Source of the DNA: an uncultured cyanobacterium
Lineage (GTDB): Bacteria; Cyanobacteriota; Cyanobacteriia; PCC-9006; JAAUQQ01
Direction of reading: 5' to 3'
Assembly: GCA_963718615.1 (NCBI GenBank)
Contig: OY970368.1
Span: forward strand, 1,312,001-1,376,000
Length of the DNA: 64,000 bases
The position numbers were made by a program, and so were the translations under genes. Shown piece after piece: positions 1 to 64,000 of the stretch. How positions within the stretch are numbered: the first letter of the stretch is position 1; each line of letters opens with the position of its first letter. The notes beneath the pieces were generated by a model, which saw only the letters and a list, made by a program, of their open reading frames with translations, was not told the DNA's origin and made no database searches.

Positions 1-480
1 CCTCGCTTGGGCTGGTGGCGCACAGACCTGGTCGATCAGCTAGGGGGGGGAGATTTATTGAGGCGCTTACTCCCTAGAACAGCTCAGTGGTCAGGCTTAC
101 AAGCTGTCCGACAGGCAGCCATCCAGACGGATACTCACCTTCGCCGAGAAATACCGGAGGCAGACCAGATAAGAACCTTATTTTTTTGGGGCTTTGATAT
201 TGATGAGCAGCTCTCAGATCGCTTAAGCATCCACAAAAAGTCCGAGGCAGACCCCCAGAAGGTCTTGCCGTTACCGCTCAAGCTGGCAGACCCGTTTTCT
301 CCGAAAGCCTTTGAAGTTGCGATCGCAGGCGAAGTAAACGTGGAGATTACGCGCAACGGCAGAGCCATTCAAGGAGATATACCCATCACCCCAGAGCAAC
401 AGGCCAAAAAACTTGTGGCTGCCCTCGTTAATCCCATCCCTGAGCAATATCCTATGCCGTTCTACCGGATACAGGGTTAA
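1..480 (+). CDS. brxE: BREX-6 protein BrxE (5'-partial)
   Basis: Frame open from base 1; RLGWWRTDLVD..GGGDLLRRLLPRT..W..LQAVR motif; C-terminal YPMPFY; first position in a BREX-6 operon. Confidence 0.8.
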   Translation, partial: PRLGWWRTDLVDQLGGGDLLRRLLPRTAQWSGLQAVRQAAIQTDTHLRREIPEADQIRTLFFWGFDIDEQLSDRLSIHKKSEADPQKVLPLPLKLADPFSPKAFEVAIAGEVNVEITRNGRAIQGDIPITPEQQAKKLVAALVNPIPEQYPMPFYRIQG

Positions 481-481
481 C

Positions 482-1315
482 ATGTGGGTCCAAGATTTTT
501 TGCGAGCTGACACGATGGTCACCACTGGCTATGGATGTGAGATTACCGATCGCCATACTCGCCTTCTTCGCCTTGCCCTGTCCCTAGACGAAAGCTTTCT
601 ATACTGGCAACATGTGCGTTTGGGTCTTAAAGTCGGGGATCAAGCAGTGACTGCCTTCGATGAGCGCTGGTTTGGTAGTAAAAGCATGGCACGGATCAAA
701 ACACTGCTAGGCCTACTGGGTCACCGGTATGGGTCCTATCCTGTAACGCTGATGATTCTTCAACAATGGCTGCCTCGGGATCGGGTGACACGCCAAAATT
801 TATGTCACTGGCATTTGCAGCTAGCAGACCCTAGTTACCGTGCCTTCGCCGGAAATTTTTTGCCCAATCGCTATGACTATGGCGAAGCCGTGATCAATCG
901 CGATATCGTAGCTCGCTGGGTACAAACCCAGTTTCCTGATTGGACGTCTGCAACGGTCAGGCGCATGGCTACGGCACTAATGACTTCAGCGACAGAAGCC
1001 GGTCTCTGCAGCCGTGGCTCTGGAACACGCCAGCTAAGCTATCCCAAAGTGAGAGATGAGGCGCTGACCTACTGGCTCTATCTGCTCCGACAGATCAAGT
1101 TTGAAGGTAGTTTGCTAAGGAATCCTTACTTCCGCTCCGTAGGATTGGAGGGAGCCTTTTTGGAAGAACGGCTGGCAAAACTGTCCGGTTTGAGTTTTCG
1201 TCGGATGGGAGATATCCATGAGTTTGGCTGGCGCTACGCGAACTTGCAATGTTGGGCCGTTGATGCGCTCAATCTTGATGCCTCAGTCATTCTGGAAGGA
1301 GAAACTGGAGCATGA
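482..1315 (+). CDS. brxA: BrxA-like (DUF1819) protein
   Basis: Lies between brxE and brxB; ICHWHLQLADP.YRAF-like and W..AT..RMAT.L..SATEAGL segments; ATG at 482 follows the brxE stop (515 is an alternative start). Confidence 0.72.
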   Translation: MWVQDFLRADTMVTTGYGCEITDRHTRLLRLALSLDESFLYWQHVRLGLKVGDQAVTAFDERWFGSKSMARIKTLLGLLGHRYGSYPVTLMILQQWLPRDRVTRQNLCHWHLQLADPSYRAFAGNFLPNRYDYGEAVINRDIVARWVQTQFPDWTSATVRRMATALMTSATEAGLCSRGSGTRQLSYPKVRDEALTYWLYLLRQIKFEGSLLRNPYFRSVGLEGAFLEERLAKLSGLSFRRMGDIHEFGWRYANLQCWAVDALNLDASVILEGETGA

Positions 1316-1950
1316 CGCCAGGAGGAACACTCAACACATCAATTGATGCAGCTGTGGAATCCCTTAGGCAGGATCTCCTTGGAGTTGATGGACCCAAAAT
1401 CAGCACCATGCGAAATTATCGCTTTGCTATTTTGCTGTACGACCCCAAGGCAGAATTTACACTGCGAGGTCGGATTCGTTATTTAAGTGATGAATTACAG
1501 GGAAAAGGATGGAATATATTATCTATTTCCCTACATAAGCTGCTCTTGGATCGACTGCATGCAGAAGACCCAGAAATTCTGGAAAGCCTGATGCAGCGCG
1601 AGCAGCGGCTGTACCGACGCTCCCCCGAACGTGCGCTGAACCACCTTAAGGAAAAAGTCGCTCCCTACATCGAAGGTCCAGAGGGAATCGCGAAGGACGT
1701 TGTGAATTGGGTCAACCAATTTGTGACCGACCATCCCGATGAGACGGATCGAACGCTGGTTTTTCTTGGACGGGCAGGGGCTCTCTACCCATTCTTTCGC
1801 TCCTCTGCTTTGCTCAAGCACCTGGATGGTAAGACACAAAACTTACCCGTTGTCCTACTTTATCCAGGCACGAAGAAAGAGCTGAATGCTTTATCGTTTA
1901 TGGGAGAACTAGCGTCGGATCGGGATTACCGTCCCCGGATCTACTCTTAA
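1312..1950 (+). CDS. brxB: BrxB (DUF1788) protein
   Basis: FLGRAGALYPFFRSSALLKHLD..PVVLLYPG..LSFMG..YRPRIY motif; ATGA overlap with brxA. Confidence 0.85.
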   Translation: MTPGGTLNTSIDAAVESLRQDLLGVDGPKISTMRNYRFAILLYDPKAEFTLRGRIRYLSDELQGKGWNILSISLHKLLLDRLHAEDPEILESLMQREQRLYRRSPERALNHLKEKVAPYIEGPEGIAKDVVNWVNQFVTDHPDETDRTLVFLGRAGALYPFFRSSALLKHLDGKTQNLPVVLLYPGTKKELNALSFMGELASDRDYRPRIYS

Positions 1951-2038
1951 AAGCATCTAGCAATCCGAGATTTGGGATTGCTCCAGACTGAACTCAGGGT
2001 GTATTCCTCGCCCTTAAACGGTAAAAGGACTCGATCGC

Positions 2039-5000
2039 ATGAAACTCGCGGCAATTTTTGCCAGGGATGTTACTCGGAACATCCCGCCCGTCGTCTACTT
2101 CCATGAGCAGACTCCCGAGAAACTAGCAGAAGAAGTTTCTGAGTACATTATCACCGGAGGCTATGCCGATGGGGATCCCCGTGCGCAGCAGTCGAAGGCG
2201 ACGGGAATTCATGAGCAGTTTGTGCGGCTGCTCGGTGGAATTGCCAAAGCGTTAGGAAAGTCTGGTGGTCCAGAGCTGCCTGCCTCTTGGATTTCTGGTT
2301 TTTACGGTTCGGGTAAGTCGAGCTTCGCCAAGTTATTGGGGCTAGCGCTGGATGGGAAAGCGCTGCCCGATGGTCGTGGATTGGCCGCAGCGCTGTTAGC
2401 TCGGGATGACTCTGCCAAAGCCCAGGAGTTCCAGAAGGTTTGGGATGAGCTTAAAAGTCAGATTGACCCCATTGCAGTGGTCTTCGATATCGGTGCGGTG
2501 GCGCGGGATGATGAGCAGATCCATAACGCGATTCGACGGCAGCTCCAGCTGCGACTGGGCTATTGCGAGAATAGTTATGTAGCGGACTATGAGCTGAAGC
2601 TGGAGCAGGATGGCAAATGGGCTGAGTTTTTGGCCTGTGCCCAGCAGTCGTTGGGTAAGCCTTGGGATGAGGTGAAAACCGAAAAACTGGCTGAGGATAA
2701 GTTCTCCGCTGTTCTCCATGCCTTAATGCCAGAACTCTATTCTGAGGAGATGGCTTGGATTGATAGCCGGGCCGGGAGTCAGACGGGCATGGGCAGTTCG
2801 GCAGAAGAGGCGACCCAGGCGATCGCGGCCATGCTCAACTATCGCGCCAAGGACAAGACGCTGTTCATCGTCGTGGACGAGGTGAGCCAATACATCTTCC
2901 AGAACACGGGGCGGATGCTGGCGCTCCAGTCCTTTGTGTCATCGCTGGGGCAGCGGCTTAAGGGCCAGGTTTGGCTGCTGGCAACAGGCCAACAAAAGCT
3001 GGAAGACAACGAAGATGAGAGCAACATTGGCAAACTCAAGGACCGCTTTCCGCCGTCGCTGCGGGTGCATTTAGCGCCAGCGAATATCAAAGACGTGGTC
3101 CACAAGCGACTGCTGAAGAAGAACGCCAGCGAGGAGCCAGCCCTGCGGCAGCTCTTTGCCCAGCATCGCAGCGAGCTGAAGCTCTATGGCTACCAGTGCG
3201 ACAACATCACGGAAGAGGATTTTGTCGAGGTGTATCCGCTGCTGCCGGGCTATGTGGACCTGGTGATGCAGATCGCCTCGAACCTGCGGACGCGTTCGGC
3301 CAAGGCCAAGGGGGATGACTATGCCATTCGTGGTCTTTTGCAGTTGCTGGGCGAACTTTTCCGTGAGCAAAGGCTGGGAGAAAAGGATCTTGGCGAGCTG
3401 ATCACTTTAGATCAAATCTTTGAGATTCAGCGTTCTGCTTTGGACAACGATGTTCAAATTACCCTGAGTCGAATCTTTGACCACAACGCTGTGTTAGCTA
3501 ATTCTCCAGAAGAACGGGCGGCCAAGGCTGTGGCCCTGTTAGAACTGATCCAAGACCAGGAGCCCACCACGCCAGCGCTGGTGAGCCAATGTTTGTACCA
3601 GCGGCTGGGGGCAGGTAATCAAACGACTCAGATTGAGCAGGCCTTGAATAATCTCCGCGATTGGGGGCTGCTGTCCTATTCCGAGAAAACGGGCTATAAA
3701 ATCCAAAGTTCTGCGGGGCAAGAATGGGGGAGGGAGCGGGATAGCTATTCTGTTTCTTCGGGGGTGAGGAGCGAGCTGGTGGCGAGCAAGCTCAAGGATT
3801 TGTTGGGTGGGCTGGCTCGGCCTCGCTACCAAAACAACACCTTTCGCTGGTCTGCCTTTTACAACGATGGTAAGGAACAGCGAGAGGTGCCGTTGCAGAG
3901 CCCCCGTGACCTGGATGTGGTGACGGTGGATTTTCGCTATCTCAAAAGTAAGGACGATCGCAAACCCGATCTATGGATTCAGGAGAGCGATACTCATTTA
4001 TTGAAAAACCGTCTGATTTGGGTGGTGGGTGAAACCGGCGAATTGGACAGCCTCTTGCAGCACTTGGGGCGCTCCAAGCACATGCTGAGTAAGTATGAGT
4101 CGCGCAAACAGTCCTTGTCTGATGCGAAGAAGCGGTTGCTCGGGGATGAGCAGAGCAATTGCGATCGCCTAGAGAGCAAGGTCAAAGACGCCGTCAGCGC
4201 TGCCTTCATGGCGGGGGAGGTGTATTTCCAGGGGCGTAAGCTGGACAAGCAGACCCTGGGGAGTAGCTTTACGCAGCTGCTGGAGCAAGCGGCCAATCAT
4301 GTGCTGCCCCAGCTCTATAGCCGCTATGAGGGTACTCGCGTGGACCCGGCGGAGCTGAAGCAGCTACTGGCCAAGGAAATATCCGGGCCGTCCCAGAAGT
4401 TTATGGCGGGGGGCCTAGGCATCTTGGAAGAGGATGCGGGCAAATATACGCCGGTTTGTAATGGGACTGTGCCCCAGCGGATTTTGCAATATGTCCAGGA
4501 GGAGCAGGGGGTTGCCGGGGGAACCTTGCTCAGCCACTTTGGGGGACCGCCCTATGGTTACACGCCGGACCTGGTGCGGGCCTGTTTGGCAGGGTTGCTG
4601 CGGGGGCGCAAGCTCTCTATTCGACCGGAATCGGGCGCGGTGATCACATCCATTCAGGATGCGGGGGCGCGGGATATGTTCGAGAAGGATCGGGAGCTGA
4701 AGCGGGCTGAGGTGCTGCCGCCCAGCGAGACGGGAATTACGCCGCGCGATCGCATCAGCATGTGCAAGCTATTTGAAAAATACTTCAACACCGAGCTGGA
4801 GCGCGAAGACGATGCGATCGCCGATGCGGTTTTCCAATATTTCCCGGCCCAGTCCCAGCGCATTCGCGAGTTAGAGGCCAAGTACAATCGGCTGCCCCAG
4901 CGGCCCCCCTTGCCCAGCAGCATTGAGAAGCTGCGCGATGCTTTGCCCAAATGCGTGGGTGCTCGTCAGGTGGACCCAACCCTAAAGGAACTGAAGCGTC

Positions 5001-5665
5001 AGTTAGATGTTTTGGGGGATGGCTTACAGAAGCTGGGGATTATCCTGTCGGAGCTGACCGATGAGCGGCTGGCGGCGGTGGAGCGGGCGATGGGGGTGCA
5101 GCAAAACCAGGTGCAGCAGCTCCAGGCGGTGGAGCGAGATGGGGCCGTGCAGGGGGCGATCGCCAAATTAGCAGATCAGCTCGCCCTAGATGAGCCCTGG
5201 CGGGATATTGCGGCGCTGGATGCTGACCTCACAGCCATTGAACAGCACTACAAAGAGGTAAGGCTCTCGCTGCTTCAGGCCCAGGAGCAGGCGGCGGAGC
5301 AGATTAAAACCCAGATTCAGCGCCGTTCTGGGTTCTCGACGCTGAGTGCTGATCGGGCGGAATATGTCGTTGAGCCCGTGCGCAAAGCAGTAGATGACAC
5401 CACCCAGGAGGCCCTTTACCCTGAGCTACTACGACTGAAGGATTCTGCGAAGCTGCGGTTGCAGCGGGCTGCGGAACAGGCAAATAGCTATTTGGATGAT
5501 GCGCTGTCCACGGTGTCCGAAACAGAGGTGATTCTCTTCGATGCCCAGTTGAAGCATCAGGAAATCGGTTCGCCTGAGGAGGTGGAAGCGTTGGTCAATC
5601 GGCTCAAGGAGCGGCTGTTGGCTCAGCTCGCTGGAAAGGACAATGTGCGAATTCGGATCCAGTAA
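2039..5665 (+). CDS. brxC: BREX P-loop ATPase BrxC
   Basis: 1208 aa; WISGFYGSGKSSF Walker A; FIVVDEVSQY Walker B; KLKDRF; VYPLLP. Confidence 0.92.
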   Translation: MKLAAIFARDVTRNIPPVVYFHEQTPEKLAEEVSEYIITGGYADGDPRAQQSKATGIHEQFVRLLGGIAKALGKSGGPELPASWISGFYGSGKSSFAKLLGLALDGKALPDGRGLAAALLARDDSAKAQEFQKVWDELKSQIDPIAVVFDIGAVARDDEQIHNAIRRQLQLRLGYCENSYVADYELKLEQDGKWAEFLACAQQSLGKPWDEVKTEKLAEDKFSAVLHALMPELYSEEMAWIDSRAGSQTGMGSSAEEATQAIAAMLNYRAKDKTLFIVVDEVSQYIFQNTGRMLALQSFVSSLGQRLKGQVWLLATGQQKLEDNEDESNIGKLKDRFPPSLRVHLAPANIKDVVHKRLLKKNASEEPALRQLFAQHRSELKLYGYQCDNITEEDFVEVYPLLPGYVDLVMQIASNLRTRSAKAKGDDYAIRGLLQLLGELFREQRLGEKDLGELITLDQIFEIQRSALDNDVQITLSRIFDHNAVLANSPEERAAKAVALLELIQDQEPTTPALVSQCLYQRLGAGNQTTQIEQALNNLRDWGLLSYSEKTGYKIQSSAGQEWGRERDSYSVSSGVRSELVASKLKDLLGGLARPRYQNNTFRWSAFYNDGKEQREVPLQSPRDLDVVTVDFRYLKSKDDRKPDLWIQESDTHLLKNRLIWVVGETGELDSLLQHLGRSKHMLSKYESRKQSLSDAKKRLLGDEQSNCDRLESKVKDAVSAAFMAGEVYFQGRKLDKQTLGSSFTQLLEQAANHVLPQLYSRYEGTRVDPAELKQLLAKEISGPSQKFMAGGLGILEEDAGKYTPVCNGTVPQRILQYVQEEQGVAGGTLLSHFGGPPYGYTPDLVRACLAGLLRGRKLSIRPESGAVITSIQDAGARDMFEKDRELKRAEVLPPSETGITPRDRISMCKLFEKYFNTELEREDDAIADAVFQYFPAQSQRIRELEAKYNRLPQRPPLPSSIEKLRDALPKCVGARQVDPTLKELKRQLDVLGDGLQKLGIILSELTDERLAAVERAMGVQQNQVQQLQAVERDGAVQGAIAKLADQLALDEPWRDIAALDADLTAIEQHYKEVRLSLLQAQEQAAEQIKTQIQRRSGFSTLSADRAEYVVEPVRKAVDDTTQEALYPELLRLKDSAKLRLQRAAEQANSYLDDALSTVSETEVILFDAQLKHQEIGSPEEVEALVNRLKERLLAQLAGKDNVRIRIQ

Positions 5666-5682
5666 GCTGGGCAGGCTGATCG

Positions 5683-6994
5683 CTAGCCTCTAATGAGCGT
5701 GATGGCTCGATTTTGAGGACTGCATATAATCTCACTGGAGGTCCGGTCTGCGATCGCCCCCACCCCATCACTCTGGTCAAAAATCACGAGCCAGCCAGAC
5801 TGAAGTCCCAGCCCAGCCAAATACTGATCCAATTGCTCCAGGCCCGCCGCCAAAGGATCGGGTCGCCCTGAGCGCCAGACCTTTAGCTCAATGCCCAGGG
5901 TGACTGCTCGATAGCGAAACGGTCGTGGAATAGGCCAACATGCGCGGCATCACCTCCCGGTAAATGGGATTGGCAATGACTAAGCTGCCGGTCTCATCCA
6001 GGCGGCAAAGGCCCAGATCGATGACAAATTCAATGTCATCCACTGGCACATCGCCTAGGGGTTGCCCTGCCAACATGGGCTCCAGGATGGACTTGATCCG
6101 AGGCTCTCTGATGCGACTGGCGAGGCTGTCAATGTGGGTGTCGCGTCGTTGGATGAGCAGCTCTTTGGCGGCTTGAATATGCTCCTCGGTGATGGCAAGC
6201 GTGGGATCTGGAGCGACCACTTCTACGGCCTGTCTGGCCAGGGCATTGACGAGCCAGGGGTGGCCGTTGCTGAGGTGATAGGCGAGCTGGGTGGCGGCTG
6301 GGGTAAAGACCTGTCCGGTGTCTTCGCTGTGCTGGGCGTAGAGGGTGGCGACTTCCTCGGGGGTAAAGTTGCCCAGGGTGAGGGATTCAATTTTGATGTT
6401 GAAGGGACTGGCGGTGTGGAGTCGTTCGCTGCCGCCGGAGGCAACCTTGTAATCCCGCACATCCCTGAGGCCGATGAGGGCAACGGACTGGGGAAAGCCT
6501 TGGGGGCGACGGGGATAGCCGGAGCGAATTTGTCTGAGCAAGGAGATGAGAACTTCGTTTTCGAGGGCATCGACCTCGTCGATGAGGAGCACAATGGGAC
6601 GGGGGGAGGAGATGGCCCAGCCTTGCAAAGCACCATTGATGCTTGTGCCTGAATTTGCTTCGGGCCAAGAAAGGGGCTGAAGTTCGGGGGGAAGGTGATA
6701 TTGGATCCCCAGGAGCCATTCTTGGAGTATGGCTTGCTCTGCGGCAGTTGGGTCATCGGGATAGCCTGCACCCACTTCTGCGGAGACCATGACGGCGCAA
6801 TATTGGCCGCTGGCGGTGAGCTGCTGGGCGAGCGCGAGCATGGCGGTGGTTTTGCCGGTTTGGCGGGGGGCATGGATGACGAAGTAGCCCTGCTGGTCAA
6901 TCAAGCGCTTGACGGTGGGCAAGCGCGTTGCAGGGGGGAGCATGTAGTGCAGGTCGGGCCGACAGGGACCAGCGGTGTTGAACCAGCGTGCCAT
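5683..6994 (-). pseudogene. AAA-like ATPase fused to PD-(D/E)XK nuclease, broken by internal deletion and frameshift
   Basis: MARWFNTAGPC start; HAPRQTGKTT Walker A; LLIDEVD. Frame stops at 5888, but another frame from ~5915 encodes the family C-terminus VTLGIELKVWRSGRPDPL..GLEQLDQYL..GWLVIFD..ITLIRG* ending at 5683. Confidence 0.8.
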
Positions 6995-6998
6995 GGAA

Positions 6999-7499
6999 CT
7001 AACTCTCTCCAGATTGCTTGAGTGCAATATCAATCACTGCCTGGCTAAGGCGAATGCCCTGGCCTAACATACGCTGGATTGAGTCTTTGAGAGTGACGGG
7101 ATGCCCTTCTCGCTTGGCACGGAGCAAGATTCCGATGGAGCCCGTGAGTTGCAATCCACTTAAACGTGCAATTCGTCGCCCGACGGCTTCGTCAATACAG
7201 ACCGTCGGAATGTTTCGATCCAGAGCAAGCTGAATGACGGCTGCCTCGCCCAGATCCAGAGAATTTGCCAGCATTGGATTTGGCGTTACCGGCTGGGTTT
7301 GTTTTTTAAGCCATGTTGCTTCATTAAATGCCACTAGACCGAAGCCACTAGGACCGCCTGCGGCTATTTCCTTGCAGACTTCTTGGGGGATCCAAACCTC
7401 TGTATAGAGTTCGCGCAGGATCTTCAAATCTCCCAAGGCTGCAATCAGGGCAAGTGTTGGCGAGGTATTCATGACAATGGTCTTGGCAGTATCAGGCAT
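6999..7499 (-). CDS. DUF3368 family PIN-domain putative toxin
   Basis: IVMNTSP..LDLGEAAVIQLA..IDEAVGRRIA..TGSIGILLRAK motif; coupled to a UPF0175 gene. Confidence 0.85.
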   Translation of the reverse strand: MPDTAKTIVMNTSPTLALIAALGDLKILRELYTEVWIPQEVCKEIAAGGPSGFGLVAFNEATWLKKQTQPVTPNPMLANSLDLGEAAVIQLALDRNIPTVCIDEAVGRRIARLSGLQLTGSIGILLRAKREGHPVTLKDSIQRMLGQGIRLSQAVIDIALKQSGES

Positions 7500-7746
7500 T
7501 GTCTAGATCTGAAAGAATATCTTCTGCTGTGAGGTCAATCATGGCTACGTTGTAGCGATGGAGGTTAAGGAGGAAGAACACTCGATCTACTCCTAAGAGC
7601 TGTGCAGCCATTCCAGAAGAGAGGCGCTGGAGTTCAAAGAGCTTCACTGCCATGGCCCATTTGGCTTCTTCTTCAAACTGCTGGCGGGTTTGGTGAAGCG
7701 CATCTGGGAGGCGATCTGGATAATCGATGGAAAGGCTCTGAACCAT
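7492..7746 (-). CDS. UPF0175 family putative antitoxin
   Basis: AMAVKLFELQRLSSGMAAQLLGVDRVFF HTH motif; 8-nt overlap with the DUF3368 gene. Confidence 0.85.
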   Translation of the reverse strand: MVQSLSIDYPDRLPDALHQTRQQFEEEAKWAMAVKLFELQRLSSGMAAQLLGVDRVFFLLNLHRYNVAMIDLTAEDILSDLDNA

Positions 7747-7916
7747 GGTTCTTGGGGCTTTTAGGCGACTTTAACCATTGTAGTCGCATGAACCGAGGAA
7801 GCTGAGGAGGGATAGATCGCATCATTGCATTGACGAAGATTGCAATTCCTAGGGATTTTCACCGAATTGAAGGAAAATTAGTGACTGACTTGCTCTCTCT
7901 CTAGACTCTGGTTTCG

Positions 7917-10900
7917 ATGACTGCTGCCGTTGCTCTGCTGACCGCTGACGCGAAGACGAAGCTTTCGAGTACGATTCGGGGGCTGCGCGATCGCCTCCTC
8001 ACGGATCTCCACAACGCCGCTGATAGCGCCTATAAGCTGAGTATTCGCGATCGCACCCAAGCGGGTCTCACAGAAGCCCAACGCCGCAAACGCCAGCGCC
8101 TAGAGGAATGGCTGGATGAGCAATTGCGGGCGGAGCTGGGCAAGCAAACCCCTGTGAAGGGCAAACCGGTGAAGCCGCCGACGAAGGCCGCAGAGCGACA
8201 AATCTGGGAACGCCACCTGCGGGATGCGGAAAAGCTAGCAGCGGCGACGCTGTTGAATCGGCTGGTGGTGATTAAGCAACTGGAGGCCATGGGTGAGATT
8301 AAGCCCAAGGTGGTGACGGGGGGCTGGGAGAGTCCGGGGTATCGGGATTTTCGGGATTTTGCGCCGGAGCTGTGTCGGGCGGATGCGGGGGATGGCACGG
8401 AGGGCTATAGCTTTTTGTTGCAGTTGCTGTTTGATGAGCTGGCGCTGGAGCTGCCGGGGTTGTTTGGGCCGGTGGGCCAGATGACGGGGTTAACGGAGTT
8501 GTTTCCGGTGCCAGAGGCGACGCTGCGCCATGTGGTGGAGCAGTTGAATCAGCCGGAGCTGGAGTCGGCTTGGGGGGATGATACGACGTTGGGCTGGGTC
8601 TATCAGTATTGGAATGACCCGGAGCGGGAGGCGCTAGATGCCAAGTTGAATGGCGGGGGCAAGGTGGAGCCCCATGAGGTTGCCAGTAAGACGCAGATGT
8701 TTACGGAGCGCTACATGGTGGAGTGGCTGCTGCAAAACAGTTTGGGGCAGCAGTGGTTGGCGATTTGTGCGGGGAATGGCTGGGTGCCGTGGGTGGAGTC
8801 GGAGGGGGTGTTGGCGCGGTTGGCGGCGCGGCGGGCGGAGTGGCGAGCAAAGCGGGAGGCGGGGGAGGTGGCGCTGGATGCGTTGATGCCGATTGAGACG
8901 GCGTTGGAGGGGCGGTGGAAGTATTGGGTGGAGCAGCCGGGGGTGAGGGGTAGCCAAAGCCTCACCAGCATTCGCGATATCAAGATCCTAGATCCCGCCT
9001 GCGGTTCAGGCCATTTTTTGGTGATTGCGTTTGATTTGTTGGTGGCGTTGTACGAAGAAGAGGCGCGGCACCGGGGGGTGGATTGGAGCGGGGCGGAGAT
9101 TGGGGAGTGGATTTTGGCGAATAATTTGCATGGGCTGGATTTGGATCCGAGGGCGGTGCAGATTGCGGCGGCGGGGTTGTTTTTGAAGGCGCGGGGGTTA
9201 GGGGCGCGGGTGAGTCGGTTGAATTTGGTGGCGTCGAGTTTGAGTTTGGCGACGTTGCCGGGGGATGATCCGGCGCGGGTGGCGTTGCAGGTTGAGGTTG
9301 AGGCTGCAACTGGGATTCCGGCGCAGTTGACGGAGCAGATTGTGGCGGCGTTGGCGGGGGCGGATGCTTGGGGGAGTTTGTTGAGGGTGGATGAGGCGGT
9401 GGATCGGGCGATTCGGGAGTTTGAGGCGGGGGTGCAGTTGGAACTTGGGGCTGGTGCTCCTCTCTCTCGCCAAGAACAAGCAGCGGGGAGAGGGGTTGGG
9501 GGTGAGGGTCTTCGTGCTCTGTTGGTGGAGCGGCTGGAGGCGTTTTTGGCGCGGTGTACGCGGAGTGATGATTTGGGGTTGCGGTTGCGGGGGGAGCAGT
9601 TGGCGGCGGGGGTGCGGTTTATTCGGTTGGTGCGGGAGGGGGCTTATGATTTGGTGGTGGGGAATCCGCCGTATCAGGGCTCTAGCAAGATGGCGGAGGA
9701 TGGCTATTTGAAGCGGCATTATCCGAGGGGGAAGGCGGATTTGTATGCGGCGTTTTTGGAGCGGGGGTTGCAGTTGGCAAAGCCGGGTGGGTTGTCGGCG
9801 TTGTTGACGATGCGGAATTGGATGTTTATTAGTCAGTATTCGGCAATTCGTGAATATTTGATTGATAATTTTGATTTGCGATCTTTAGGTGATTTTGATC
9901 GCGGGGCATTTGATGAGGTGCCCAATGAAGTTTTGGCCGTGGTGATGAGTGTGTTTCGTAATCAGCCGCCTTCGGGGGAGTTGAGTGTTGCGCTTCAGCC
10001 GACGCCGTTTGATGATTTATCCTATGACCGGCAGCGGACGAATCGGAAGCGGGCTGCGGTGTTGGCTCAGTTGGGGCGGTTTGAGTTTAGGAGCGATCGC
10101 TTCGAGGCCATCAAAGAAAAGCCGCTCATCTACTGGTGGGATGAGGAGTTTCTGAAGCGATATGCTGAGACCTCTAAAGTTGGAGAAGAAGCACCTGTTA
10201 AGTTCGGAGCCAACACAGGAAATAACTCTCGTTTTATTAGATCACCATGGGAAGTCCAAAGCAACTCAATTTACGCGGTCAAAACTTTTGCTACAAATGC
10301 ATTAAGCTCTACTTTTCGCTGGGTTCCATACATAAAAGGTGCTGCAGGTAAAGTCTGGTTTGAAAACTTGAGTCACATCATTAAATGGCAGCAACAGGCC
10401 TTAGAGCTTAAAGTCAGCGTTGTTCATAACTATGGCGAGGCTGGGCTGAACTGGAAGATCTGCAATAGCCAATATTATTTTGAGCCAGGAATTGCCTTTG
10501 TTATGATTGGTGCAGGCTTTTCAGCAAGGGCTCACAGATATAAAAGTGTCATCGATTCAATGGGTACATCGGTTTTTTCTAATGATTTATCTGAAGTTAC
10601 ATGTTTGTTAAATAGTTATCTCAGTAAGACAATTGCAACTGCGTTGAATCCTTCGATTCATTTTCAAGTCGGCGACGTAAACCGCCTCCCCCTCTTCCCC
10701 ATCGAATCCGCCGACGAAATCTTCATCCAACTAGATCGCGCCTTCACCCAACACGAAGCCGCCCGCGAAACCTCCATCGAATTCAAACAACCCGGCCCCA
10801 CCTGCTGGCCCTACGCCCAAACCTGGGCACAACAAGCCGTAGACCGCCCCGCCGGAACTCCCTTACCTGAGTGGCAACCCGAATACGAAAATCCAGAACC

Positions 10901-12089
10901 CACCGCCCACATCTCCTACGCCCTCGGCATCGCCCTAGGCCGCTTCGGCCCCAACGGCGAAGGCATCCTCTCCCCAGCCTCCAATCCCCAAACACCCAAC
11001 CGACCCTCAAACGCCACGATCCCCCTTTCCAAGGGGGACCTAGGGGGTCGCCTTGCCGCTTCAGACACCGAGCCAACCGAAGCCCTCCCCCACGGCATCC
11101 TCTACCTCTCCGCCTACTCCGGCGATCGCCCCGACAGCCCCGACAACCTCAACCACCCCGCCTGCGCCCCCCTCCGCACCGCCTGGGAGCAGCACCGTCG
11201 CGACATCGATCGCAAAAAAAACCTCCACACCTGGCTCCGCGAAAAATTCTTCAGCGACTGCCACCTCAAACAATACGAACAACGCCCCATCTACCTCCCC
11301 CTCAGCTCCGACAAAAAGAACTTCGTCGCCCACCTCTCCATCCACCGCTGGACCAACACCAGCCTCCAAACCCTGATCGCCGACCACCTCCGCCCCGACC
11401 TCACCCTCCTCGAAGGCGAACTCGCCGACCTCGGCAGCGCCCTTAGCCCCAGCAATCTCCAAGGCAGCACCCAAGACCAAGCCAAAGCCGAAAAACGCCG
11501 CAACGACCTCCTCGCCCTCCGCCAAGAACTCGAAGCCTTCATCCGCCTCGTCCAGCAATGCGCCGAACAAGGCCCACCCCCCGCCAGCCCCAAAGACCCC
11601 CCCCGCGAAACCAACGCCCGCTTCATCATGGACCTCGACGACGGCGTCATGATCAACAGCGCCGCCCTCTGGCCCCTGCTCGAACCCCAAGGCTGGAAAA
11701 AACCCAAAACCTGGTGGAGCGAACTCTGCACCGCCAACGGCAAAAAAGACTACGACTGGAGCCACCTCGCCGCCCGCTACTTCCCCAGCCGCGTCGATGG
11801 CAAATGCCGCACCGACCCCAGCCTCGCCGTCGCCCACGGCTGCTTCTGGCGCTACCACCCCGCCAAAGCCTACGAATGGGAACTGCGCCTCCAAGACGAA
11901 ATCGGCCCCCACTTCACCCTCGACGAACCCGACTCCACCCCCTGCCGCCAGGACTTTGAAACCAATCACCCCGACCAAGCCGCAGAATTAAAGGAGAAAG
12001 AAACCAAACGCCGGGAGCGCAAACACAAAAAAGAAGACAAAGACCCACACTCAACCTCAAACGAAGCCCAACTCGCCCTCAACCTTTAA
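7917..12089 (+). CDS. pglX: BREX-6 adenine-specific DNA methyltransferase PglX
   Basis: LGWVYQYW, TQMFTERYMVEWL, ILDPACGSGHFL (motif I), VGNPPY (motif IV), DLDDGVMIN C-terminal signature. Confidence 0.95.
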   Translation: MTAAVALLTADAKTKLSSTIRGLRDRLLTDLHNAADSAYKLSIRDRTQAGLTEAQRRKRQRLEEWLDEQLRAELGKQTPVKGKPVKPPTKAAERQIWERHLRDAEKLAAATLLNRLVVIKQLEAMGEIKPKVVTGGWESPGYRDFRDFAPELCRADAGDGTEGYSFLLQLLFDELALELPGLFGPVGQMTGLTELFPVPEATLRHVVEQLNQPELESAWGDDTTLGWVYQYWNDPEREALDAKLNGGGKVEPHEVASKTQMFTERYMVEWLLQNSLGQQWLAICAGNGWVPWVESEGVLARLAARRAEWRAKREAGEVALDALMPIETALEGRWKYWVEQPGVRGSQSLTSIRDIKILDPACGSGHFLVIAFDLLVALYEEEARHRGVDWSGAEIGEWILANNLHGLDLDPRAVQIAAAGLFLKARGLGARVSRLNLVASSLSLATLPGDDPARVALQVEVEAATGIPAQLTEQIVAALAGADAWGSLLRVDEAVDRAIREFEAGVQLELGAGAPLSRQEQAAGRGVGGEGLRALLVERLEAFLARCTRSDDLGLRLRGEQLAAGVRFIRLVREGAYDLVVGNPPYQGSSKMAEDGYLKRHYPRGKADLYAAFLERGLQLAKPGGLSALLTMRNWMFISQYSAIREYLIDNFDLRSLGDFDRGAFDEVPNEVLAVVMSVFRNQPPSGELSVALQPTPFDDLSYDRQRTNRKRAAVLAQLGRFEFRSDRFEAIKEKPLIYWWDEEFLKRYAETSKVGEEAPVKFGANTGNNSRFIRSPWEVQSNSIYAVKTFATNALSSTFRWVPYIKGAAGKVWFENLSHIIKWQQQALELKVSVVHNYGEAGLNWKICNSQYYFEPGIAFVMIGAGFSARAHRYKSVIDSMGTSVFSNDLSEVTCLLNSYLSKTIATALNPSIHFQVGDVNRLPLFPIESADEIFIQLDRAFTQHEAARETSIEFKQPGPTCWPYAQTWAQQAVDRPAGTPLPEWQPEYENPEPTAHISYALGIALGRFGPNGEGILSPASNPQTPNRPSNATIPLSKGDLGGRLAASDTEPTEALPHGILYLSAYSGDRPDSPDNLNHPACAPLRTAWEQHRRDIDRKKNLHTWLREKFFSDCHLKQYEQRPIYLPLSSDKKNFVAHLSIHRWTNTSLQTLIADHLRPDLTLLEGELADLGSALSPSNLQGSTQDQAKAEKRRNDLLALRQELEAFIRLVQQCAEQGPPPASPKDPPRETNARFIMDLDDGVMINSAALWPLLEPQGWKKPKTWWSELCTANGKKDYDWSHLAARYFPSRVDGKCRTDPSLAVAHGCFWRYHPAKAYEWELRLQDEIGPHFTLDEPDSTPCRQDFETNHPDQAAELKEKETKRRERKHKKEDKDPHSTSNEAQLALNL
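9457..9508. repeat. Small dispersed palindromic repeat inserted in frame in pglX
   Basis: ctcctctctc..gggagaggggttgggggtgaggg, encoding PLSR..GRGVGGEG; resembles common cyanobacterial small dispersed repeats. Confidence 0.6.
11020..11049. repeat. Small dispersed palindromic repeat inserted in frame in pglX
   Basis: tccccctttccaagggggacctagggggtc hairpin encoding IPLSKGDLGG. Confidence 0.65.
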
Positions 12090-12093
12090 GACC

Positions 12094-12124
12094 GTAGGCT
12101 GGGTTGAGCCCCGCGAAACCCAGC
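12094..12124 (+). repeat. GTAG-type REP-like hairpin
   Basis: GTAG followed by the hairpin gctgggtt-N11-aacccagc, just after the pglX stop. Confidence 0.65.
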
Positions 12125-12158
12125 AATGCCATCGTTTAGAACCGTTTAGCCAGCCACC

Positions 12159-12417
12159 ATGCCAGCCAGAGACCTTTTCCATAATGCAGTCGTTCACGCC
12201 CTTCAAAAAGACGGGTGGACTATCACCGACGATCCCCTTACGATTCGCTATGGTAAAGATCGTGTCTCCATCGACCTGGGTGCAGAACGACTCCTGGCAG
12301 CAGAACGCGGAAACGAGAAAATAGCAGTAGAGATCAAAAGCTTCCTTTGAGCAATATCAAGTCCAGTTACTTGTTTACGATCCAGATCAGGAGGTTATTA
12401 CTCAATGGCAAGCTTAG
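12159..12417 (+). pseudogene. xisH: XisH family protein with internal deletion
   Basis: MPARDLFHNAV..LQKDGWTITDDP..IDLGAE..IAVEIKSFL then stop; another frame gives the C-terminus QVQLLVYDPDQEVITQW*, overlapping xisI. Confidence 0.82.
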
Positions 12418-12788
12418 AAACAACACCAGCAAGCACAAGCACAAGCACAAGCACAAGCACAATCGAAACCTATCGCCAGTGCATTCAAGCCCTGCTAAAA
12501 GAATATGGGCAACCCCCAAAGAATGATCATGATATCCAGACGCAACTCATCTTCGATACGACCCATGACCACTACCAACTGCTAGAAGTGGGTTGGGAAA
12601 ACGAAGAACGCATCTATAACTGCATCATGCATCTCGATATTCGAGATAGAAAAATCTGGATTCAGCGCAATATGACAGATATTAGCCTTGCTAAGAGGTT
12701 GGTTGATGAAGGGATTCCTAAAACTGATATTGTGCTCGGCCTGCATCCCCCCAAGAGGCGGCCCTATACAGAATACGGTGTCGCTTAA
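12405..12788 (+). CDS. xisI: XisI family protein
   Basis: QLIFDTTHDHYQLLEVGW..HLDIRDRKIWIQ..GIPKTDIVLGLHPP.RRPYTEYGVA. Confidence 0.92.
   Translation: MASLETTPASTSTSTSTSTIETYRQCIQALLKEYGQPPKNDHDIQTQLIFDTTHDHYQLLEVGWENEERIYNCIMHLDIRDRKIWIQRNMTDISLAKRLVDEGIPKTDIVLGLHPPKRRPYTEYGVA
12432..12461 (+). repeat. (AGCACA)5 in-frame microsatellite at the xisI 5' end
   Basis: Five perfect hexamers encoding STSTSTSTST. Confidence 0.9.
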
Positions 12789-12804
12789 GCTTAAAACTAC
12801 AACC

Positions 12805-13008
12805 ATGACAAGCAAACAGACTACATCCCCGCCAGACAACTCAAATGAGCAGCTCCTGCTCAAATACTGGCGATTGCTGCCCGAAACACATCAGCAATAC
12901 GTCATCGACTATGCCGAATTCCTAAGGCAAAAGTATGGCTCAAAGACTGACTCTGCTGAAGCAAAGGAAAACATAACCGAGCCTAACCCAAATCCTACCA
13001 ATCTATAA
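12805..13008 (+). CDS. Small DUF2281-like putative antitoxin
   Basis: LLKYWRLLPETHQQYVIDYAEFLRQKY motif; ATG at 12805. Confidence 0.6.
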   Translation: MTSKQTTSPPDNSNEQLLLKYWRLLPETHQQYVIDYAEFLRQKYGSKTDSAEAKENITEPNPNPTNL

Positions 13009-13053
13009 CAGTTTTCTGATGCCATCTCACTTCAACTTTGAGGATATATTGTC

Positions 13054-13464
13054 ATGATTCCGATTCAACTCAACCTACCTGAAAGTATCACTTCCATCAC
13101 TAAAGGTACACCAGAGGAGTTTGTACAGGAGCTACGCTTGGCTGCTGCTGTCAAGTGGTACGAAGTCGGAACCGTATCTGAGTCACAAGCTTGTGAAATT
13201 GCTGGCATTAGTTGCCAAGCCTTTCGAGAAGCCCTCGATCGCTTTGGCGTCTCCCCTTATGTTGTCGGCGTTCGACAAGCCATCCTCAAGCAGATTGGCG
13301 ACTCCCCCTTGCCAGTCAGCCCCGAGGAGCTGGAATCAGAGATCTCTTGTCCTCCGCTCTCTGGGCCATTAACTCGCTTCATTGGTGCAGCTAAAGGAAA
13401 TTACAAGTCTGTGGAAGAGATTGACCAATTCATCCGTGAGGAACGTGATTCATGGAAATTCTGA
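13054..13464 (+). CDS. UPF0175-domain antitoxin with C-terminal extension
   Basis: ELRLAAAVKWYEVG.VS..QACEIAGIS...F HTH; GAGGA RBS; overlaps the downstream PIN gene. Confidence 0.75.
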   Translation: MIPIQLNLPESITSITKGTPEEFVQELRLAAAVKWYEVGTVSESQACEIAGISCQAFREALDRFGVSPYVVGVRQAILKQIGDSPLPVSPEELESEISCPPLSGPLTRFIGAAKGNYKSVEEIDQFIREERDSWKF

Positions 13465-13904
13465 ATCTTCTCCAGGGCGATCGCATCTACCTAGACACCA
13501 ACATATGGATCTATGCACTAGAAGAAGTTCCTGAGTTTTCCCAGTCCCTAATGGCCATCTTTCAGGCCATTGAACAAGAAACCATCACAGCGCTCACAAG
13601 TGAACTGTCCTTGGCCGAAGCCCTGGTTCGACCCATTAAAAATTCCAAGCCCCGTGACCAAGACATGTATAAACAAGCTATCGTCAGCGCTGGGAATCTA
13701 CAGGTCATGCCAGTTGATCGGACGATTCTGATCCGAGCGGCTCACGTGAGAGCTGAAACCAAATTGAAGCTCCCGGATGCCATTCATGCGGCAACCGCTC
13801 TATTTACCCAATGCACAACCTTCTTGACCAACGATAAGCAGCTCGGAGCCATCCCCGACATCACAGTCCTTCTCCTCTCCCAGCTCAACGCCGAATCGAC
13901 CTAG
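13452..13904 (+). CDS. vapC: VapC family PIN toxin
   Basis: IYLDTNIWIY, SELSLAE, LPDAIHAATA, FLTND acidic PIN motifs. Confidence 0.9.
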   Translation: MEILNLLQGDRIYLDTNIWIYALEEVPEFSQSLMAIFQAIEQETITALTSELSLAEALVRPIKNSKPRDQDMYKQAIVSAGNLQVMPVDRTILIRAAHVRAETKLKLPDAIHAATALFTQCTTFLTNDKQLGAIPDITVLLLSQLNAEST

Positions 13905-13909
13905 AATTA

Positions 13910-16852
13910 ATGCCCCAACTCGGCCCCATCACCCAAACACTCGAAGAAGAAATCAAACGAGACCTACGCCAGCAGGGCCTCATCATCTGGCTCGACAAAG
14001 ACGCCCACTACAGCGCCTACGTAGACCAGCTGATCGATCGCCATGCCCACAACGACTTCTTCGCCCCCGTCATCGCCTTTCGCGGCAGCTACCTCCAGCT
14101 TCTCTTCGACCTCGAAACCTACGGCAACGGCCTTGACCCGGATCGCCTCCTCATCCACATGCCCGGCCACAGCGAAGAAACCATCCGCAAAACCCCCCTC
14201 CTAGAGCTATACCTCCCCGGCAAACGCTTCCGCAAAGCCCTCCCCACCCTCGTCCGCGAGGCCGCCACCGGACGCCTCGCCCCCGATGAGATCGAAACCT
14301 ACCTCACCCACGGCCTCACCGACCTGGCCAGCGCCGAAACCTGGCTCACCACAGCCATCGCCCAACGCCAAGGCCACAACGACCCACACCGCAGCGACCT
14401 GGAAAACTACCTCAGTGGCCTCAGCCTAGAATGGATCCTCGAAGGAGCCCTGGGCCTCCACCCCGAATTTCAACAGCGCGTCAACAGCCTTGAACTGGGC
14501 CTAGAACTCGCCCAATACCTCACCCGCCACACCGGATTTAGCGATGAGTTTAGACGGTTTTACCTCAGTGACCGCACCGGTTCCCGCACCACCGGCTCCA
14601 TCGCCGAAGCCTTCACCGCCTGGCTGATGTGCGTCGAATACGTCCAGGATCTCCAGCGTGAGCCCCACCTCCCCGAACTCCAACCCCTCACCCAGCTCTC
14701 CGCTCCCCTCCGCCAAACCTGCCTGAACTTGGTCCATCACCTGCGGGACAAGCAACCCAAAACCTATCGCCAGCTCGCCCTACGCGTCGAAGGCCACCTC
14801 GAAAAAGAAATCGACCAAGTCGAAGCCACAGACCTCGGCAAGATCGACACCTTCCGCTGGGAAGAAAACAAAATCCTCGACAGCGCCCTAGCCGCCCTCG
14901 ACAGCGCCCACTGGCAGACCGTCCTCAATGCCTCCAGCCCCCGCATCGATAACAAATCCTTCTGGCTCAGCCAAGACCCCGAACGCGCCCAGGAATGGAG
15001 CCTAATCCACAGCGCCGCCCTCTTGGGCACCCGCCTGCGCGCCGCCCCCGATCCCCTGGCCGATAGCCTTAGTCTCGCGGATGCGATCGCCGTCTATACC
15101 GAAACCGCCTACCGCGTAGACCAAGCCCACCGCCAATTCGAACAGCAACGGGCCAAGCTCTTCGACTCCGCCTTGCCCCACTTCAGCCAGCTCCTCAGCG
15201 CCGCCGAAGCTCTGCGGGCCGAGTACCGTGCCTGGGCTGACCGGTTGTGCGATCGCTTCTGCCAGCTCTGCCAAGACCAAGGCTTCCTGCCCGAACCCCA
15301 CCTGCAACAGCGCCACCTCTTTGACCAAGTCGTGCTACCCCTGACCACAACCCACGGCGGTCGTAAGCCCACCAAAGTCGCCTACTTCCTGATTGATGCC
15401 TTCCGTTACGAAATGGCCGCCGAACTGCTGCCCCAACTGGAAGGCCCCAACCAAAACAGCGGAATTCAGGCCCATCTCAAAGCTCGCTATGCCGAACTGC
15501 CGACCATCACCGCTGTCGGGATGAACCTGCTGGCTCCGGTGAGCAGCGGCGGCAAGCTCACTGTTGCAGGAACAGACAAAAAGTTTGCTGGGTTTAAGAC
15601 CGGAGAATATACCGTTAAAGACCCCAAGAGCCGGGAGCGAGCCATGGGCGATCGCGCTGTAGGCAAACACGGCACAGTCATGCTGAAGCTAGATGAAGTG
15701 AGCGGCCTAGACCATACAACCCTCGATCGAAAATGTGACAAAGCCCAGCTCATTATTGTTCACAGTAAAGAGATCGACGACGCAGGAGAAGCCAACGTTG
15801 GCCCCCTCGCCTTTGCTGAGTTGCTCAAGCAAATCAAGTCTGCTTGCAATCGATTAAGGGCGATCGGCATTGGCGAATTTGTCCTCACCGCCGACCATGG
15901 CTTCTTACTGCAAGAAGAGACCTTTAGCAGCGTGGACCAAGGCACGAAGAAAACCCCGGAGCGTCGATACGCTTTCTCCCTCCATCCTGAACAGGGTAAC
16001 AAAAAGCTTTCGGTTTCCCTCGGCAGCCTGGGCTATCTAGATAAAAATGGGGGCAAAGAGGGCCATTTGATTTTCCTGCGCAGCACCGAGGTCTTCACCA
16101 CCGGCACCAAGGGCGCAAAATTTGTCCATGGCGGCAACAGCCTCCAGGAGCGTGTTATTCCGGTGTTGACCCTTTCGACGCGAAAACAGGCCCCGCTCAA
16201 TCTGCTGCGCTATCGCATTGAACTCGAAGCGGGCGAGAGCGTCATGAACCTGCAACGCTTGCAAGTCAGCATCAAGTCTGCGGCGGAGGCCCAGGGCGTG
16301 CTCGATTTCACCCATCCTCAGAAAAAAATTAGCTTGGGACTGCGGGTGCGCGATCGCGCCGATATCCAGGTCCGCATCAAGGGAGTCACCGCCGCAGAAA
16401 TGGCCAACCAGCAAATCTTGCTCGCCCCCAACGCCGACAAACCCGCCGAAATCTTCTTCGACCTCACCGGCCCCTACGACGAGCGCGTCCAGCTAGAGGC
16501 CTACCATCCCGACGGCATCGAAGAGGTTGAAGCCTGTCTCTCCCAAGCCTTTTTCCCAGTTGCAGGGGCACCAATTGAGAAAACAGAAGATTCAAAATCT
16601 AAGACGGTTGCACCCAAACCTCCCCCTGTTGCCACGGGCTGGATCGACAACTTCGAAGATGAGTCCCTCCAAAAGGTTTTCCGCCACATCGAAGACCATG
16701 GCTCACTTCATGAAACAGAACTGATTCAGATGCTAGGTAGTGCTCGAAAAGCTCGAATGTTCTCCAGGGAAATTGATAACTATCAACTCAAAATTCCTTT
16801 CACGATTCGTAGTGAATCCACTGCCTCCGGTAAGCGATACGTCAAAAACTAG
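13910..16852 (+). CDS. pglZ: BREX-6 phosphatase-family protein PglZ
   Basis: FLIDAFRYEMA, ELPTITAVGM, LTADHGF, FVHGGNSLQERVIP. Confidence 0.93.
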   Translation: MPQLGPITQTLEEEIKRDLRQQGLIIWLDKDAHYSAYVDQLIDRHAHNDFFAPVIAFRGSYLQLLFDLETYGNGLDPDRLLIHMPGHSEETIRKTPLLELYLPGKRFRKALPTLVREAATGRLAPDEIETYLTHGLTDLASAETWLTTAIAQRQGHNDPHRSDLENYLSGLSLEWILEGALGLHPEFQQRVNSLELGLELAQYLTRHTGFSDEFRRFYLSDRTGSRTTGSIAEAFTAWLMCVEYVQDLQREPHLPELQPLTQLSAPLRQTCLNLVHHLRDKQPKTYRQLALRVEGHLEKEIDQVEATDLGKIDTFRWEENKILDSALAALDSAHWQTVLNASSPRIDNKSFWLSQDPERAQEWSLIHSAALLGTRLRAAPDPLADSLSLADAIAVYTETAYRVDQAHRQFEQQRAKLFDSALPHFSQLLSAAEALRAEYRAWADRLCDRFCQLCQDQGFLPEPHLQQRHLFDQVVLPLTTTHGGRKPTKVAYFLIDAFRYEMAAELLPQLEGPNQNSGIQAHLKARYAELPTITAVGMNLLAPVSSGGKLTVAGTDKKFAGFKTGEYTVKDPKSRERAMGDRAVGKHGTVMLKLDEVSGLDHTTLDRKCDKAQLIIVHSKEIDDAGEANVGPLAFAELLKQIKSACNRLRAIGIGEFVLTADHGFLLQEETFSSVDQGTKKTPERRYAFSLHPEQGNKKLSVSLGSLGYLDKNGGKEGHLIFLRSTEVFTTGTKGAKFVHGGNSLQERVIPVLTLSTRKQAPLNLLRYRIELEAGESVMNLQRLQVSIKSAAEAQGVLDFTHPQKKISLGLRVRDRADIQVRIKGVTAAEMANQQILLAPNADKPAEIFFDLTGPYDERVQLEAYHPDGIEEVEACLSQAFFPVAGAPIEKTEDSKSKTVAPKPPPVATGWIDNFEDESLQKVFRHIEDHGSLHETELIQMLGSARKARMFSREIDNYQLKIPFTIRSESTASGKRYVKN

Positions 16853-16899
16853 GTCCTTGTCTCGTAGGTTTCTATTCCTGTTGTTTCCCTCTGGTTATC

Positions 16900-18228
16900 A
16901 TGACTATCTCCCAACGCGACATTGAACATATCTTCGAGCGCCTGCGCTCCGGCGTGGTCCCCGAGCGGGGCTTAGAGGCCTTCGCCGTTGGCATCGACAA
17001 ACAGCGCAATGAAATCCATCGGCAATTGAGTCTGGCAGGCGATCGCGAAGGCGTCTTCAAATTCCTGCGGGGCGGCTACGGCTGCGGCAAGACCTTCATG
17101 TCCCAGCTCACCGTCCTCGATGCCCAAACCCAGGGCTTCGCCACCAGTTTCATCGTCGTCTCCGACAACGACCTCCACTTCTACAAGTTCGACGACGTTT
17201 ACCGCAAAATCGTCCAGGAGCTGGGCACGAATCAATGCCCCAAAGGAGCCCTCAACGACATTATCGATCGCTGGATCGGCAGCGTCGAAGATGCCCTGAT
17301 CGATGGCGGAGCCAACGAAGACAGCGATGACTTCGATGCCCAGGTCAAACAGCGCCTGGAAGAAGACCTCGCCTCCATGACCAACGGCAAAGCCCCCGAA
17401 GACATGGCCCGCGTTCTCCGCGCCATCTTCGAACTCAAACAAGCAGGCAAACTAGCCGAAGCCAGTGCCCTGATCTCCTGGCTCTCCGGCAGTGAGAACG
17501 TCGCCGCCACAGCCAAAAAAGTGGCAGGCATCAAAGGCGACATCGGCAGCCGCGAAGCCCTCGACTACCTCCAGGGCATCCTCGCCATCACCCGCGCCGC
17601 TGGCTACCAGGGCCTCGTCATCGTCATCGACGAAGCCGAAACCATCCTGCGGATGCGCAATGACGTGCGCGGCAAATCCCTCAACGGCATTCGCCAAATC
17701 TGCGACGCCGCCGATAAATACCCTGGTCTGCTCTGGGTCTTCACCGGCACCCCCGAATTCTTCGACACCAAGCGCGGCGTTGCCGGACTTCAGCCCCTGA
17801 ACGACCGCATTGAGTTCCTCTCTGGCTCGAAAGACAACAGATTTTCCAATCCTCGCCAGCCTCAGCTCGAACTCAAACCCTTCGATGCAGCACGCCTAAA
17901 AGAAGTCGCCCTCAAGCTGCGAGAAATCTACCCCACCCAAGATCAAGCCTTGCTGCGCACAAAAGTCCCCGTTGAATTTATTGAACGGCTGGTGGAGCAA
18001 GTGACAGCGGGCTTCAAAGGGGATGTCGGTGTGGTCCCCCGTCAGTTTCTGCGCCGCTTTGTCAATGTTCTAGATTTGGTGATTCAGAACCCGGACTACA
18101 ACCCCATGGCCGAGGAAGGCTTTGAGCCCGTCGATCCCACTGAAGACGAACAGCGTATCCAGGAAGGCAAACCGCCCTATGACCCTGAGCCCGAGGATGA
18201 AAAGGGCTATGAATTGGTTGAATTTTAG
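16900..18228 (+). CDS. brxD: BREX ATP-binding protein BrxD
   Basis: LRSGVVPERGL, GGYGCGKT Walker A, IVIDEAE, NPRQPQL. Confidence 0.92.
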   Translation: MTISQRDIEHIFERLRSGVVPERGLEAFAVGIDKQRNEIHRQLSLAGDREGVFKFLRGGYGCGKTFMSQLTVLDAQTQGFATSFIVVSDNDLHFYKFDDVYRKIVQELGTNQCPKGALNDIIDRWIGSVEDALIDGGANEDSDDFDAQVKQRLEEDLASMTNGKAPEDMARVLRAIFELKQAGKLAEASALISWLSGSENVAATAKKVAGIKGDIGSREALDYLQGILAITRAAGYQGLVIVIDEAETILRMRNDVRGKSLNGIRQICDAADKYPGLLWVFTGTPEFFDTKRGVAGLQPLNDRIEFLSGSKDNRFSNPRQPQLELKPFDAARLKEVALKLREIYPTQDQALLRTKVPVEFIERLVEQVTAGFKGDVGVVPRQFLRRFVNVLDLVIQNPDYNPMAEEGFEPVDPTEDEQRIQEGKPPYDPEPEDEKGYELVEF

Positions 18229-18242
18229 GGAGGAGCGAAGTC

Positions 18243-20360
18243 ATGACCACAGCCTTTTCTCGCTTTCATCCTCGCTTGCAAGAGGCGATCGCCAACCGCA
18301 TCGGCTGGACCTCCCTCCGCCCCGTCCAAGAACTGGCTAGCCACGCCATCCTCGACGGCAAAAACGCCGTCATCCTCGCCCCCACTGCCGGAGGCAAAAC
18401 CGAAGCCTCGATGTTTCCGCTGCTTTCCAGCGTCATGGCCAATGAGCCCGAGGGACTTGGACTGATTTACATCGCCCCGATCAAAGCCCTGCTCAACAAC
18501 CAAGCCGAACGCCTGGGCACTTATACCGAAATGGTCGGTCTGCGCCGCTTCCTCTGGCATGGTGATGTCACCGCAACTGAAAAGAAGACGTTTATTCAAG
18601 ACCCCGCCACGTTACTGATGACCACCCCGGAATCCTTAGAGGTGATGTTGCTATCGCCCAAGGTGCCGGATACCAAGATTTTTAAGGATCTGCGGGCGAT
18701 CGTCATTGATGAGGTTCATGCCCTGGCTGGGAGCGATCGCGGCACCCACCTCCTCTCCGTCCTAGAACGCCTCGCCCGCCACACCGAGAACGACATCCAG
18801 CGCATCGGCCTCAGCGCCACCGTCGGCAATCCTGAAGCCATCCTCACCTGGCTCCAGGGCACTTCCCAACGCCAGGGCGAAGTCATCGACCCCCCCAAGC
18901 AACCCTCTCCCAAAGCGCTGCGCATTTACCTGCGCGATACCCTCGGCGGCATCGCCACCGAAGCCAGCGCCCAGGCTTACCAAAACAAAAGCCTCTTCTT
19001 TTGCCAGAGCCGCGCCCTCTCCGAAGACATTGCCGAGCGCATGCGCCATCGCGGCACCGATGTCTTTGTCCACCACAGCTCCGTCTCCCTCGAAGAACGA
19101 GCTGCTGCGGAAGAACGCTTTAGTCGTGGCAGCAACACCTGCATCGTCTGCACCTCCACCCTAGAACTGGGCATCGACGTCGGCGACCTCGACCTCGTCC
19201 TCCAAGCCAACGCTGCTTCTACTGTCGCATCCTTCCTCCAGCGCCTGGGCCGCACCGGACGACGCCAGGGGCAGCGGGCCAACACCACGTTCTACTGCGA
19301 GGATGTGGAGACGGTCTTGCAAGCCGTGGCGATCGTCGAGCTGACCCGCAAAGGCTGGGTCGAATCCGTCCCCGTCCAAACCCGCTGCTGGCCCGTCCTC
19401 GTCCACCAACTCCTCGCCCTCACCCTCCAATTCGGAGCCATCAGCCCGGAGCGCTGCTGGGAACAGCTCTCCACCGTCTCGGATTTCTCCGGCATCAGCC
19501 GCGAAGAATTTGATGACCTGCTTCAGTTCATGGAGCGAGAAACCTTTCTTTTCAGCTCTGGCGGCCTGCTCTCCATGGGCGACAAGGCCGAGAAAGTCTT
19601 TGGTCGAAAGAACTTCATGGAACTCTACGCGGTCTTCAGCAGCCCCCAGCTCTACAAAGTTCAAACCAAGGCCAACTACACCGTCGGCACATTAGAACAA
19701 TCTTTCGTCGATAAGCTCGTCCCCGACATGAGCTCCTTCCTCCTCGGCGGGCGCGGTTGGACCGTCATCAACGTCAACCATGACGACCGCACCGTCCAGG
19801 TCATGGCCGCTCCCCGAGGCAAAAAGCCGAGCTGGAGCGGTTTTGCTCCCCAGCTCCTCAGCTTCGAACTCTGCCAGCAAATCGCCGAGCTGATTCGTAG
19901 CGACCAGCCCATTCCCCTCCTCGACCCCATCGCCCAGGATGCCCTCACCTCCTACCGCGAAGAAGTCGCCCCCCTAATCAAGCCCAACCAGCTCAATCTC
20001 ATTGTCGAAGAGAAGCGATCGCTCATCTGGACCTTTGCTGGAGGTCAAATCAATCACACGCTCAAATATGGCTTTCAGTTCCACCACGACTGGAAAGTGG
20101 TCGTCGATAACTTCCGCATTCGCATTGAAGGAGAGGAAGTGGGGACAACCTCGATCTTGCTGGCGATCGAGCAAATGCAAAAACCCGGCTTCTGGGAAGC
20201 AGCAGCCACCCGCGACTTCATCCTGGAGCAGCTCCCCAACTATCGGCTGAGCAAGTTTCAACCCGCGCTGCCGGATGAGTATTCGCTAGAGTTGGTTTGG
20301 GATTATTTACTGGATGTGAGGGGGGCGATCGCATACCTACGCAAAACACTAGATCAATAG
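18243..20360 (+). CDS. brxHI: Lhr-like DEAD/DEAH helicase BrxHI
   Basis: APTAGGKT, IDEVH, LSAT, TSTLELGIDVG, QRLGRTGRR; directly follows brxD. Confidence 0.88.
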   Translation: MTTAFSRFHPRLQEAIANRIGWTSLRPVQELASHAILDGKNAVILAPTAGGKTEASMFPLLSSVMANEPEGLGLIYIAPIKALLNNQAERLGTYTEMVGLRRFLWHGDVTATEKKTFIQDPATLLMTTPESLEVMLLSPKVPDTKIFKDLRAIVIDEVHALAGSDRGTHLLSVLERLARHTENDIQRIGLSATVGNPEAILTWLQGTSQRQGEVIDPPKQPSPKALRIYLRDTLGGIATEASAQAYQNKSLFFCQSRALSEDIAERMRHRGTDVFVHHSSVSLEERAAAEERFSRGSNTCIVCTSTLELGIDVGDLDLVLQANAASTVASFLQRLGRTGRRQGQRANTTFYCEDVETVLQAVAIVELTRKGWVESVPVQTRCWPVLVHQLLALTLQFGAISPERCWEQLSTVSDFSGISREEFDDLLQFMERETFLFSSGGLLSMGDKAEKVFGRKNFMELYAVFSSPQLYKVQTKANYTVGTLEQSFVDKLVPDMSSFLLGGRGWTVINVNHDDRTVQVMAAPRGKKPSWSGFAPQLLSFELCQQIAELIRSDQPIPLLDPIAQDALTSYREEVAPLIKPNQLNLIVEEKRSLIWTFAGGQINHTLKYGFQFHHDWKVVVDNFRIRIEGEEVGTTSILLAIEQMQKPGFWEAAATRDFILEQLPNYRLSKFQPALPDEYSLELVWDYLLDVRGAIAYLRKTLDQ

Positions 20361-20399
20361 CAGTTTGCGAGGGAACACCATCACAAGAGGCCTAGAAAA

Positions 20400-20471
20400 A
20401 GCGGATGATGGGACTCGAACCCACGACATTCAGCTTGGGAAGCTGACGTTCTACCACTGAACTACATCCGC
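20400..20471 (-). tRNA. tRNA-Gly(CCC)
   Basis: Reverse complement GCGGATGTAGTTCAGTGGTAGAACGTCAGCTTCCCAAGCTGAATGTCGTGGGTTCGAGTCCCATCATCCGCT folds as a cloverleaf; anticodon CCC. Confidence 0.96.
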
Positions 20472-20535
20472 ATCGTCAGGAACAATTATACTGCAAACTT
20501 TCTCTTGAATCCATCTACCCCTCCAGACTTAACCC

Positions 20536-21411
20536 GTGATGACTCCGACCCTGTCAGGCTCCCCCCATCCCCAAACCACGATCGCCCATCCCTTCTCCCA
20601 AACCGGCATTGGTCTCCACAGTGGCCTTACCACCACTGTTTCCGTTAAACCAGCTCCCCTCGGCAGTGGACGAATCTTTCAGCGCATCGACCTGCCGGGA
20701 CAGCCCCTCATTCCTGCAACGCTCGCCGCCGTCAACCCCACTCAACTCTCTACGGAGCTCGTGGTCGAAGGAGCCAGTGTTCGCACCGTCGAGCATTTGC
20801 TGGCCGCGTTGGCTGGCATGGGAGTAGTGAATGTGCTGATGGAAGTGGATGGACCGGAGGTGCCGTTGCTGGATGGCTCCGCCCAGCTTTGGGTAGAGGC
20901 GATCGCCCAAGCCGGTCTCCAATTCCACCCCCCCTACCCCCCCTTCCAAACGCCGCCCCCGACCCTCCAAGCCCCCCTCACCCTCCACGCAGGCGACGCC
21001 TTCATCACCGCCATCCCCGCCGACCACACCCGCCTCACCTATGGCATTGACTTTCCCCACCCTGCCATTGGCAACCAGTGGTTTAGCCTTGACTGGACCC
21101 CCGAAGGCTTTGCCCAGGAGATTGCACCTGCTCGAACCTTTGGCTTTGCAGAACAGGTCGAGCAATTGCGTAACCTGGGCCTCATCAAAGGCGGAAGCCT
21201 GGAGAATGCACTCGTTTGTGGTCCCGAGGGCTGGATCAATCCTCCTTTAAGATTTGCAAATGAACCTGCCCGTCATAAACTTTTAGATCTAGTGGGGGAT
21301 TTGAGCCTGCTGGGGGTTTTGCCCCAGGCCCACATCCTGGCCTATAAAGCGAGCCACACCCTGCATACGCGGTTTGCTCAACTGCTTCAGGCGCGGCTGA
21401 CCGTGAGCTGA
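20536..21411 (+). CDS. lpxC: UDP-3-O-acyl-GlcNAc deacetylase
   Basis: [45 protein letters not shown]. Confidence 0.97.
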
Positions 21412-21445
21412 CCGTGAGCTGACCAGATTGAAACTCCATATACCT

Positions 21446-22012
21446 ATGACCATCACCAGCGATACGCCGACCGTCACCGCCCCTAAACCTGAACCGACAG
21501 CCGACGATCCCCTAACCTCAATTCCGAGCTCGATGGACCCGTCCGATGCCACGGTTGCTGCGCCCGTTGCTGCTCAGGTTTTAATTCCGGTCGAAACCAT
21601 TCAGGGGCTGTTGCCGCACCGTTATCCGTTCGCGCTGGTCGATCGCATCATTGAGTATGTGCCGGGAAAAATGGCCGTAGGGATCAAAAATGTCACGGTG
21701 AACGAGCCTCACTTTCAAGGACACTTTCCCGACCGTCCGATTATGCCGGGGGTGTTGATCATCGAAGCGCTGGCCCAGGTGGGGGGCGTGATTGTCACCC
21801 AGATTCCTGATGTGCCCGCAGGTCTGTTTGTCTTTGCTGGCATTGACAAGGTTCGATTCCGCCGCCCCGTTGTTCCTGGGGACCAGCTCATCCTCAAGGC
21901 CGAGCTCCTCAGCATCAAACGCAAACGCTTTGGCAAGGTTAACGCAGAAGCCTTTGTGGATGGACAACTGGCCGCCAGCGGTGAACTGATGTTTTCGCTG
22001 ATGGATGCCTAG
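21446..22012 (+). CDS. fabZ: 3-hydroxyacyl-ACP dehydratase
   Basis: [33 protein letters not shown]. Confidence 0.97.
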
Positions 22013-22071
22013 GGTGGACAGCTTAGAGAGAGGTCTTCGAGAGACCTCTAGAATGTCAACGGTGTTATAGG

Positions 22072-22926
22072 GTGGGAAGCGTGCTGCAAAGCGATTTGAT
22101 TGAGCGGAGTGTCAGTGCATTGGTGCCACAAATTCACCCCACAGCCGTTGTCCATCCGGGGGCTGAGGTTCATCCAACGGTCAAGATTGGTCCCTACGTT
22201 GTGGTTGGGGAGCATGTCAAAATCGGCGCGGATACGGTTATCGATGCCCATGTAGTGATTGACGGTTGGGTTGAAATTGGTGCTCGTAATCGCATTTTTC
22301 CCGGTGCGGCCATTGGTTTGGATCCCCAGGATTTGAAGTATGACGGAGACTTGACGCTGGTCAAGATTGGTGATGACAACCGCATCCGGGAGTTTGTCAC
22401 AATCAACCGCGCTACGAAAGCAGGAGAAGTCACTCAGCTCGGCAATGGCAATTTGCTCATGGCCTATGTCCATGTGGCCCACAATTGTGTGTTGCACGAT
22501 GGCATTGTGATTGCCAATGCCGTTTCCCTGGCGGGGCATGTGGAAATTGAATCGCGGGCGGTGATTGGGGGGATGGCTGGGTTCCATCAGTTTGTCCATG
22601 TGGGAGAACTGGCGATGGTGGGAGCCATGAGTCGCATTGACCGAGATGTGCCGCCGTTTATGTTGGTGGAGGGGAGTCCGCCTCGGGTGCGATCGCTCAA
22701 TCTCGTGGGCCTGCGTCGCTCAGGGCTCACCACCCAAGAAGAGGGCCAGGTCTATAAAGCCATCAAACAGGCTTACCGCATTCTCTTCCGCTCGGGTCAT
22801 CATTTGGATGACAATCTGCGGGAGCTGGAGCCGCTGCTGGCCTATGAATCGGTTCGGCATCTCTATCGCTTTGTCAAGGATTCAACCCAGGGGGAAAAGC
22901 GGCGCGGATTGGTGCCTGGAAAGTGA
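22072..22926 (+). CDS. lpxA: UDP-GlcNAc O-acyltransferase (true start probably slightly downstream)
   Basis: IHPTAVVHP hexapeptide repeats, PQDLKY, IREFVTINRAT, HVAHNC, HQF. Confidence 0.96.
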   Translation: MGSVLQSDLIERSVSALVPQIHPTAVVHPGAEVHPTVKIGPYVVVGEHVKIGADTVIDAHVVIDGWVEIGARNRIFPGAAIGLDPQDLKYDGDLTLVKIGDDNRIREFVTINRATKAGEVTQLGNGNLLMAYVHVAHNCVLHDGIVIANAVSLAGHVEIESRAVIGGMAGFHQFVHVGELAMVGAMSRIDRDVPPFMLVEGSPPRVRSLNLVGLRRSGLTTQEEGQVYKAIKQAYRILFRSGHHLDDNLRELEPLLAYESVRHLYRFVKDSTQGEKRRGLVPGK

Positions 22927-24158
22927 TGCAGCGAATGGTTAAACGAATTTTTATCAGTACTGGTGAAGTGTCCGGAGATTTGCAGGGCAGCTTACTGGTG
23001 GCGGCGCTGCGGCGGCAGGCAAATCTGCGGGGGCTGGATCTAGAGATTCTGGCCTTGGGGGGCGATCGCATGGCTGCCGAAGGGGCAAAACTCCTGGGGC
23101 ATACAAGTGCGATTGGTTCCATCGGTGTCGTTGAGTCGATTGGCTACGCTTGGCCCACTTGGCAAATACAGCAACGGGCGAAGCAATTTCTGCGGCAGAA
23201 TCCACCGGACCTAGCCGTATTAATTGATTACATGGGGCCGAATATTGCCCTGGGTAATTATCTGCACCAAACCTATCCTGACTTGCCGATCTTCTACTAT
23301 ATTGCCCCTCAGGAATGGGTATGGTCGGCCAATAGCAAAAGCACGCGTCAAATCATTGGGTTTGCTAACGAAATTCTGGCGATTTTTCCCGGTGAGGCCC
23401 GCTATTATCAGGCACAAGGAGCTAATGTCACTTGGGTCGGGCATCCGCTGGTGGATACCTTGACGCAGATTCCCGGTCGGGACGAGGCGCGGGCCAAGCT
23501 GGGGATTGGCCCCGAAGAACTGGCGATCGCCCTCCTCCCCGCCTCCCGTGAGCAAGAGCTTAAATATTTGCTTCCTGTCCTGTTTGAAGCGGCCCAACGG
23601 ATCCAAGCACAGCTTCCCAACGTCCATTACTGGATTCCGGTGGCGCTCGAACAATACCGACTGCGGCTAGAGCAAGCGATTCAAGATTACGGATTACGGG
23701 CAACACTGTTGTCGGAGCAAGAAGGCCAAATCCCTAGTCCGAAGGCCAGTTCAATACCCAGTCCAACTCAATGGGCGATCGCCGCTGCTGACCTCGCCAT
23801 CACCAAATCCGGCACCGCCAATCTCGAAATTGCCTTGCAGAATGTGCCACAAGTGGTGGTCTATCGTTTTAGTGCCGTGACGGCCTGGGTCGCTCGCAAC
23901 ATCCTCAAACTCTCGATTCCGTTTGTCTCCCCGCCCAATCTGGTGGAGATGGAAGCGATCGTTCCGGAGTTGCTCCAGGAGGACATGACCCCAGAGCGCA
24001 TTACTGCTGAGGCGATCGCCCTGCTCCAAACCGATGCGCGTCAGGCAATGCTGGCGGGATATGCCCGCATGCGCGCGGCCTTGGGGGAACCGGGGGTTTG
24101 CGATCGCGCCGCGACGCTCCTATTGGAACGACTGACTGCGGGGAGCGATCGGGACTGA
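22923..24158 (+). CDS. lpxB: Lipid-A-disaccharide synthase
   Basis: ISTGEVSGDLQG, YYIAPQEWVW, VGHPL, LLPASR, KSGTANLE. Confidence 0.96.
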   Translation: MMQRMVKRIFISTGEVSGDLQGSLLVAALRRQANLRGLDLEILALGGDRMAAEGAKLLGHTSAIGSIGVVESIGYAWPTWQIQQRAKQFLRQNPPDLAVLIDYMGPNIALGNYLHQTYPDLPIFYYIAPQEWVWSANSKSTRQIIGFANEILAIFPGEARYYQAQGANVTWVGHPLVDTLTQIPGRDEARAKLGIGPEELAIALLPASREQELKYLLPVLFEAAQRIQAQLPNVHYWIPVALEQYRLRLEQAIQDYGLRATLLSEQEGQIPSPKASSIPSPTQWAIAAADLAITKSGTANLEIALQNVPQVVVYRFSAVTAWVARNILKLSIPFVSPPNLVEMEAIVPELLQEDMTPERITAEAIALLQTDARQAMLAGYARMRAALGEPGVCDRAATLLLERLTAGSDRD

Positions 24159-24439
24159 ACTGCCAGTTGATCAGCCGTTGTGGATTGACTCAAAACGGGC
24201 TTGAGCCCCGACCAGTTATAGATTTCAATTTTGTCGCCGGAGCAACTTTCAAAGACAAATCGTTGCATGGGAAAAAGCACCTGCTCCCGATGCTTTGCAG
24301 TCGCTCTAGTCGCGCCCAAGGGCTTCAAGCAGATGACTTGCAGATTCGTGGTGTTGTTGAAATAACAACATTGAATTTTAGAAACATTAGAAATACTAGA
24401 AACATTGGAGGCATTTGAGATCAAAGGATGGGTTTCCAT
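24041..24439 (-). CDS. DUF1830 family protein (3' end overlaps lpxB)
   Basis: IQCCYFNNTTNLQVI..EQVLFPMQRFVFES...IEIY resembles DUF1830 (CCYxNxT..ERVVFPGQRLxFE). Confidence 0.65.
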   Translation of the reverse strand: METHPLISNASNVSSISNVSKIQCCYFNNTTNLQVICLKPLGATRATAKHREQVLFPMQRFVFESCSGDKIEIYNWSGLKPVLSQSTTADQLAVQSRSLPAVSRSNRSVAARSQTPGSPKAARMRAYPASIA

Positions 24440-24680
24440 AGCGATCCATGTTGAAGTTGAATGGGCTAGCAATCAATGTGCGGCTTAACTCAACCACTGA
24501 CTTTTCAAATCACAGTTTTTATTATCTCGCAGGATTCACGGATATGCGAGTATCATTGACTACCTTAAGAAAAATAGGCTGGAAACTTCTAGCGTAATTG
24601 TTAGGAATCGCTGGCATAGGAAACTCCCGCCTCCGCCGAAGACAGAGGCGAAAAATCCTGGCCAGATGTTGATGCATCCC

Positions 24681-25949
24681 CTAGGGCGAAACCTGCACCG
24701 AAGAATCCACAGGTGTTTCAGCTTCCTGTTCGGGCTGCGGCTTGATTTGCTTGCAGGCATATTGGACTGCCCTCGCCGTACTCCCGCCAGCGGGAGGCTG
24801 TTCGACGAGCCCCGCAAGACCAAAGTCTTCTTGGTAAATTTCTTTGCGCTCATCGGTGTAGAGCTTCAGCACGCGGGTTTGGGTCGTCTGGGCCGCGCAG
24901 TCGGTCAATCGATACAGCAACGCACTACGCACCGGCTCCTTCAGTGCAACACCCATAAAGGCATTGTTTTGACCTCGAAAGGCCCGGTATTCCCAGTAGG
25001 ATAGGGTGCCATCCTGATGAGCAATGGAAGTCGGCGCGATCAACGTGCGATCGCCCACCCCATTCGCCGCTACCTCAACCCAATACTCACTCTTGAGCTC
25101 CGTCGCCTCCTCATCCTGGGGCGTAATATCTACCGTGGAATTGCCTTGAGCCTGCCGTTCAATGTCCCGCAGCGCATTTTGGGCAAAGGAATCCTCTGGT
25201 CGTTCATCCAGGGCACGCTGAAACTGGACAACGGCTTGCCCCAATTCCCCTGCGCGCAGGGCTTGGTACCCCGCACTCATGTAGCGATCGTAGGCCGTGC
25301 TGCGGGTCGCCACTGAGGCGGGAGCAGTTGACCCCTGGGGCAGGGTTTTGGTTTGGGTTAACTGCTGCTGATAGAGCGTTGCTACCGTTTGACTAAAGGG
25401 TTCTAGGGCGCGATCGCCATCGCGATCCGGATTGTCCGTCTGCCACCAAGCGGCCACTCGCTTTACCGCCATGGCTTCGTTATTGCCGCTGGCAGCATAC
25501 TGCCGTTGAAACTGGTCTTGCACCATACACAGAACAATGGAGCGTGCCGTAACCGGACTCCCGGCAAATTGTAGTGGCGTCAGGCTCCGCCCCAGGCAGG
25601 CTTGGGACCATTGGGGGATGCGCTTGCTATCCAGTTGCCAATCGCCGTAATAGGCGTCTCCCTTAAGCGCTTTTCCTTGCTGCACCGTCAATCGTAGGGC
25701 CTCAGCTAAGGATTGAATCTGTCGCTGCGCCAAGGTCTTTGAGGTATCTTTTGAGGCATCTGAGGAATCAGAAGCGCCAGAGGCTGCTGGCGTAACTTCC
25801 GCTTGGGCCAAACCGCCGCTTAAAAGCATAGCCAGACTGATACCTAGACTCCATTGGAATGGCGATCGCATTGCTGCAACCTTGTGGTGTAAAACGCTCT
25901 GGCGTAAACCCTTATTTTCTAAACCCTTATTTTCTAAACCCATGGTCAA
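24681..25949 (-). CDS. Secreted hypothetical protein with a TPR and a C-terminal surface-adhesin-E-like domain
   Basis: Signal peptide (..LAQA); YDRYMSAGY..A..QFQRALDERPED TPR; C-terminal YWEYR..DC..C domain. Confidence 0.6.
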   Translation of the reverse strand: MTMGLENKGLENKGLRQSVLHHKVAAMRSPFQWSLGISLAMLLSGGLAQAEVTPAASGASDSSDASKDTSKTLAQRQIQSLAEALRLTVQQGKALKGDAYYGDWQLDSKRIPQWSQACLGRSLTPLQFAGSPVTARSIVLCMVQDQFQRQYAASGNNEAMAVKRVAAWWQTDNPDRDGDRALEPFSQTVATLYQQQLTQTKTLPQGSTAPASVATRSTAYDRYMSAGYQALRAGELGQAVVQFQRALDERPEDSFAQNALRDIERQAQGNSTVDITPQDEEATELKSEYWVEVAANGVGDRTLIAPTSIAHQDGTLSYWEYRAFRGQNNAFMGVALKEPVRSALLYRLTDCAAQTTQTRVLKLYTDERKEIYQEDFGLAGLVEQPPAGGSTARAVQYACKQIKPQPEQEAETPVDSSVQVSP

Positions 25950-26246
25950 CCTGACCCTACAACTTGACTAAGCTTTCCGTAAAGCAATTCTGAAGACCCG
26001 GAAAATTTGCTGACTTCCCGTGGAATCTTTACCTATTGTTTCACACAAGTGTAAAATCCCAAGCTTGCTTCTCCCTGGATGCCCATTAACGCCCTTGAAT
26101 ACCGCTGAATACTCCTAAAGGGGTTGAATACATGAAAAGCAGCAGTGACTGTATCTTTATCTATCTGGTTTTTGATTGAATTTAGCTCTGTTGAATTTGG
26201 TCTTGTTTGTTGGCTCTGTTTGTTAGCTCAGTTTGTCGGTTGAATG

Positions 26247-26984
26247 TCAGGCCAACACCGTTTCGATTAATTGACCTTCCTGCACCCGAAAGATGCGATC
26301 GGCCTGTTTTGCAATGGCTGGATTATGGGTTGCCATAATCAAGGTTTTATGGGAATCTCGGCTGAGCTGAAGGAGCAATGCTAAGACGCGATCGCCAGTT
26401 TCCTCATCCAAATTGCCCGTGGGTTCGTCGGCGAGAATGAGGCGAGGGTTGTGGGCAAGGGCACGGGCGATGGCTACCCGCTGTTGCTGTCCCCCGGAGA
26501 GCTTATCGGGATAGCTGCTGGCGCGATCGCCCAGTCCCACCCGCTCCAGAAGAGACAGGGCGGATTCACGGGCCAGATTCAGCGATCGCCCCGCGAGTTC
26601 TTGGGGAAGGGTAATATTTTCCAGCACCGTCAGGGTCGGGATGAGATTAAAGAATTGAAAAATAAAACCCAGGCGATCGCGACGAAACAGAGTGCGATCG
26701 CGCTCACTCAAGGCTGTGAGGATAACCTCTCCAATTTGGATAGCGCCGTCATTGGGCTGATCTATGCCACTGATTAAATTTAACAATGTACTTTTGCCGC
26801 TGCCGCTCTGCCCGAGTAACACCGCAAATTCACCGGGGGCCAAGCGTAGATTGACCGCATTCAACACCGTGCGCTCATTATCCCCCTCCCAAAAGCGTTT
26901 GGTTAACTGGCAGAGTTCAACGGCATCCCCACCCAGGGCTGCATCAAAGCTGGCTGGGGAACTTGAGGCGGACGAAGCAGTCAT
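26247..26984 (-). CDS. LolD/MacB-type ABC transporter ATP-binding protein
   Basis: [43 protein letters not shown]. Confidence 0.93.
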
Positions 26985-27655
26985 ATAGAACTAACAATCA
27001 AAAGGATGGCTTAACTTTGTCAGGATACTTCAATAACGCAGGCAGTAATACAGGCAAGCGTGGAGGCAAGCCTTTAGAACCAGGGCAGTCTGTGGCTCCG
27101 GTAAGCCCATAAAAAGCACTTCTTCTGGCGAAGGTGAGTACGGAGTTGTACTGATGTATTAAGCCGATTCTCCTAAATCACTATCTATTACTGTCTATAC
27201 TCATTCCCATTTGCGGAATTTAACTCTATGATTCAAACTAGTCAGTGCGATCTATCACTAAGGATTTGGGCAACCTGCTGATGAGGTTCAGAAAATTTCT
27301 TTAGGCGATTTTTCCAAAATCTCTTGAAAATTCAGAAATCGCCAGAATAAATGTGGTTGACCTTTATGTCGGATATGCTCTCTGCCTTAGGGCAGTCTGC
27401 GTTGACTGTTGTCGAGTGATACCTTATTCACCGTCGTGATCCCGGTAGGTAATAAATTGACTCCCCCTTAAATCTTGATTAGCTCGTTTGATTACCCAAT
27501 GCCTTGTCCTGTAAGGCATTGGAAGCTTTGGGTATTCAAACTCGCTAGCGTTTTCCTCCCGCGCAATCCTCCGGCACGAGTTTAATCAAGTGCGATTGCA
27601 GCGGAAATCCTAAAGCACCTAAGGCATTCGTTCAGCTATATTTCCCGAGAATTCT

Positions 27656-29749
27656 ATGGTTCGTGCTTCATCGTTTGATGTTTTTGACACCGTTTTGACT
27701 CGGAGTGTCGGTTCGCCAGAGTCCAGTTTTTTGTTACTGGGTAAGCAGTTACAAGGGCGATCGCTCATTTCCTGCACGGCAGAAGCCTTTGCCCGGATCC
27801 GTCGCGATGCCGAACAGCGGGCCTTTGCCAATGGCGGTGGGCTGGATTCCTCGGTGGACCTCCGCCAAATCTATGAAGAAGTGGGGTTTGTGCTGCGGCT
27901 CACTGCCGCAGAGCAGATGCAACTGTTAGAGGCGGAACTTGCGCTAGAGCGATCGCTGTTGCAACCGGTGCCTGCGGCCCAGGATTTACTAAAAGCGGCC
28001 CGTGCCCGAGGCGAACAGATTTTGTTTGTGTCGGATATGTATGTGGGCACAGAATTTGTTCAGGACATGCTGCAACGGCATGGGTTGGCTCAAGCGGGCG
28101 ATCGCATCTACGTCTCCTGTGACCATGCCCAATCCAAGCAATCCCAGCGATTGTATGGGCTCATGCTTCAGCAGGAAGGTCTAGCCCCAGGGGACGTTAC
28201 TCACTGCGGCAATAATGCCTGGGCCGATGTCAAAATGGCTCACCGTAGCGGTCTTCTGACCCATCCCTTTGACCAGGGGAACCTCAATCGCTACGAAGAG
28301 ATCTTAGAAGCCCATGCCTGGAAAACCGAGGGTCTTTCTTCTGCCTTGGCGGGGGCCTCGCGTTTGGCTCGGCTGTCTCGGCCCGTGGCCTCGGACCATG
28401 AGCGGGCATTGCGAGATGTGGCGGCGAGTGTGGCTGCTCCTTTTTTGGTGGGCTTCACGCTGTGGGTGCTCAAACGCGCCAAAAAGCTGGGGTTGAAGCG
28501 GCTGTATTTCTTGGCTCGGGATGGGCAGGTTTTGTTGGCGATCGCCCGTCGTCTGATCAAAAAGTTCGATTTTGATTGCGAGCTGCACTATCTCTACGGC
28601 AGTCGGCAGGCTTGGCTGCTGCCGAGTCTGACCCAGGTCAACGAAGAGAGTTTGGCCAATATTTTCCCGGTAGATGTGGATGTCGATCTGTTATCCATTC
28701 GGGTCCTACTGGCCAGATTTCAGCTGCAGCCGGAGGAAATCGCGGACTGTCTGCTTGGCCTAGGGCTCACCCCCAGCGATTGGGATCGGCAATTAACGCC
28801 CACAGAACACCGGGCCTTGCGCCATCAGTTTTTAACCCCCGGTCCGGTCCAAGATCAGGTCTTGGCCAAGGCAGCGGCAGCGCGCCAACTGCTGAAAACC
28901 TATCTCCAGGATGTCGGCGTTTTGAGCGGTCAACCCATGGGCTTAATTGATCTGGGGACCGGCGCAACGCTCTTCCATGCCCTGTCTGCCCTCTGCGCCA
29001 GCGAGAAAATCAGATCGCCCCACGGGTTTTACCTCGGGCTACGGCAGGGGGTCAAGGCTTCTCGATTTGGCATGCCAGAGGTTTATCTTCAGGATCAGCG
29101 TCGCAACCTCGGCTTTACGGATGCCCAGGGATTGGTGACCATGCTAGAGACCTTCTGTAGCGCGGATCATGGCTCTGTCATTGGCTATCGCCTCGTGAAC
29201 GAGTCTTCGGAGCTTGCGGCACTGGGCAACGTCAGGCGTGTCGAGCCTATTTTCACAGAACCCCAAAACCAACGAGTACTCGATTGGGGATATGACCTCG
29301 TTCGCGAAACCATTTATGCCGTGGCCGATCGCCTGCTGCTCGATCCCGCACTGCTCAATCCCGAAGCAACCCTCTGCGGGGCCTGCCTCGATCTTTTCAA
29401 CGTCTTTTGGAACCACCCCACTCGCTCAGAGAGCATTGCCTGGGGTTCGTTTCCCATGGAGGATGGCTGGGGCAAGGAAGCGGTGTCTATTCCTTTGGCG
29501 ATGGCCTATGGTTGGGCAGATTTAGCCAAGCGTCACCATCGCCGTCATTGGTGGCATGGGGCAGCCCTCGCCCAAAGCGCTAGGCCGATCCAGTGGGCCT
29601 TCTGGATTCGGATTCGGGTGGAGAAGCAGCTCAAAGCCCTTAAACAGCGGCTACAGGCGGAGCAAAAGCGGCGTCAGGGGGCGATCGCCCTCTCCCAGAA
29701 CCGTTCTTCTTCCCTGGCGTTTAATCCATCACCGCCCTATCGAGAATAA
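27656..29749 (+). CDS. HAD-superfamily hydrolase of the type found in polysaccharide loci
   Basis: SFDVFDTVL, VSDMY, HCGNNAWADV, LYFLARDG. Confidence 0.8.
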   Translation: MVRASSFDVFDTVLTRSVGSPESSFLLLGKQLQGRSLISCTAEAFARIRRDAEQRAFANGGGLDSSVDLRQIYEEVGFVLRLTAAEQMQLLEAELALERSLLQPVPAAQDLLKAARARGEQILFVSDMYVGTEFVQDMLQRHGLAQAGDRIYVSCDHAQSKQSQRLYGLMLQQEGLAPGDVTHCGNNAWADVKMAHRSGLLTHPFDQGNLNRYEEILEAHAWKTEGLSSALAGASRLARLSRPVASDHERALRDVAASVAAPFLVGFTLWVLKRAKKLGLKRLYFLARDGQVLLAIARRLIKKFDFDCELHYLYGSRQAWLLPSLTQVNEESLANIFPVDVDVDLLSIRVLLARFQLQPEEIADCLLGLGLTPSDWDRQLTPTEHRALRHQFLTPGPVQDQVLAKAAAARQLLKTYLQDVGVLSGQPMGLIDLGTGATLFHALSALCASEKIRSPHGFYLGLRQGVKASRFGMPEVYLQDQRRNLGFTDAQGLVTMLETFCSADHGSVIGYRLVNESSELAALGNVRRVEPIFTEPQNQRVLDWGYDLVRETIYAVADRLLLDPALLNPEATLCGACLDLFNVFWNHPTRSESIAWGSFPMEDGWGKEAVSIPLAMAYGWADLAKRHHRRHWWHGAALAQSARPIQWAFWIRIRVEKQLKALKQRLQAEQKRRQGAIALSQNRSSSLAFNPSPPYRE

Positions 29750-29845
29750 CCGCCCCGAGATTAACGGCCCTGACCCTCAGCAGCCTGTGGCAAGACCGTC
29801 ATCCCATTGCCATGGCAACGTCATATCTCGCCGTTATGCTGGTGA

Positions 29846-29898
29846 GTGTTCATACTTCTCACACACCACGGGTCAGGGGAATTTCCCCTGGCTTTTTT
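29846..29898 (+). ncRNA. Candidate Yfr1-like small RNA
   Basis: TATGCT -10 element at 29835-29840; ACTTCTCACAC at 29854-29864 (one mismatch to the Yfr1 motif ACTCCTCACAC) followed by a terminator. Confidence 0.45.
29871..29898 (+). terminator. Rho-independent terminator
   Basis: ggtcagggga-att-tcccctggct hairpin followed by a T tract. Confidence 0.75.
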
Positions 29899-29983
29899 GT
29901 GGCTGGATTCTGGTCGGGTTGCGCTACAGTGACAGCGATATGTAATGGTGTAACTCGTTGTGTAATTCAAGGATCGCTTAACC

Positions 29984-31780
29984 GTGCGTCGCTGGTTTTT
30001 GCTTAACTGGTTTTGGCTTCAACGGATTCAAGGCTGGGTCGCCCTGCCGCATCAACCTCAACGAAAAGCTTTTCGACCCAGCGTCCTCTTGGTTGCGGGA
30101 CTGGGCTGTTTCCTGGTCATGGCGATCGAGACGGCTCCTGGCTGGACCCAATTACCGTCTCCGACTCCCCCAGTTCCTCAAAACCCACCGATTCCTGCTT
30201 CTAGTAGCCCTGACTCTAGCTCTAGCAGTCCCGCACTCTCGGTTTCCAATACCCTGTTGAATTCCTTTTGGCGCGTTCCCAATCCCACTGCATCTTTGGC
30301 AACGGAATGGATTCGGCTGGATGGAACTCGGATTTTTCAAATTGCAGGGCTCAGTAATAATTTGCCCGAACGTCAGCAGCAGGTTCAGGCGAATTTGCAA
30401 CGCATTGCCCAAGCTTATTTTCGCGATCGCGACGCCGATCTCCAAGTCCAAATTCAAGAATCCGAGGGCCAACCCGTCCTGCGGGTTAATGACAGCTATT
30501 TGCTGACGGTCACGGCCTACGATGCCCAGCTCCGGGGGATCGAGCAACAGGATTGGGCCACGGAACTTCAGACGATTTTGGAGCGATCGCTGGTCCAAGC
30601 CAAACAAGCTCGGCAGCGTCCAGCGTTGATTGAACAGGGTAAAAAAGCTGCTGTTTTGTTCGTGACAATTCTCATTGGCAGCTTTGTTCTAGAAAACTAT
30701 AAACAACAACTACAACGTCGCCCGGTTTCCCTGGGAGATCCGGAACAACCCCTCTCGTTGCTTCAACGATGGCGACTCAATCAGGGCAGACTGCGCACGC
30801 TTAAACAGCAATTGATTCAAACCAGCCAAACCGCCCTTTGGATCGGGGGATGGCTCTATGGACTATCTTTATTTCCCTACACCCGCCCCATGGCCGTTTG
30901 GCTCGCGGTCAGTTTGCGTATTCCGCTGGTGATCAGTGCGGTTTTAGCCGGGGTTTATATTTTAGTGCGGTTGAGTCATTTGTTAGTTGATCGCTTTAGT
31001 TTAGCCCTGAGTAGCAATCCCCTTTTGGCGAGAGGGCCATTGGAACGAGCCCATCAGCGGATCAATACCATTGCTCGGGTAATCAAAGGTCTAACGGTTT
31101 TGCTGATCGCCAGTACAGGGATTATTATTACGCTTCTTATTTTAGGCATTGATATCGGTCCCCTCCTAGCCGGTGCAGGCCTTTTAGGCGTCGCGATTTC
31201 CCTTGCATCCCAAAACGTCATTAAAGACGCGATTAATGGATTTTTGATTGTCCTAGAAGATCAATATGGCGTCGGCGATATTGTGCAAATTGGCGAATGG
31301 ACTGGTTTAGTTGAAGATCTAAATCTGCGCATTACCCAATTGCGAAACTCTGAAGGTAAGCTGATTTCAATTCCCAACAGCGAAGTCAAGATCGTTGCTA
31401 ATCTATCGAGTAATTGGGCGAGGGTTGATCTGAATATTCCGGTACCCTATGAAGTTAACTTAGAAAAAGCACTGGATCTGATTCAAACGACGGCGATCGC
31501 CCTCAGCCAAGAAGAACCTTGGTCTAACCTGATTTTGGAAGAACCACAGCTCATGGGTGTTGAAGACTTTAGCGAACGCGGTTTAGTCATTAAACTATGG
31601 ATCAAAACCCAGCCGCTCAAGCAATGGGAAGTCGCTCGAGAATACCGACGTCGACTCAAGCGTAGCTTTGATGAGGCCGGTATTGAAATTCCAGCTCAGC
31701 AGCGATCGCTCTGGTATCACATGCCACCCTTGGAAGAGATTCAAGTTTTAAATGCTAAAACCGATGCTGGACAAACGTGA
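29984..31780 (+). CDS. MscS family mechanosensitive channel with periplasmic N-terminal domain
   Basis: LLAGAGLLGVAISLASQNVIKDAING..EDQYGVGD..GLVEDLNLRITQLR; start uncertain. Confidence 0.9.
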   Translation: MRRWFLLNWFWLQRIQGWVALPHQPQRKAFRPSVLLVAGLGCFLVMAIETAPGWTQLPSPTPPVPQNPPIPASSSPDSSSSSPALSVSNTLLNSFWRVPNPTASLATEWIRLDGTRIFQIAGLSNNLPERQQQVQANLQRIAQAYFRDRDADLQVQIQESEGQPVLRVNDSYLLTVTAYDAQLRGIEQQDWATELQTILERSLVQAKQARQRPALIEQGKKAAVLFVTILIGSFVLENYKQQLQRRPVSLGDPEQPLSLLQRWRLNQGRLRTLKQQLIQTSQTALWIGGWLYGLSLFPYTRPMAVWLAVSLRIPLVISAVLAGVYILVRLSHLLVDRFSLALSSNPLLARGPLERAHQRINTIARVIKGLTVLLIASTGIIITLLILGIDIGPLLAGAGLLGVAISLASQNVIKDAINGFLIVLEDQYGVGDIVQIGEWTGLVEDLNLRITQLRNSEGKLISIPNSEVKIVANLSSNWARVDLNIPVPYEVNLEKALDLIQTTAIALSQEEPWSNLILEEPQLMGVEDFSERGLVIKLWIKTQPLKQWEVAREYRRRLKRSFDEAGIEIPAQQRSLWYHMPPLEEIQVLNAKTDAGQT

Positions 31781-31825
31781 CTAAAATCTTCACTAAAATC
31801 TTCAAGGATGACCCATGCTTTAGCC

Positions 31826-32428
31826 CTAAACGCGATGTTTCATCATCTGGGCAGGCAGCAATTGAGGCAATCCCTCCCTCTGAGGTTCAGACCAGTAGCT
31901 GAGCCGCCAATCTTGAGTGGCAGCGAAAGTTGTTTCGTCCCAACTCAAGACACCAACGGGCAACTGCGTGAGTTGATGAAACTGAGCAAAGAGGGCTTGT
32001 TCTTCTAGGGCAGAAGTGGTTCTTTCTCGATAAAACAAAACAGGAATTGAGGCCAAACCTGAGGGGCGACACCGTTTCCACAGGGCCAAATAGGGCCGGT
32101 AATGTAACAATGTAGCTAAAGTGATGCAAGTATTGCCGATCAGACAACAGCCTGGATCACCCTGGACTAATAGATGGATGCTTGAAACAGAATGCAGCTT
32201 GTCCAAAATGGCTGTAATTTGCAGAAGACCATCTTGATTGCGCGCCAGCTCGATGCCAACCATATCAGGCCAAGCACTATCCTCTAGATCGATTGAGCCT
32301 TGTATTCTCGAATCCACAAAGACAATTGGGATTGGGTGGGTGGCAGGCTCTGGCAAGACGGGTTTGTGGGCTGGTGCCGCTAAGACATTACGCCAGCTTT
32401 GCAAGGTATTTATCCGTAGAAACTGCAT
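31826..32428 (-). CDS. Stand-alone DUF4347-domain protein
   Basis: IVFVDSRI..L..NQDGLLQITAIL..SIHLLVQGDPG..IGN..DWRLSY. Confidence 0.65.
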   Translation of the reverse strand: MQFLRINTLQSWRNVLAAPAHKPVLPEPATHPIPIVFVDSRIQGSIDLEDSAWPDMVGIELARNQDGLLQITAILDKLHSVSSIHLLVQGDPGCCLIGNTCITLATLLHYRPYLALWKRCRPSGLASIPVLFYRERTTSALEEQALFAQFHQLTQLPVGVLSWDETTFAATQDWRLSYWSEPQREGLPQLLPAQMMKHRV

Positions 32429-32813
32429 GGGAGAAGGAGCTCTTAAACGAGGAATGCTTTAGCCTGAGCGAGGGAAAGAAGCCCATCGATAAATTGACTC
32501 TAAATTGACTCATTTAAGCGACGCTAAAGTCAATTCGATTGTCACAATACCTTGATGATGTCATTCATTCTTCAAGACATCGCTGCAAGACATCACTGAG
32601 AAGAATTGAGATTATAACCAGACTGCATTCCTGATGCTCCTTCAAACCGTAGCATTTGCTAACATAGTTTTCTTTTTGCAAAATAAATTGTGATGAATCC
32701 AATTGTTTTGTTACGGTTTGCAGTAATCCAATGCCTCCCATGTCTCCAATGCCTCCCATGTCAGTCATGGTCATAAACGGCAATCTTGTGTGGATTTTAT
32801 AAAGAAACAAGAG

Positions 32814-32843
32814 TTTAAAGTGGACTTAACAAACTCTTAAGCT
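32814..32843 (+). promoter_or_regulatory. Pho box (SphR/PhoB site)
   Basis: TTTAAAGT-gga-CTTAACAA-act-CTTAAGCT: three YTTAA repeats with 11-bp period upstream of the phosphatase gene. Confidence 0.7.
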
Positions 32844-33007
32844 TCCCGTGGGACGCTGGTTGCGAAAAACTACTGATCCTTACGAAATAAAAGCTTCAGC
32901 TCGCTGAGTTGATCGAAACAGGGTTGGGTGTGCATTGAGCCAAATCTTTCAGAGCGATCGCCTTGCGCGACTCAACACTTTACCCATTTCCGATTCCCCC
33001 CAATACC

Positions 33008-36000
33008 ATGTCACTTTTGCTTAATCCCATTGGAACCTACGCCAGCGGCGCATTTGATCAAGGCGCAGCGGAGATCAATGCGTTTGATCCCCTTTCTCAG
33101 CGTTTGTTTGTGGTGAATGCCCAGACGGTAACCGTCGATATTTTAGATTTGAGTGACCCGACTCTTCCCACTAAACTGGGCACCATTGATGCGACGTCCT
33201 ATGGGGGCGTGGCCAATAGCGTGGCCGTGAAAAATGGAATAATTGCCGTTGCGATCGAAGCCAATACCAAGACCGATCCAGGGCAAGTGGTGTTTTTCGA
33301 AGCCAGCACCGGTAATTTTCTAAAGGCTATCACCGTCGGGGCTTTGCCCGATATGGTGACGTTTACGCCGGATGGAACCAAGGTTTTGGTGGCCAACGAA
33401 GGCGAGCCAGGATCTATGGATCCCGTGGGTTCAATCAGTATTATTGATTTATCCTCGGGCGTCGCCAGCGCGACGGTTCAAACCGCTGGGTTTGACAATT
33501 TTATCGGACAGGAAGCCAGCTTGCGAAGTCAGGGCGTGCGGATCTTCCCCAATAAAACCGCTGCTGAGGACTTCGAACCCGAGTATATTTCGGTTTCGCC
33601 CGATGGAACCAAGGCGTTTGTCACGCTACAGGAAAACAATGCGGTTGCTGTAGTCGATATTGCCAGCGCCACGGTGACGGAGATTCAGCCCCTCGGCACG
33701 AAGGATCATAGCCAGCCCGGAAATGGGTTAGATGCGAGCGATCGCGACAACGCCATCAATATCGTCAACTGGCCAGTTTCGGGGTTGTATATGCCCGATG
33801 CGATCGCCAGCTTTTCCGCCAACGGCCAAACCTACTACATCACCGCCAACGAAGGGGATGCCCGCAATGAAGATGTCCGAGTCAAGGATTTGACGCTCGA
33901 TCCGACGGTTTTTTCCGATGCCGCCATTTTGCAGGAAGATGCCATTCTGGGTCGCCTGACGGTATCGAGTCTTGATGGAGATCCCGATGGCGATGGCGAT
34001 TACGATCAGCTGTATAGCTACGGTTCCCGCTCCTTCAGCATTTGGGATGCCTCGGGCAATCAGGTTTACGACAGCGGCGATGCCTTTGAGCGGATCACAG
34101 CGGAGCGTTTCCCGACCCACTTCAACGCCAGCAATACCAATACCACCTTGGATAACCGCAGCGATGATAAAGGGCCTGAACCAGAAGGCGTTACCCTGGG
34201 CCAAATTGACGGGCGGACCTATGCCTTTATCGGTCTAGAACGCATTGGCGGCGTCATGGTCTACGACGTCACTGACCCGGCAAAGGCAGCGTTCGTCGAC
34301 TATTTCAACAATCGTGATTTTAGTGAATCTCCAGAACTGGCGTCAGGGGTCTCGAACCCAGCAGCGTTGGATTCCGGTCCCGAAGGACTCACGTTTATCA
34401 GCGCCGAGGACAGCCCCAATGGCACGCCGTTGCTCGTGGTTTCCAATGAAATCAGCGGGACGACGACGGTTTACGAAGTCAAGCCCAAAACCTTTACTCT
34501 ACAACTGCTCCATGCTTCGGACCAGGAAGGTGGAATTGCGGCCTTGGACGATGCACCGAATTTTTCAGCGGTGCTCAATGCCCTCGCGAACCAGGATCAG
34601 GATGGCGACGGTAACGCCGACTATGTCAACACCCTGCGACTGTCCTCAGGGGATGCTTATATTCCTGGCCTGTTTCTTGATGCTTCGGCGGATCCTTCCC
34701 TTGCGCCCTTGTTGGGAGCAACAGGTAAAGGTCGGGCGGATATTTTGATTCAAAATGAGTTGGGATTTGAGGCGATCGCCTTCGGCAACCACGAATTCGA
34801 CCTGGGCACCGGCCTAGTTCAATCGGTGCTCACAGCGGATGGCAACTATCCCGGCGCTGCCTTTCCCTATCTCAGTTCCAACCTCAACTTTAGACCCGAT
34901 GCCAACCTTGCGCCCTTGGTGACTCTCGATGGTCAAGAAGCCAGCACGATTCCCGGCAAAATTGCCAAGAGTGCGATCGTCACGGTCAACGGTGAACCCA
35001 TCGGGATTGTCGGCGCAACCACGCCAACCCTAGGCACCATCTCTAGCCCTGGCGATGTTGGTGTTAGCCCTTTTCCCTTTGGCGGCTCTCCTAGTTCCGC
35101 TGAACTCGATGCCTTGGCCGCAGAGATTCAGACCACGGTCGATGCTCTATTGGCTGCAAATCCGGCGTTGAACAAAGTGATTTTGTTGGCCCACATGCAG
35201 CAGATTGGCATTGAACAGGAGTTGGCTCAGCGCCTGCGCAATGTCGATATCATTATGGCGGGTGGCTCGAATACGCGCTTGGTGGATAGTGATGATCGCC
35301 TTCGGGCCGGGGACACGGCTCAAGGGGTTTATCCGATTGTTCAAACCGATGCTGATGGCAAGCCGGTGGCGATCGTCAACACCGATGGCAATTACAAATA
35401 TGTCGGTCGGTTGGTGATTGACTTTGATGCCAACGGCAATATCATTCCCGAAAGCTATAACCCCAGCATCAGCGGAGCCTATGCAACGGATGCCGCAGGC
35501 GTTGCCGCAGTCGGAGGAACTCCAGACCCGGAAATCGTCGCCATTACCGATGCCCTGCGAGAGGTCATTACCCGTCTTGATAGCAACTTCTTTGGGGTCA
35601 CCGATGTTTTTCTCAATGGCAATCGGGCCGGGGGCGGTACCGATGGGGTGCGCAATCAGGAGACCAATTTGGGAAATTTAACCGCCGATGCGAATTTGGC
35701 GATCGCCCAACAAGTCGACCCCACCGTTGTGATTTCCCTCAAAAATGGCGGCGGTGTCCGCGCCAGCATTGGCCGCATCGAAACCCCAACCGGAGCCGTG
35801 GAGCCGGAGCGGCTCCCCCCCGCAGGCAATGACCTCACCGGCAAGCCCGAAGGTGGGATTTCGCAAATCGATGTACAGAATACGCTGGCGTTCAACAATG
35901 GGTTGAGTTTGGTCACCGTCACCGCAGTGGAGCTCAGGACGTTAATTGAGTACGGCATTGCGGCCAGTACCCTAGACCCGGCCAGTGCTGAAGGGCGTTT

Positions 36001-38746
36001 TCCCCAGGTGTCTGGGTTTTCCTTTAGCTTTGATTTGAGTCAACCGGAAGGGCCACGGATTCAGTCCCTGGCGATCGAAGATCCGACAGGAAAAGACCTC
36101 GATGTGGTAGTCCGCGATGGCCAAATTGTGGGTGATCCAAGCCGAACTTTTCGGATGGTCACCCTGGATTTCTTGGCGAGCGGTGGCGATGGTTATCCAT
36201 TCGAGACCTTGGCTAATCCAAATCGCCTTGACATCACTGCGGCGGCAGCGGATCCGAAAACCGGCACGGCTACGTTTGCGCCAGATCATTCGGAACAGGA
36301 TGCCTTGGCGGAATACTTAGCCGCCAACTTTACTGAGGCCAATCCCTACGATCGCCTCGACACTCCCCGCGAATTGGATACCCGCATCCAAAACTTAGCC
36401 TTCCGCAACGATCTCGTACTCGATACTCCCACAATCACCAAAATCCACACCATTCAGGGCAATGCCACAACCCAAACCAGCGGCGGAGCCCATGATGACG
36501 TCAGCCCGCTCAATGGCCAAACGGTCACCCTCGAAGGGGTTGTCGTTGCGGGTTTTCAAAACGGGGATCAGCTCCGGGGCTTTTTCCTACAGGAAGAAAC
36601 CGCCGACCAGGACAGCGACAGCAGCACCTCCGAAGGCATCTTTATCTTTACCGGCAATAGTCCCCTGTTGGATGTGCAAGAGGGACAAAAGATTCGGATC
36701 ACGGGTAAAGTCAGCGAGTTTTTCGGAATGACCCAGATCGATGCTACAGCAACGGGTAGCGCCATCAGTCTCGTCGATAGCGGCAATAACATCGGCCAAG
36801 TAACAACAGCAACCTTGGCGTTGCCCGTGACGGGCGATCTGGATGACTACTACGAACAGTTTGAAGGCATGCGGGTGCAGTTCGCCGACAAACTCTATGT
36901 GTCGGAATACTTTGAAGTGGCACGCTATGGGCAAATTGTGTTGACGGAAGGCGATCGCCCCTTCCAATACACCCACCTCGACGACACCCCCACGGCAGCG
37001 GAGTTCACCGCCTTCCAGGAAAACTTGGCTCGACAGCGAATCATTCTGGACGATGACAACAATCTCCAGAATCCTCCCCTCCCCGATGGCACCTTCTTCT
37101 ATCCCCAGCCCGATGGATTGAGTACGGGTAGCCAAGGCAGCGACTTCTTCCGAGGGGGCGATAGTATCAGCAACTTAACCGGTATTTTACACTGGTCCTT
37201 TGCGGGACAGAGCGGCACCGATGCTTGGCGAGTTCGACCGACGGAGGCCAGTCCGGTTGTCTTTACACCAGAGAACCTACGCCCCGAAACACCCGAGGCC
37301 GTGGGTGGCAATCTCAAGGTCGCCAGCTTCAACGTGCTGAACTATTTCACCAGTATCGACGATGGCAGCAACACTGCTGGACCCAATGGCGACCAGGAAG
37401 GCCGAGGTGCCGACAGTGCCGATGAGCTCACCCGCCAAACCCAGAAGCTGGTGCAGGCGCTCAAGGGCATTGATGCAGATATCTTCGGCTTGGTTGAGCT
37501 GGAAAACAATGGCGGAGATGCCGATGGTGGTGCGATTCAGGCAGTTGTGGATGCCCTGAATGCCGAGGTTGGAGCCGGGACCTACGACTCCATTAAGACT
37601 GGGGACGTGGGCACTGATGCGATTACCGTCGGGTTCATTTACAAGGCTAGCGTTGTGGCCCCCAAGGGGAATTTTGCGGTTCTGGATGATCCAGCGTTTA
37701 CCGATCCAAATGGAACAGGGACCCCGCGAAATCGACCGGCGATCGCCCAAACCTTCGAGGTCATCGATCCCAACAATCCTGATTTTGGCGAGGCCCTAAC
37801 GGTCGTCAACAACCACTTTAAATCCAAGGGGGCTTCTGGCCTGACGGCAGGAGGTTCAGAACCCGACGCGGACCAAGGCGATGGCCAAGGCTTCTGGAAT
37901 GACACCCGTGCCAAAGCGGCGACCTATCTGGCTCAGACCTGGCTGCCCAGCGATCCCACAGGCCAAGGGGATGAGGATTTTCTGATTATTGGCGACCTCA
38001 ATTCCTATCGCGGTGAAGCACCGATTACCGCGTTCAAAAATGCAGGCTATACGGATTTGGCCGCGAGCCTCATCGGCGACGATGCCTATAGCTATGTGTT
38101 CAATGGCCAACTGGGTTATCTGGACTATGCCCTCTCCAGTCCAACGCTAACGCCCCAGGTTACTGGCATCACCGAATGGCATATTAACGCCGACGAAGTG
38201 CCGGTGTTTGACTACAACAACACCCTCGACGACGGGGCGGGAGAAGCCAGCTTTGAAGCTAAACCCACGGGCAACAATCTCTTTGAGGTCAATGCCTTCC
38301 GGACTTCGGACCATGATCCAGTGATTATCGGTCTTGACCTGGGCAGCGCCATCACCGAGATTCTCGGAACCGACCAGCGGGAAACCCTGACCGGCAGTGC
38401 TGGCCCAGACCGAATGATTGGCAACGGCGGCACGGATCAGCTCACGGGCAATGGCGGGGCCGATGAATTTGTCTACCGCAAGTTAGGCGATGGTCGCGAT
38501 ACGATTACCGACTTTACACCCGGTGAGGATAGATTGGTGTTGACGGAGTTATTTGCCGGTTCTGAGTTGGATTATGCGGGGGCGATCGCCAACCAATACC
38601 TCAGTTTCGGCAGCCGCAATGGCGATAGTTATGTGTTGGTGGATTTGGATGGTGCTGCTGGCAATCAGAATCGACCGATCGCGATCGCCGTTCTCCAAGG
38701 GGTTGCCCAAGAAGCCTTAGCGGACAGTCGTAATTTCATTCTCTAG
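33008..38746 (+). CDS. Giant secreted phosphatase: choice-of-anchor-I propeller + 5'-nucleotidase + ExeM/NucH nuclease + RTX/T1SS C-terminus
   Basis: GALPDMVTF, ANEGE, RSDDKGPEPEG; LQLLHASDQEG, FGNHEFD, ETNLGNL, GRFPQVSG; ASFNVLNYF, NHFKSKG, IGDLNSY, SDHDPV; GNGGTD and DTITDF. Confidence 0.9.
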   Translation: MSLLLNPIGTYASGAFDQGAAEINAFDPLSQRLFVVNAQTVTVDILDLSDPTLPTKLGTIDATSYGGVANSVAVKNGIIAVAIEANTKTDPGQVVFFEASTGNFLKAITVGALPDMVTFTPDGTKVLVANEGEPGSMDPVGSISIIDLSSGVASATVQTAGFDNFIGQEASLRSQGVRIFPNKTAAEDFEPEYISVSPDGTKAFVTLQENNAVAVVDIASATVTEIQPLGTKDHSQPGNGLDASDRDNAINIVNWPVSGLYMPDAIASFSANGQTYYITANEGDARNEDVRVKDLTLDPTVFSDAAILQEDAILGRLTVSSLDGDPDGDGDYDQLYSYGSRSFSIWDASGNQVYDSGDAFERITAERFPTHFNASNTNTTLDNRSDDKGPEPEGVTLGQIDGRTYAFIGLERIGGVMVYDVTDPAKAAFVDYFNNRDFSESPELASGVSNPAALDSGPEGLTFISAEDSPNGTPLLVVSNEISGTTTVYEVKPKTFTLQLLHASDQEGGIAALDDAPNFSAVLNALANQDQDGDGNADYVNTLRLSSGDAYIPGLFLDASADPSLAPLLGATGKGRADILIQNELGFEAIAFGNHEFDLGTGLVQSVLTADGNYPGAAFPYLSSNLNFRPDANLAPLVTLDGQEASTIPGKIAKSAIVTVNGEPIGIVGATTPTLGTISSPGDVGVSPFPFGGSPSSAELDALAAEIQTTVDALLAANPALNKVILLAHMQQIGIEQELAQRLRNVDIIMAGGSNTRLVDSDDRLRAGDTAQGVYPIVQTDADGKPVAIVNTDGNYKYVGRLVIDFDANGNIIPESYNPSISGAYATDAAGVAAVGGTPDPEIVAITDALREVITRLDSNFFGVTDVFLNGNRAGGGTDGVRNQETNLGNLTADANLAIAQQVDPTVVISLKNGGGVRASIGRIETPTGAVEPERLPPAGNDLTGKPEGGISQIDVQNTLAFNNGLSLVTVTAVELRTLIEYGIAASTLDPASAEGRFPQVSGFSFSFDLSQPEGPRIQSLAIEDPTGKDLDVVVRDGQIVGDPSRTFRMVTLDFLASGGDGYPFETLANPNRLDITAAAADPKTGTATFAPDHSEQDALAEYLAANFTEANPYDRLDTPRELDTRIQNLAFRNDLVLDTPTITKIHTIQGNATTQTSGGAHDDVSPLNGQTVTLEGVVVAGFQNGDQLRGFFLQEETADQDSDSSTSEGIFIFTGNSPLLDVQEGQKIRITGKVSEFFGMTQIDATATGSAISLVDSGNNIGQVTTATLALPVTGDLDDYYEQFEGMRVQFADKLYVSEYFEVARYGQIVLTEGDRPFQYTHLDDTPTAAEFTAFQENLARQRIILDDDNNLQNPPLPDGTFFYPQPDGLSTGSQGSDFFRGGDSISNLTGILHWSFAGQSGTDAWRVRPTEASPVVFTPENLRPETPEAVGGNLKVASFNVLNYFTSIDDGSNTAGPNGDQEGRGADSADELTRQTQKLVQALKGIDADIFGLVELENNGGDADGGAIQAVVDALNAEVGAGTYDSIKTGDVGTDAITVGFIYKASVVAPKGNFAVLDDPAFTDPNGTGTPRNRPAIAQTFEVIDPNNPDFGEALTVVNNHFKSKGASGLTAGGSEPDADQGDGQGFWNDTRAKAATYLAQTWLPSDPTGQGDEDFLIIGDLNSYRGEAPITAFKNAGYTDLAASLIGDDAYSYVFNGQLGYLDYALSSPTLTPQVTGITEWHINADEVPVFDYNNTLDDGAGEASFEAKPTGNNLFEVNAFRTSDHDPVIIGLDLGSAITEILGTDQRETLTGSAGPDRMIGNGGTDQLTGNGGADEFVYRKLGDGRDTITDFTPGEDRLVLTELFAGSELDYAGAIANQYLSFGSRNGDSYVLVDLDGAAGNQNRPIAIAVLQGVAQEALADSRNFIL

Positions 38747-38844
38747 GTCTTGTTCTAGACCTTTCTCTAGATCTTCTCTAGATCTTGTCTTCAGGTTTTT
38801 TCGTGATCTTTTTGAGTTTTTCATTGCAATTTTCGGAGTTCTTC

Positions 38845-39465
38845 ATGTCATTCTCAGTTCGTTCATTGGGATTTAAGTTTGCGCTTTTGGCGACTTGTAC
38901 CGGCTTCGGCTTCAGTGCTGCGCCATCGGCCCGAGCAGCGGCGATTGACTTTAATGCTGCGCCCTGGAGCAGCAGGGGTAGCGTGAGTTTTCCGGACCTA
39001 GGTCAAGCCGCCAGTCTCTCAACGGGAAGCGGAGCAACGGAGCAACTTTCATCGCCAGATCTGACAGATTTTCTAGGCTTAGCGGGTGGGGATCTAGATC
39101 CCAGTTTCTTGGATAATGCCTATGAAGGTTCAGCGCTCAAGCGTTTGGTTCAAGCTGGTGATCAAATCAGCTTGGACTGGAACTTTAGCCTCTTTTCCGA
39201 TGGGTCTAGTAGCGATTTAGATTATGCCTTTGTCCTCCGAGATGGCGTTGTGCAAACCCTGACGGGGAGCAGTGGCAGTTTCGCGACGACCTTTGCGAAT
39301 TCGGGTTGGTTTGCGATCGGAGTGGTCGATGTCAATGATGATCAAGGCGATTCTGTCTTGGCACTCAGCACGGGCGATTTTCAGGCGGTACCGACACCGG
39401 GTTTGTTGCCTGCCCTGCTGGGATTTGGGGTGAGTTGCTGGCGCAGGCGGCGATCGGCTCACTAG
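38845..39465 (+). CDS. PTPA-CTERM (PEP-CTERM-like) sorted surface protein
   Basis: Signal peptide; C-terminal AVPTPGLLPALLGFGVSCWRRRR. Confidence 0.85.
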   Translation: MSFSVRSLGFKFALLATCTGFGFSAAPSARAAAIDFNAAPWSSRGSVSFPDLGQAASLSTGSGATEQLSSPDLTDFLGLAGGDLDPSFLDNAYEGSALKRLVQAGDQISLDWNFSLFSDGSSSDLDYAFVLRDGVVQTLTGSSGSFATTFANSGWFAIGVVDVNDDQGDSVLALSTGDFQAVPTPGLLPALLGFGVSCWRRRRSAH

Positions 39466-39643
39466 GGCGATCGGCTGACGGATTGATTCAGGCATTGAGC
39501 TGATAAACCCTGGCGGGGGTGGACCTGGCGAGAAGCGATGTCTTTTCGTGGGGATCATTCCCGCCCCTGCTTTGTTAAGCTAATCCAGGGGAACCGAATG
39601 GTTCGACTCCCCGCTCACGTCCCACCGATCGCCTGTAAAGCTC

Positions 39644-40297
39644 ATGATGCCTCGACGCTACCACCGGATTCGTCAAGTGCTGGACAAGCGCCAGCCTGAC
39701 CTGACGGTGATGATGGAAAATGTCCATAAACCCCATAACCTTTCGGCGATCCTGCGGACCTGTGATGCGGTGGGGGTATTTGAGGCCCATGCGGTTAGTG
39801 ATAAGGGGGCCGTGCAGACCTTTAATAGTACTGCCCAAGGGAGTCAGAAGTGGGTGCGGTTGACCATACATCCCGACACGGAAATGGCGATTCAGCAGTT
39901 GCAGGAGCGAGGTTTTCGGGTGTATGCGGCGCATTTGTCAGAGCGGGCGATCGACTATCGTCAAGTCGATTTTACCCAACCCAGCGCGGTCTTACTCGGG
40001 GCAGAAAAATGGGGCGTAAGTGAAACAGCGGCGAAGTTGTGCGATGAACATATCATTGTGCCGATGGTGGGCATGGTGGAGTCGCTGAATGTGTCGGTGG
40101 CGAATTCGGTTATTTTGTTTGAAGCCCAGCGGCAGCGGATGCTAGCAGGGTTGTATGACCACCCGCGTTTGGAGCCGGAATTGTATGAGCGCACGCTTTT
40201 TGAATGGGCCTATCCCCGCTTAGCGGCACGCTATCAGGCGAAGCAGGAGTGCTATCCGGTTTTGGATGAGGAGGGACAGCTTGTGGGGCGGGGCTAG
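39644..40297 (+). CDS. trmH: tRNA (Gm18) 2'-O-methyltransferase
   Basis: RQPDLTV..KPHNLSAILRTCDAVG, GAEKWGVS, ESLNVSVA. Confidence 0.95.
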   Translation: MMPRRYHRIRQVLDKRQPDLTVMMENVHKPHNLSAILRTCDAVGVFEAHAVSDKGAVQTFNSTAQGSQKWVRLTIHPDTEMAIQQLQERGFRVYAAHLSERAIDYRQVDFTQPSAVLLGAEKWGVSETAAKLCDEHIIVPMVGMVESLNVSVANSVILFEAQRQRMLAGLYDHPRLEPELYERTLFEWAYPRLAARYQAKQECYPVLDEEGQLVGRG

Positions 40298-40383
40298 GGC
40301 AGCGGTTGAGGACGCGAGCTGTGATCCTTGAGGGAAATCTTTTGCTTTTATCATAGAGATAGACCCGTCAGCGCAGGTTCACC

Positions 40384-42357
40384 GTGGTTGATTCGCCCGC
40401 AAACACTCCCGCCCCCGTCCCCCCGCCCCTCGAAAACGATCGCCTCCCTCTGCTCAAACAGCCCGATCGCTTAGAGCAACGCCTGCGGGAAATTCCGCCG
40501 GAGCCGGGGTGTTATTTCATGCGCGATCGCGATGACAACATCCTCTACATCGGCAAATCCAAACAGCTTCGCTCCCGCGTCCGCTCCTACTTCCGCGAGG
40601 CCCGTCAGCTCGCACCCAAAATCGAGCTGATGGTGCGTCAGGTCGTGGAGATTGAGTTCATCGTCACGGATACAGAGGCCGAGGCCCTGGCCCTAGAGGC
40701 GAATCTGATCAAGCGGCATCTGCCCCATTTTAATACGCTGCTTAAGGACGACAAAAAGTATCCCTATCTTTGTATTACCTGGTCTGAGGACTATCCCCGT
40801 ATTTTTATTACCCGCAAACGGCGACAGGGCAAGGCGCGCGATCGCTACTACGGTCCCTATGTCGATACCGGCCTCCTGCGCAGTACGCTCCACCTGGTCA
40901 AACGCATTTTTCCCCTGCGGCAACGACCCAAACCCTTGCACAAAGACCGCACCTGTCTAAACTACGACATTGGTCAATGTCCCGGCGTCTGTCAGCAAAA
41001 AATTAGCCCGGAAGACTACAAGAAAATCGTCCAAAAGGTGGCCATGGTCTTCCAGGGACGAACCGATGAGCTGGTGCAGATCCTCACGGCGCAAATGGAA
41101 AAGGCGGCGGAGCGGTTGCAGTTTGAGCAGGCGGCGGCGTTGCGCGATCGCATTCGTGGCCTAGAATCCCTCGGTGCCGATCAAAAAGTCGCGTTGCCCG
41201 ATGATACGGTGTCTCGGGATGCGATCGCCCTCGCCCTCGACGACACCCATGCCTGTATCCAACTCTTTCAGGTGCGGGCTGGTCGGCTGGTGGGACGGTT
41301 GGGTTATTTGGCCGATGCCCAGTCGGGAACAGCGGGGGCCATTTTGCAGCGGGTCTTGGAGGCCCACTATGACCAGGTGGATCCGGTGGAAATTCCCTCG
41401 GAAATTTTAGTCCAGCATGAGTTGCCGGAGAGCGAAGTCCTAGAAGCGGCGCTGAATGAGCGACGGGGACGGAAGGTAGCAATTGTGAATCCGCAACGGC
41501 AGCAAAAGGCAGAGCTGATCGCCATGGTGGAGCGCAATGCGGAGTATGAGCTGGCCCGGACCCAGCGATCGGCGGACCGCAACTTGCAGGCCGTGCAGGA
41601 TTTGGCGGAGATTTTGGATTTACCCGAACTACCCCGCCGCATCGAGGGCTATGACATTTCCCACATCCAGGGCTCCAATGCCGTGGCCTCCCAAGTGGTA
41701 TTTATCGACGGCATGCCTGCGAAGCAGCACTATCGCCGCTACAAAATCCGCAATCCCGACATTCAAATTGGCCATTCCGACGACTTTGCCAGTATGGCCG
41801 AGGTGATTCGCCGCCGCTTTCGCCGCCACGCCCAAGCCAAGGCCCAGGGGGCGATTTTGACCACGAGTGAAACGCGGGCTTCGAGCTTGCTCAGTCCGGG
41901 CGATCTGGCGGATTGGCCCGATCTAGTGATGATCGATGGCGGTAAGGGTCAGCTTTCGGCAGTGGTAGCGGTGTTGCAAGAGCTGAATTTGCTCGAAGAT
42001 CTCCATGTGGTCAGTCTTGCCAAGAAACAGGAAGAAATTTTCCTGCCGGGAGAATCACTACCGTTGAAGACTGAAAAGGAGCAGCCTGGGGTGCAGTTGT
42101 TGCGGCGGTTGCGGGATGAGGCCCATCGGTTTGCGGTGAGTTTCCATCGGCAGCAGCGGAGTGAAAATTTGCGGCGATCGCGCCTAGACGAGATCCCCGG
42201 CCTCGGCCACCAGCGCCAAAAGGAACTCCTCGGCCATTTCCGGTCCATCGACTACATCCGTCTGGCAACACCGGAACAGCTCCAGGTCGTTCCCGGTATT
42301 GGTCCACAATTGGCCCAGCAGATCCACGATTATTTCAATCCCAATCCTGGAACTTGA
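40384..42357 (+). CDS. uvrC: Excinuclease ABC subunit C
   Basis: GIY-YIG (PGCYFM..LYIGKS), [26 protein letters not shown]-terminal HhH. Confidence 0.98.
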
Positions 42358-42532
42358 CAATTCCTTTAAGGTTATGGCGGAAAATCTATTAAACTCTTTT
42401 TATCTTTTCGCTTGCGATGGTCTCTTACTTCGCATTAGTGCATTTTGTGTGTCTACATCATTTAGATTCAAAACGAGGATAAACGCTGCCGAAATGTAGC
42501 GGACTCAGGGAGCATGTTGGAATAGCAAGAGC

Positions 42533-45500
42533 ATGGAATTAGATTTGGACGTTGCTTGGCTAGTCGGTTGTGCGGGACTGGTCTTTATGATGCAGCCCGG
42601 ATTCATGTGTCTAGAGTCTGGGCTGACGCGTTCGAAAAACAGCATCAATGTGGCAGTCAAAAATCTGACGGATTTTGCCATTTCCGTGATGGTTTTTTGG
42701 CTATTTGGCTACGGCCTGCTGTTTGGGACCTCGCTGGGAGGCTGGATCGGGGGGGCGGGGTTTGTGCCGGAACTGTCGGATTCGGCGCGGCTGGCGGCGT
42801 TTTTTCTGTTTGAGGCGATGTTCTGCGGCACCGCTACGACGATTGTGTCCGGTGCGATCTCCGAGCGGATGCGCTACAGCGTTTATTTGGTGATCTGTTT
42901 AATTATTTCTGGGTTGATTTATCCCCTGTTTGGTCATTGGGCTTGGAATGGGATTGAAGCGGGTATTGCGGGGGGATGGTTGCGATCGCTCGGTTTCCTA
43001 GATTTCGCTGGCTCCACAGTGGTGCACAGCATCGGTGGCTGGGTCTCCCTGGCAGCACTCCTCGTCATCGGTCCCCGCATCGGTCGGTATAGCGAAGGCC
43101 GCGTCAACGAGCTCAATCGCTCCAGTCTACCCCTGTCGGTGCTCGGAACCATGCTCCTGTGGTTGGGCTGGATGGGGTTCAATGGCGGCAGCACACTGGC
43201 GTTTAACGACCAAATCCCCCGCGTGATTGTCCAAACCATTTTGGCCGGGTCGTCAGGGCTACTCTCGGCGGTGGCCTTGGGCTGGTCGCGGCGCAAGCTG
43301 CCCCAGGTGGAGGTGATGATCAATGGTTCCCTGGGGGGCCTGGTCTCAATTACGGCGGGCTGCAATGCCGTCTCAACGCCCCATGCAGCTTTAATTGGGG
43401 CCATAGGCGGCGTTGTCATGCTCTTGGCGACGGATCTGATGAACCGCTGTCGCATTGACGATGGCGTAGATGCGGTGGCCATCCATGGGTTTTGCGGCGT
43501 TTGGGGCACGCTAGCGGTGGCGCTGTTTGGGGATTTGGAGATTTTAGGGACGGGGTTGTCGCGGCATCAACAGGTAGCCGTGCAGTTGTTTGGCAGTGGC
43601 GTGGCGTTTGTTTGGGCCTTTGGGATGAGTTATCTCCTGCTCTGGGGACTCAATCGGCTCACACCGCTGCGGGTCTCAGCGGAGGAGGAAGAGCTGGGCC
43701 TCAATGTCTCGGAACATGGGGCCAAAACGGAGCTGTACGACCTCTTTCGGGTGATGGATGACCAGGCGCAGACGGGAAATTTTAGCCTGCGGGTGCCGGA
43801 AGTGCCCTATACGGAAGTGGGAAAAATTGCCTATCGCTATAACCAGGTGATGGCGACGGTGGAGTCCTATGCCAAACGGCTACAACGGTTTAACAACCGC
43901 CTCGAACGCAAAGTTGCGGAGCGAACCTCAGAACTGGCTCAAGCCAATGCAGAACTGACGCGGCTCCATACGGTCAAAGACCAGTTTTTAGCGAACACCT
44001 CCCATGAATTGCGCACCCCCCTCCACGGCATTATTGGCCTAGCGGAATCCATGCTCGACGGCTCAACGGGGCTGTTGTCGGTGGCCCAACAGCAAAATTT
44101 GTCGTTGATTGCCCAGAGCGGTCGGCGATTGGCCCATTTGGTCAATGATATTTTGGATTTTTCGCAATTGAAGCGCGATCGCTTGCAAATTCATCCCGGT
44201 AGCGTCGATCTGCATACCGTTGTGGATTTAATTCTGACCATGACCGAGGCCACCATCGGAAAAAAAAACGTTGCCCTTAGGAACCAAGTGCCCCCCGGAC
44301 TGCCACCGGTTTGGGCCGATGCCAATCGGTTGCAGCAGATCCTCTATAACCTAGTGGGAAACGGCATTAAATTTACGAATTCTGGGGCTGTGACCGTTTC
44401 GGCGCAGCGGAGAGCGGATCGGATTGAGGTGGCGATCGCCGACACCGGCATCGGTATTCCTGCCGACCAACACAGCCGTATTTTTGAATCCTTTGAACAG
44501 GGGGATGGCACAACCGCTCGCCGCTACGGGGGAACCGGCTTGGGATTGGCCGTAACCCAACAGTTGGTGCTCCTCCATGGGGGCGAACTCACTGTGGAAT
44601 CAACGGTAGGTGTAGGTTCAACCTTTCGGTTTTCATTGTCCATTAGTCAAGGGGTACCGGAACCCATATTGCCCAGCGCCCTAGCCCCCGCCCCCCCTCT
44701 AAGCAGTGCCTTCGCCAACGCTCTGGATTATCCCGATGCCTTAGAAATTTTGGCGGAGGCGGAGTTGGCGGCGGTGCAACAAAATGGCCGTCGTTTCAAG
44801 ATTTTGGTTGTTGACGATGAGCCGGTTAATTTACAGGTGTTGGTCAACCAACTGAGTCTAGAAAACTACGAAATTATTCAGGCCATGAGTGGGTTTGAAG
44901 CCCTGGAGATCATTGAGCAGGGGCTACAGCCAGATCTGATTTTGCTCGATGTGATGATGCCGCGCATGACGGGCTATGAGGTCTGCCACCGGCTGCGGGA
45001 GCGCTTTCCGGCCAACGAGTTGCCGATTCTGATGTTGACGGCCAAATCTCAATTGGCCGATATTGTCGAAGGCTTCCAGGAAGGAGCCAATGACTATTTG
45101 AATAAGCCCATTCAAAAACAGGAACTGCTGGCGCGTATGCGCACCCATTTGTATTTATCCAATCTCAATATTGCCTGTAGCCGATTTGTACCACGCCAAT
45201 TTTTACAGATCCTCAATAAGGAAAGCATTTTAGATGTGACCGTTGGCGATCAAATTCGTCAGGAAATGTCGATTTTGTTCTCCGATATCCGTGACTTCAC
45301 AACCCTAAGCGAACAGATGACGCCCGAAGACAACTTTCGGTTTATTAATGGCTATTTGTCGCGCATGGAACCTGCGATCGTGGAGAACCAAGGCTTTATT
45401 GACAAGTATATTGGTGATGCAATTATGGCGTTATTTGAGGAAGGGGCCGATGACGCGGTGCGGGCGGCGATCGCCATGCTTCAAACCCTTGAGGCTTATA

Positions 45501-45991
45501 ATCGCGATCGCCAAGCCCTAAACCGCACGCCGTTACGCATTGGCATCGGCATCAATACAGGCGATCTGATGCTCGGTACCGTCGGGGGACAAAGTCGGAT
45601 TGACGGCACGGTGATTGGCGATGTGGTGAATTTGGCCTCGCGTATGGAAGGTTTAACAAAGCGGTATCGGGTTCCTTTACTCATTAGTGAATCGACGTTC
45701 ACTCGGTTACAGGATGTGAGTGATTATGCCGTTCGGAAAATTGATCGGGTGCAGGTGAAGGGCAAGTCGGAATGGGTGTCGGTGTATGAGGTGTTTGAGG
45801 CAGATGCGCCGCAGTTGCGGATGAAGAAGTTGCGATCGCAAGTCAAATTTGAGGCGGCGATCGCGACATTCCATGAGGGGAGTTATGGTCAAGCGCAGGC
45901 GCAATTTAGCCAATATTTGGTCGAGAATTCGGCGGATTCGGTGGCGCAGGTTTATCTAGAGCGATGTGAGCAGGCGATCGCGGTGCTGTGA
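42533..45991 (+). CDS. Ammonium transporter-histidine kinase-receiver-class III adenylyl cyclase fusion
   Basis: Amt: DFAGSTVVH, WLGWMGFNGGS, AIHGFCG. HisKA: SHELRTPL. HATPase N/G boxes. REC: VDD, LLDVMMP, KP. Cyclase: FSDIRDFT, DKYIGD, GTVIGDVVNLASR. Confidence 0.93.
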   Translation: MELDLDVAWLVGCAGLVFMMQPGFMCLESGLTRSKNSINVAVKNLTDFAISVMVFWLFGYGLLFGTSLGGWIGGAGFVPELSDSARLAAFFLFEAMFCGTATTIVSGAISERMRYSVYLVICLIISGLIYPLFGHWAWNGIEAGIAGGWLRSLGFLDFAGSTVVHSIGGWVSLAALLVIGPRIGRYSEGRVNELNRSSLPLSVLGTMLLWLGWMGFNGGSTLAFNDQIPRVIVQTILAGSSGLLSAVALGWSRRKLPQVEVMINGSLGGLVSITAGCNAVSTPHAALIGAIGGVVMLLATDLMNRCRIDDGVDAVAIHGFCGVWGTLAVALFGDLEILGTGLSRHQQVAVQLFGSGVAFVWAFGMSYLLLWGLNRLTPLRVSAEEEELGLNVSEHGAKTELYDLFRVMDDQAQTGNFSLRVPEVPYTEVGKIAYRYNQVMATVESYAKRLQRFNNRLERKVAERTSELAQANAELTRLHTVKDQFLANTSHELRTPLHGIIGLAESMLDGSTGLLSVAQQQNLSLIAQSGRRLAHLVNDILDFSQLKRDRLQIHPGSVDLHTVVDLILTMTEATIGKKNVALRNQVPPGLPPVWADANRLQQILYNLVGNGIKFTNSGAVTVSAQRRADRIEVAIADTGIGIPADQHSRIFESFEQGDGTTARRYGGTGLGLAVTQQLVLLHGGELTVESTVGVGSTFRFSLSISQGVPEPILPSALAPAPPLSSAFANALDYPDALEILAEAELAAVQQNGRRFKILVVDDEPVNLQVLVNQLSLENYEIIQAMSGFEALEIIEQGLQPDLILLDVMMPRMTGYEVCHRLRERFPANELPILMLTAKSQLADIVEGFQEGANDYLNKPIQKQELLARMRTHLYLSNLNIACSRFVPRQFLQILNKESILDVTVGDQIRQEMSILFSDIRDFTTLSEQMTPEDNFRFINGYLSRMEPAIVENQGFIDKYIGDAIMALFEEGADDAVRAAIAMLQTLEAYNRDRQALNRTPLRIGIGINTGDLMLGTVGGQSRIDGTVIGDVVNLASRMEGLTKRYRVPLLISESTFTRLQDVSDYAVRKIDRVQVKGKSEWVSVYEVFEADAPQLRMKKLRSQVKFEAAIATFHEGSYGQAQAQFSQYLVENSADSVAQVYLERCEQAIAVL

Positions 45992-46046
45992 ACTACGATG
46001 AACCATTTTGTTTTAGGGGGTTTGTCTGTGTGTTTGTATGGCAACG

Positions 46047-46838
46047 CTAAAGGCTATCGGGATCAACTCCAAGCTCTCGAAGTTTTTGGGCTAAACGTTC
46101 AGCGCGTTGGGCTTCTTGCTCGGCGCATTGGGCTTCTTGAGCGGCGTACTGGGTTGCTTGGTGCGCTTTTTCTTCCTGAGTGGGGATCAGGGTATCGTCG
46201 AGGTTTGCCCAGCGAAGCCAAGTCGCTGTAACAGTGTGATAAATACCACTCCAGCGAACTAGCTTGAGGCCCAAACTGGGACTGAGGATGCTGCCATCTG
46301 GGGCGATGGGTAGAGGCTGATAGTGAGCATTTTGTAGGGTAAAACCAGCCCAATCTTCGGGGTTGAAGGGGTCGTACCAAAATTATTCTGAAATGCGCAT
46401 TTGGTTCTGATAAATATCGCGTTTTATGGTTTTATCTGCTGTGGCGGTGCTGTTGGAGAGGAGTTCAATCACGAGGTCTGGACTTTTTCCTTCTTCCCAC
46501 ACAACCCAGCTTAGACGCTCTTTCGGATCGACATCCAGGGCAATAAAGAAGTCAGGGCCTCGATAATCGCGATTCCTCACTTGTTCAAGGCTGAAATAGA
46601 CGAACATGTTACCGCTGACGTAGCTATTGGGGCGATGGAGACTGAGCCAAGTGTGGGCGGTTTCGATGAGCAGATCCCTCTGAAGCTTGTGACGCTGAGT
46701 TTCCATAGGAATATCATCACAACAGGGGAGGTCGTATTGGGTGGGAGGCAGTGAGGTCAGTCCCTCGGGTAACTCAATGGGAGGTGAGGGGGTGAAGGGG
46801 GTTGCAGTGGGACTGGTGGTGGGGTTGAGACCTGTCAT
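46047..46838 (-). pseudogene. Uma2 family endonuclease with one in-frame stop
   Basis: PMETQRH, RGPDFF, VIELLS; TAA at 46383-46385 in E*FWYDP (normally EYFWYDP); the same frame continues to LRELGVDPDSL. Confidence 0.88.
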
Positions 46839-47046
46839 GGGATTTCCTGGCGATAAACCTTGAAATTGAACCTTGTGCCTACATGTCGCTATTGTAATGG
46901 ATTGGGTTGAGGCGATCTCAACGGGCGTAGATTAGCCATTCGAGGAATACAGATGTGTAGTGTCTAGGACAGAGGAAGATAAAGGTTCAAAGCGTTAGTT
47001 GACCCAAGCGAGTCGAAGAACGACAAGATGGTTGAAGCCGTCCTCA

Positions 47047-47784
47047 TTACTTCTTAATCGCAGTTAAGCGGATATTAAAGGCTAAAAATTTTGGATAAGA
47101 AATACCACTTTCCCAAGCTCTAAAACGGTTTAAATTTTGATGTATTCTTTGAGGCAGAAGATGCATTCGGGAGTCTATCGCAAGTATCCAAGTAAAGAAA
47201 GGCATAAACAAACCACAGTACTGCACTTTGGAAAGTGTAAACCTTTCTCCTAAAAGATTCTGTACTTCAGTGAAAGAAACATGTTTATGCCCTAATTCAA
47301 CTGGATCACTCGGAACATATCCACTGATCTTCATATAAAAACGGTAAATTCTAGAGAATCGACGTTTGAAATCCATTGGATCAGCCCAAGCAAATGCTCC
47401 TTGATAGGGAGCTGTAAAAATAAATAAACCACCTTTCTTTAAGACTCTATAAGACTCATTGATGACCAATTGTTTATTTTCATCTCCAACATGTTCAATG
47501 ACATCGGACAGCACTACTACATCAAATTCTTCACTTGGATAAGGCAAAGTTGCTGCAGTTTGATGTACTAAATTTAAATAAGGATAATTAACTGCTGCTT
47601 GCTTAAGGGCTTCCTCATGCATATCAATTCCATAAAGAGCTTTTGATTTGTCTTGTAGCTTGGCTAATGTCCATCCAAACGAGCATCCAACATCTAGAAT
47701 TTTGTTTACAGGAGTCTCAATCGAGTCGAGCACAAAGTCACTCCGATCGCCACCTAGATTTTTAAGACCAAGTATGAGCAACAT
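47047..47784 (-). CDS. Class I SAM-dependent methyltransferase
   Basis: ILDVGCSFG, FDVVVLSDVIEHV, RVLKKGG. Confidence 0.88.
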   Translation of the reverse strand: MLLILGLKNLGGDRSDFVLDSIETPVNKILDVGCSFGWTLAKLQDKSKALYGIDMHEEALKQAAVNYPYLNLVHQTAATLPYPSEEFDVVVLSDVIEHVGDENKQLVINESYRVLKKGGLFIFTAPYQGAFAWADPMDFKRRFSRIYRFYMKISGYVPSDPVELGHKHVSFTEVQNLLGERFTLSKVQYCGLFMPFFTWILAIDSRMHLLPQRIHQNLNRFRAWESGISYPKFLAFNIRLTAIKK

Positions 47785-47860
47785 GTAATACCTTCCTTTT
47801 CTACAAAACAACACTGTAATGACTAACTGTAACAATTTAGCTCTGAAGAACTTGCTGTGC

Positions 47861-48949
47861 TTACACACATATCCTCTGAAGAGCATGAGAGACTCGTTCT
47901 GATAAAAATTTATAATCAAAGGTCTTGATAGCAACTTGACATGCTTGATCTTTGGTTTTTGAAAACTGATTTTTTTCTATAAGCCAATCTAGTTCTTTTG
48001 CCAACCGTAGGGGATAATTCTCATCTTTTACCCCGTTGTAAGGCAAAAGGCTACCAATACCAGGTAATACATTCTTAGCTTCTCCTACATCTGTTGCAAT
48101 TACATATTTACCATAGGCTAAATACAAGGGTAGTTTCCCTGTTGTCCTAACCATGCCGACTAAATCATTAGATTGTGTAGAGATACAAATATCCATCGTA
48201 GCCAAGTACTTAGGAAGCTCAGAATACGAAACTTGACCAATAAACTTGAGTTTGCTTATAACTCCTAATTCTTTTGCTCGCTCCTCTAGAATTTTTCTAC
48301 CATTTCCATCTCCTACCAAAAGACCCATTATTGGTTTTTCTTTCAGGAAAGCCAACGCTTCAACAATATCCCAGCCATAGCACATTTGATAGCGCTCAGA
48401 CCAAGACATAGTTCCAATCATGCCAACAACAACTTGTTTTTCTAAGCCCAGTTCTGCCTTTACTACATTACTTTCAGGCTTAATAATATTACTAGTGACT
48501 ACTCCATCTGGAACAAATTCAACATTTTCTATACCCTGACCTTTCAGAAAATCCTTATGATAACTACCACGAACAATTAATAAATTAGAGTGATGGATTG
48601 CTAGATTCTCAATGAAGCTAATCAACTTTAGCTGTAGTGTAGAATAATTTCCCGTAGACTTGGCAAGCTCAAAGGCTACATCTCCTGTGTCAACGACTAG
48701 TTTACAGCGAAGCAATATCTTGACTAAGTACCCCGCTAGAACTCCTGCATAGGCGGTGTCCATTACATAAACAACATCTGGTCTAAATTTTAGACTAGAA
48801 AAAATAAATCGCCCAATACTCTTCCATTTAGGTATTCCTCTATATTCGAATAAAATTTTCCAGTGGGATGGGAAAAATTTGGAGAATGTTTGTGCTCTTA
48901 TCCCTGCTGAACTGGACTGAGAACCATTGATGAGAAAGATTATTTTCAT
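47861..48949 (-). CDS. Glycosyltransferase family 4
   Basis: GT-B features: LVGDG, KLPLYLAYGKYVIATDVG. Confidence 0.85.
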   Translation of the reverse strand: MKIIFLINGSQSSSAGIRAQTFSKFFPSHWKILFEYRGIPKWKSIGRFIFSSLKFRPDVVYVMDTAYAGVLAGYLVKILLRCKLVVDTGDVAFELAKSTGNYSTLQLKLISFIENLAIHHSNLLIVRGSYHKDFLKGQGIENVEFVPDGVVTSNIIKPESNVVKAELGLEKQVVVGMIGTMSWSERYQMCYGWDIVEALAFLKEKPIMGLLVGDGNGRKILEERAKELGVISKLKFIGQVSYSELPKYLATMDICISTQSNDLVGMVRTTGKLPLYLAYGKYVIATDVGEAKNVLPGIGSLLPYNGVKDENYPLRLAKELDWLIEKNQFSKTKDQACQVAIKTFDYKFLSERVSHALQRICV

Positions 48950-49027
48950 AGAGATAAATTAAAATATAATTATATTACGTGCTCTGAAAAGTGTCTCTAG
49001 TTCAAGACTTTAGCAAGATGTTATAAA

Positions 49028-49474
49028 CTATCTCTCCACATGGTTGTTAATAGGTCGTGCGGGTACACCCACAACGATTTGTCCAGGTAAAACGTTTTTA
49101 GTAACAACAGCACCAGCACCTACAATGGCTCCTTCTCCTATAATAAGGTCTTTGTTCTCTCTACTTACTATTGTTGCATTTGCCCCAATAGTTACGCCAT
49201 CATGAATAATAATTCTATAAGGGGAACCAATCCATGTTGATGTGGCTAGGGTCACCCTATGAAAAATAGTGACTTTTTTACCGATTTTCACATTGGGATG
49301 AATAACAACTCCTAAAGCAAAGTGTGCTAGGCAAATATCATCTTCAAAATCAGCCTCATAGGGCAACACCGCATGAAAAATGAGAAAGATAAGTGCTTTT
49401 ATTATTTTGGCGATTAACTTGAGATTATGCCTATAAGCAAGAGAACTGAGTTTCCAGAAAAATACAGGTTTCAT
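49028..49474 (-). CDS. Hexapeptide (serine acetyltransferase-like) O-acetyltransferase
   Basis: GVVIHPNVKIG, IGANATI, VGAGAVVTK..VGVPAR. Confidence 0.88.
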   Translation of the reverse strand: MKPVFFWKLSSLAYRHNLKLIAKIIKALIFLIFHAVLPYEADFEDDICLAHFALGVVIHPNVKIGKKVTIFHRVTLATSTWIGSPYRIIIHDGVTIGANATIVSRENKDLIIGEGAIVGAGAVVTKNVLPGQIVVGVPARPINNHVER

Positions 49475-49679
49475 GTATGAGCAGCAAATAACTTAGTTGA
49501 CTTTGCTAGGATGAAAAAATGAGTATTTGACTGATGCAAGACCCAGTCCTAGAAGTACACAAAACGGAATTCTACTAATTTAATCTTTAGTTATTGTTGC
49601 CTTAACAACGATCGTAAAAGATGCTTACTCGCTAAATATTTCGTATTTCATCGTAGTAAAAACTCCATACTTTCTCATC

Positions 49680-50750
49680 TTATTTATTAAACTCTAAGAC
49701 TGCTTGCTCATAAAATTTCTCATGAGTTATAGCAATATTTTTCCAAGAGAAAAGAAATGCACGTCTCAATCCCTTTTCTTCTAGATAACACCGCTTTTCT
49801 GAGTCTTTCAATAAGTCGATAATTGCCTGAGAGAATAATTCATCGGTTTTCATCATGCCGTACTCTCCATCTGCCAAAACATGTTCCGCTCCTTCATTTG
49901 GAGACGATACTATTGCGACTCCACTTGCAAGAGCTTCTAAATAAGGAATGCCAAACCCTTCGTATATACTAGGATAGGCAAAGATCCACGAGCTACGAAA
50001 TAAGACTGCCAGCTCTTGATCAGAAGGAAAACGAATATATGTTACATTGGGGTGTAAAGGACAATAATCAGACACCATATATAGCTGAGCAGCTGGAAAG
50101 CTCAATAGTATTTCTTCTACAAATTGCTGAAAAATAAACTTTCCTCTTTTACGTCCCTCCCATGTTCCAACAAACAGAATGGATGGAAATGTTGTTTTTT
50201 TACCGGGATAAAATACGGTTAAGTCAACGCCATTGTCAACGGTAGCTCTAGTATTGTATATTTTTTTGGTCTCTTTACCGATCGCAAGGGTTAAGGTTGA
50301 CAATCTTTTAGAGAAATGCTCTAAGCGATAGATTAAATACTGTGAGATTCTGCGTTTCAGCGATGTACTTGAATTAGCTTCCTTTAAAGCTGAGCCATGC
50401 ATTGTCCTTACTGTTGCTCTCTGACGATTCCAGAAAAACCAATCGTCTCCATGTAAATGAATAACGTCAAACTCCCTGAAATCTATAAAATTAAGCAGTA
50501 AGGGAAATAAAACTAGTCTTGCTATTCTTTTGAAATTACATGAGTCAAGGTAGGGGAATATATGAACATGGTTATATTTTGCATCTGGTGGGCATGATGT
50601 AGGACTAAAAACAGTTACTTCATTGCTCAAGGAAACTTCTACCAACGAATTGGCAAGACGGTGGATAGCAAAATCAACTCCGCCTATTTTTCGGTTAGAT
50701 TCAGGTACATGTAAGTCGGGTAATGAGCTAGCTATTATTGCGATTTTCAT
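49680..50750 (-). CDS. Glycosyltransferase family 4
   Basis: YPSIYEGFGIPYLEALASG. Confidence 0.9.
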   Translation of the reverse strand: MKIAIIASSLPDLHVPESNRKIGGVDFAIHRLANSLVEVSLSNEVTVFSPTSCPPDAKYNHVHIFPYLDSCNFKRIARLVLFPLLLNFIDFREFDVIHLHGDDWFFWNRQRATVRTMHGSALKEANSSTSLKRRISQYLIYRLEHFSKRLSTLTLAIGKETKKIYNTRATVDNGVDLTVFYPGKKTTFPSILFVGTWEGRKRGKFIFQQFVEEILLSFPAAQLYMVSDYCPLHPNVTYIRFPSDQELAVLFRSSWIFAYPSIYEGFGIPYLEALASGVAIVSSPNEGAEHVLADGEYGMMKTDELFSQAIIDLLKDSEKRCYLEEKGLRRAFLFSWKNIAITHEKFYEQAVLEFNK

Positions 50751-50934
50751 GGTATGCAAATAAAATCTAGAAGAGAAATAACTAATATAATATCCGTTCA
50801 ATAAGTCTTGGAATTACTGACCTCAAACCCTTATGGAACAAAGAGCGGTTGTTCTATGAATTTCTTGGACTCTATATAACTAACTAAAACATTCAATACC
50901 TGTCTGCATAACTAAAATTAGACTCATGAAGTGA

Positions 50935-52047
50935 TTATATAAGTAGCTCTTGTACAGAAATAATAAATTGACTAGCATATTTTTCAGCAGAGAAATCTTG
51001 AGCTCGAATCAACGCATTGTAACCAACTTCGCTCATTAGAGATGGATGATCTAAATAGTTTAATATTGCTTTTTGTAAGCTCTTTACATCAGAATAAGGA
51101 ATAAGCGTTCCATAAAGATTCGAATCTATAATTTCTTTTGGACCTCCCTCATTAGTCGCAATAACTGGTTTACCCATTGCCATCGCTTCTACAATGACTA
51201 AACCAAAGGGTTCGTTCTTAGAAGCATGAATAACAATATCCATGGCATGCATCCACTCTTGAACATTTGTTTGTTGGCCAACCATGATAACTCGTTCAGA
51301 AATATTATATTTACAAACCAAGGATTTTAAATAATCTGTATATTCAGCCTCTAAGTCATGCTTTCCTCCTACAATAAGACAGTACGCAGAAGGATATTTC
51401 TCCAGAACAAAGGGCATTGCTTGAATTAAGACATGAATTCCTTTCCAGTGTTGCAACCTACCAACAATGCCGATAATAGGCACATCAGTAGGTAATTTGA
51501 GCTTTGTGCGTGTGTTTACCACACTTGTAAAAGCCTGTTTGTTAAATACTTCAAGATTGATTCCCGGTCTAACAACTCGGGTTGATCGATGTGGAAAAAA
51601 CTTTTGCTGCTCAATACTAGTTTCTCTCGAAACATTTAACACGCCTTTTGACGGTAAAAACGAGCTAAATCTATGAAGAAAACTCCCTAAGTCGGGATTA
51701 TCATGATTGTACCAGATCGATGGTACTCGTGCGATAAAGGACGCTATCCCAGCATATAAATGGGCTTTTGTTGCCCAACTTACTACTACATCTACATTTT
51801 CTTCTTTAAATAGGAAAGCCAATCGAAATACGGTTTGGCAAAACAAAAATACATTTCTTAGGCGGCCACTTTCTATAATCTCAGTCCTGACATGTAAACA
51901 GGTTATCTGATCACATAAGGTTCCGCTCTTTAAGAAAATTACTAGCCACTCATGTTGTTTGCACGAAACTTGTCTTAATAAATTGACGAGAGCAATTTCT
52001 GCTCCTCCCTTTTGCTCAGCAAAAGGTACTACGATAGCGATTTTCAT
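50935..52047 (-). CDS. Glycosyltransferase family 4
   Basis: GRLQHWKG, EPFGLVIVEAMAMGKPV. Confidence 0.92.
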   Translation of the reverse strand: MKIAIVVPFAEQKGGAEIALVNLLRQVSCKQHEWLVIFLKSGTLCDQITCLHVRTEIIESGRLRNVFLFCQTVFRLAFLFKEENVDVVVSWATKAHLYAGIASFIARVPSIWYNHDNPDLGSFLHRFSSFLPSKGVLNVSRETSIEQQKFFPHRSTRVVRPGINLEVFNKQAFTSVVNTRTKLKLPTDVPIIGIVGRLQHWKGIHVLIQAMPFVLEKYPSAYCLIVGGKHDLEAEYTDYLKSLVCKYNISERVIMVGQQTNVQEWMHAMDIVIHASKNEPFGLVIVEAMAMGKPVIATNEGGPKEIIDSNLYGTLIPYSDVKSLQKAILNYLDHPSLMSEVGYNALIRAQDFSAEKYASQFIISVQELLI

Positions 52048-52053
52048 TATATT

Positions 52054-53484
52054 TCAACCTTGAAGATTGTACTTTTCTTGATTGCTACGATATTTATAGC
52101 CAGCAATAGCAAGACCAGAAATGCCCCAAAATAGAACACTAGGAAGTAAGATAAACATATTATTGCTAGAAAGAGTGGAAAACATTCCTACACTAGACAT
52201 TATAGAGGCCAGGATAAATGAATCTTTCCTATACTTCAGACACTGATTTAAAGTATAGAATATCAAGAAAATAGCACAAACATAGGGTGCTAGTCCTATC
52301 CATCCCAATATAGCTAACGGTTCGAGAAGGCCTGCGTCAACGGTGCCTGCTCCTCCCATACCTCGACCGATAACTTCAGATACGATTTGATTCAGTAAAT
52401 CTGCATAAATTCTTTGTCTAACTAATAGGCTACCGTCACTACCTACATTTAAAAATGTTTGTATTCTTTCTAAGACAGTATCTGTAAAATTTGAATTGAA
52501 TAAAAGAGGAGATGAAAACAAAAGACCGAGAAATATATTTCTAATCATGAACGATTTAACACGAAAATTGGAGAATATAAAAACACCAATAAAAGTTAAT
52601 CCCCAACCAAGCCATGCAGCTCGGACAAGAGATAAAAGAAAGGATATAAAACCAGGTAATATTGCCAAGATTGAGAATTTTCTATAATTTGAAAATACAA
52701 ATGTTAATGTTGTAATCATAGTTACAGAAAAAACCATAGGAGTGTTTACAGTACTCCAAACCCTTAACATATAAGGCTCTGGCCATCCGATAGAACTCTG
52801 AAGGTTGGGGGAGTTGTTCCACCAAAATACATCCCAAGCGGGAGCAAAAGCATACTGGTACATACCATATGCTCCCATTACAAGCGTCGCCCAGAAAAAG
52901 ACATCCTGAGTTATTTTCATATGAATTGGATAGTTTCTCCAATTCATATTTAAGTAGAATCCAATACTGATCGCTGGAAACCACATCAACACGCCTCTGC
53001 CAATTTCTAATAACGAGTATTCTCTTAAAAATCCCACGATAAAAGCATAAAGAATGGATGTAGTGGCCAACATATAAGGCAGTCCATCTTTTTTAACAAA
53101 CTGAGGCCCATAACGAAAAAGATATTCTGTGCAAACAAAAGAAACCAAGTATGGTGAAAGAATTATCATTTTAAACTCTCCACCAGAAGTTCCACTCTGA
53201 TATTCGACAATCCTAGAGACTAATGGTGATAAAAACCAAATCCACCAATTAAAGCCAATATAGAGAGATGGATATTTTGAATACAAAAATACTGCAATTA
53301 TGAAGCTTCCGGCAGGGAAAGCCAATTGAAGTATTTGACTTACATGTAATAAGATAGAGGAAATTATAAGTATTAAAAATACAAATATTAATGACCATGC
53401 CGTAGCTGGTTTTGGAATTAAAGAAAGTGTTTTTATGATTTTTCTTTTCTTTTTTCCTAGCATTGAACTTGAAACTGGATTCAT
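52054..53484 (-). CDS. O-antigen ligase/Wzy-like membrane protein
   Basis: Many TM helices; RVWSTVN.P, LSLVRAAW, GRGMG. Confidence 0.78.
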   Translation of the reverse strand: MNPVSSSMLGKKKRKIIKTLSLIPKPATAWSLIFVFLILIISSILLHVSQILQLAFPAGSFIIAVFLYSKYPSLYIGFNWWIWFLSPLVSRIVEYQSGTSGGEFKMIILSPYLVSFVCTEYLFRYGPQFVKKDGLPYMLATTSILYAFIVGFLREYSLLEIGRGVLMWFPAISIGFYLNMNWRNYPIHMKITQDVFFWATLVMGAYGMYQYAFAPAWDVFWWNNSPNLQSSIGWPEPYMLRVWSTVNTPMVFSVTMITTLTFVFSNYRKFSILAILPGFISFLLSLVRAAWLGWGLTFIGVFIFSNFRVKSFMIRNIFLGLLFSSPLLFNSNFTDTVLERIQTFLNVGSDGSLLVRQRIYADLLNQIVSEVIGRGMGGAGTVDAGLLEPLAILGWIGLAPYVCAIFLIFYTLNQCLKYRKDSFILASIMSSVGMFSTLSSNNMFILLPSVLFWGISGLAIAGYKYRSNQEKYNLQG

Positions 53485-53549
53485 TTTTAGATCCTTAACT
53501 AAAGTGATTTCATGTCAAAATTAAATCTTTATAGACTTAAAATCATCAG

Positions 53550-54653
53550 TCAAAGTCTGCCCCTTAGTAAGGCATGTAAATGCTGAACTTGTTTATCTGT
53601 GCTATGATTTTTATACCAAATGTGTGCGCTGGTAGCAATATTTTGTAATTCATTTATAGGATAACGATATAAACTTGCGTGTGTGGATACCAAATAATGT
53701 TTAAAATTCTGTAGGCCATCCATAGCTTCGGATGGTTTTGAACTTACGATCGGCAAGAGTCCGTGTGCACAATAAGCAGCGAAAACTCCTGACTTTGCAA
53801 GATAACGGCTATCTCCATAATTAATGAATCCAGCAAATGATTCAGATAAAACTTGACTGATTGAGAACGTAGATAAACATCCGAGTTTTGTGATTGCAAT
53901 CTTTCCTAACCTCTCTTTTTTTAGATTGAGTGGTGGTCCAATGTCAATAATTTCGTTGATATTTAGTTGCTCACACATTTTTTGAATGCTCTTGAACGAA
54001 TATTTGTACGCTCGCTCTCTGTTGCCAACTTGACCAAAAATAACTAGCGTTCTCTTTCGTTTCGTTAATGGTATAATTATTTGGGGCTCTCCGACATTAG
54101 ATATGACTGGCAAGTTTGATATTTCTTCCTTTCGCTCAGGTATTAAGCATTTTAGGTGTCGTGCGTGGATTTCAATATTTGTCAGATTGATATTGCTTAA
54201 ATCGAGCAAATTTTTAACTAGATTCTTTTGACAAAAATGGCTTATCAAGCTAAACTTATAGTCGATTTTAGGCTTAATATAGAGTTCATGAAACATCGTG
54301 ACTATTTGGATGTTTTGCATTTTTAAAGATTGCAATCCTTTTAATAGCCAGACTGGACATCCTTTCGAATCATAGCCATATCCAGATAAATGAACTAACA
54401 CTATGGATGTAGAATTTATTTTCGCTATTTTAAGTGTTTCTAGAAAACTAGATTCTGATCGCTGTTCAATGCGTAAGACTTGAAAGTCATCAATATTTTC
54501 AATTATCGGACTATATGGATCACAAACAATAAAGAATGTCGTGATCCCTGTCTCTATGCGTAGTTTTTGAGCAATGCAGAGAGCGTAATCACCCACACCA
54601 TCAATCGCAGGTGGTAAACGCGGTACAATACAAATAATTTTCCTATCTATCAT
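53550..54653 (-). CDS. Glycosyltransferase (GT-B)
   Basis: PPAIDGVGDY, TMFHEL, KSGVFAAYCAHG. Confidence 0.8.
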   Translation of the reverse strand: MIDRKIICIVPRLPPAIDGVGDYALCIAQKLRIETGITTFFIVCDPYSPIIENIDDFQVLRIEQRSESSFLETLKIAKINSTSIVLVHLSGYGYDSKGCPVWLLKGLQSLKMQNIQIVTMFHELYIKPKIDYKFSLISHFCQKNLVKNLLDLSNINLTNIEIHARHLKCLIPERKEEISNLPVISNVGEPQIIIPLTKRKRTLVIFGQVGNRERAYKYSFKSIQKMCEQLNINEIIDIGPPLNLKKERLGKIAITKLGCLSTFSISQVLSESFAGFINYGDSRYLAKSGVFAAYCAHGLLPIVSSKPSEAMDGLQNFKHYLVSTHASLYRYPINELQNIATSAHIWYKNHSTDKQVQHLHALLRGRL

Positions 54654-54734
54654 ATTTTTAGATTGATTAAGTAAATTCTACAGAAAAAAATTCTCAATTC
54701 GTTGAATAGAAAATAGAAGCGAGAGACAATTTCG

Positions 54735-55913
54735 TTAACTTAGTGGCACGATTCCCCTTTCTTTAAGAAATTCGAAAAGTCTTAAACTCAGCTTGTCCCA
54801 GGTATGATTTTTCGCAATCTCTAATCTTTCTTTTGCTAACCAATTAGGATTTCTAATTGCAAATCTTATGTTTTTTGAGTATTCTTCTGGACTATTAGCG
54901 ATTAATATTACTTCTTTCCATAGATTGATTTCTGGCACAGTATTATTACTAACTATTGGTCGAGAGGTTCCCATATAGTCCCAAAGTTTTGTCGGACATA
55001 TACTCATGTTAAAACCTGACTTAGAATAACAGGTTAGGAGTACATCAAATGATTGCAAGAAATCTCCGAGTTGTTCATGTTTGACTTCTCCAATGAAATG
55101 AATATTATTTAGCTTTCTTAGTTCTTGATAAGCCATCCACCATTTATGATTTCCATCTTGCTTTTTTGGATAATGTCCTCCCAAAACAAAACTGATATCT
55201 GGTAATTCTTGAGCAACTTGGAGAAAATAATCAAAGTCAAAACCAGAACGTAAGGTTCCAATATATCCAGCAATAGGACGTTTTATATAAGATATATCAG
55301 ATGGAAGTGGCAAAGGTGATGATAAGGCATCCGATACCATAAACATTGGAGTGCACCCATTTGGAAGATGAAAAATTTTTTTAGCCTGATCTGGAAAACA
55401 CTCTTTTAGGAAATCAGTCCTATATTTTGCTGTACAAATTGTAATATCGGTATTAATGATTGCTTCTTGTTCTAAGGAAATTATTTTGTCAGATGTGCGG
55501 GGCCAGTAATATTGGTAATCGTCAAAATTGTAATATACTGCCGGAATTCTTAATGCTTGTGCAAGTTTATAATAATGAGGATAGGAACATACCAAAAGAC
55601 AAGGAGAGTCTTTTGTAAAGTCTCGTATGCAATGAGATAAAACTTTCTCTGAGATCCCCCAAAATACTGTCATCCATCCAGGTGGAAAGCAAATTCTTTG
55701 CTCCCAGATATTATTATCAACTGGATAGGCGTGAAGATCAATGAAATACTTTCCGTACAAATCCTTAAATTGTTTATTATTCTTAGGATTTAAAAAGAGA
55801 ATATCAAATGTAGATTGATACTGAGAGAATAGTTGTTGTGTCCAGTAACAAACACCATCTAAGACAATTATTTTAGGAGTGGAACCTCTCATAGACGATT
55901 CGATATTTACCAT
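54735..55913 (-). CDS. Glycosyltransferase (TuaH-like GT-B)
   Basis: LPNGC, PIAGYIG, PTKLWDYMGTSRPIVS. Confidence 0.82.
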   Translation of the reverse strand: MVNIESSMRGSTPKIIVLDGVCYWTQQLFSQYQSTFDILFLNPKNNKQFKDLYGKYFIDLHAYPVDNNIWEQRICFPPGWMTVFWGISEKVLSHCIRDFTKDSPCLLVCSYPHYYKLAQALRIPAVYYNFDDYQYYWPRTSDKIISLEQEAIINTDITICTAKYRTDFLKECFPDQAKKIFHLPNGCTPMFMVSDALSSPLPLPSDISYIKRPIAGYIGTLRSGFDFDYFLQVAQELPDISFVLGGHYPKKQDGNHKWWMAYQELRKLNNIHFIGEVKHEQLGDFLQSFDVLLTCYSKSGFNMSICPTKLWDYMGTSRPIVSNNTVPEINLWKEVILIANSPEEYSKNIRFAIRNPNWLAKERLEIAKNHTWDKLSLRLFEFLKERGIVPLS

Positions 55914-55968
55914 AAGATGTACTTCCTAATATCTTCAAGGGGTTTCTTGCAAAGAGTGTATAAAATAT

Positions 55969-56058
55969 TATAGCAGTTCTCATATTTATGAGAACGCCAT
56001 AAATCTCTGCTTGTAATGTTTATTAGGTTCATCGCTGTAGTCTATAGTTCTGACATCC
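55969..56058 (+). repeat. 90-bp repeat, copy A (inverted relative to 59075-59164)
   Basis: Manual ungapped alignment to the reverse complement of copy B gives 75/90 identities; starts with the palindrome tatagc..ctcata-tt-tatgag..gccata. Confidence 0.85.
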
Positions 56059-56090
56059 GCTATGGTTATTTAATACATTTGTCCCTCTAC

Positions 56091-57089
56091 TTAATTGTTA
56101 AGATTTATCTTGCCTTTCTGTGTTTTGACGTTAAAATCTATGCCTGAATTTCCAAGTATCTTGAAACGATTATCTCTTTTAGATCTAACAAAATCTATTT
56201 TTGCCTTAAGTTTTCCTATTCTCATGTATTGATAGTGTTGAGTATTGAGAGTTTTTGTAAGATTTTTGATGACGCAAAAAAGCTTGTATAGAAAAATTTG
56301 AGCATAACTAGTTTTTTCCAGACCTCTCGCAAGATACAATAAATGATTGGAGTAAGCAACTGATTGTACTAGCCGGTTAAGATAAGATAATTCAAGACGC
56401 TTTGATGGAATTAGATGAACTAATTTTAATTTAGGAGATACACCGACACCAAATCCCATATCACATGCTGTTAAACCTATATCAGTATCTTCACTCGCGA
56501 GAAGTGAGTCTCCTTTTCTACCTAAAGATAAGCGAAGTGGATTTTTAGAAACGGTGAGAAAATATTCTTGAGCAACATCGCGACGAATTGACATTCCTGC
56601 TCCATGAGGTAAAGGAGCTTCTTTATAGTTATTGGAAAAAAATTCTTGCTCGACCTTACGAATTGCAAGAAAAGACCAGTATGCTTCCGTCAGATAATTA
56701 GGAACTTCTTCAAAAGCCGGCTCTATAGAACCGCTCCAAACAGCTACATTAGGAAACTTCTTGTTTAGCTTATCGATTTGCTCTAGATAATCATTTCCTA
56801 GAAGATTATCGTCATCAACAAAAACTAACAGATTACCTTTTGCCTCTCTTATTCCACGAATTCTTGCCATAGTCAATCCTATGCTACATTCAGAAATAAC
56901 TTTACAAAAAGTAGGAATCTGTAGGCTTGATAATTCAGTGATTGCGGGTTGGCTAGCATTATCAACGATGATGCATTCCCAAAACTCTTTATCGAGGGTT
57001 TGTCGACTTAAAGAGTCAAACACTTTGTTTAGATAATCAATTCTTGGATTGTTAGTGCACAAAATTACGCTTAGCATATATCCTCTCAA
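56091..57089 (-). CDS. Glycosyltransferase family 2
   Basis: SVILCTNN, IIVDNAS, VFVDDDN, SEDTD. Confidence 0.9.
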   Translation of the reverse strand: MRGYMLSVILCTNNPRIDYLNKVFDSLSRQTLDKEFWECIIVDNASQPAITELSSLQIPTFCKVISECSIGLTMARIRGIREAKGNLLVFVDDDNLLGNDYLEQIDKLNKKFPNVAVWSGSIEPAFEEVPNYLTEAYWSFLAIRKVEQEFFSNNYKEAPLPHGAGMSIRRDVAQEYFLTVSKNPLRLSLGRKGDSLLASEDTDIGLTACDMGFGVGVSPKLKLVHLIPSKRLELSYLNRLVQSVAYSNHLLYLARGLEKTSYAQIFLYKLFCVIKNLTKTLNTQHYQYMRIGKLKAKIDFVRSKRDNRFKILGNSGIDFNVKTQKGKINLNN

Positions 57090-57093
57090 TTAT

Positions 57094-57900
57094 TTAGTTT
57101 CTATCTGGAGACTGCTTAAATCTTTTCTTAATTGCTGATATCAATGCCTTTGTGCTACTAAAAAAACTAATAATATAAATCTCAATTTTCTGTCTGTAAG
57201 ACAAGTCTCTACGATATTTCTTGACAATAGAATCAATCCTATAATGCATATTGCCATTGCGCATATCCTGAAAGGTTTTGGTGCCTTTACAAAGCCGAAA
57301 ATTTCCCCAAACTTCATCAAAGTAGTAGACGTTTGCTTCTTGAATAGCTCTTAGAATGAAATCGAGATCCATAGCAAAATGCTCAGTTTCTAAGTAAACT
57401 CCAACCAAGCCATGAAGGGACTTATGATAGAAATATGCTGATGGGTTACAAGGATAGGGTGTAAGTTTAGGTAGTATTAATAGATCGCGGAGCTTTAATC
57501 TCGATGGTTTGTTGACAACAATAACTTCTCCCGATTCATTGACGATGTTGCAGTTGCCTACGACAAAACTAGGATCTTCTAATCCGTTGAAGATACTATT
57601 AATTCTATTGAGAATATCGGGTTCGTAATAATCATCGACGTTTAAGAAACCAAGAATATTTCCTTTAGATAAGCGAATTCCTTTGTTCATAGCATCTGAT
57701 TGACCTTGGTCTCGCTCTGAAATCCATCGTATATGTGTATTGTGACTAGCATAGCTCGCGATTATCTCAAGAGTTTTATCTGTTGAGCCTCCATCTATAA
57801 AAATATGTTCTAAGTTAGAGCATTTTTGAGCGACTACATTAAGAATGCATTGTTCAACGAAGCGTTCACCGTTATACACTGGGGTAATAATGCTTATCAT
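57094..57900 (-). CDS. Glycosyltransferase family 2 (WcaE-like)
   Basis: ISIITPVYN, IDGGSTD, SERDQGQSDAMNKG, FLNVDD. Confidence 0.92.
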   Translation of the reverse strand: MISIITPVYNGERFVEQCILNVVAQKCSNLEHIFIDGGSTDKTLEIIASYASHNTHIRWISERDQGQSDAMNKGIRLSKGNILGFLNVDDYYEPDILNRINSIFNGLEDPSFVVGNCNIVNESGEVIVVNKPSRLKLRDLLILPKLTPYPCNPSAYFYHKSLHGLVGVYLETEHFAMDLDFILRAIQEANVYYFDEVWGNFRLCKGTKTFQDMRNGNMHYRIDSIVKKYRRDLSYRQKIEIYIISFFSSTKALISAIKKRFKQSPDRN

Positions 57901-58289
57901 GAATTCTTGAAGAGAGTGATATCTTCGCATCGTGGATAAAGATATTGTCAATCAAGTTGATTTAAGAGCTTAATATATTTATTAAAAATGTTTGCTTTTC
58001 CAAAGAGTATAGCCCTACTGCTTAATTGCCAAATATCTACTAATGTTCATATCTTTTATGACTTTAACTTCTCTTTGTATACGTAGAGGCAGTCGATCTG
58101 AAGACTATACGTATGCAATAAATGCCTTATATTCCAGTGTAAATAGACAAAGATTTGCATGAAATCAATAGACTTTCTGTATGAATAGAAACTAGTGACA
58201 TGGCAACGATGGTTTTAGTTTTCAAATACGGATCTGTGCAAGAAGTCTAATATAGACATAGCTTTTATAACTTTCTGTCTAACAGAATG

Positions 58290-59027
58290 TTAGCACTCAA
58301 TAGGCGTAAAAATATAGTTTTCTTTTGAACTAGTAACGCGTATCATGTCTTCTAGTTTTTGGCATTGATAATTGAGGCTATACAGGAGGGATATAACTGC
58401 ATTAAGGTTATGATCTTTGACCTCGACAAGAATTGTAGGACGATAACGATTTAAGGTTTGCATTGCTCCTGTGAGTACTTCGAGCTCATGCCCTTCTACA
58501 TCAATTTTGATTAGTGAAGGTGATGAAATTTTGCAAGAATCAAGCGTACAAACTTGCACATGTTTTTTGATGTGTTCTTGAGTGTCCGGACAATTATTGG
58601 GTCTTAGGCTTGCCCATCCATAAAGATTTAATCCATTTCGTACCGGTATATAAAGAATCGCATTTCCATCTTTTGAGGATAATCCTTTGTGAATGATCTC
58701 AATATTGCCTGGATTATAAGCAGATAAATCATGAGTTAGATCGCTATTGACTTCAAAAGCATAAACTTTGGCAAAATGTTTCGACATTTTGTATGTAAAT
58801 AGTCCTTGATTTGCTCCAACGTCAATTGCCACATCTCCCTGTTTGACAATACTGTCTAAATGTTTCAATTCATTTTCATATTGACCTTCAATGAGATGAA
58901 TATGGTACAAAAAAGGTAGATTTAGTCTTTTGGGAATCAAGGGTAAAAAAAGTTTTCTTATAGTTTTTGAAATAACTATTCGGCAGTAGGAATAGAAGCC
59001 TCTTTTTAAGGAATACGAATCTACCAT
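58290..59027 (-). CDS. FkbM family methyltransferase
   Basis: IDVGANQG, AFE, LIKIDVEGHE. Confidence 0.92.
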   Translation of the reverse strand: MVDSYSLKRGFYSYCRIVISKTIRKLFLPLIPKRLNLPFLYHIHLIEGQYENELKHLDSIVKQGDVAIDVGANQGLFTYKMSKHFAKVYAFEVNSDLTHDLSAYNPGNIEIIHKGLSSKDGNAILYIPVRNGLNLYGWASLRPNNCPDTQEHIKKHVQVCTLDSCKISSPSLIKIDVEGHELEVLTGAMQTLNRYRPTILVEVKDHNLNAVISLLYSLNYQCQKLEDMIRVTSSKENYIFTPIEC

Positions 59028-59074
59028 ATGAATGAATTCTCCTAGGATTAGAGTAAATTAAAATGGATTATTCT

Positions 59075-59164
59075 GGATCTCAGAACTATAGACTACAGCA
59101 ATAAACCTCATAAGCTTTACAAACAGAGGCTTATAGCGCTCTCATATTTATGAGACCCGCTATA
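59075..59164 (-). repeat. 90-bp repeat, copy B (inverted relative to 55969-56058)
   Basis: Reverse complement tatagcgggtctcataaatatgagagcgctataagcctctgtttgtaaagc..gctgtagtctatagttctgagatcc. Confidence 0.85.
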
Positions 59165-59772
59165 TTAAAATGAAAGACAGTGCTTCTTCGTAAATGATAG
59201 AGGGAATCTCATTGAGGTCATTGCTCTCCATTTTTGTCTTTGATTAGATGGTTGTACTCATGTAATGAAACTTCACATTACACAGACAGAGTTTTCCAGC
59301 TTCTGCGACTCTATAAGGGGTTAACAGCCTGTGTGGTTTAAACACATGCTGCATTATTGTGAATGATCGCGTCAAACCCTTTCTTGGTGAGGATTTTAGG
59401 CTTGCCCACAGGTGCTGGTGAGAAATATGAGATAAGCTGTTTGCCTCCACAATGGATGTTCGTTCAAAATCCTGAGTCTGCATGGATATACCCGAGCGTA
59501 TACCTTAAGGTATTTCCTTCTACTCAGGATATAGCTCAATATCAGGAAGAATACTCAACAACATTGTAGCCTTTGCAAAAAAATCGTCAAAACCACATAG
59601 ACGCCAGCGGTATAGGCATGGTCAGACCCTGTCGCCGATGTCCGACGGCGGCTTAGGAAATTGACTGTGAACCATCGCTCCTTGCTCCTAGCAAGTTCAG
59701 TGCTTTTGTACCATCCGCTTTTTGCGGGTGGGTGAGCCAATTTTCGCGGCACGACCCTGGCTGCTTACCGTT

Positions 59773-60459
59773 TTACTCAAGTGCTTCTGGGTCAACGCCA
59801 AGTTCTCGTAACTTGGCAGCAAATCGTTCTTTGGCTTGCTGTTCTTGGTCGGCTCGCTGCCGTTCTTGGTTAGCTCGCTGCCGTTCTTGGTCAGCTTGCT
59901 GAGACAGCTCAACCGTCGTGAAAAAGGCCCGACCGTCGGGGTAATAGACTTGGAGTGTCTCGTCTGTGAGAAGAAACCGAATCCCAAGATTGGGACTGAT
60001 CCAGTCGTTTATTGTATCAATGACGTCTAGATGTCCATCAACGCGCTGTAGACCGCTCAGGTCGTTCCGATCTGGATCGTAGATATAGTATTCTTCGACG
60101 CCGTGGCGATCGTAAAACTGAAGTTTTTTGGTCATTTCCGTGAGCCGATTGCCAGGAGACAGGATCTCGAAGACCACCTGGGGAACAATGTTATCCTCTT
60201 GCCACTGGCGATAGGAGCCTCTGTCTCCTTTCGGACGCCCGAGGGCGACCATGACATCGGGGGCTACGCGGATTTCGGGATGTCCTTCTAGGGGATACCA
60301 CAGTAGGTCTCCGGCTACAAAGACGTTGGGATTATTGGCATACAAACATTCGAGGTTTTCTTTGAGCAAGACAATCCACCGAAACTGCTGAGTATTGTCT
60401 GCCATGGGCTGTCCGTCGCTGTCGGGGTAGAGTATCTCACGGTCTACTGAAAGCACCAT
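59773..60459 (-). CDS. Uma2 family endonuclease
   Basis: YPDSDGQPMADNT.QF, APDVMV, VFEILSP, EEYYIYDP; QERQRA 21-bp repeats at the 3' end. Confidence 0.93.
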   Translation of the reverse strand: MVLSVDREILYPDSDGQPMADNTQQFRWIVLLKENLECLYANNPNVFVAGDLLWYPLEGHPEIRVAPDVMVALGRPKGDRGSYRQWQEDNIVPQVVFEILSPGNRLTEMTKKLQFYDRHGVEEYYIYDPDRNDLSGLQRVDGHLDVIDTINDWISPNLGIRFLLTDETLQVYYPDGRAFFTTVELSQQADQERQRANQERQRADQEQQAKERFAAKLRELGVDPEALE

Positions 60460-60633
60460 GGCCGATATGCTCCTCTTGGGGCTGGGGTGGGGGAATTCCG
60501 AAGGAAGCTTGCTGCACCATCGCTCCCAACATTTTCCCATTTTAACAAGGGGGATTCTGAAGCCCTAGGGAACAGAGGAGCCGTGCTCGCAAACTTGGGC
60601 TCTGAAGAATCAATAAATGTAAGCCTCGCAATC

Positions 60634-60816
60634 CTAGTCTTCCTCAATCCCCAGCTCCCGCAGTTTTTCTGCCCGTTTTTCTGCCCGTTCTCGTTCCCGC
60701 TTAGCCCGAAAATCAGTCTGGTCGGCGCGCTCTTACTCTTGGTCGGCCCGTAGCCGTTCCTGCATCACTTCCTCCGCCAGCTCCACGGTGGTCAGAAACC
60801 GCCTGCCATCAGGTAA
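60634..60816 (-). pseudogene. 3' remnant of a Uma2 family gene
   Basis: LPDGRRFLTTVEL..RADQE*ERADQ..RAEKLRELGIEED* parallels the C-terminus of the adjacent Uma2. Confidence 0.75.
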
Positions 60817-60940
60817 TACACCATTTCCGAGTGGTGATTCTTTCTCAGAATCCCTCATTGAGCGATCGCGATGAGCCGCGATCGCTCTTTTGATGGGTCT
60901 AAACTCCAGCTTTAAGCAACGCCTCTTTTTGTCTTCGGCC

Positions 60941-62116
60941 CTAGACCTTGGCAAAATGCAAGAGCGCCCCTAGACCCGAGCCCAGCTCTTCAGGGGTAAT
61001 CTTACCATCTCGATTTTCGTCGAGTGCGTCAAAGACAGCATCGGTTCCCATCCACTCTTCGCGGGTGATAAACCCATCGCCATCCAGGTCATAGACGTGG
61101 AAAATGTCCTCTGCGGCATGACTGACGGTGGCTTCGCTAGACAGCTTGCTGAGGCGCTGGGCTAACAGGTTTTCCAGATTTTCCAAGGCTTTAGTAAACC
61201 CTTTGATGCCTTCGTCTAGCTTCTCCGAGGCCATGGCGTCCTCGGCGTGCATCCGATCAAACGTGGCCCGATCCATGGAGATTTTTTCGAGCGATGCATT
61301 TACCGCCGCTTTAGGATCTAGTTGACGGGGCAGGTCTGCTTCCGTGCTTTTCAGTTCTGCCAAAAACTGAGGTGAGATCGTGAGCAAATCGCAACCGGCC
61401 AGCTCGGTAATCTCGCCGGTGTTGCGGAAGCTGGCTCCCATCACCTCCGTGGCATAGCCAAACTTCTTGTAGTAGTTGTAGATTTGGGTCACCGACTGCA
61501 CACCAGGATCCTCGGCGGGGGGATAGCTGTCGCGGCCACTTTGCTTTTTGTACCAGTCGAGGATGCGACCGACAAAGGGGGAAATTAGGGTTACTCCGGC
61601 CTCGGCACAGGCGATCGCCTGATGCAACCCAAACAACAACGTCAAGTTGCAGTGAATCCCTTCCTTTTCCAGCACTTCAGCCGCGCGGATGCCTTCCCAG
61701 GTGGAGGCGATCTTGATCAGGATGCGATCGCGAGCAATCCCCGCCGCCTCATACTGGCCGATCAGTTCTCGGGCCTGCTGAATCGTAGCGTCTGTGTCGT
61801 AGGACAGCCGAGCATCGACTTCTGTGGAAACGCGACCGGGAATAATTTCTAAAATCTTGAGGCCAAAGGCAACGGCCAATCGCTGAAACGCGAGTTTGAC
61901 AATGTCGTCTTCCGATGCGTCACTTCCGGCATCGGCTTGAGCTTTCTGGAGCGTATCGTCCACAATGCTGCGGCATTCCGGCATTTGGGCGGCGGCGGTG
62001 ATCAGTGAAGGGTTGGTGGTGGCGTCGTGGGGGGTAAATTTCTCGATCGCCTGGATATCGCCGGTATCCGCCACCACGACGGTCATCTTGCGAAGCTGGT
62101 CTAGCAAATTGGACAT
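60941..62116 (-). CDS. tal: Transaldolase with C-terminal EF-hand pair
   Basis: [46 protein letters not shown]; [12 protein letters not shown] and [12 protein letters not shown]. Confidence 0.97.
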
Positions 62117-62407
62117 GAGGGCGCTAACTCCTACCGATGTAACGTATGGGGGGTCTATTAAGGATCGTGCCCTGTAAATTTGAGTCTGGGCCACTTCTAG
62201 CAACAAACCGTAAATACTAGACGAGCGAGTCCTGGCTCGAAGTAGGGTTGTAACAACGAAACCTCAAGCGCTGGAAGGCGATCCCCGGATCAAATAAAGC
62301 CCTACCTCAACGAGATAGAGCTTTGAGATTCATGATGTTTGGGGTGATCCCTAACCGCAAATCAATTTGGGGAGTTCAGATTCGTGGTGTTTGGGACTGC
62401 GATCGCC

Positions 62408-62647
62408 CTAGCCATTGCTGGGGAGTACGCGGCTTGCAAACGCATCGGAAACCACAAACCCAGGGACACGATTGTTACTTTCTGTATCTTGAGCGGTCAC
62501 GGTCAGGGCAATGCGCTCAAAGCCTTGAGAATTCCAGTTGCGCTCGTGGATGGGCTTGGTTTGCTCGCCCCGGAAATAGGCTTGGGTGCCCAGGACTGCC
62601 GCTGCGACCCAACCGACGACGATGACTGCGAATAATACGGTGAACAT
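62408..62647 (-). CDS. Small membrane protein, Psb35-related (photosystem II-associated)
   Basis: One TM helix, then GTQAYFRGEQTKPIHERNW; GGAGG RBS. Confidence 0.7.
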   Translation of the reverse strand: MFTVLFAVIVVGWVAAAVLGTQAYFRGEQTKPIHERNWNSQGFERIALTVTAQDTESNNRVPGFVVSDAFASRVLPSNG

Positions 62648-62676
62648 GGAGACCTCCTTGAGGTATCGCTTGCTTT

Positions 62677-62715
62677 CTTGTTAACCAATGTAACGCAATT
62701 GTTTAGAAATGTAAA
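62677..62715 (-). promoter_or_regulatory. Two HLR1-like (RpaB) direct-repeat sites
   Basis: Minus strand TTTACATT-tc-TAAACAAT and GTTACATT-gg-TTAACAAG, versus consensus (G/T)TTACA(T/A)(T/A)-N2 repeats. Confidence 0.5.
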
Positions 62716-62796
62716 TTTTTTAGGTTCGGATCACCGCATCTCTTCCGAAAGGCTTAGTTTTCCATGACTGTCAAACCATAGATTTTGTCAAGATCA

Positions 62797-62823
62797 AGGG
62801 ACAGGACATTGCCCTGTCCCTAC
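62797..62823 (-). repeat. GTAG-type REP-like hairpin
   Basis: Minus strand GT-AGGGACAGG-gcaatgt-CCTGTCCCT. Confidence 0.65.
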
Positions 62824-62860
62824 AGGGTTTATCTCTCAAATCGGCAATGCCCTGGATTCC

Positions 62861-63439
62861 CTATGCTGAGCGTCCTGCGCTCAAAACTTGGGTTGCCGTT
62901 AGGGTCAGGGCTGGAAACAGCGGAGAAGCGATCGCCCCCTCTCCCTCATAAACTTGCTCCTCGTAGAGACCTTCCACCCATTCCAGGACCGTAATTTTCT
63001 GGGCGATCGGATCGACAATCCAGTATTCGGGAATATGTCGCCCCGCATATTCTGTCCGCTTATAGCGATAGTCGCGGTTTTCCTGCTGGGGACTGACCAC
63101 CTCAACGACCAATAAAGGGGGCGGCATCTCGTGGGTGATCAATCGTTGTTTCGCCCCTTCTAGCGCCAGGGCTGTCTCTTCCGAAAGGACAGTGAGATCC
63201 GGTTGTCTGGCATTGACCCGTCTACCGCTAACCGCAATCTGCGCCTTCATACTTAACCGATCAAAAGGAACGCCGAATTGCAAAAAACAGGCATACAAGA
63301 ACGAGGCAATGCGATCGTTTAGGTCACTTTCAGTAGGCATTGGAATTAACTGTCCATCCACAAGCTCATAGCGCGTATCAGTCCCATCCTCATAGCTGAG
63401 GTACTCTTCCAGGGTCATGGGTTGCGTCGCGATCGTCAT
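62861..63439 (-). CDS. Uma2 family endonuclease
   Basis: MTLEEYL..RYELVDG, RQPDL, VVEVVSP, RDYRYKRTEYA..IPEYWIVDP. Confidence 0.93.
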   Translation of the reverse strand: MTIATQPMTLEEYLSYEDGTDTRYELVDGQLIPMPTESDLNDRIASFLYACFLQFGVPFDRLSMKAQIAVSGRRVNARQPDLTVLSEETALALEGAKQRLITHEMPPPLLVVEVVSPQQENRDYRYKRTEYAGRHIPEYWIVDPIAQKITVLEWVEGLYEEQVYEGEGAIASPLFPALTLTATQVLSAGRSA

Positions 63440-63504
63440 GGCAGGTTCTTCCTCGCAGTCCCTCCGCAATGGGTTTATCCTAGCGTTTCCTTGAGCATCC
63501 AGCC

Positions 63505-64000
63505 CTAGAGCACCCGCAAAATACTGGCAATTTCTTCAATGCTGTCTTGCTGTTCCAACTCCGCGATCGCCCCGCGAAACTTCCCTTCTGCTACATCATG
63601 GGTAACCACTGCGATTTCTGCTCGATCATTCTGGCGATTGGTTTGCACAACGGATTCCAAACTCACGCCGTGGTTGCCGAAGCAAGTACCCACATAGCCA
63701 ATCACACCCGGCTGATCTTGGGTCAGGAGCCGGACGTAGAACCGGGTTACCGTGGCTTCGATGGGGGCGATCGCACAATCATGCTGATGGGTGCAGGCCA
63801 AGAGTGGATCGAGCAAGGGCTTGCCTTCGGCGGTTTTGGCATTTCCCCGTTCGACTTGCAGCAAGGCCGCAATATTGAGCATATCGGCCACTACGGCGCT
63901 AGCAGTTGGCCCCGCACCTGCCCCTCGACCAAAGAACATGACCTGTCCCACCGGATCGCCTTCGACCAAAATGGCGTTATAAACATCATTCACACTCGCT
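63505..64000 (-). CDS. hom: Homoserine dehydrogenase, 3' part with ACT domain (5'-partial)
   Basis: VNDVYNAI..FFGRGAGAGPTASAVVAD; FYVRL..DQPGVIG..GVSLESVVQ ACT domain. Confidence 0.93.
   Translation of the reverse strand, partial: ASVNDVYNAILVEGDPVGQVMFFGRGAGAGPTASAVVADMLNIAALLQVERGNAKTAEGKPLLDPLLACTHQHDCAIAPIEATVTRFYVRLLTQDQPGVIGYVGTCFGNHGVSLESVVQTNRQNDRAEIAVVTHDVAEGKFRGAIAELEQQDSIEEIASILRVL

Follow-up and report, generated by a model that had tools for sequence, protein, structure and literature searches.

Mirror-image strand skew around the target-recognition domain of a cyanobacterial pglX gene and at other variable loci of the same genome

The plus-strand composition of a cyanobacterial BREX operon flips inside one open reading frame, the 1390-residue pglX. 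At codon position 3, the GC skew (GC3) is +0.76 to +0.93 and the AT skew (AT3) -0.57 to -0.78 over 8300-10100, and both change sign to -0.82 to -0.84 and +0.55 to +0.83, respectively, over 10700-11900 (positions are those of the window, the whole 64-kb stretch of DNA that was analysed). The strand-skew inversion described in a sequence-only reading of this DNA is therefore real. On balance, we lean towards viewing it as a local case of a genome-wide signature that brackets modules exchanged by homologous recombination, and that would reflect a recombination-linked, strand-polar substitution bias amplified by the lineage.

Anatomy of the locus and extent of the skew

The BREX gene set is complete in one operon, as judged by PADLOC matches to BrxE (E = 6e-44), BrxA (7e-83), BrxB (2e-82), BrxC/PglY (0), PglX (0), PglZ (3e-294), BrxD (2e-165), and BrxHI (2e-277). 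We take this gene set to be type 6 (numbering after Goldfarb et al. 2015). The operon is broken up by two inserts (Table 1). Contigs of relatives from the metagenome runs X2 and X7 join 6996 to 7830 via 96 other letters, and the slot between pglX and pglZ is variable, with gaps of 89-2079 bp in the 16 relatives measured; relatives' contigs join 12074 to 13384 (X2) or 12043 to 13144 (X6).

Table 1. Features of the locus, with positions in the window
Feature	Position	Strand	Evidence and composition
brxE (cut by window start), brxA, brxB, brxC	7..5665	+	PADLOC matches; outer left region
AAA ATPase gene	5888..7033	-	Pfam AAA_35/AAA_22; plus-strand GC3 skew +0.42 to +0.58
Low-GC unskewed insert: DUF3368 / PADLOC PDC-S70 gene and spacer	6999..7830	-	GC3 skew 0.02 at 7100-7699
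pglX, BREX adenine methyltransferase and specificity factor	7917..12089	+	Single open frame, 1390 aa, both arms and core
Left arm, G/T-rich; N-terminal helical and methyltransferase part of PglX	8300..10100	+	GC3 skew +0.76 to +0.93
Core, low-GC, unskewed; assigned to the target-recognition domain, residues ~742-921	10140..10680	+	GC 0.37-0.48, keto skew -0.14 to +0.18
Right arm, C/A-rich; spacer helices and C-terminal region of PglX	10680..12089	+	GC3 skew -0.74 to -0.84
Low-GC insert: XisI, UPF0175 and PIN toxin-antitoxin pair	12100..13904	+	Pfam; GC3 skew -0.15 to -0.32
pglZ, brxD, brxHI, lpxC	13910..21411	+	PADLOC PglZ, BrxD, BrxHI; negative skew fading, ending near 21.6 kb

In 500-bp windows, the GC skew is +0.39 to +0.51 over 8251-10000, with an AT skew down to -0.33; it is about 0 over 10251-10750, at a GC content of 0.42, and -0.32 to -0.43 over 10501-12000, with an AT skew of +0.30 to +0.40. 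Steps of 100 bp place abrupt changes at 10000-10100 and again at 10600-10700. The cumulative G-C curve peaks at 10615 and the cumulative G+T-A-C curve at 10664, both being the maxima of the whole window, so that the turning point falls within the interval of about 10.1 to 10.7 kb to which it had been assigned before; the cumulative G-C minimum of the window lies at 21602. Genome-wide, the GC skew of 1-kb windows has a standard deviation of 0.107 and a 99.9th percentile of 0.457, and with its matched-filter score of 0.38 the pglX flip ranks second in the 6.1-Mb genome.

Codon positions 1 and 2 of the pglX arms reach skews of only about 0.2-0.3 in either direction, so the signal sits at position 3. 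At four-fold sites, the left arm has G 0.74, T 0.12, C 0.10, and A 0.04 (n = 292) and the right arm C 0.85, A 0.08, T 0.04, and G 0.03 (n = 231), against G 0.30, T 0.19, C 0.36, and A 0.15 in the long ORFs of the genome. The GC content of these sites is 0.84-0.88 in the arms, 0.29 in the core, and 0.66 genome-wide. Two-fold sites follow the same pattern, with T 89 / C 7 at Y sites and G 79 / A 10 at R sites of the left arm, and C 90 / T 9 and A 73 / G 11 in the right arm. The earlier view that synonymous positions carry the flip was correct as to the dominance of position 3. Most, but not all, of the skew is synonymous, since residue usage shifts too: between the left and right arms, Gly falls from 9.8 to 4.8% and Val from 7.0 to 1.3%, and Pro rises from 4.7 to 9.3% and His from 1.0 to 3.7%.

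Weaker skew of the same sign extends over the entire type-6-like operon. On the left, GC3 skew is weakly positive in the brxE-brxC region (+0.21 to +0.45 over 2000-5900), and the GC skew reaches +0.28 to +0.31 at 6251-7000, the stretch of late brxC and of the AAA gene on the minus strand. On the right, the GC skew in 500-bp windows is -0.32 to -0.40 in the 5' part of pglZ and -0.13 to -0.29 in brxD and brxHI. The corresponding GC3 skews are -0.60 to -0.78 in 5' pglZ, -0.22 at about 16 kb, -0.64 to -0.67 in brxD, and -0.45 to -0.58 in brxHI. Rather than being monotonic, the decay on this side passes through secondary maxima in brxD and brxHI, and negative skew reaches into the adjoining housekeeping gene lpxC (GC3 skew -0.39). 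As the AAA gene's own coding strand is C-rich, the skew tracks position and not gene direction.

The low-GC core and its exchange between relatives

The pglX product matches the solved PglX/BrxX structures 8c45 (E = 8.5e-64) and 9ewz (E = 7.8e-58) in phmmer searches. Its residues 541-936 align to residues 465-857 of 8c45, and the target-recognition domain (TRD) of 8c45, residues 662-849, projects onto residues ~739-928 of our query. By this alignment, the low-GC core (residues 742-921) is the PglX TRD, in agreement with the earlier placement of the flip on the variable region of PglX.

Sequence comparisons show that this segment differs between otherwise similar proteins. Amino-acid identity to PglX homologues is 0.33-0.53 in the core versus mostly 0.55-0.73 in the arms, and comparisons within the Nostoc/Tolypothrix group gave identities for left arm, core, and right arm of 0.97/0.46/0.92, 0.97/0.52/0.91, and 0.97/0.39/0.92. 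A total of 81 pairs had a left-arm identity of at least 0.75; among the 70 pairs listed, five were one record twice, and the 65 non-identical pairs had core identities of 0.27-0.66. At the nucleotide level, an identity of 92-99% over 15 kb falls to about 0.5 in a core of 600-900 bp, with a gradient of about 1 kb. In run X2, the contig of a close relative begins to fit the right arm at 10647, and the 255 letters that it has to the left of this point are unlike. As the arms of relatives are 91-97% identical and their cores divergent, the core must have been exchanged by recombination.

Known switching of hsdS uses inverted repeats and recombinases. At our locus, inverted repeats gave chance-level matches only (best 29 nt at 76%), and blastn and tblastn searches of the genome found no second copy of the core, no silent TRD cassette, and no second pglX. 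On these repeat and copy searches, we rejected a site-specific shufflon or phase-variable switch. A diversity-generating retroelement was also rejected, as neither core nor arms have any repeat in the genome and there is thus no template/variable pair; in blastn against the 6.1-Mb genome (E <= 1e-5), the arms, the core, and 5' pglZ matched only themselves. Exchange must therefore draw on outside DNA through the arms. Specificity that resides in a discrete TRD and can be altered while the catalytic part stays as it is, is known for Type I hsdS, the Type IIG MmeI family, and PglX, for which phase variation is the known form of natural switching (Went et al. 2024, PMC11341690). The core described here resembles these systems in mapping to the TRD and in being swapped between relatives. 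The pglX arms also carry a composition mark, for which these systems have no reported counterpart.

Recurrence in the genome and among PglX homologues

Flips from G/T to C/A outnumber those of opposite polarity by 32 to 7 at a score of 0.2 and by 18 to 1 at 0.25, and adjacent skew islands form 32 pairs of the order plus-minus versus 6 of the order minus-plus. We examined 20 regions, which cover 21 of the 31 flips other than that in pglX, and all of them lie in polymorphic defence or conflict genes (hsdM-hsdS-hsdR, MmeI-like, NACHT/NB-ARC/STAND, CHAT/TPR, TPS for secretion, and chaperone-usher for pili), as compared to 0 of 20 random loci. Mirror skew is thus not specific to BREX. Flips of equal amplitude at other loci had been named as evidence against a special role of the variable region; 31 others of the same polarity do exist, but not at random loci.

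Averaged over the 32 loci, the keto skew starts at 0.26-0.28 (0-1 kb), drops to about 0.15 at 1-2 kb and to about 0.08 at 2-3 kb, and is close to 0 beyond 6.5 kb, symmetrically on both sides. The anticipated decay with distance was accordingly found over some 2-5 kb in this average, and also at pglX itself. Position predicts the sign in 54 of 56 ORF segments of the arms (left arm, plus-strand genes 8/8 and minus-strand genes 19/21; right arm, 9/9 and 18/18), a count in which strand independence alone is informative, as the loci were chosen by skew. The sign of the skew follows position and not gene direction.

Other lineages were compared using PglX homologues. Mirror skew was present in 15 of 19 cyanobacterial versus 5 of 30 other homologues, and opposite signs were seen in none. 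The proposed survey of related pglX genes extended the pattern; within the present genome, it also occurs at hsdS and MmeI-type R-M loci. Homologues that share the skew are only about 60-70% identical in protein. At this distance, turnover of silent sites is long complete, which means that the skew must be maintained. In the arms of five Nostoc-group loci, lineage-specific changes balance out (amino to keto 50 versus keto to amino 60 on the left, 79 versus 64 on the right), and in the left arm G>A changes (38) outnumber C>T changes (19); as a comparison between species, these counts reflect mutation and fixation inseparably. They fit a compositional equilibrium and offer no positive evidence that mutation is building up the skew.

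Origin of the skew

The closest published kin of the pglX pattern are GRINS, duplicated regions whose DNA is more than 80% identical to that of another region in the same cluster and which have correlated mean absolute GC and TA skews above 0.15 over more than 500 bp (Nivina et al. 2021, PMC8256042). GRINS and the pglX arms share intense, correlated skews that take both signs on a single strand within some 1 kb of functional coding sequence, with the skew strongest at third codon positions, a shift between Gly/Val/Cys/Trp and Pro/Thr/His/Gln in GRINS, and a tie to gene conversion and module diversification. In pglX, the left arm has a GC skew of +0.4 to +0.5 and an AT skew of -0.12 to -0.33 along about 1.8 kb, and the right arm a GC skew of -0.3 to -0.43 and an AT skew of +0.3 to +0.4 along about 1.4 kb; the codon-position and amino-acid signature is the same as well. 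The arms are, however, single-copy in the 6.1-Mb genome (blastn). The same paper notes skewed regions that are single-copy, reports GRINS from many phyla and gene families, and gives 77% as the share of cyanobacterial GRINS that overlap transposases (PMC8256042); in the account of GRINS used here, no mirror around a heterologous core, no decay with distance, and no link to defence-specificity modules is described.

A second parallel is found at human meiotic double-strand-break hotspots, where strand-asymmetric mutation footprints reflect losses of C and A from the 3' tail (C>G, A>G, C>T; forward strand on the left, reverse on the right) over 1-2 kb and longer tails, around a central zone without asymmetry (Hinch et al. 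2023, PMC7615360). At pglX, too, the strand whose 3' end points toward the core is, on both sides, depleted of C and A and enriched in G and, to some extent, T at almost all free sites, which is the polarity expected for resection from a break in the core. Decay on the kilobase scale is seen in the average of the 32 loci and at pglX. The sequence-only reading had proposed a footprint of breakage, resection or recombination; its polarity holds and matches the human case, and we infer the break and the resection themselves, as well as the roles of mutation and fixation, from polarity and analogy. Hotspots show an excess mutation rate in de novo and rare variants after a programmed SPO11 break, whereas pglX shows a near-saturated equilibrium composition. 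The translesion polymerases proposed for hotspots have no Y-family counterpart in this genome, which lacks the PF00817 domain, so that this fill-in route is not available as such.

G and T are favoured on the single-stranded strand in leading- versus lagging-strand comparisons of bacteria and on the H strand of vertebrate mitochondria, and the four-fold amplitude at pglX is comparable to that of mitochondrial genomes. Replication skews span replichores or whole genomes, in contrast to the 1-5 kb islands seen here, 32 per genome, at variable modules and with terminus-like polarity. It is this G-to-C switch that could suggest a replication terminus, but a structural or replication artefact (origin, terminus, assembly join, or inversion breakpoint) is hardly credible and was rejected. 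The flip lies within an intact ORF that is colinear with 79 and 77 homologous loci, independent contigs from metagenomes are 85-99% identical to both arms, the genome has 32 such sites, the extremes of the genome's cumulative G-C curve lie at 2,486,065 and 5,582,399, far from the window at 1.31-1.38 Mb, and an origin would have the reverse polarity. Transcription is quite improbable as the cause. Sense and antisense transcription that converges on the core could expose the non-template strand on each side; this strand gains G and T via deamination, G-rich non-template DNA favours R-loops, and the left arm has the sign expected for an operon read from left to right. However, the coding strand is C/A-rich in 19/21 left-arm and 9/9 right-arm segments of genes that run away from the core, the minus-strand AAA gene here among them, and one ORF bears both signs. 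Very little likewise speaks for the diversification route special to BREX that the earlier reading had favoured, for instance programmed breaks made by BREX components in the specificity region. The flip does centre on the TRD and extend over the operon, and PglZ is reportedly a nuclease, but the same architecture occurs at 31 other loci without BREX genes, our locus has none of the repeats or cassettes sought, and in other phyla TRDs are swapped between PglX homologues that have little skew or none (for example Streptomyces versus Micromonospora, with identities of 0.93/0.38/0.77 for left arm, core, and right arm).

Two further explanations also involve recombination. Selection for exchangeability might keep G/T-rich 3' tails as pads that favour RecA loading, pairing, or a Chi-like function, which we regard as unlikely. 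RecA reportedly prefers GT-rich single strands (Tracy and Kowalczykowski 1996), the G-rich strand is oriented as an active Chi would be for a break in the core, and the pattern is confined to modules whose exchange is plausibly useful; the GRINS authors suggest that skew itself raises gene conversion (PMC8256042). Against this, about 90% of silent sites are affected, which is beyond what second-order selection on single sites could hold, and skew runs into the housekeeping lpxC. No dominant oligomer underlies the skew, as the best k-mer excesses are related to HIP1 and not specific to the arms, and RecC and alpha-type AddB were not found in the complete genome. Strand-polar biased gene conversion is a more serious, if still minor, contender. 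Heteroduplex of the invading 3' tail and the donor strand in the arms would be corrected with a bias that depends on base and strand, producing a fixation bias with no excess mutation. The high four-fold GC of the arms relative to genome and core is as expected where homology exists, the arm changes in the Nostoc group are balanced with no excess of C>T, and skew is similar in homologues with turned-over silent sites. These substitution data also fit our preferred explanation, and we know of no bacterial mismatch-correction system with a keto versus amino strand bias.

In the explanation that we prefer, recombination-linked substitution bias, the TRD is the exchanged cassette and the conserved arms would serve as the homology for its exchange. 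Most likely, recurrent recombinational repair is initiated at or in the heterologous core, and outward 5'-to-3' resection would turn the 3'-ended strand into single-stranded DNA on either side. If this strand is damaged, or copied with a bias, one-directional substitutions could follow, with a contribution from conversion in the arms that favours GC. Some GC-favouring force is needed, as four-fold sites are 74-85% G (or C) with a T:C ratio near 1, yet two-fold Y sites have a ratio of 13:1, which simple deamination (C to T and A to G) is insufficient to explain. The effect is greatest within the first 1-2 kb and fades over about 5 kb, and the bias is continuously maintained. The skew, which is strong in cyanobacteria and weak in most other phyla with the same gene, is in this sense a property of the host lineage and no BREX mechanism.

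The flip of strand skew within pglX

The window contains a BREX operon comprising brxE, which is truncated at the window edge, brxA, brxB, brxC, pglX, pglZ, brxD, and brxHI (PADLOC; Pfam), and this operon is broken by two inserts. Within pglX, the + strand changes from G/T-rich to C/A-rich. GC skew in 500-bp windows was +0.51 at 9001-9500, about 0 at 10251-10750, where the GC content was 0.42, and -0.43 at 11001-11500, with AT skew being opposite in sign to GC skew throughout. The third codon position carries this skew: left of the core (8300-10100), GC3 skew ranged from +0.76 to +0.93 and AT3 skew from -0.57 to -0.78, and right of the core (10700-11900), the respective values were -0.82 to -0.84 and +0.55 to +0.83, while positions 1 and 2 together reached only about +/-0.2-0.3. 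Amino-acid usage was shifted in the same way, the left arm being enriched in Gly and Val and the right arm in Pro, Thr, His, and Lys. The cumulative curves turned at 10615 (G-C) and 10664 (G+T-A-C), each being the maximum of the whole window, and the sharp steps of the 100-bp skew profile were at 10000-10100 and 10600-10700. The sequence-only reading had described a flip inside one ORF that is carried largely by synonymous positions and turns at about 10.1-10.7 kb, and this description was right in every point, from the window skews to the codon-position split and the turning point.

Coordinates of features at the pglX locus (window positions) and of three further flip regions (positions in the single contig C1 of the source genome, G000)
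Feature	Position	Strand	Remarks
pglX	7917-12089	+	single open frame, 1390 aa
pglX left arm	8300-10100		
pglX core	10140-10680		
pglX right arm	10680-12089		
Insert 1, AAA gene and DUF3368/PDC-S70 gene	5888-7499	minus	Pfam, PADLOC
AAA ATPase gene and DUF3368 gene	5888-7830	minus	antisense, between brxC and pglX
DUF3368 part	6996-7830		
pglX-pglZ spacer	12100-13904		variable slot
Insert 2, XisI and UPF0175/PIN pair	12405-13904		Pfam
CAAGCA-unit short repeat	12430-12468		12-nt period, at xisI ORF start
Flip region L005	G000:C1:653300-663300		Type I R-M locus
Flip region L009	G000:C1:1982000-1997000		CHAT-TPR gene cluster
Flip region L014	G000:C1:3578000-3594000		two adjacent MmeI-like Type IIG loci

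Base usage at degenerate sites of pglX and in long ORFs of the source genome
Segment	Four-fold G	Four-fold T	Four-fold C	Four-fold A	Two-fold Y	Two-fold R
Left arm	0.74	0.12	0.10	0.04	T 89 / C 7	G 79 / A 10
Core	0.09	0.39	0.20	0.32	T 28 / C 13	A 16 / G 12
Right arm	0.03	0.04	0.85	0.08	C 90 / T 9	A 73 / G 11
Genome long ORFs	0.30	0.19	0.36	0.15		

Further to the left, the skew had the same sign but was weaker, with +0.21 to +0.45 in brxC and, on the + strand, +0.42 to +0.58 in the minus-strand AAA gene. Further to the right, it was negative in the 5' part of pglZ (-0.60 to -0.78), brxD (-0.64 to -0.67), brxHI (-0.45 to -0.58), and lpxC (-0.39), and stopped near 21.6 kb. Genome-wide, 1-kb GC skew had a standard deviation of 0.107 and a 99.9th percentile of 0.457, and when the 6.1-Mb single-contig genome was scanned with a matched filter for a C/A-rich arm preceded by a G/T-rich one, pglX scored 0.38, the second highest value. 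The pglX flip thus ranks with the strongest flips of the genome. An assembly or structural artefact was rejected, as 79 + 77 homologous loci are colinear with the intact ORF, and as both arms were matched at 85-99% by contigs of four metagenome runs from four studies, which leave 10265-10615 uncovered.

The two low-GC inserts differ in skew, with the DUF3368 insert being unskewed and the XisI/toxin-antitoxin insert weakly skewed. The DUF3368 gene, which matches the PADLOC candidate defence family PDC-S70, is replaced in its tabulated part by 96 different letters in relatives' contigs of two metagenome runs, and this part is therefore a recent insert. The pglX-pglZ spacer, which is occupied here by XisI and a UPF0175/PIN toxin-antitoxin pair, measured 89-190 bp in Nostoc, Tychonema, Stigonema, and one Leptolyngbya record and 0.8-2.1 kb elsewhere, and 1.1-1.3 kb of the window sequence were missing in relatives' contigs.

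The core and the target-recognition domain of PglX

In a phmmer alignment, residues 541-936 of this PglX corresponded to 465-857 of the Salmonella PglX structure (8c45), for which PMC11341690 gives a target-recognition domain (TRD) at residues 662-849 and specificity-changing mutations at 684-838. As this TRD maps to residues ~739-928 here and thereby overlaps the low-GC core at residues 742-921, the TRD lies at the centre of the flip. In PglX homologues, the core was 33-53% identical to this protein and the arms mostly 55-73%, and core GC3 was far below that of the arms, with medians of 0.27 versus 0.54/0.57 in cyanobacteria and 0.62 versus 0.84 in others.

Near-identical arms enclosed unrelated cores. 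Among the 70 listed of 81 homologue pairs with a left-arm identity of at least 0.75, five of which were one record taken twice, core identity was 0.27-0.66 in the 65 non-identical pairs. Examples (left arm/core/right arm identity) are the record pairs L034/L029 (0.97/0.46/0.92), L029/L031 (0.97/0.52/0.91), L051/L045 (0.97/0.39/0.92), and, between Streptomyces and Micromonospora, L077/L073 (0.93/0.38/0.77). At four Nostoc/Tolypothrix loci, the DNA was 92-99% identical over ~15 kb and ~0.5 identical within the 600-900-bp core, and divergence climbed over the last ~kilobase on each side of the core. In metagenome run X2, the contig of a close relative matched the right arm from 10647, followed leftwards by 255 unlike letters. 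As these comparisons show, the PglX TRD is exchanged between relatives. The source genome had neither further copies of the arms or the core nor significant inverted repeats, so that the locus is not a shufflon and new TRDs must enter from other genomes via the arms; the lack of a significant inverted repeat also led us to reject the idea that the flip arose when one half of pglX was duplicated in inverted form as the other. With regard to close orthologues, none of seven same-family genomes gave a match at E<=1e-20, and only two matches were obtained among 60 relatives, both in another family and at 29-30% identity. The best protein identity over the best segment was 67% in the genome collection and 62% in the metagenome collection.

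All three segments were obtained from 49 of the 79 genome-collection homologues. With a sign threshold of |keto3|>=0.15 (keto skew being G+T versus A+C), the expected sign was present in both arms of 15 of the 19 cyanobacterial versus 5 of the 30 other homologues, and opposite signs did not occur. The median left-minus-right difference was 0.55 in cyanobacterial versus 0.23 in other homologues, with the strongest skew in Phormidesmis-, Leptolyngbya-, and Pseudanabaena-like records and a clear but weaker skew in some Myxococcota. As the homologous proteins are only ~60-70% identical, silent sites have long been turned over, so that every lineage must have kept up the skew continuously. Moreover, as TRD exchange is found in all lineages but strong skew is not, the skew depends on the host and not on PglX. 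One record titled Rhizobium sp. MAG (L042) had a cyanobacterium-like PglX GC3 of 0.51-0.58, a core of 0.23, and a mirror skew of +0.58/-0.60; its contig may be mis-binned.

Flips elsewhere in the source genome

Skew islands, defined by |GC skew|>0.3 in 1 kb, were positive in 67 and negative in 68 cases. When neighbours less than 8 kb apart were paired, 32 '+ then -' versus 6 '- then +' pairs resulted, and 4 of these 6 were located directly between two adjacent pairs. The matched filter gave 32 G/T-to-C/A flips versus 7 opposite ones at a score of 0.2, and 18 versus 1 at 0.25. The recurring anatomy consists of an arm with 55-62% GC, an unskewed core of 0.5-4 kb that often has 33-50% GC, and a mirror arm. 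Averaged over 32 loci, keto skew decayed symmetrically on the two sides of the core, from 0.26-0.28 at 0-1 kb to about 0.15 at 1-2 kb, 0.08 at 2-3 kb, 0.05 at 3-5 kb, and 0 beyond 6.5 kb, with some blurring of the profile at 9 of the 32 loci, where the fit of the core boundary collapsed to zero length. The decay with distance from the variable region, which had been proposed as a check from the sequence alone, was thus borne out.

Gene content was analyzed in 20 regions that include 21 of the 31 other flips and were picked non-randomly for clear arms, ten flips being left out. In every one of them, the flip ORFs belonged to R-M, STAND, CHAT/TPR, TPS, or chaperone-usher groups. Type I R-M operons whose core holds hsdS were seen at L005, L006, and L010, and MmeI-like Type IIG genes whose core holds the TRD accounted for the two flips at L014. 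STAND NTPases, in which NACHT, NB-ARC, or nSTAND is combined with TPR, WD40, or HEAT, were at L001, L002, L011, L012, L013, and L020, CHAT and/or TPR proteins at L003, L007, L008, L009, L015, L017, L018, and L019, TPS secretion proteins at L016 and L018, and a chaperone-usher pilus locus at L004. At 20 random control loci, none of 33 central ORFs fell into these groups, one having an mCpol domain and 8 being without a hit, at an E-value cut-off that was stricter for random loci (1e-8) than for flip loci (1e-5). The other flip loci are polymorphic conflict genes of this genome. Equal flips at random loci had been named as a refutation by the sequence-only reading; other flips do exist, but their loci are not random (20/20 examined regions versus 0/20 random ones).

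Some of these regions looked disrupted. L005 is a Type I R-M locus that has apparently been broken up while keeping its mirror-skewed arms; its pieces are a 368-aa hsdM with only the C-terminal part of N6_Mtase, a Fic gene, a one-TRD hsdS of 290 aa, an IS1 transposase, a Fic-like C-terminal piece, and a short hsdR of 444 aa. L009 has two back-to-back mirror-skew units; there, a CHAT-TPR ORF of 747 aa and a TPR-only ORF of 433 aa, which look like one split gene, are separated by a fragment of an IS1 transposase (8768-9208). The two L014 loci have one mirror flip each, and in both, small ORFs separate the TRD-bearing ORF (458 and 443 aa) from that of the methyltransferase; these may be split or fragmented genes. 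The cumulative G-C maximum (2,486,065) and minimum (5,582,399) of the genome each coincide with a local mirror-skew locus, and origin/terminus calls from skew would therefore be driven by islands.

Origin and implications of the mirror skew

On each side of the core, the G/T-rich strand is the strand with its 3' end toward the core. If a break in the core were resected 5'->3', exactly this strand would be exposed; the polarity thus matches such a break, whereas the geometry of resection at the ends of an incoming linear fragment predicts the opposite polarity. Human meiotic breaks share the polarity of the pglX flip: according to PMC7615360, C and A are lost from their tail strand (C>G, A>G, C>T) across 1-2 kb, and the centre is free of asymmetry. 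Four-fold GC was 0.84-0.88 in the arms versus 0.66 in the genome. We favour the view that a recombination-linked, strand-polar substitution bias would spread outward from the heterologous core, with a GC-favouring force acting alongside it in the arms. The symmetric recombination footprint at the specificity region that had been suggested from the sequence alone thus remains the best-supported reading, but not as a BREX-specific diversification route, as the same flip occurs at non-BREX loci. The pglX locus exemplifies a signature of module exchange that is genome-wide and amplified in this lineage.

A cause coupled to transcription would tie the skew to gene direction. At 20 two-armed loci, however, the sign of the third-position + strand skew depended on position in 54 of 56 ORF segments on either gene strand (left side, 8/8 on the + and 19/21 on the - strand; right side, 9/9 and 18/18), and as these loci were selected by skew, it is the strand independence alone that is informative. 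Coding strands were C/A-rich in genes directed away from the core, which argues against transcription coupling. A replication origin or terminus was rejected, as the cumulative G-C extremes of the genome are at 2.49 and 5.58 Mb and the flip is at 1.32 Mb. Plain deamination is insufficient, since four-fold sites prefer G over T far beyond the two-fold prediction. A motif-based, Chi-like explanation is weighed against by the lack of a dominant oligomer in 40 arm tails (60 kb), in which only HIP1-related words were found that were not arm-specific. The source genome, rated 100% complete, gave no match to RecC (PF04257), the Y-family polymerase IMS domain (PF00817), or alpha-type AddB (TIGR02786), PF00817 and TIGR02786 being matched in a Synechococcus elongatus control genome; the human translesion route and the RecBCD/Chi route are therefore unlikely as such. 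Lineage-specific changes between species at five Nostoc-group loci were balanced (amino-to-keto versus keto-to-amino, 50 versus 60 on the left and 79 versus 64 on the right), which is compatible with equilibrium and with mutation bias or biased conversion alike.

In searches of open-access papers and bioRxiv for mirror skew around variable bacterial genes, only the work on GRINS and that on human hotspots turned up. According to the available part of PMC8256042, GRINS share intense, correlated third-position skews with both signs on one strand, the same amino-acid shift, and a link to gene conversion, but they are defined as duplicated regions, whereas the pglX arms are single-copy in the source genome, so that GRINS-type paralogue conversion was rejected for this locus. 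The mirror around a heterologous core, the distance decay, and the defence-specificity modules are not described for GRINS in that part of the source. The pglX flip is GRINS-like skew in a mirror, single-copy form.

A more far-reaching scenario, which we regard as rather improbable, is that in cyanobacteria, and less so in some Myxococcota, a putative enzyme activity, in a genome without RecBCD and Y-family polymerases, rewrites the DNA beside any exchangeable module into G/T-rich 3' tails in a recombination-coupled, strand-polar manner. The rewritten arms would speed exchange, giving a self-reinforcing, genome-wide system by which defence specificities, namely TRDs of PglX, hsdS, and MmeI, STAND and CHAT/TPR sensors, secreted toxins, and pilins, stay swappable.

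In practical terms, origin and terminus calls based on skew are misled in such genomes, the arms are misread by codon-usage and horizontal-transfer detectors, and attempts to engineer BREX or R-M specificity may find natural homology cassettes in them. If true, our reading would provide a geometric context for GRINS, namely a mirror around a heterologous core, and would mean that a strand-asymmetric footprint of recombination, documented until now at meiotic hotspots in humans, also exists in bacteria. Base composition alone would then mark sites of module exchange and the side of the exchange point, and the swappable specificity and sensor domains of defence systems would be findable from sequence only, as in this genome, where skew picked out R-M, BREX, STAND, CHAT/TPR, secretion, and pilus genes without annotation.
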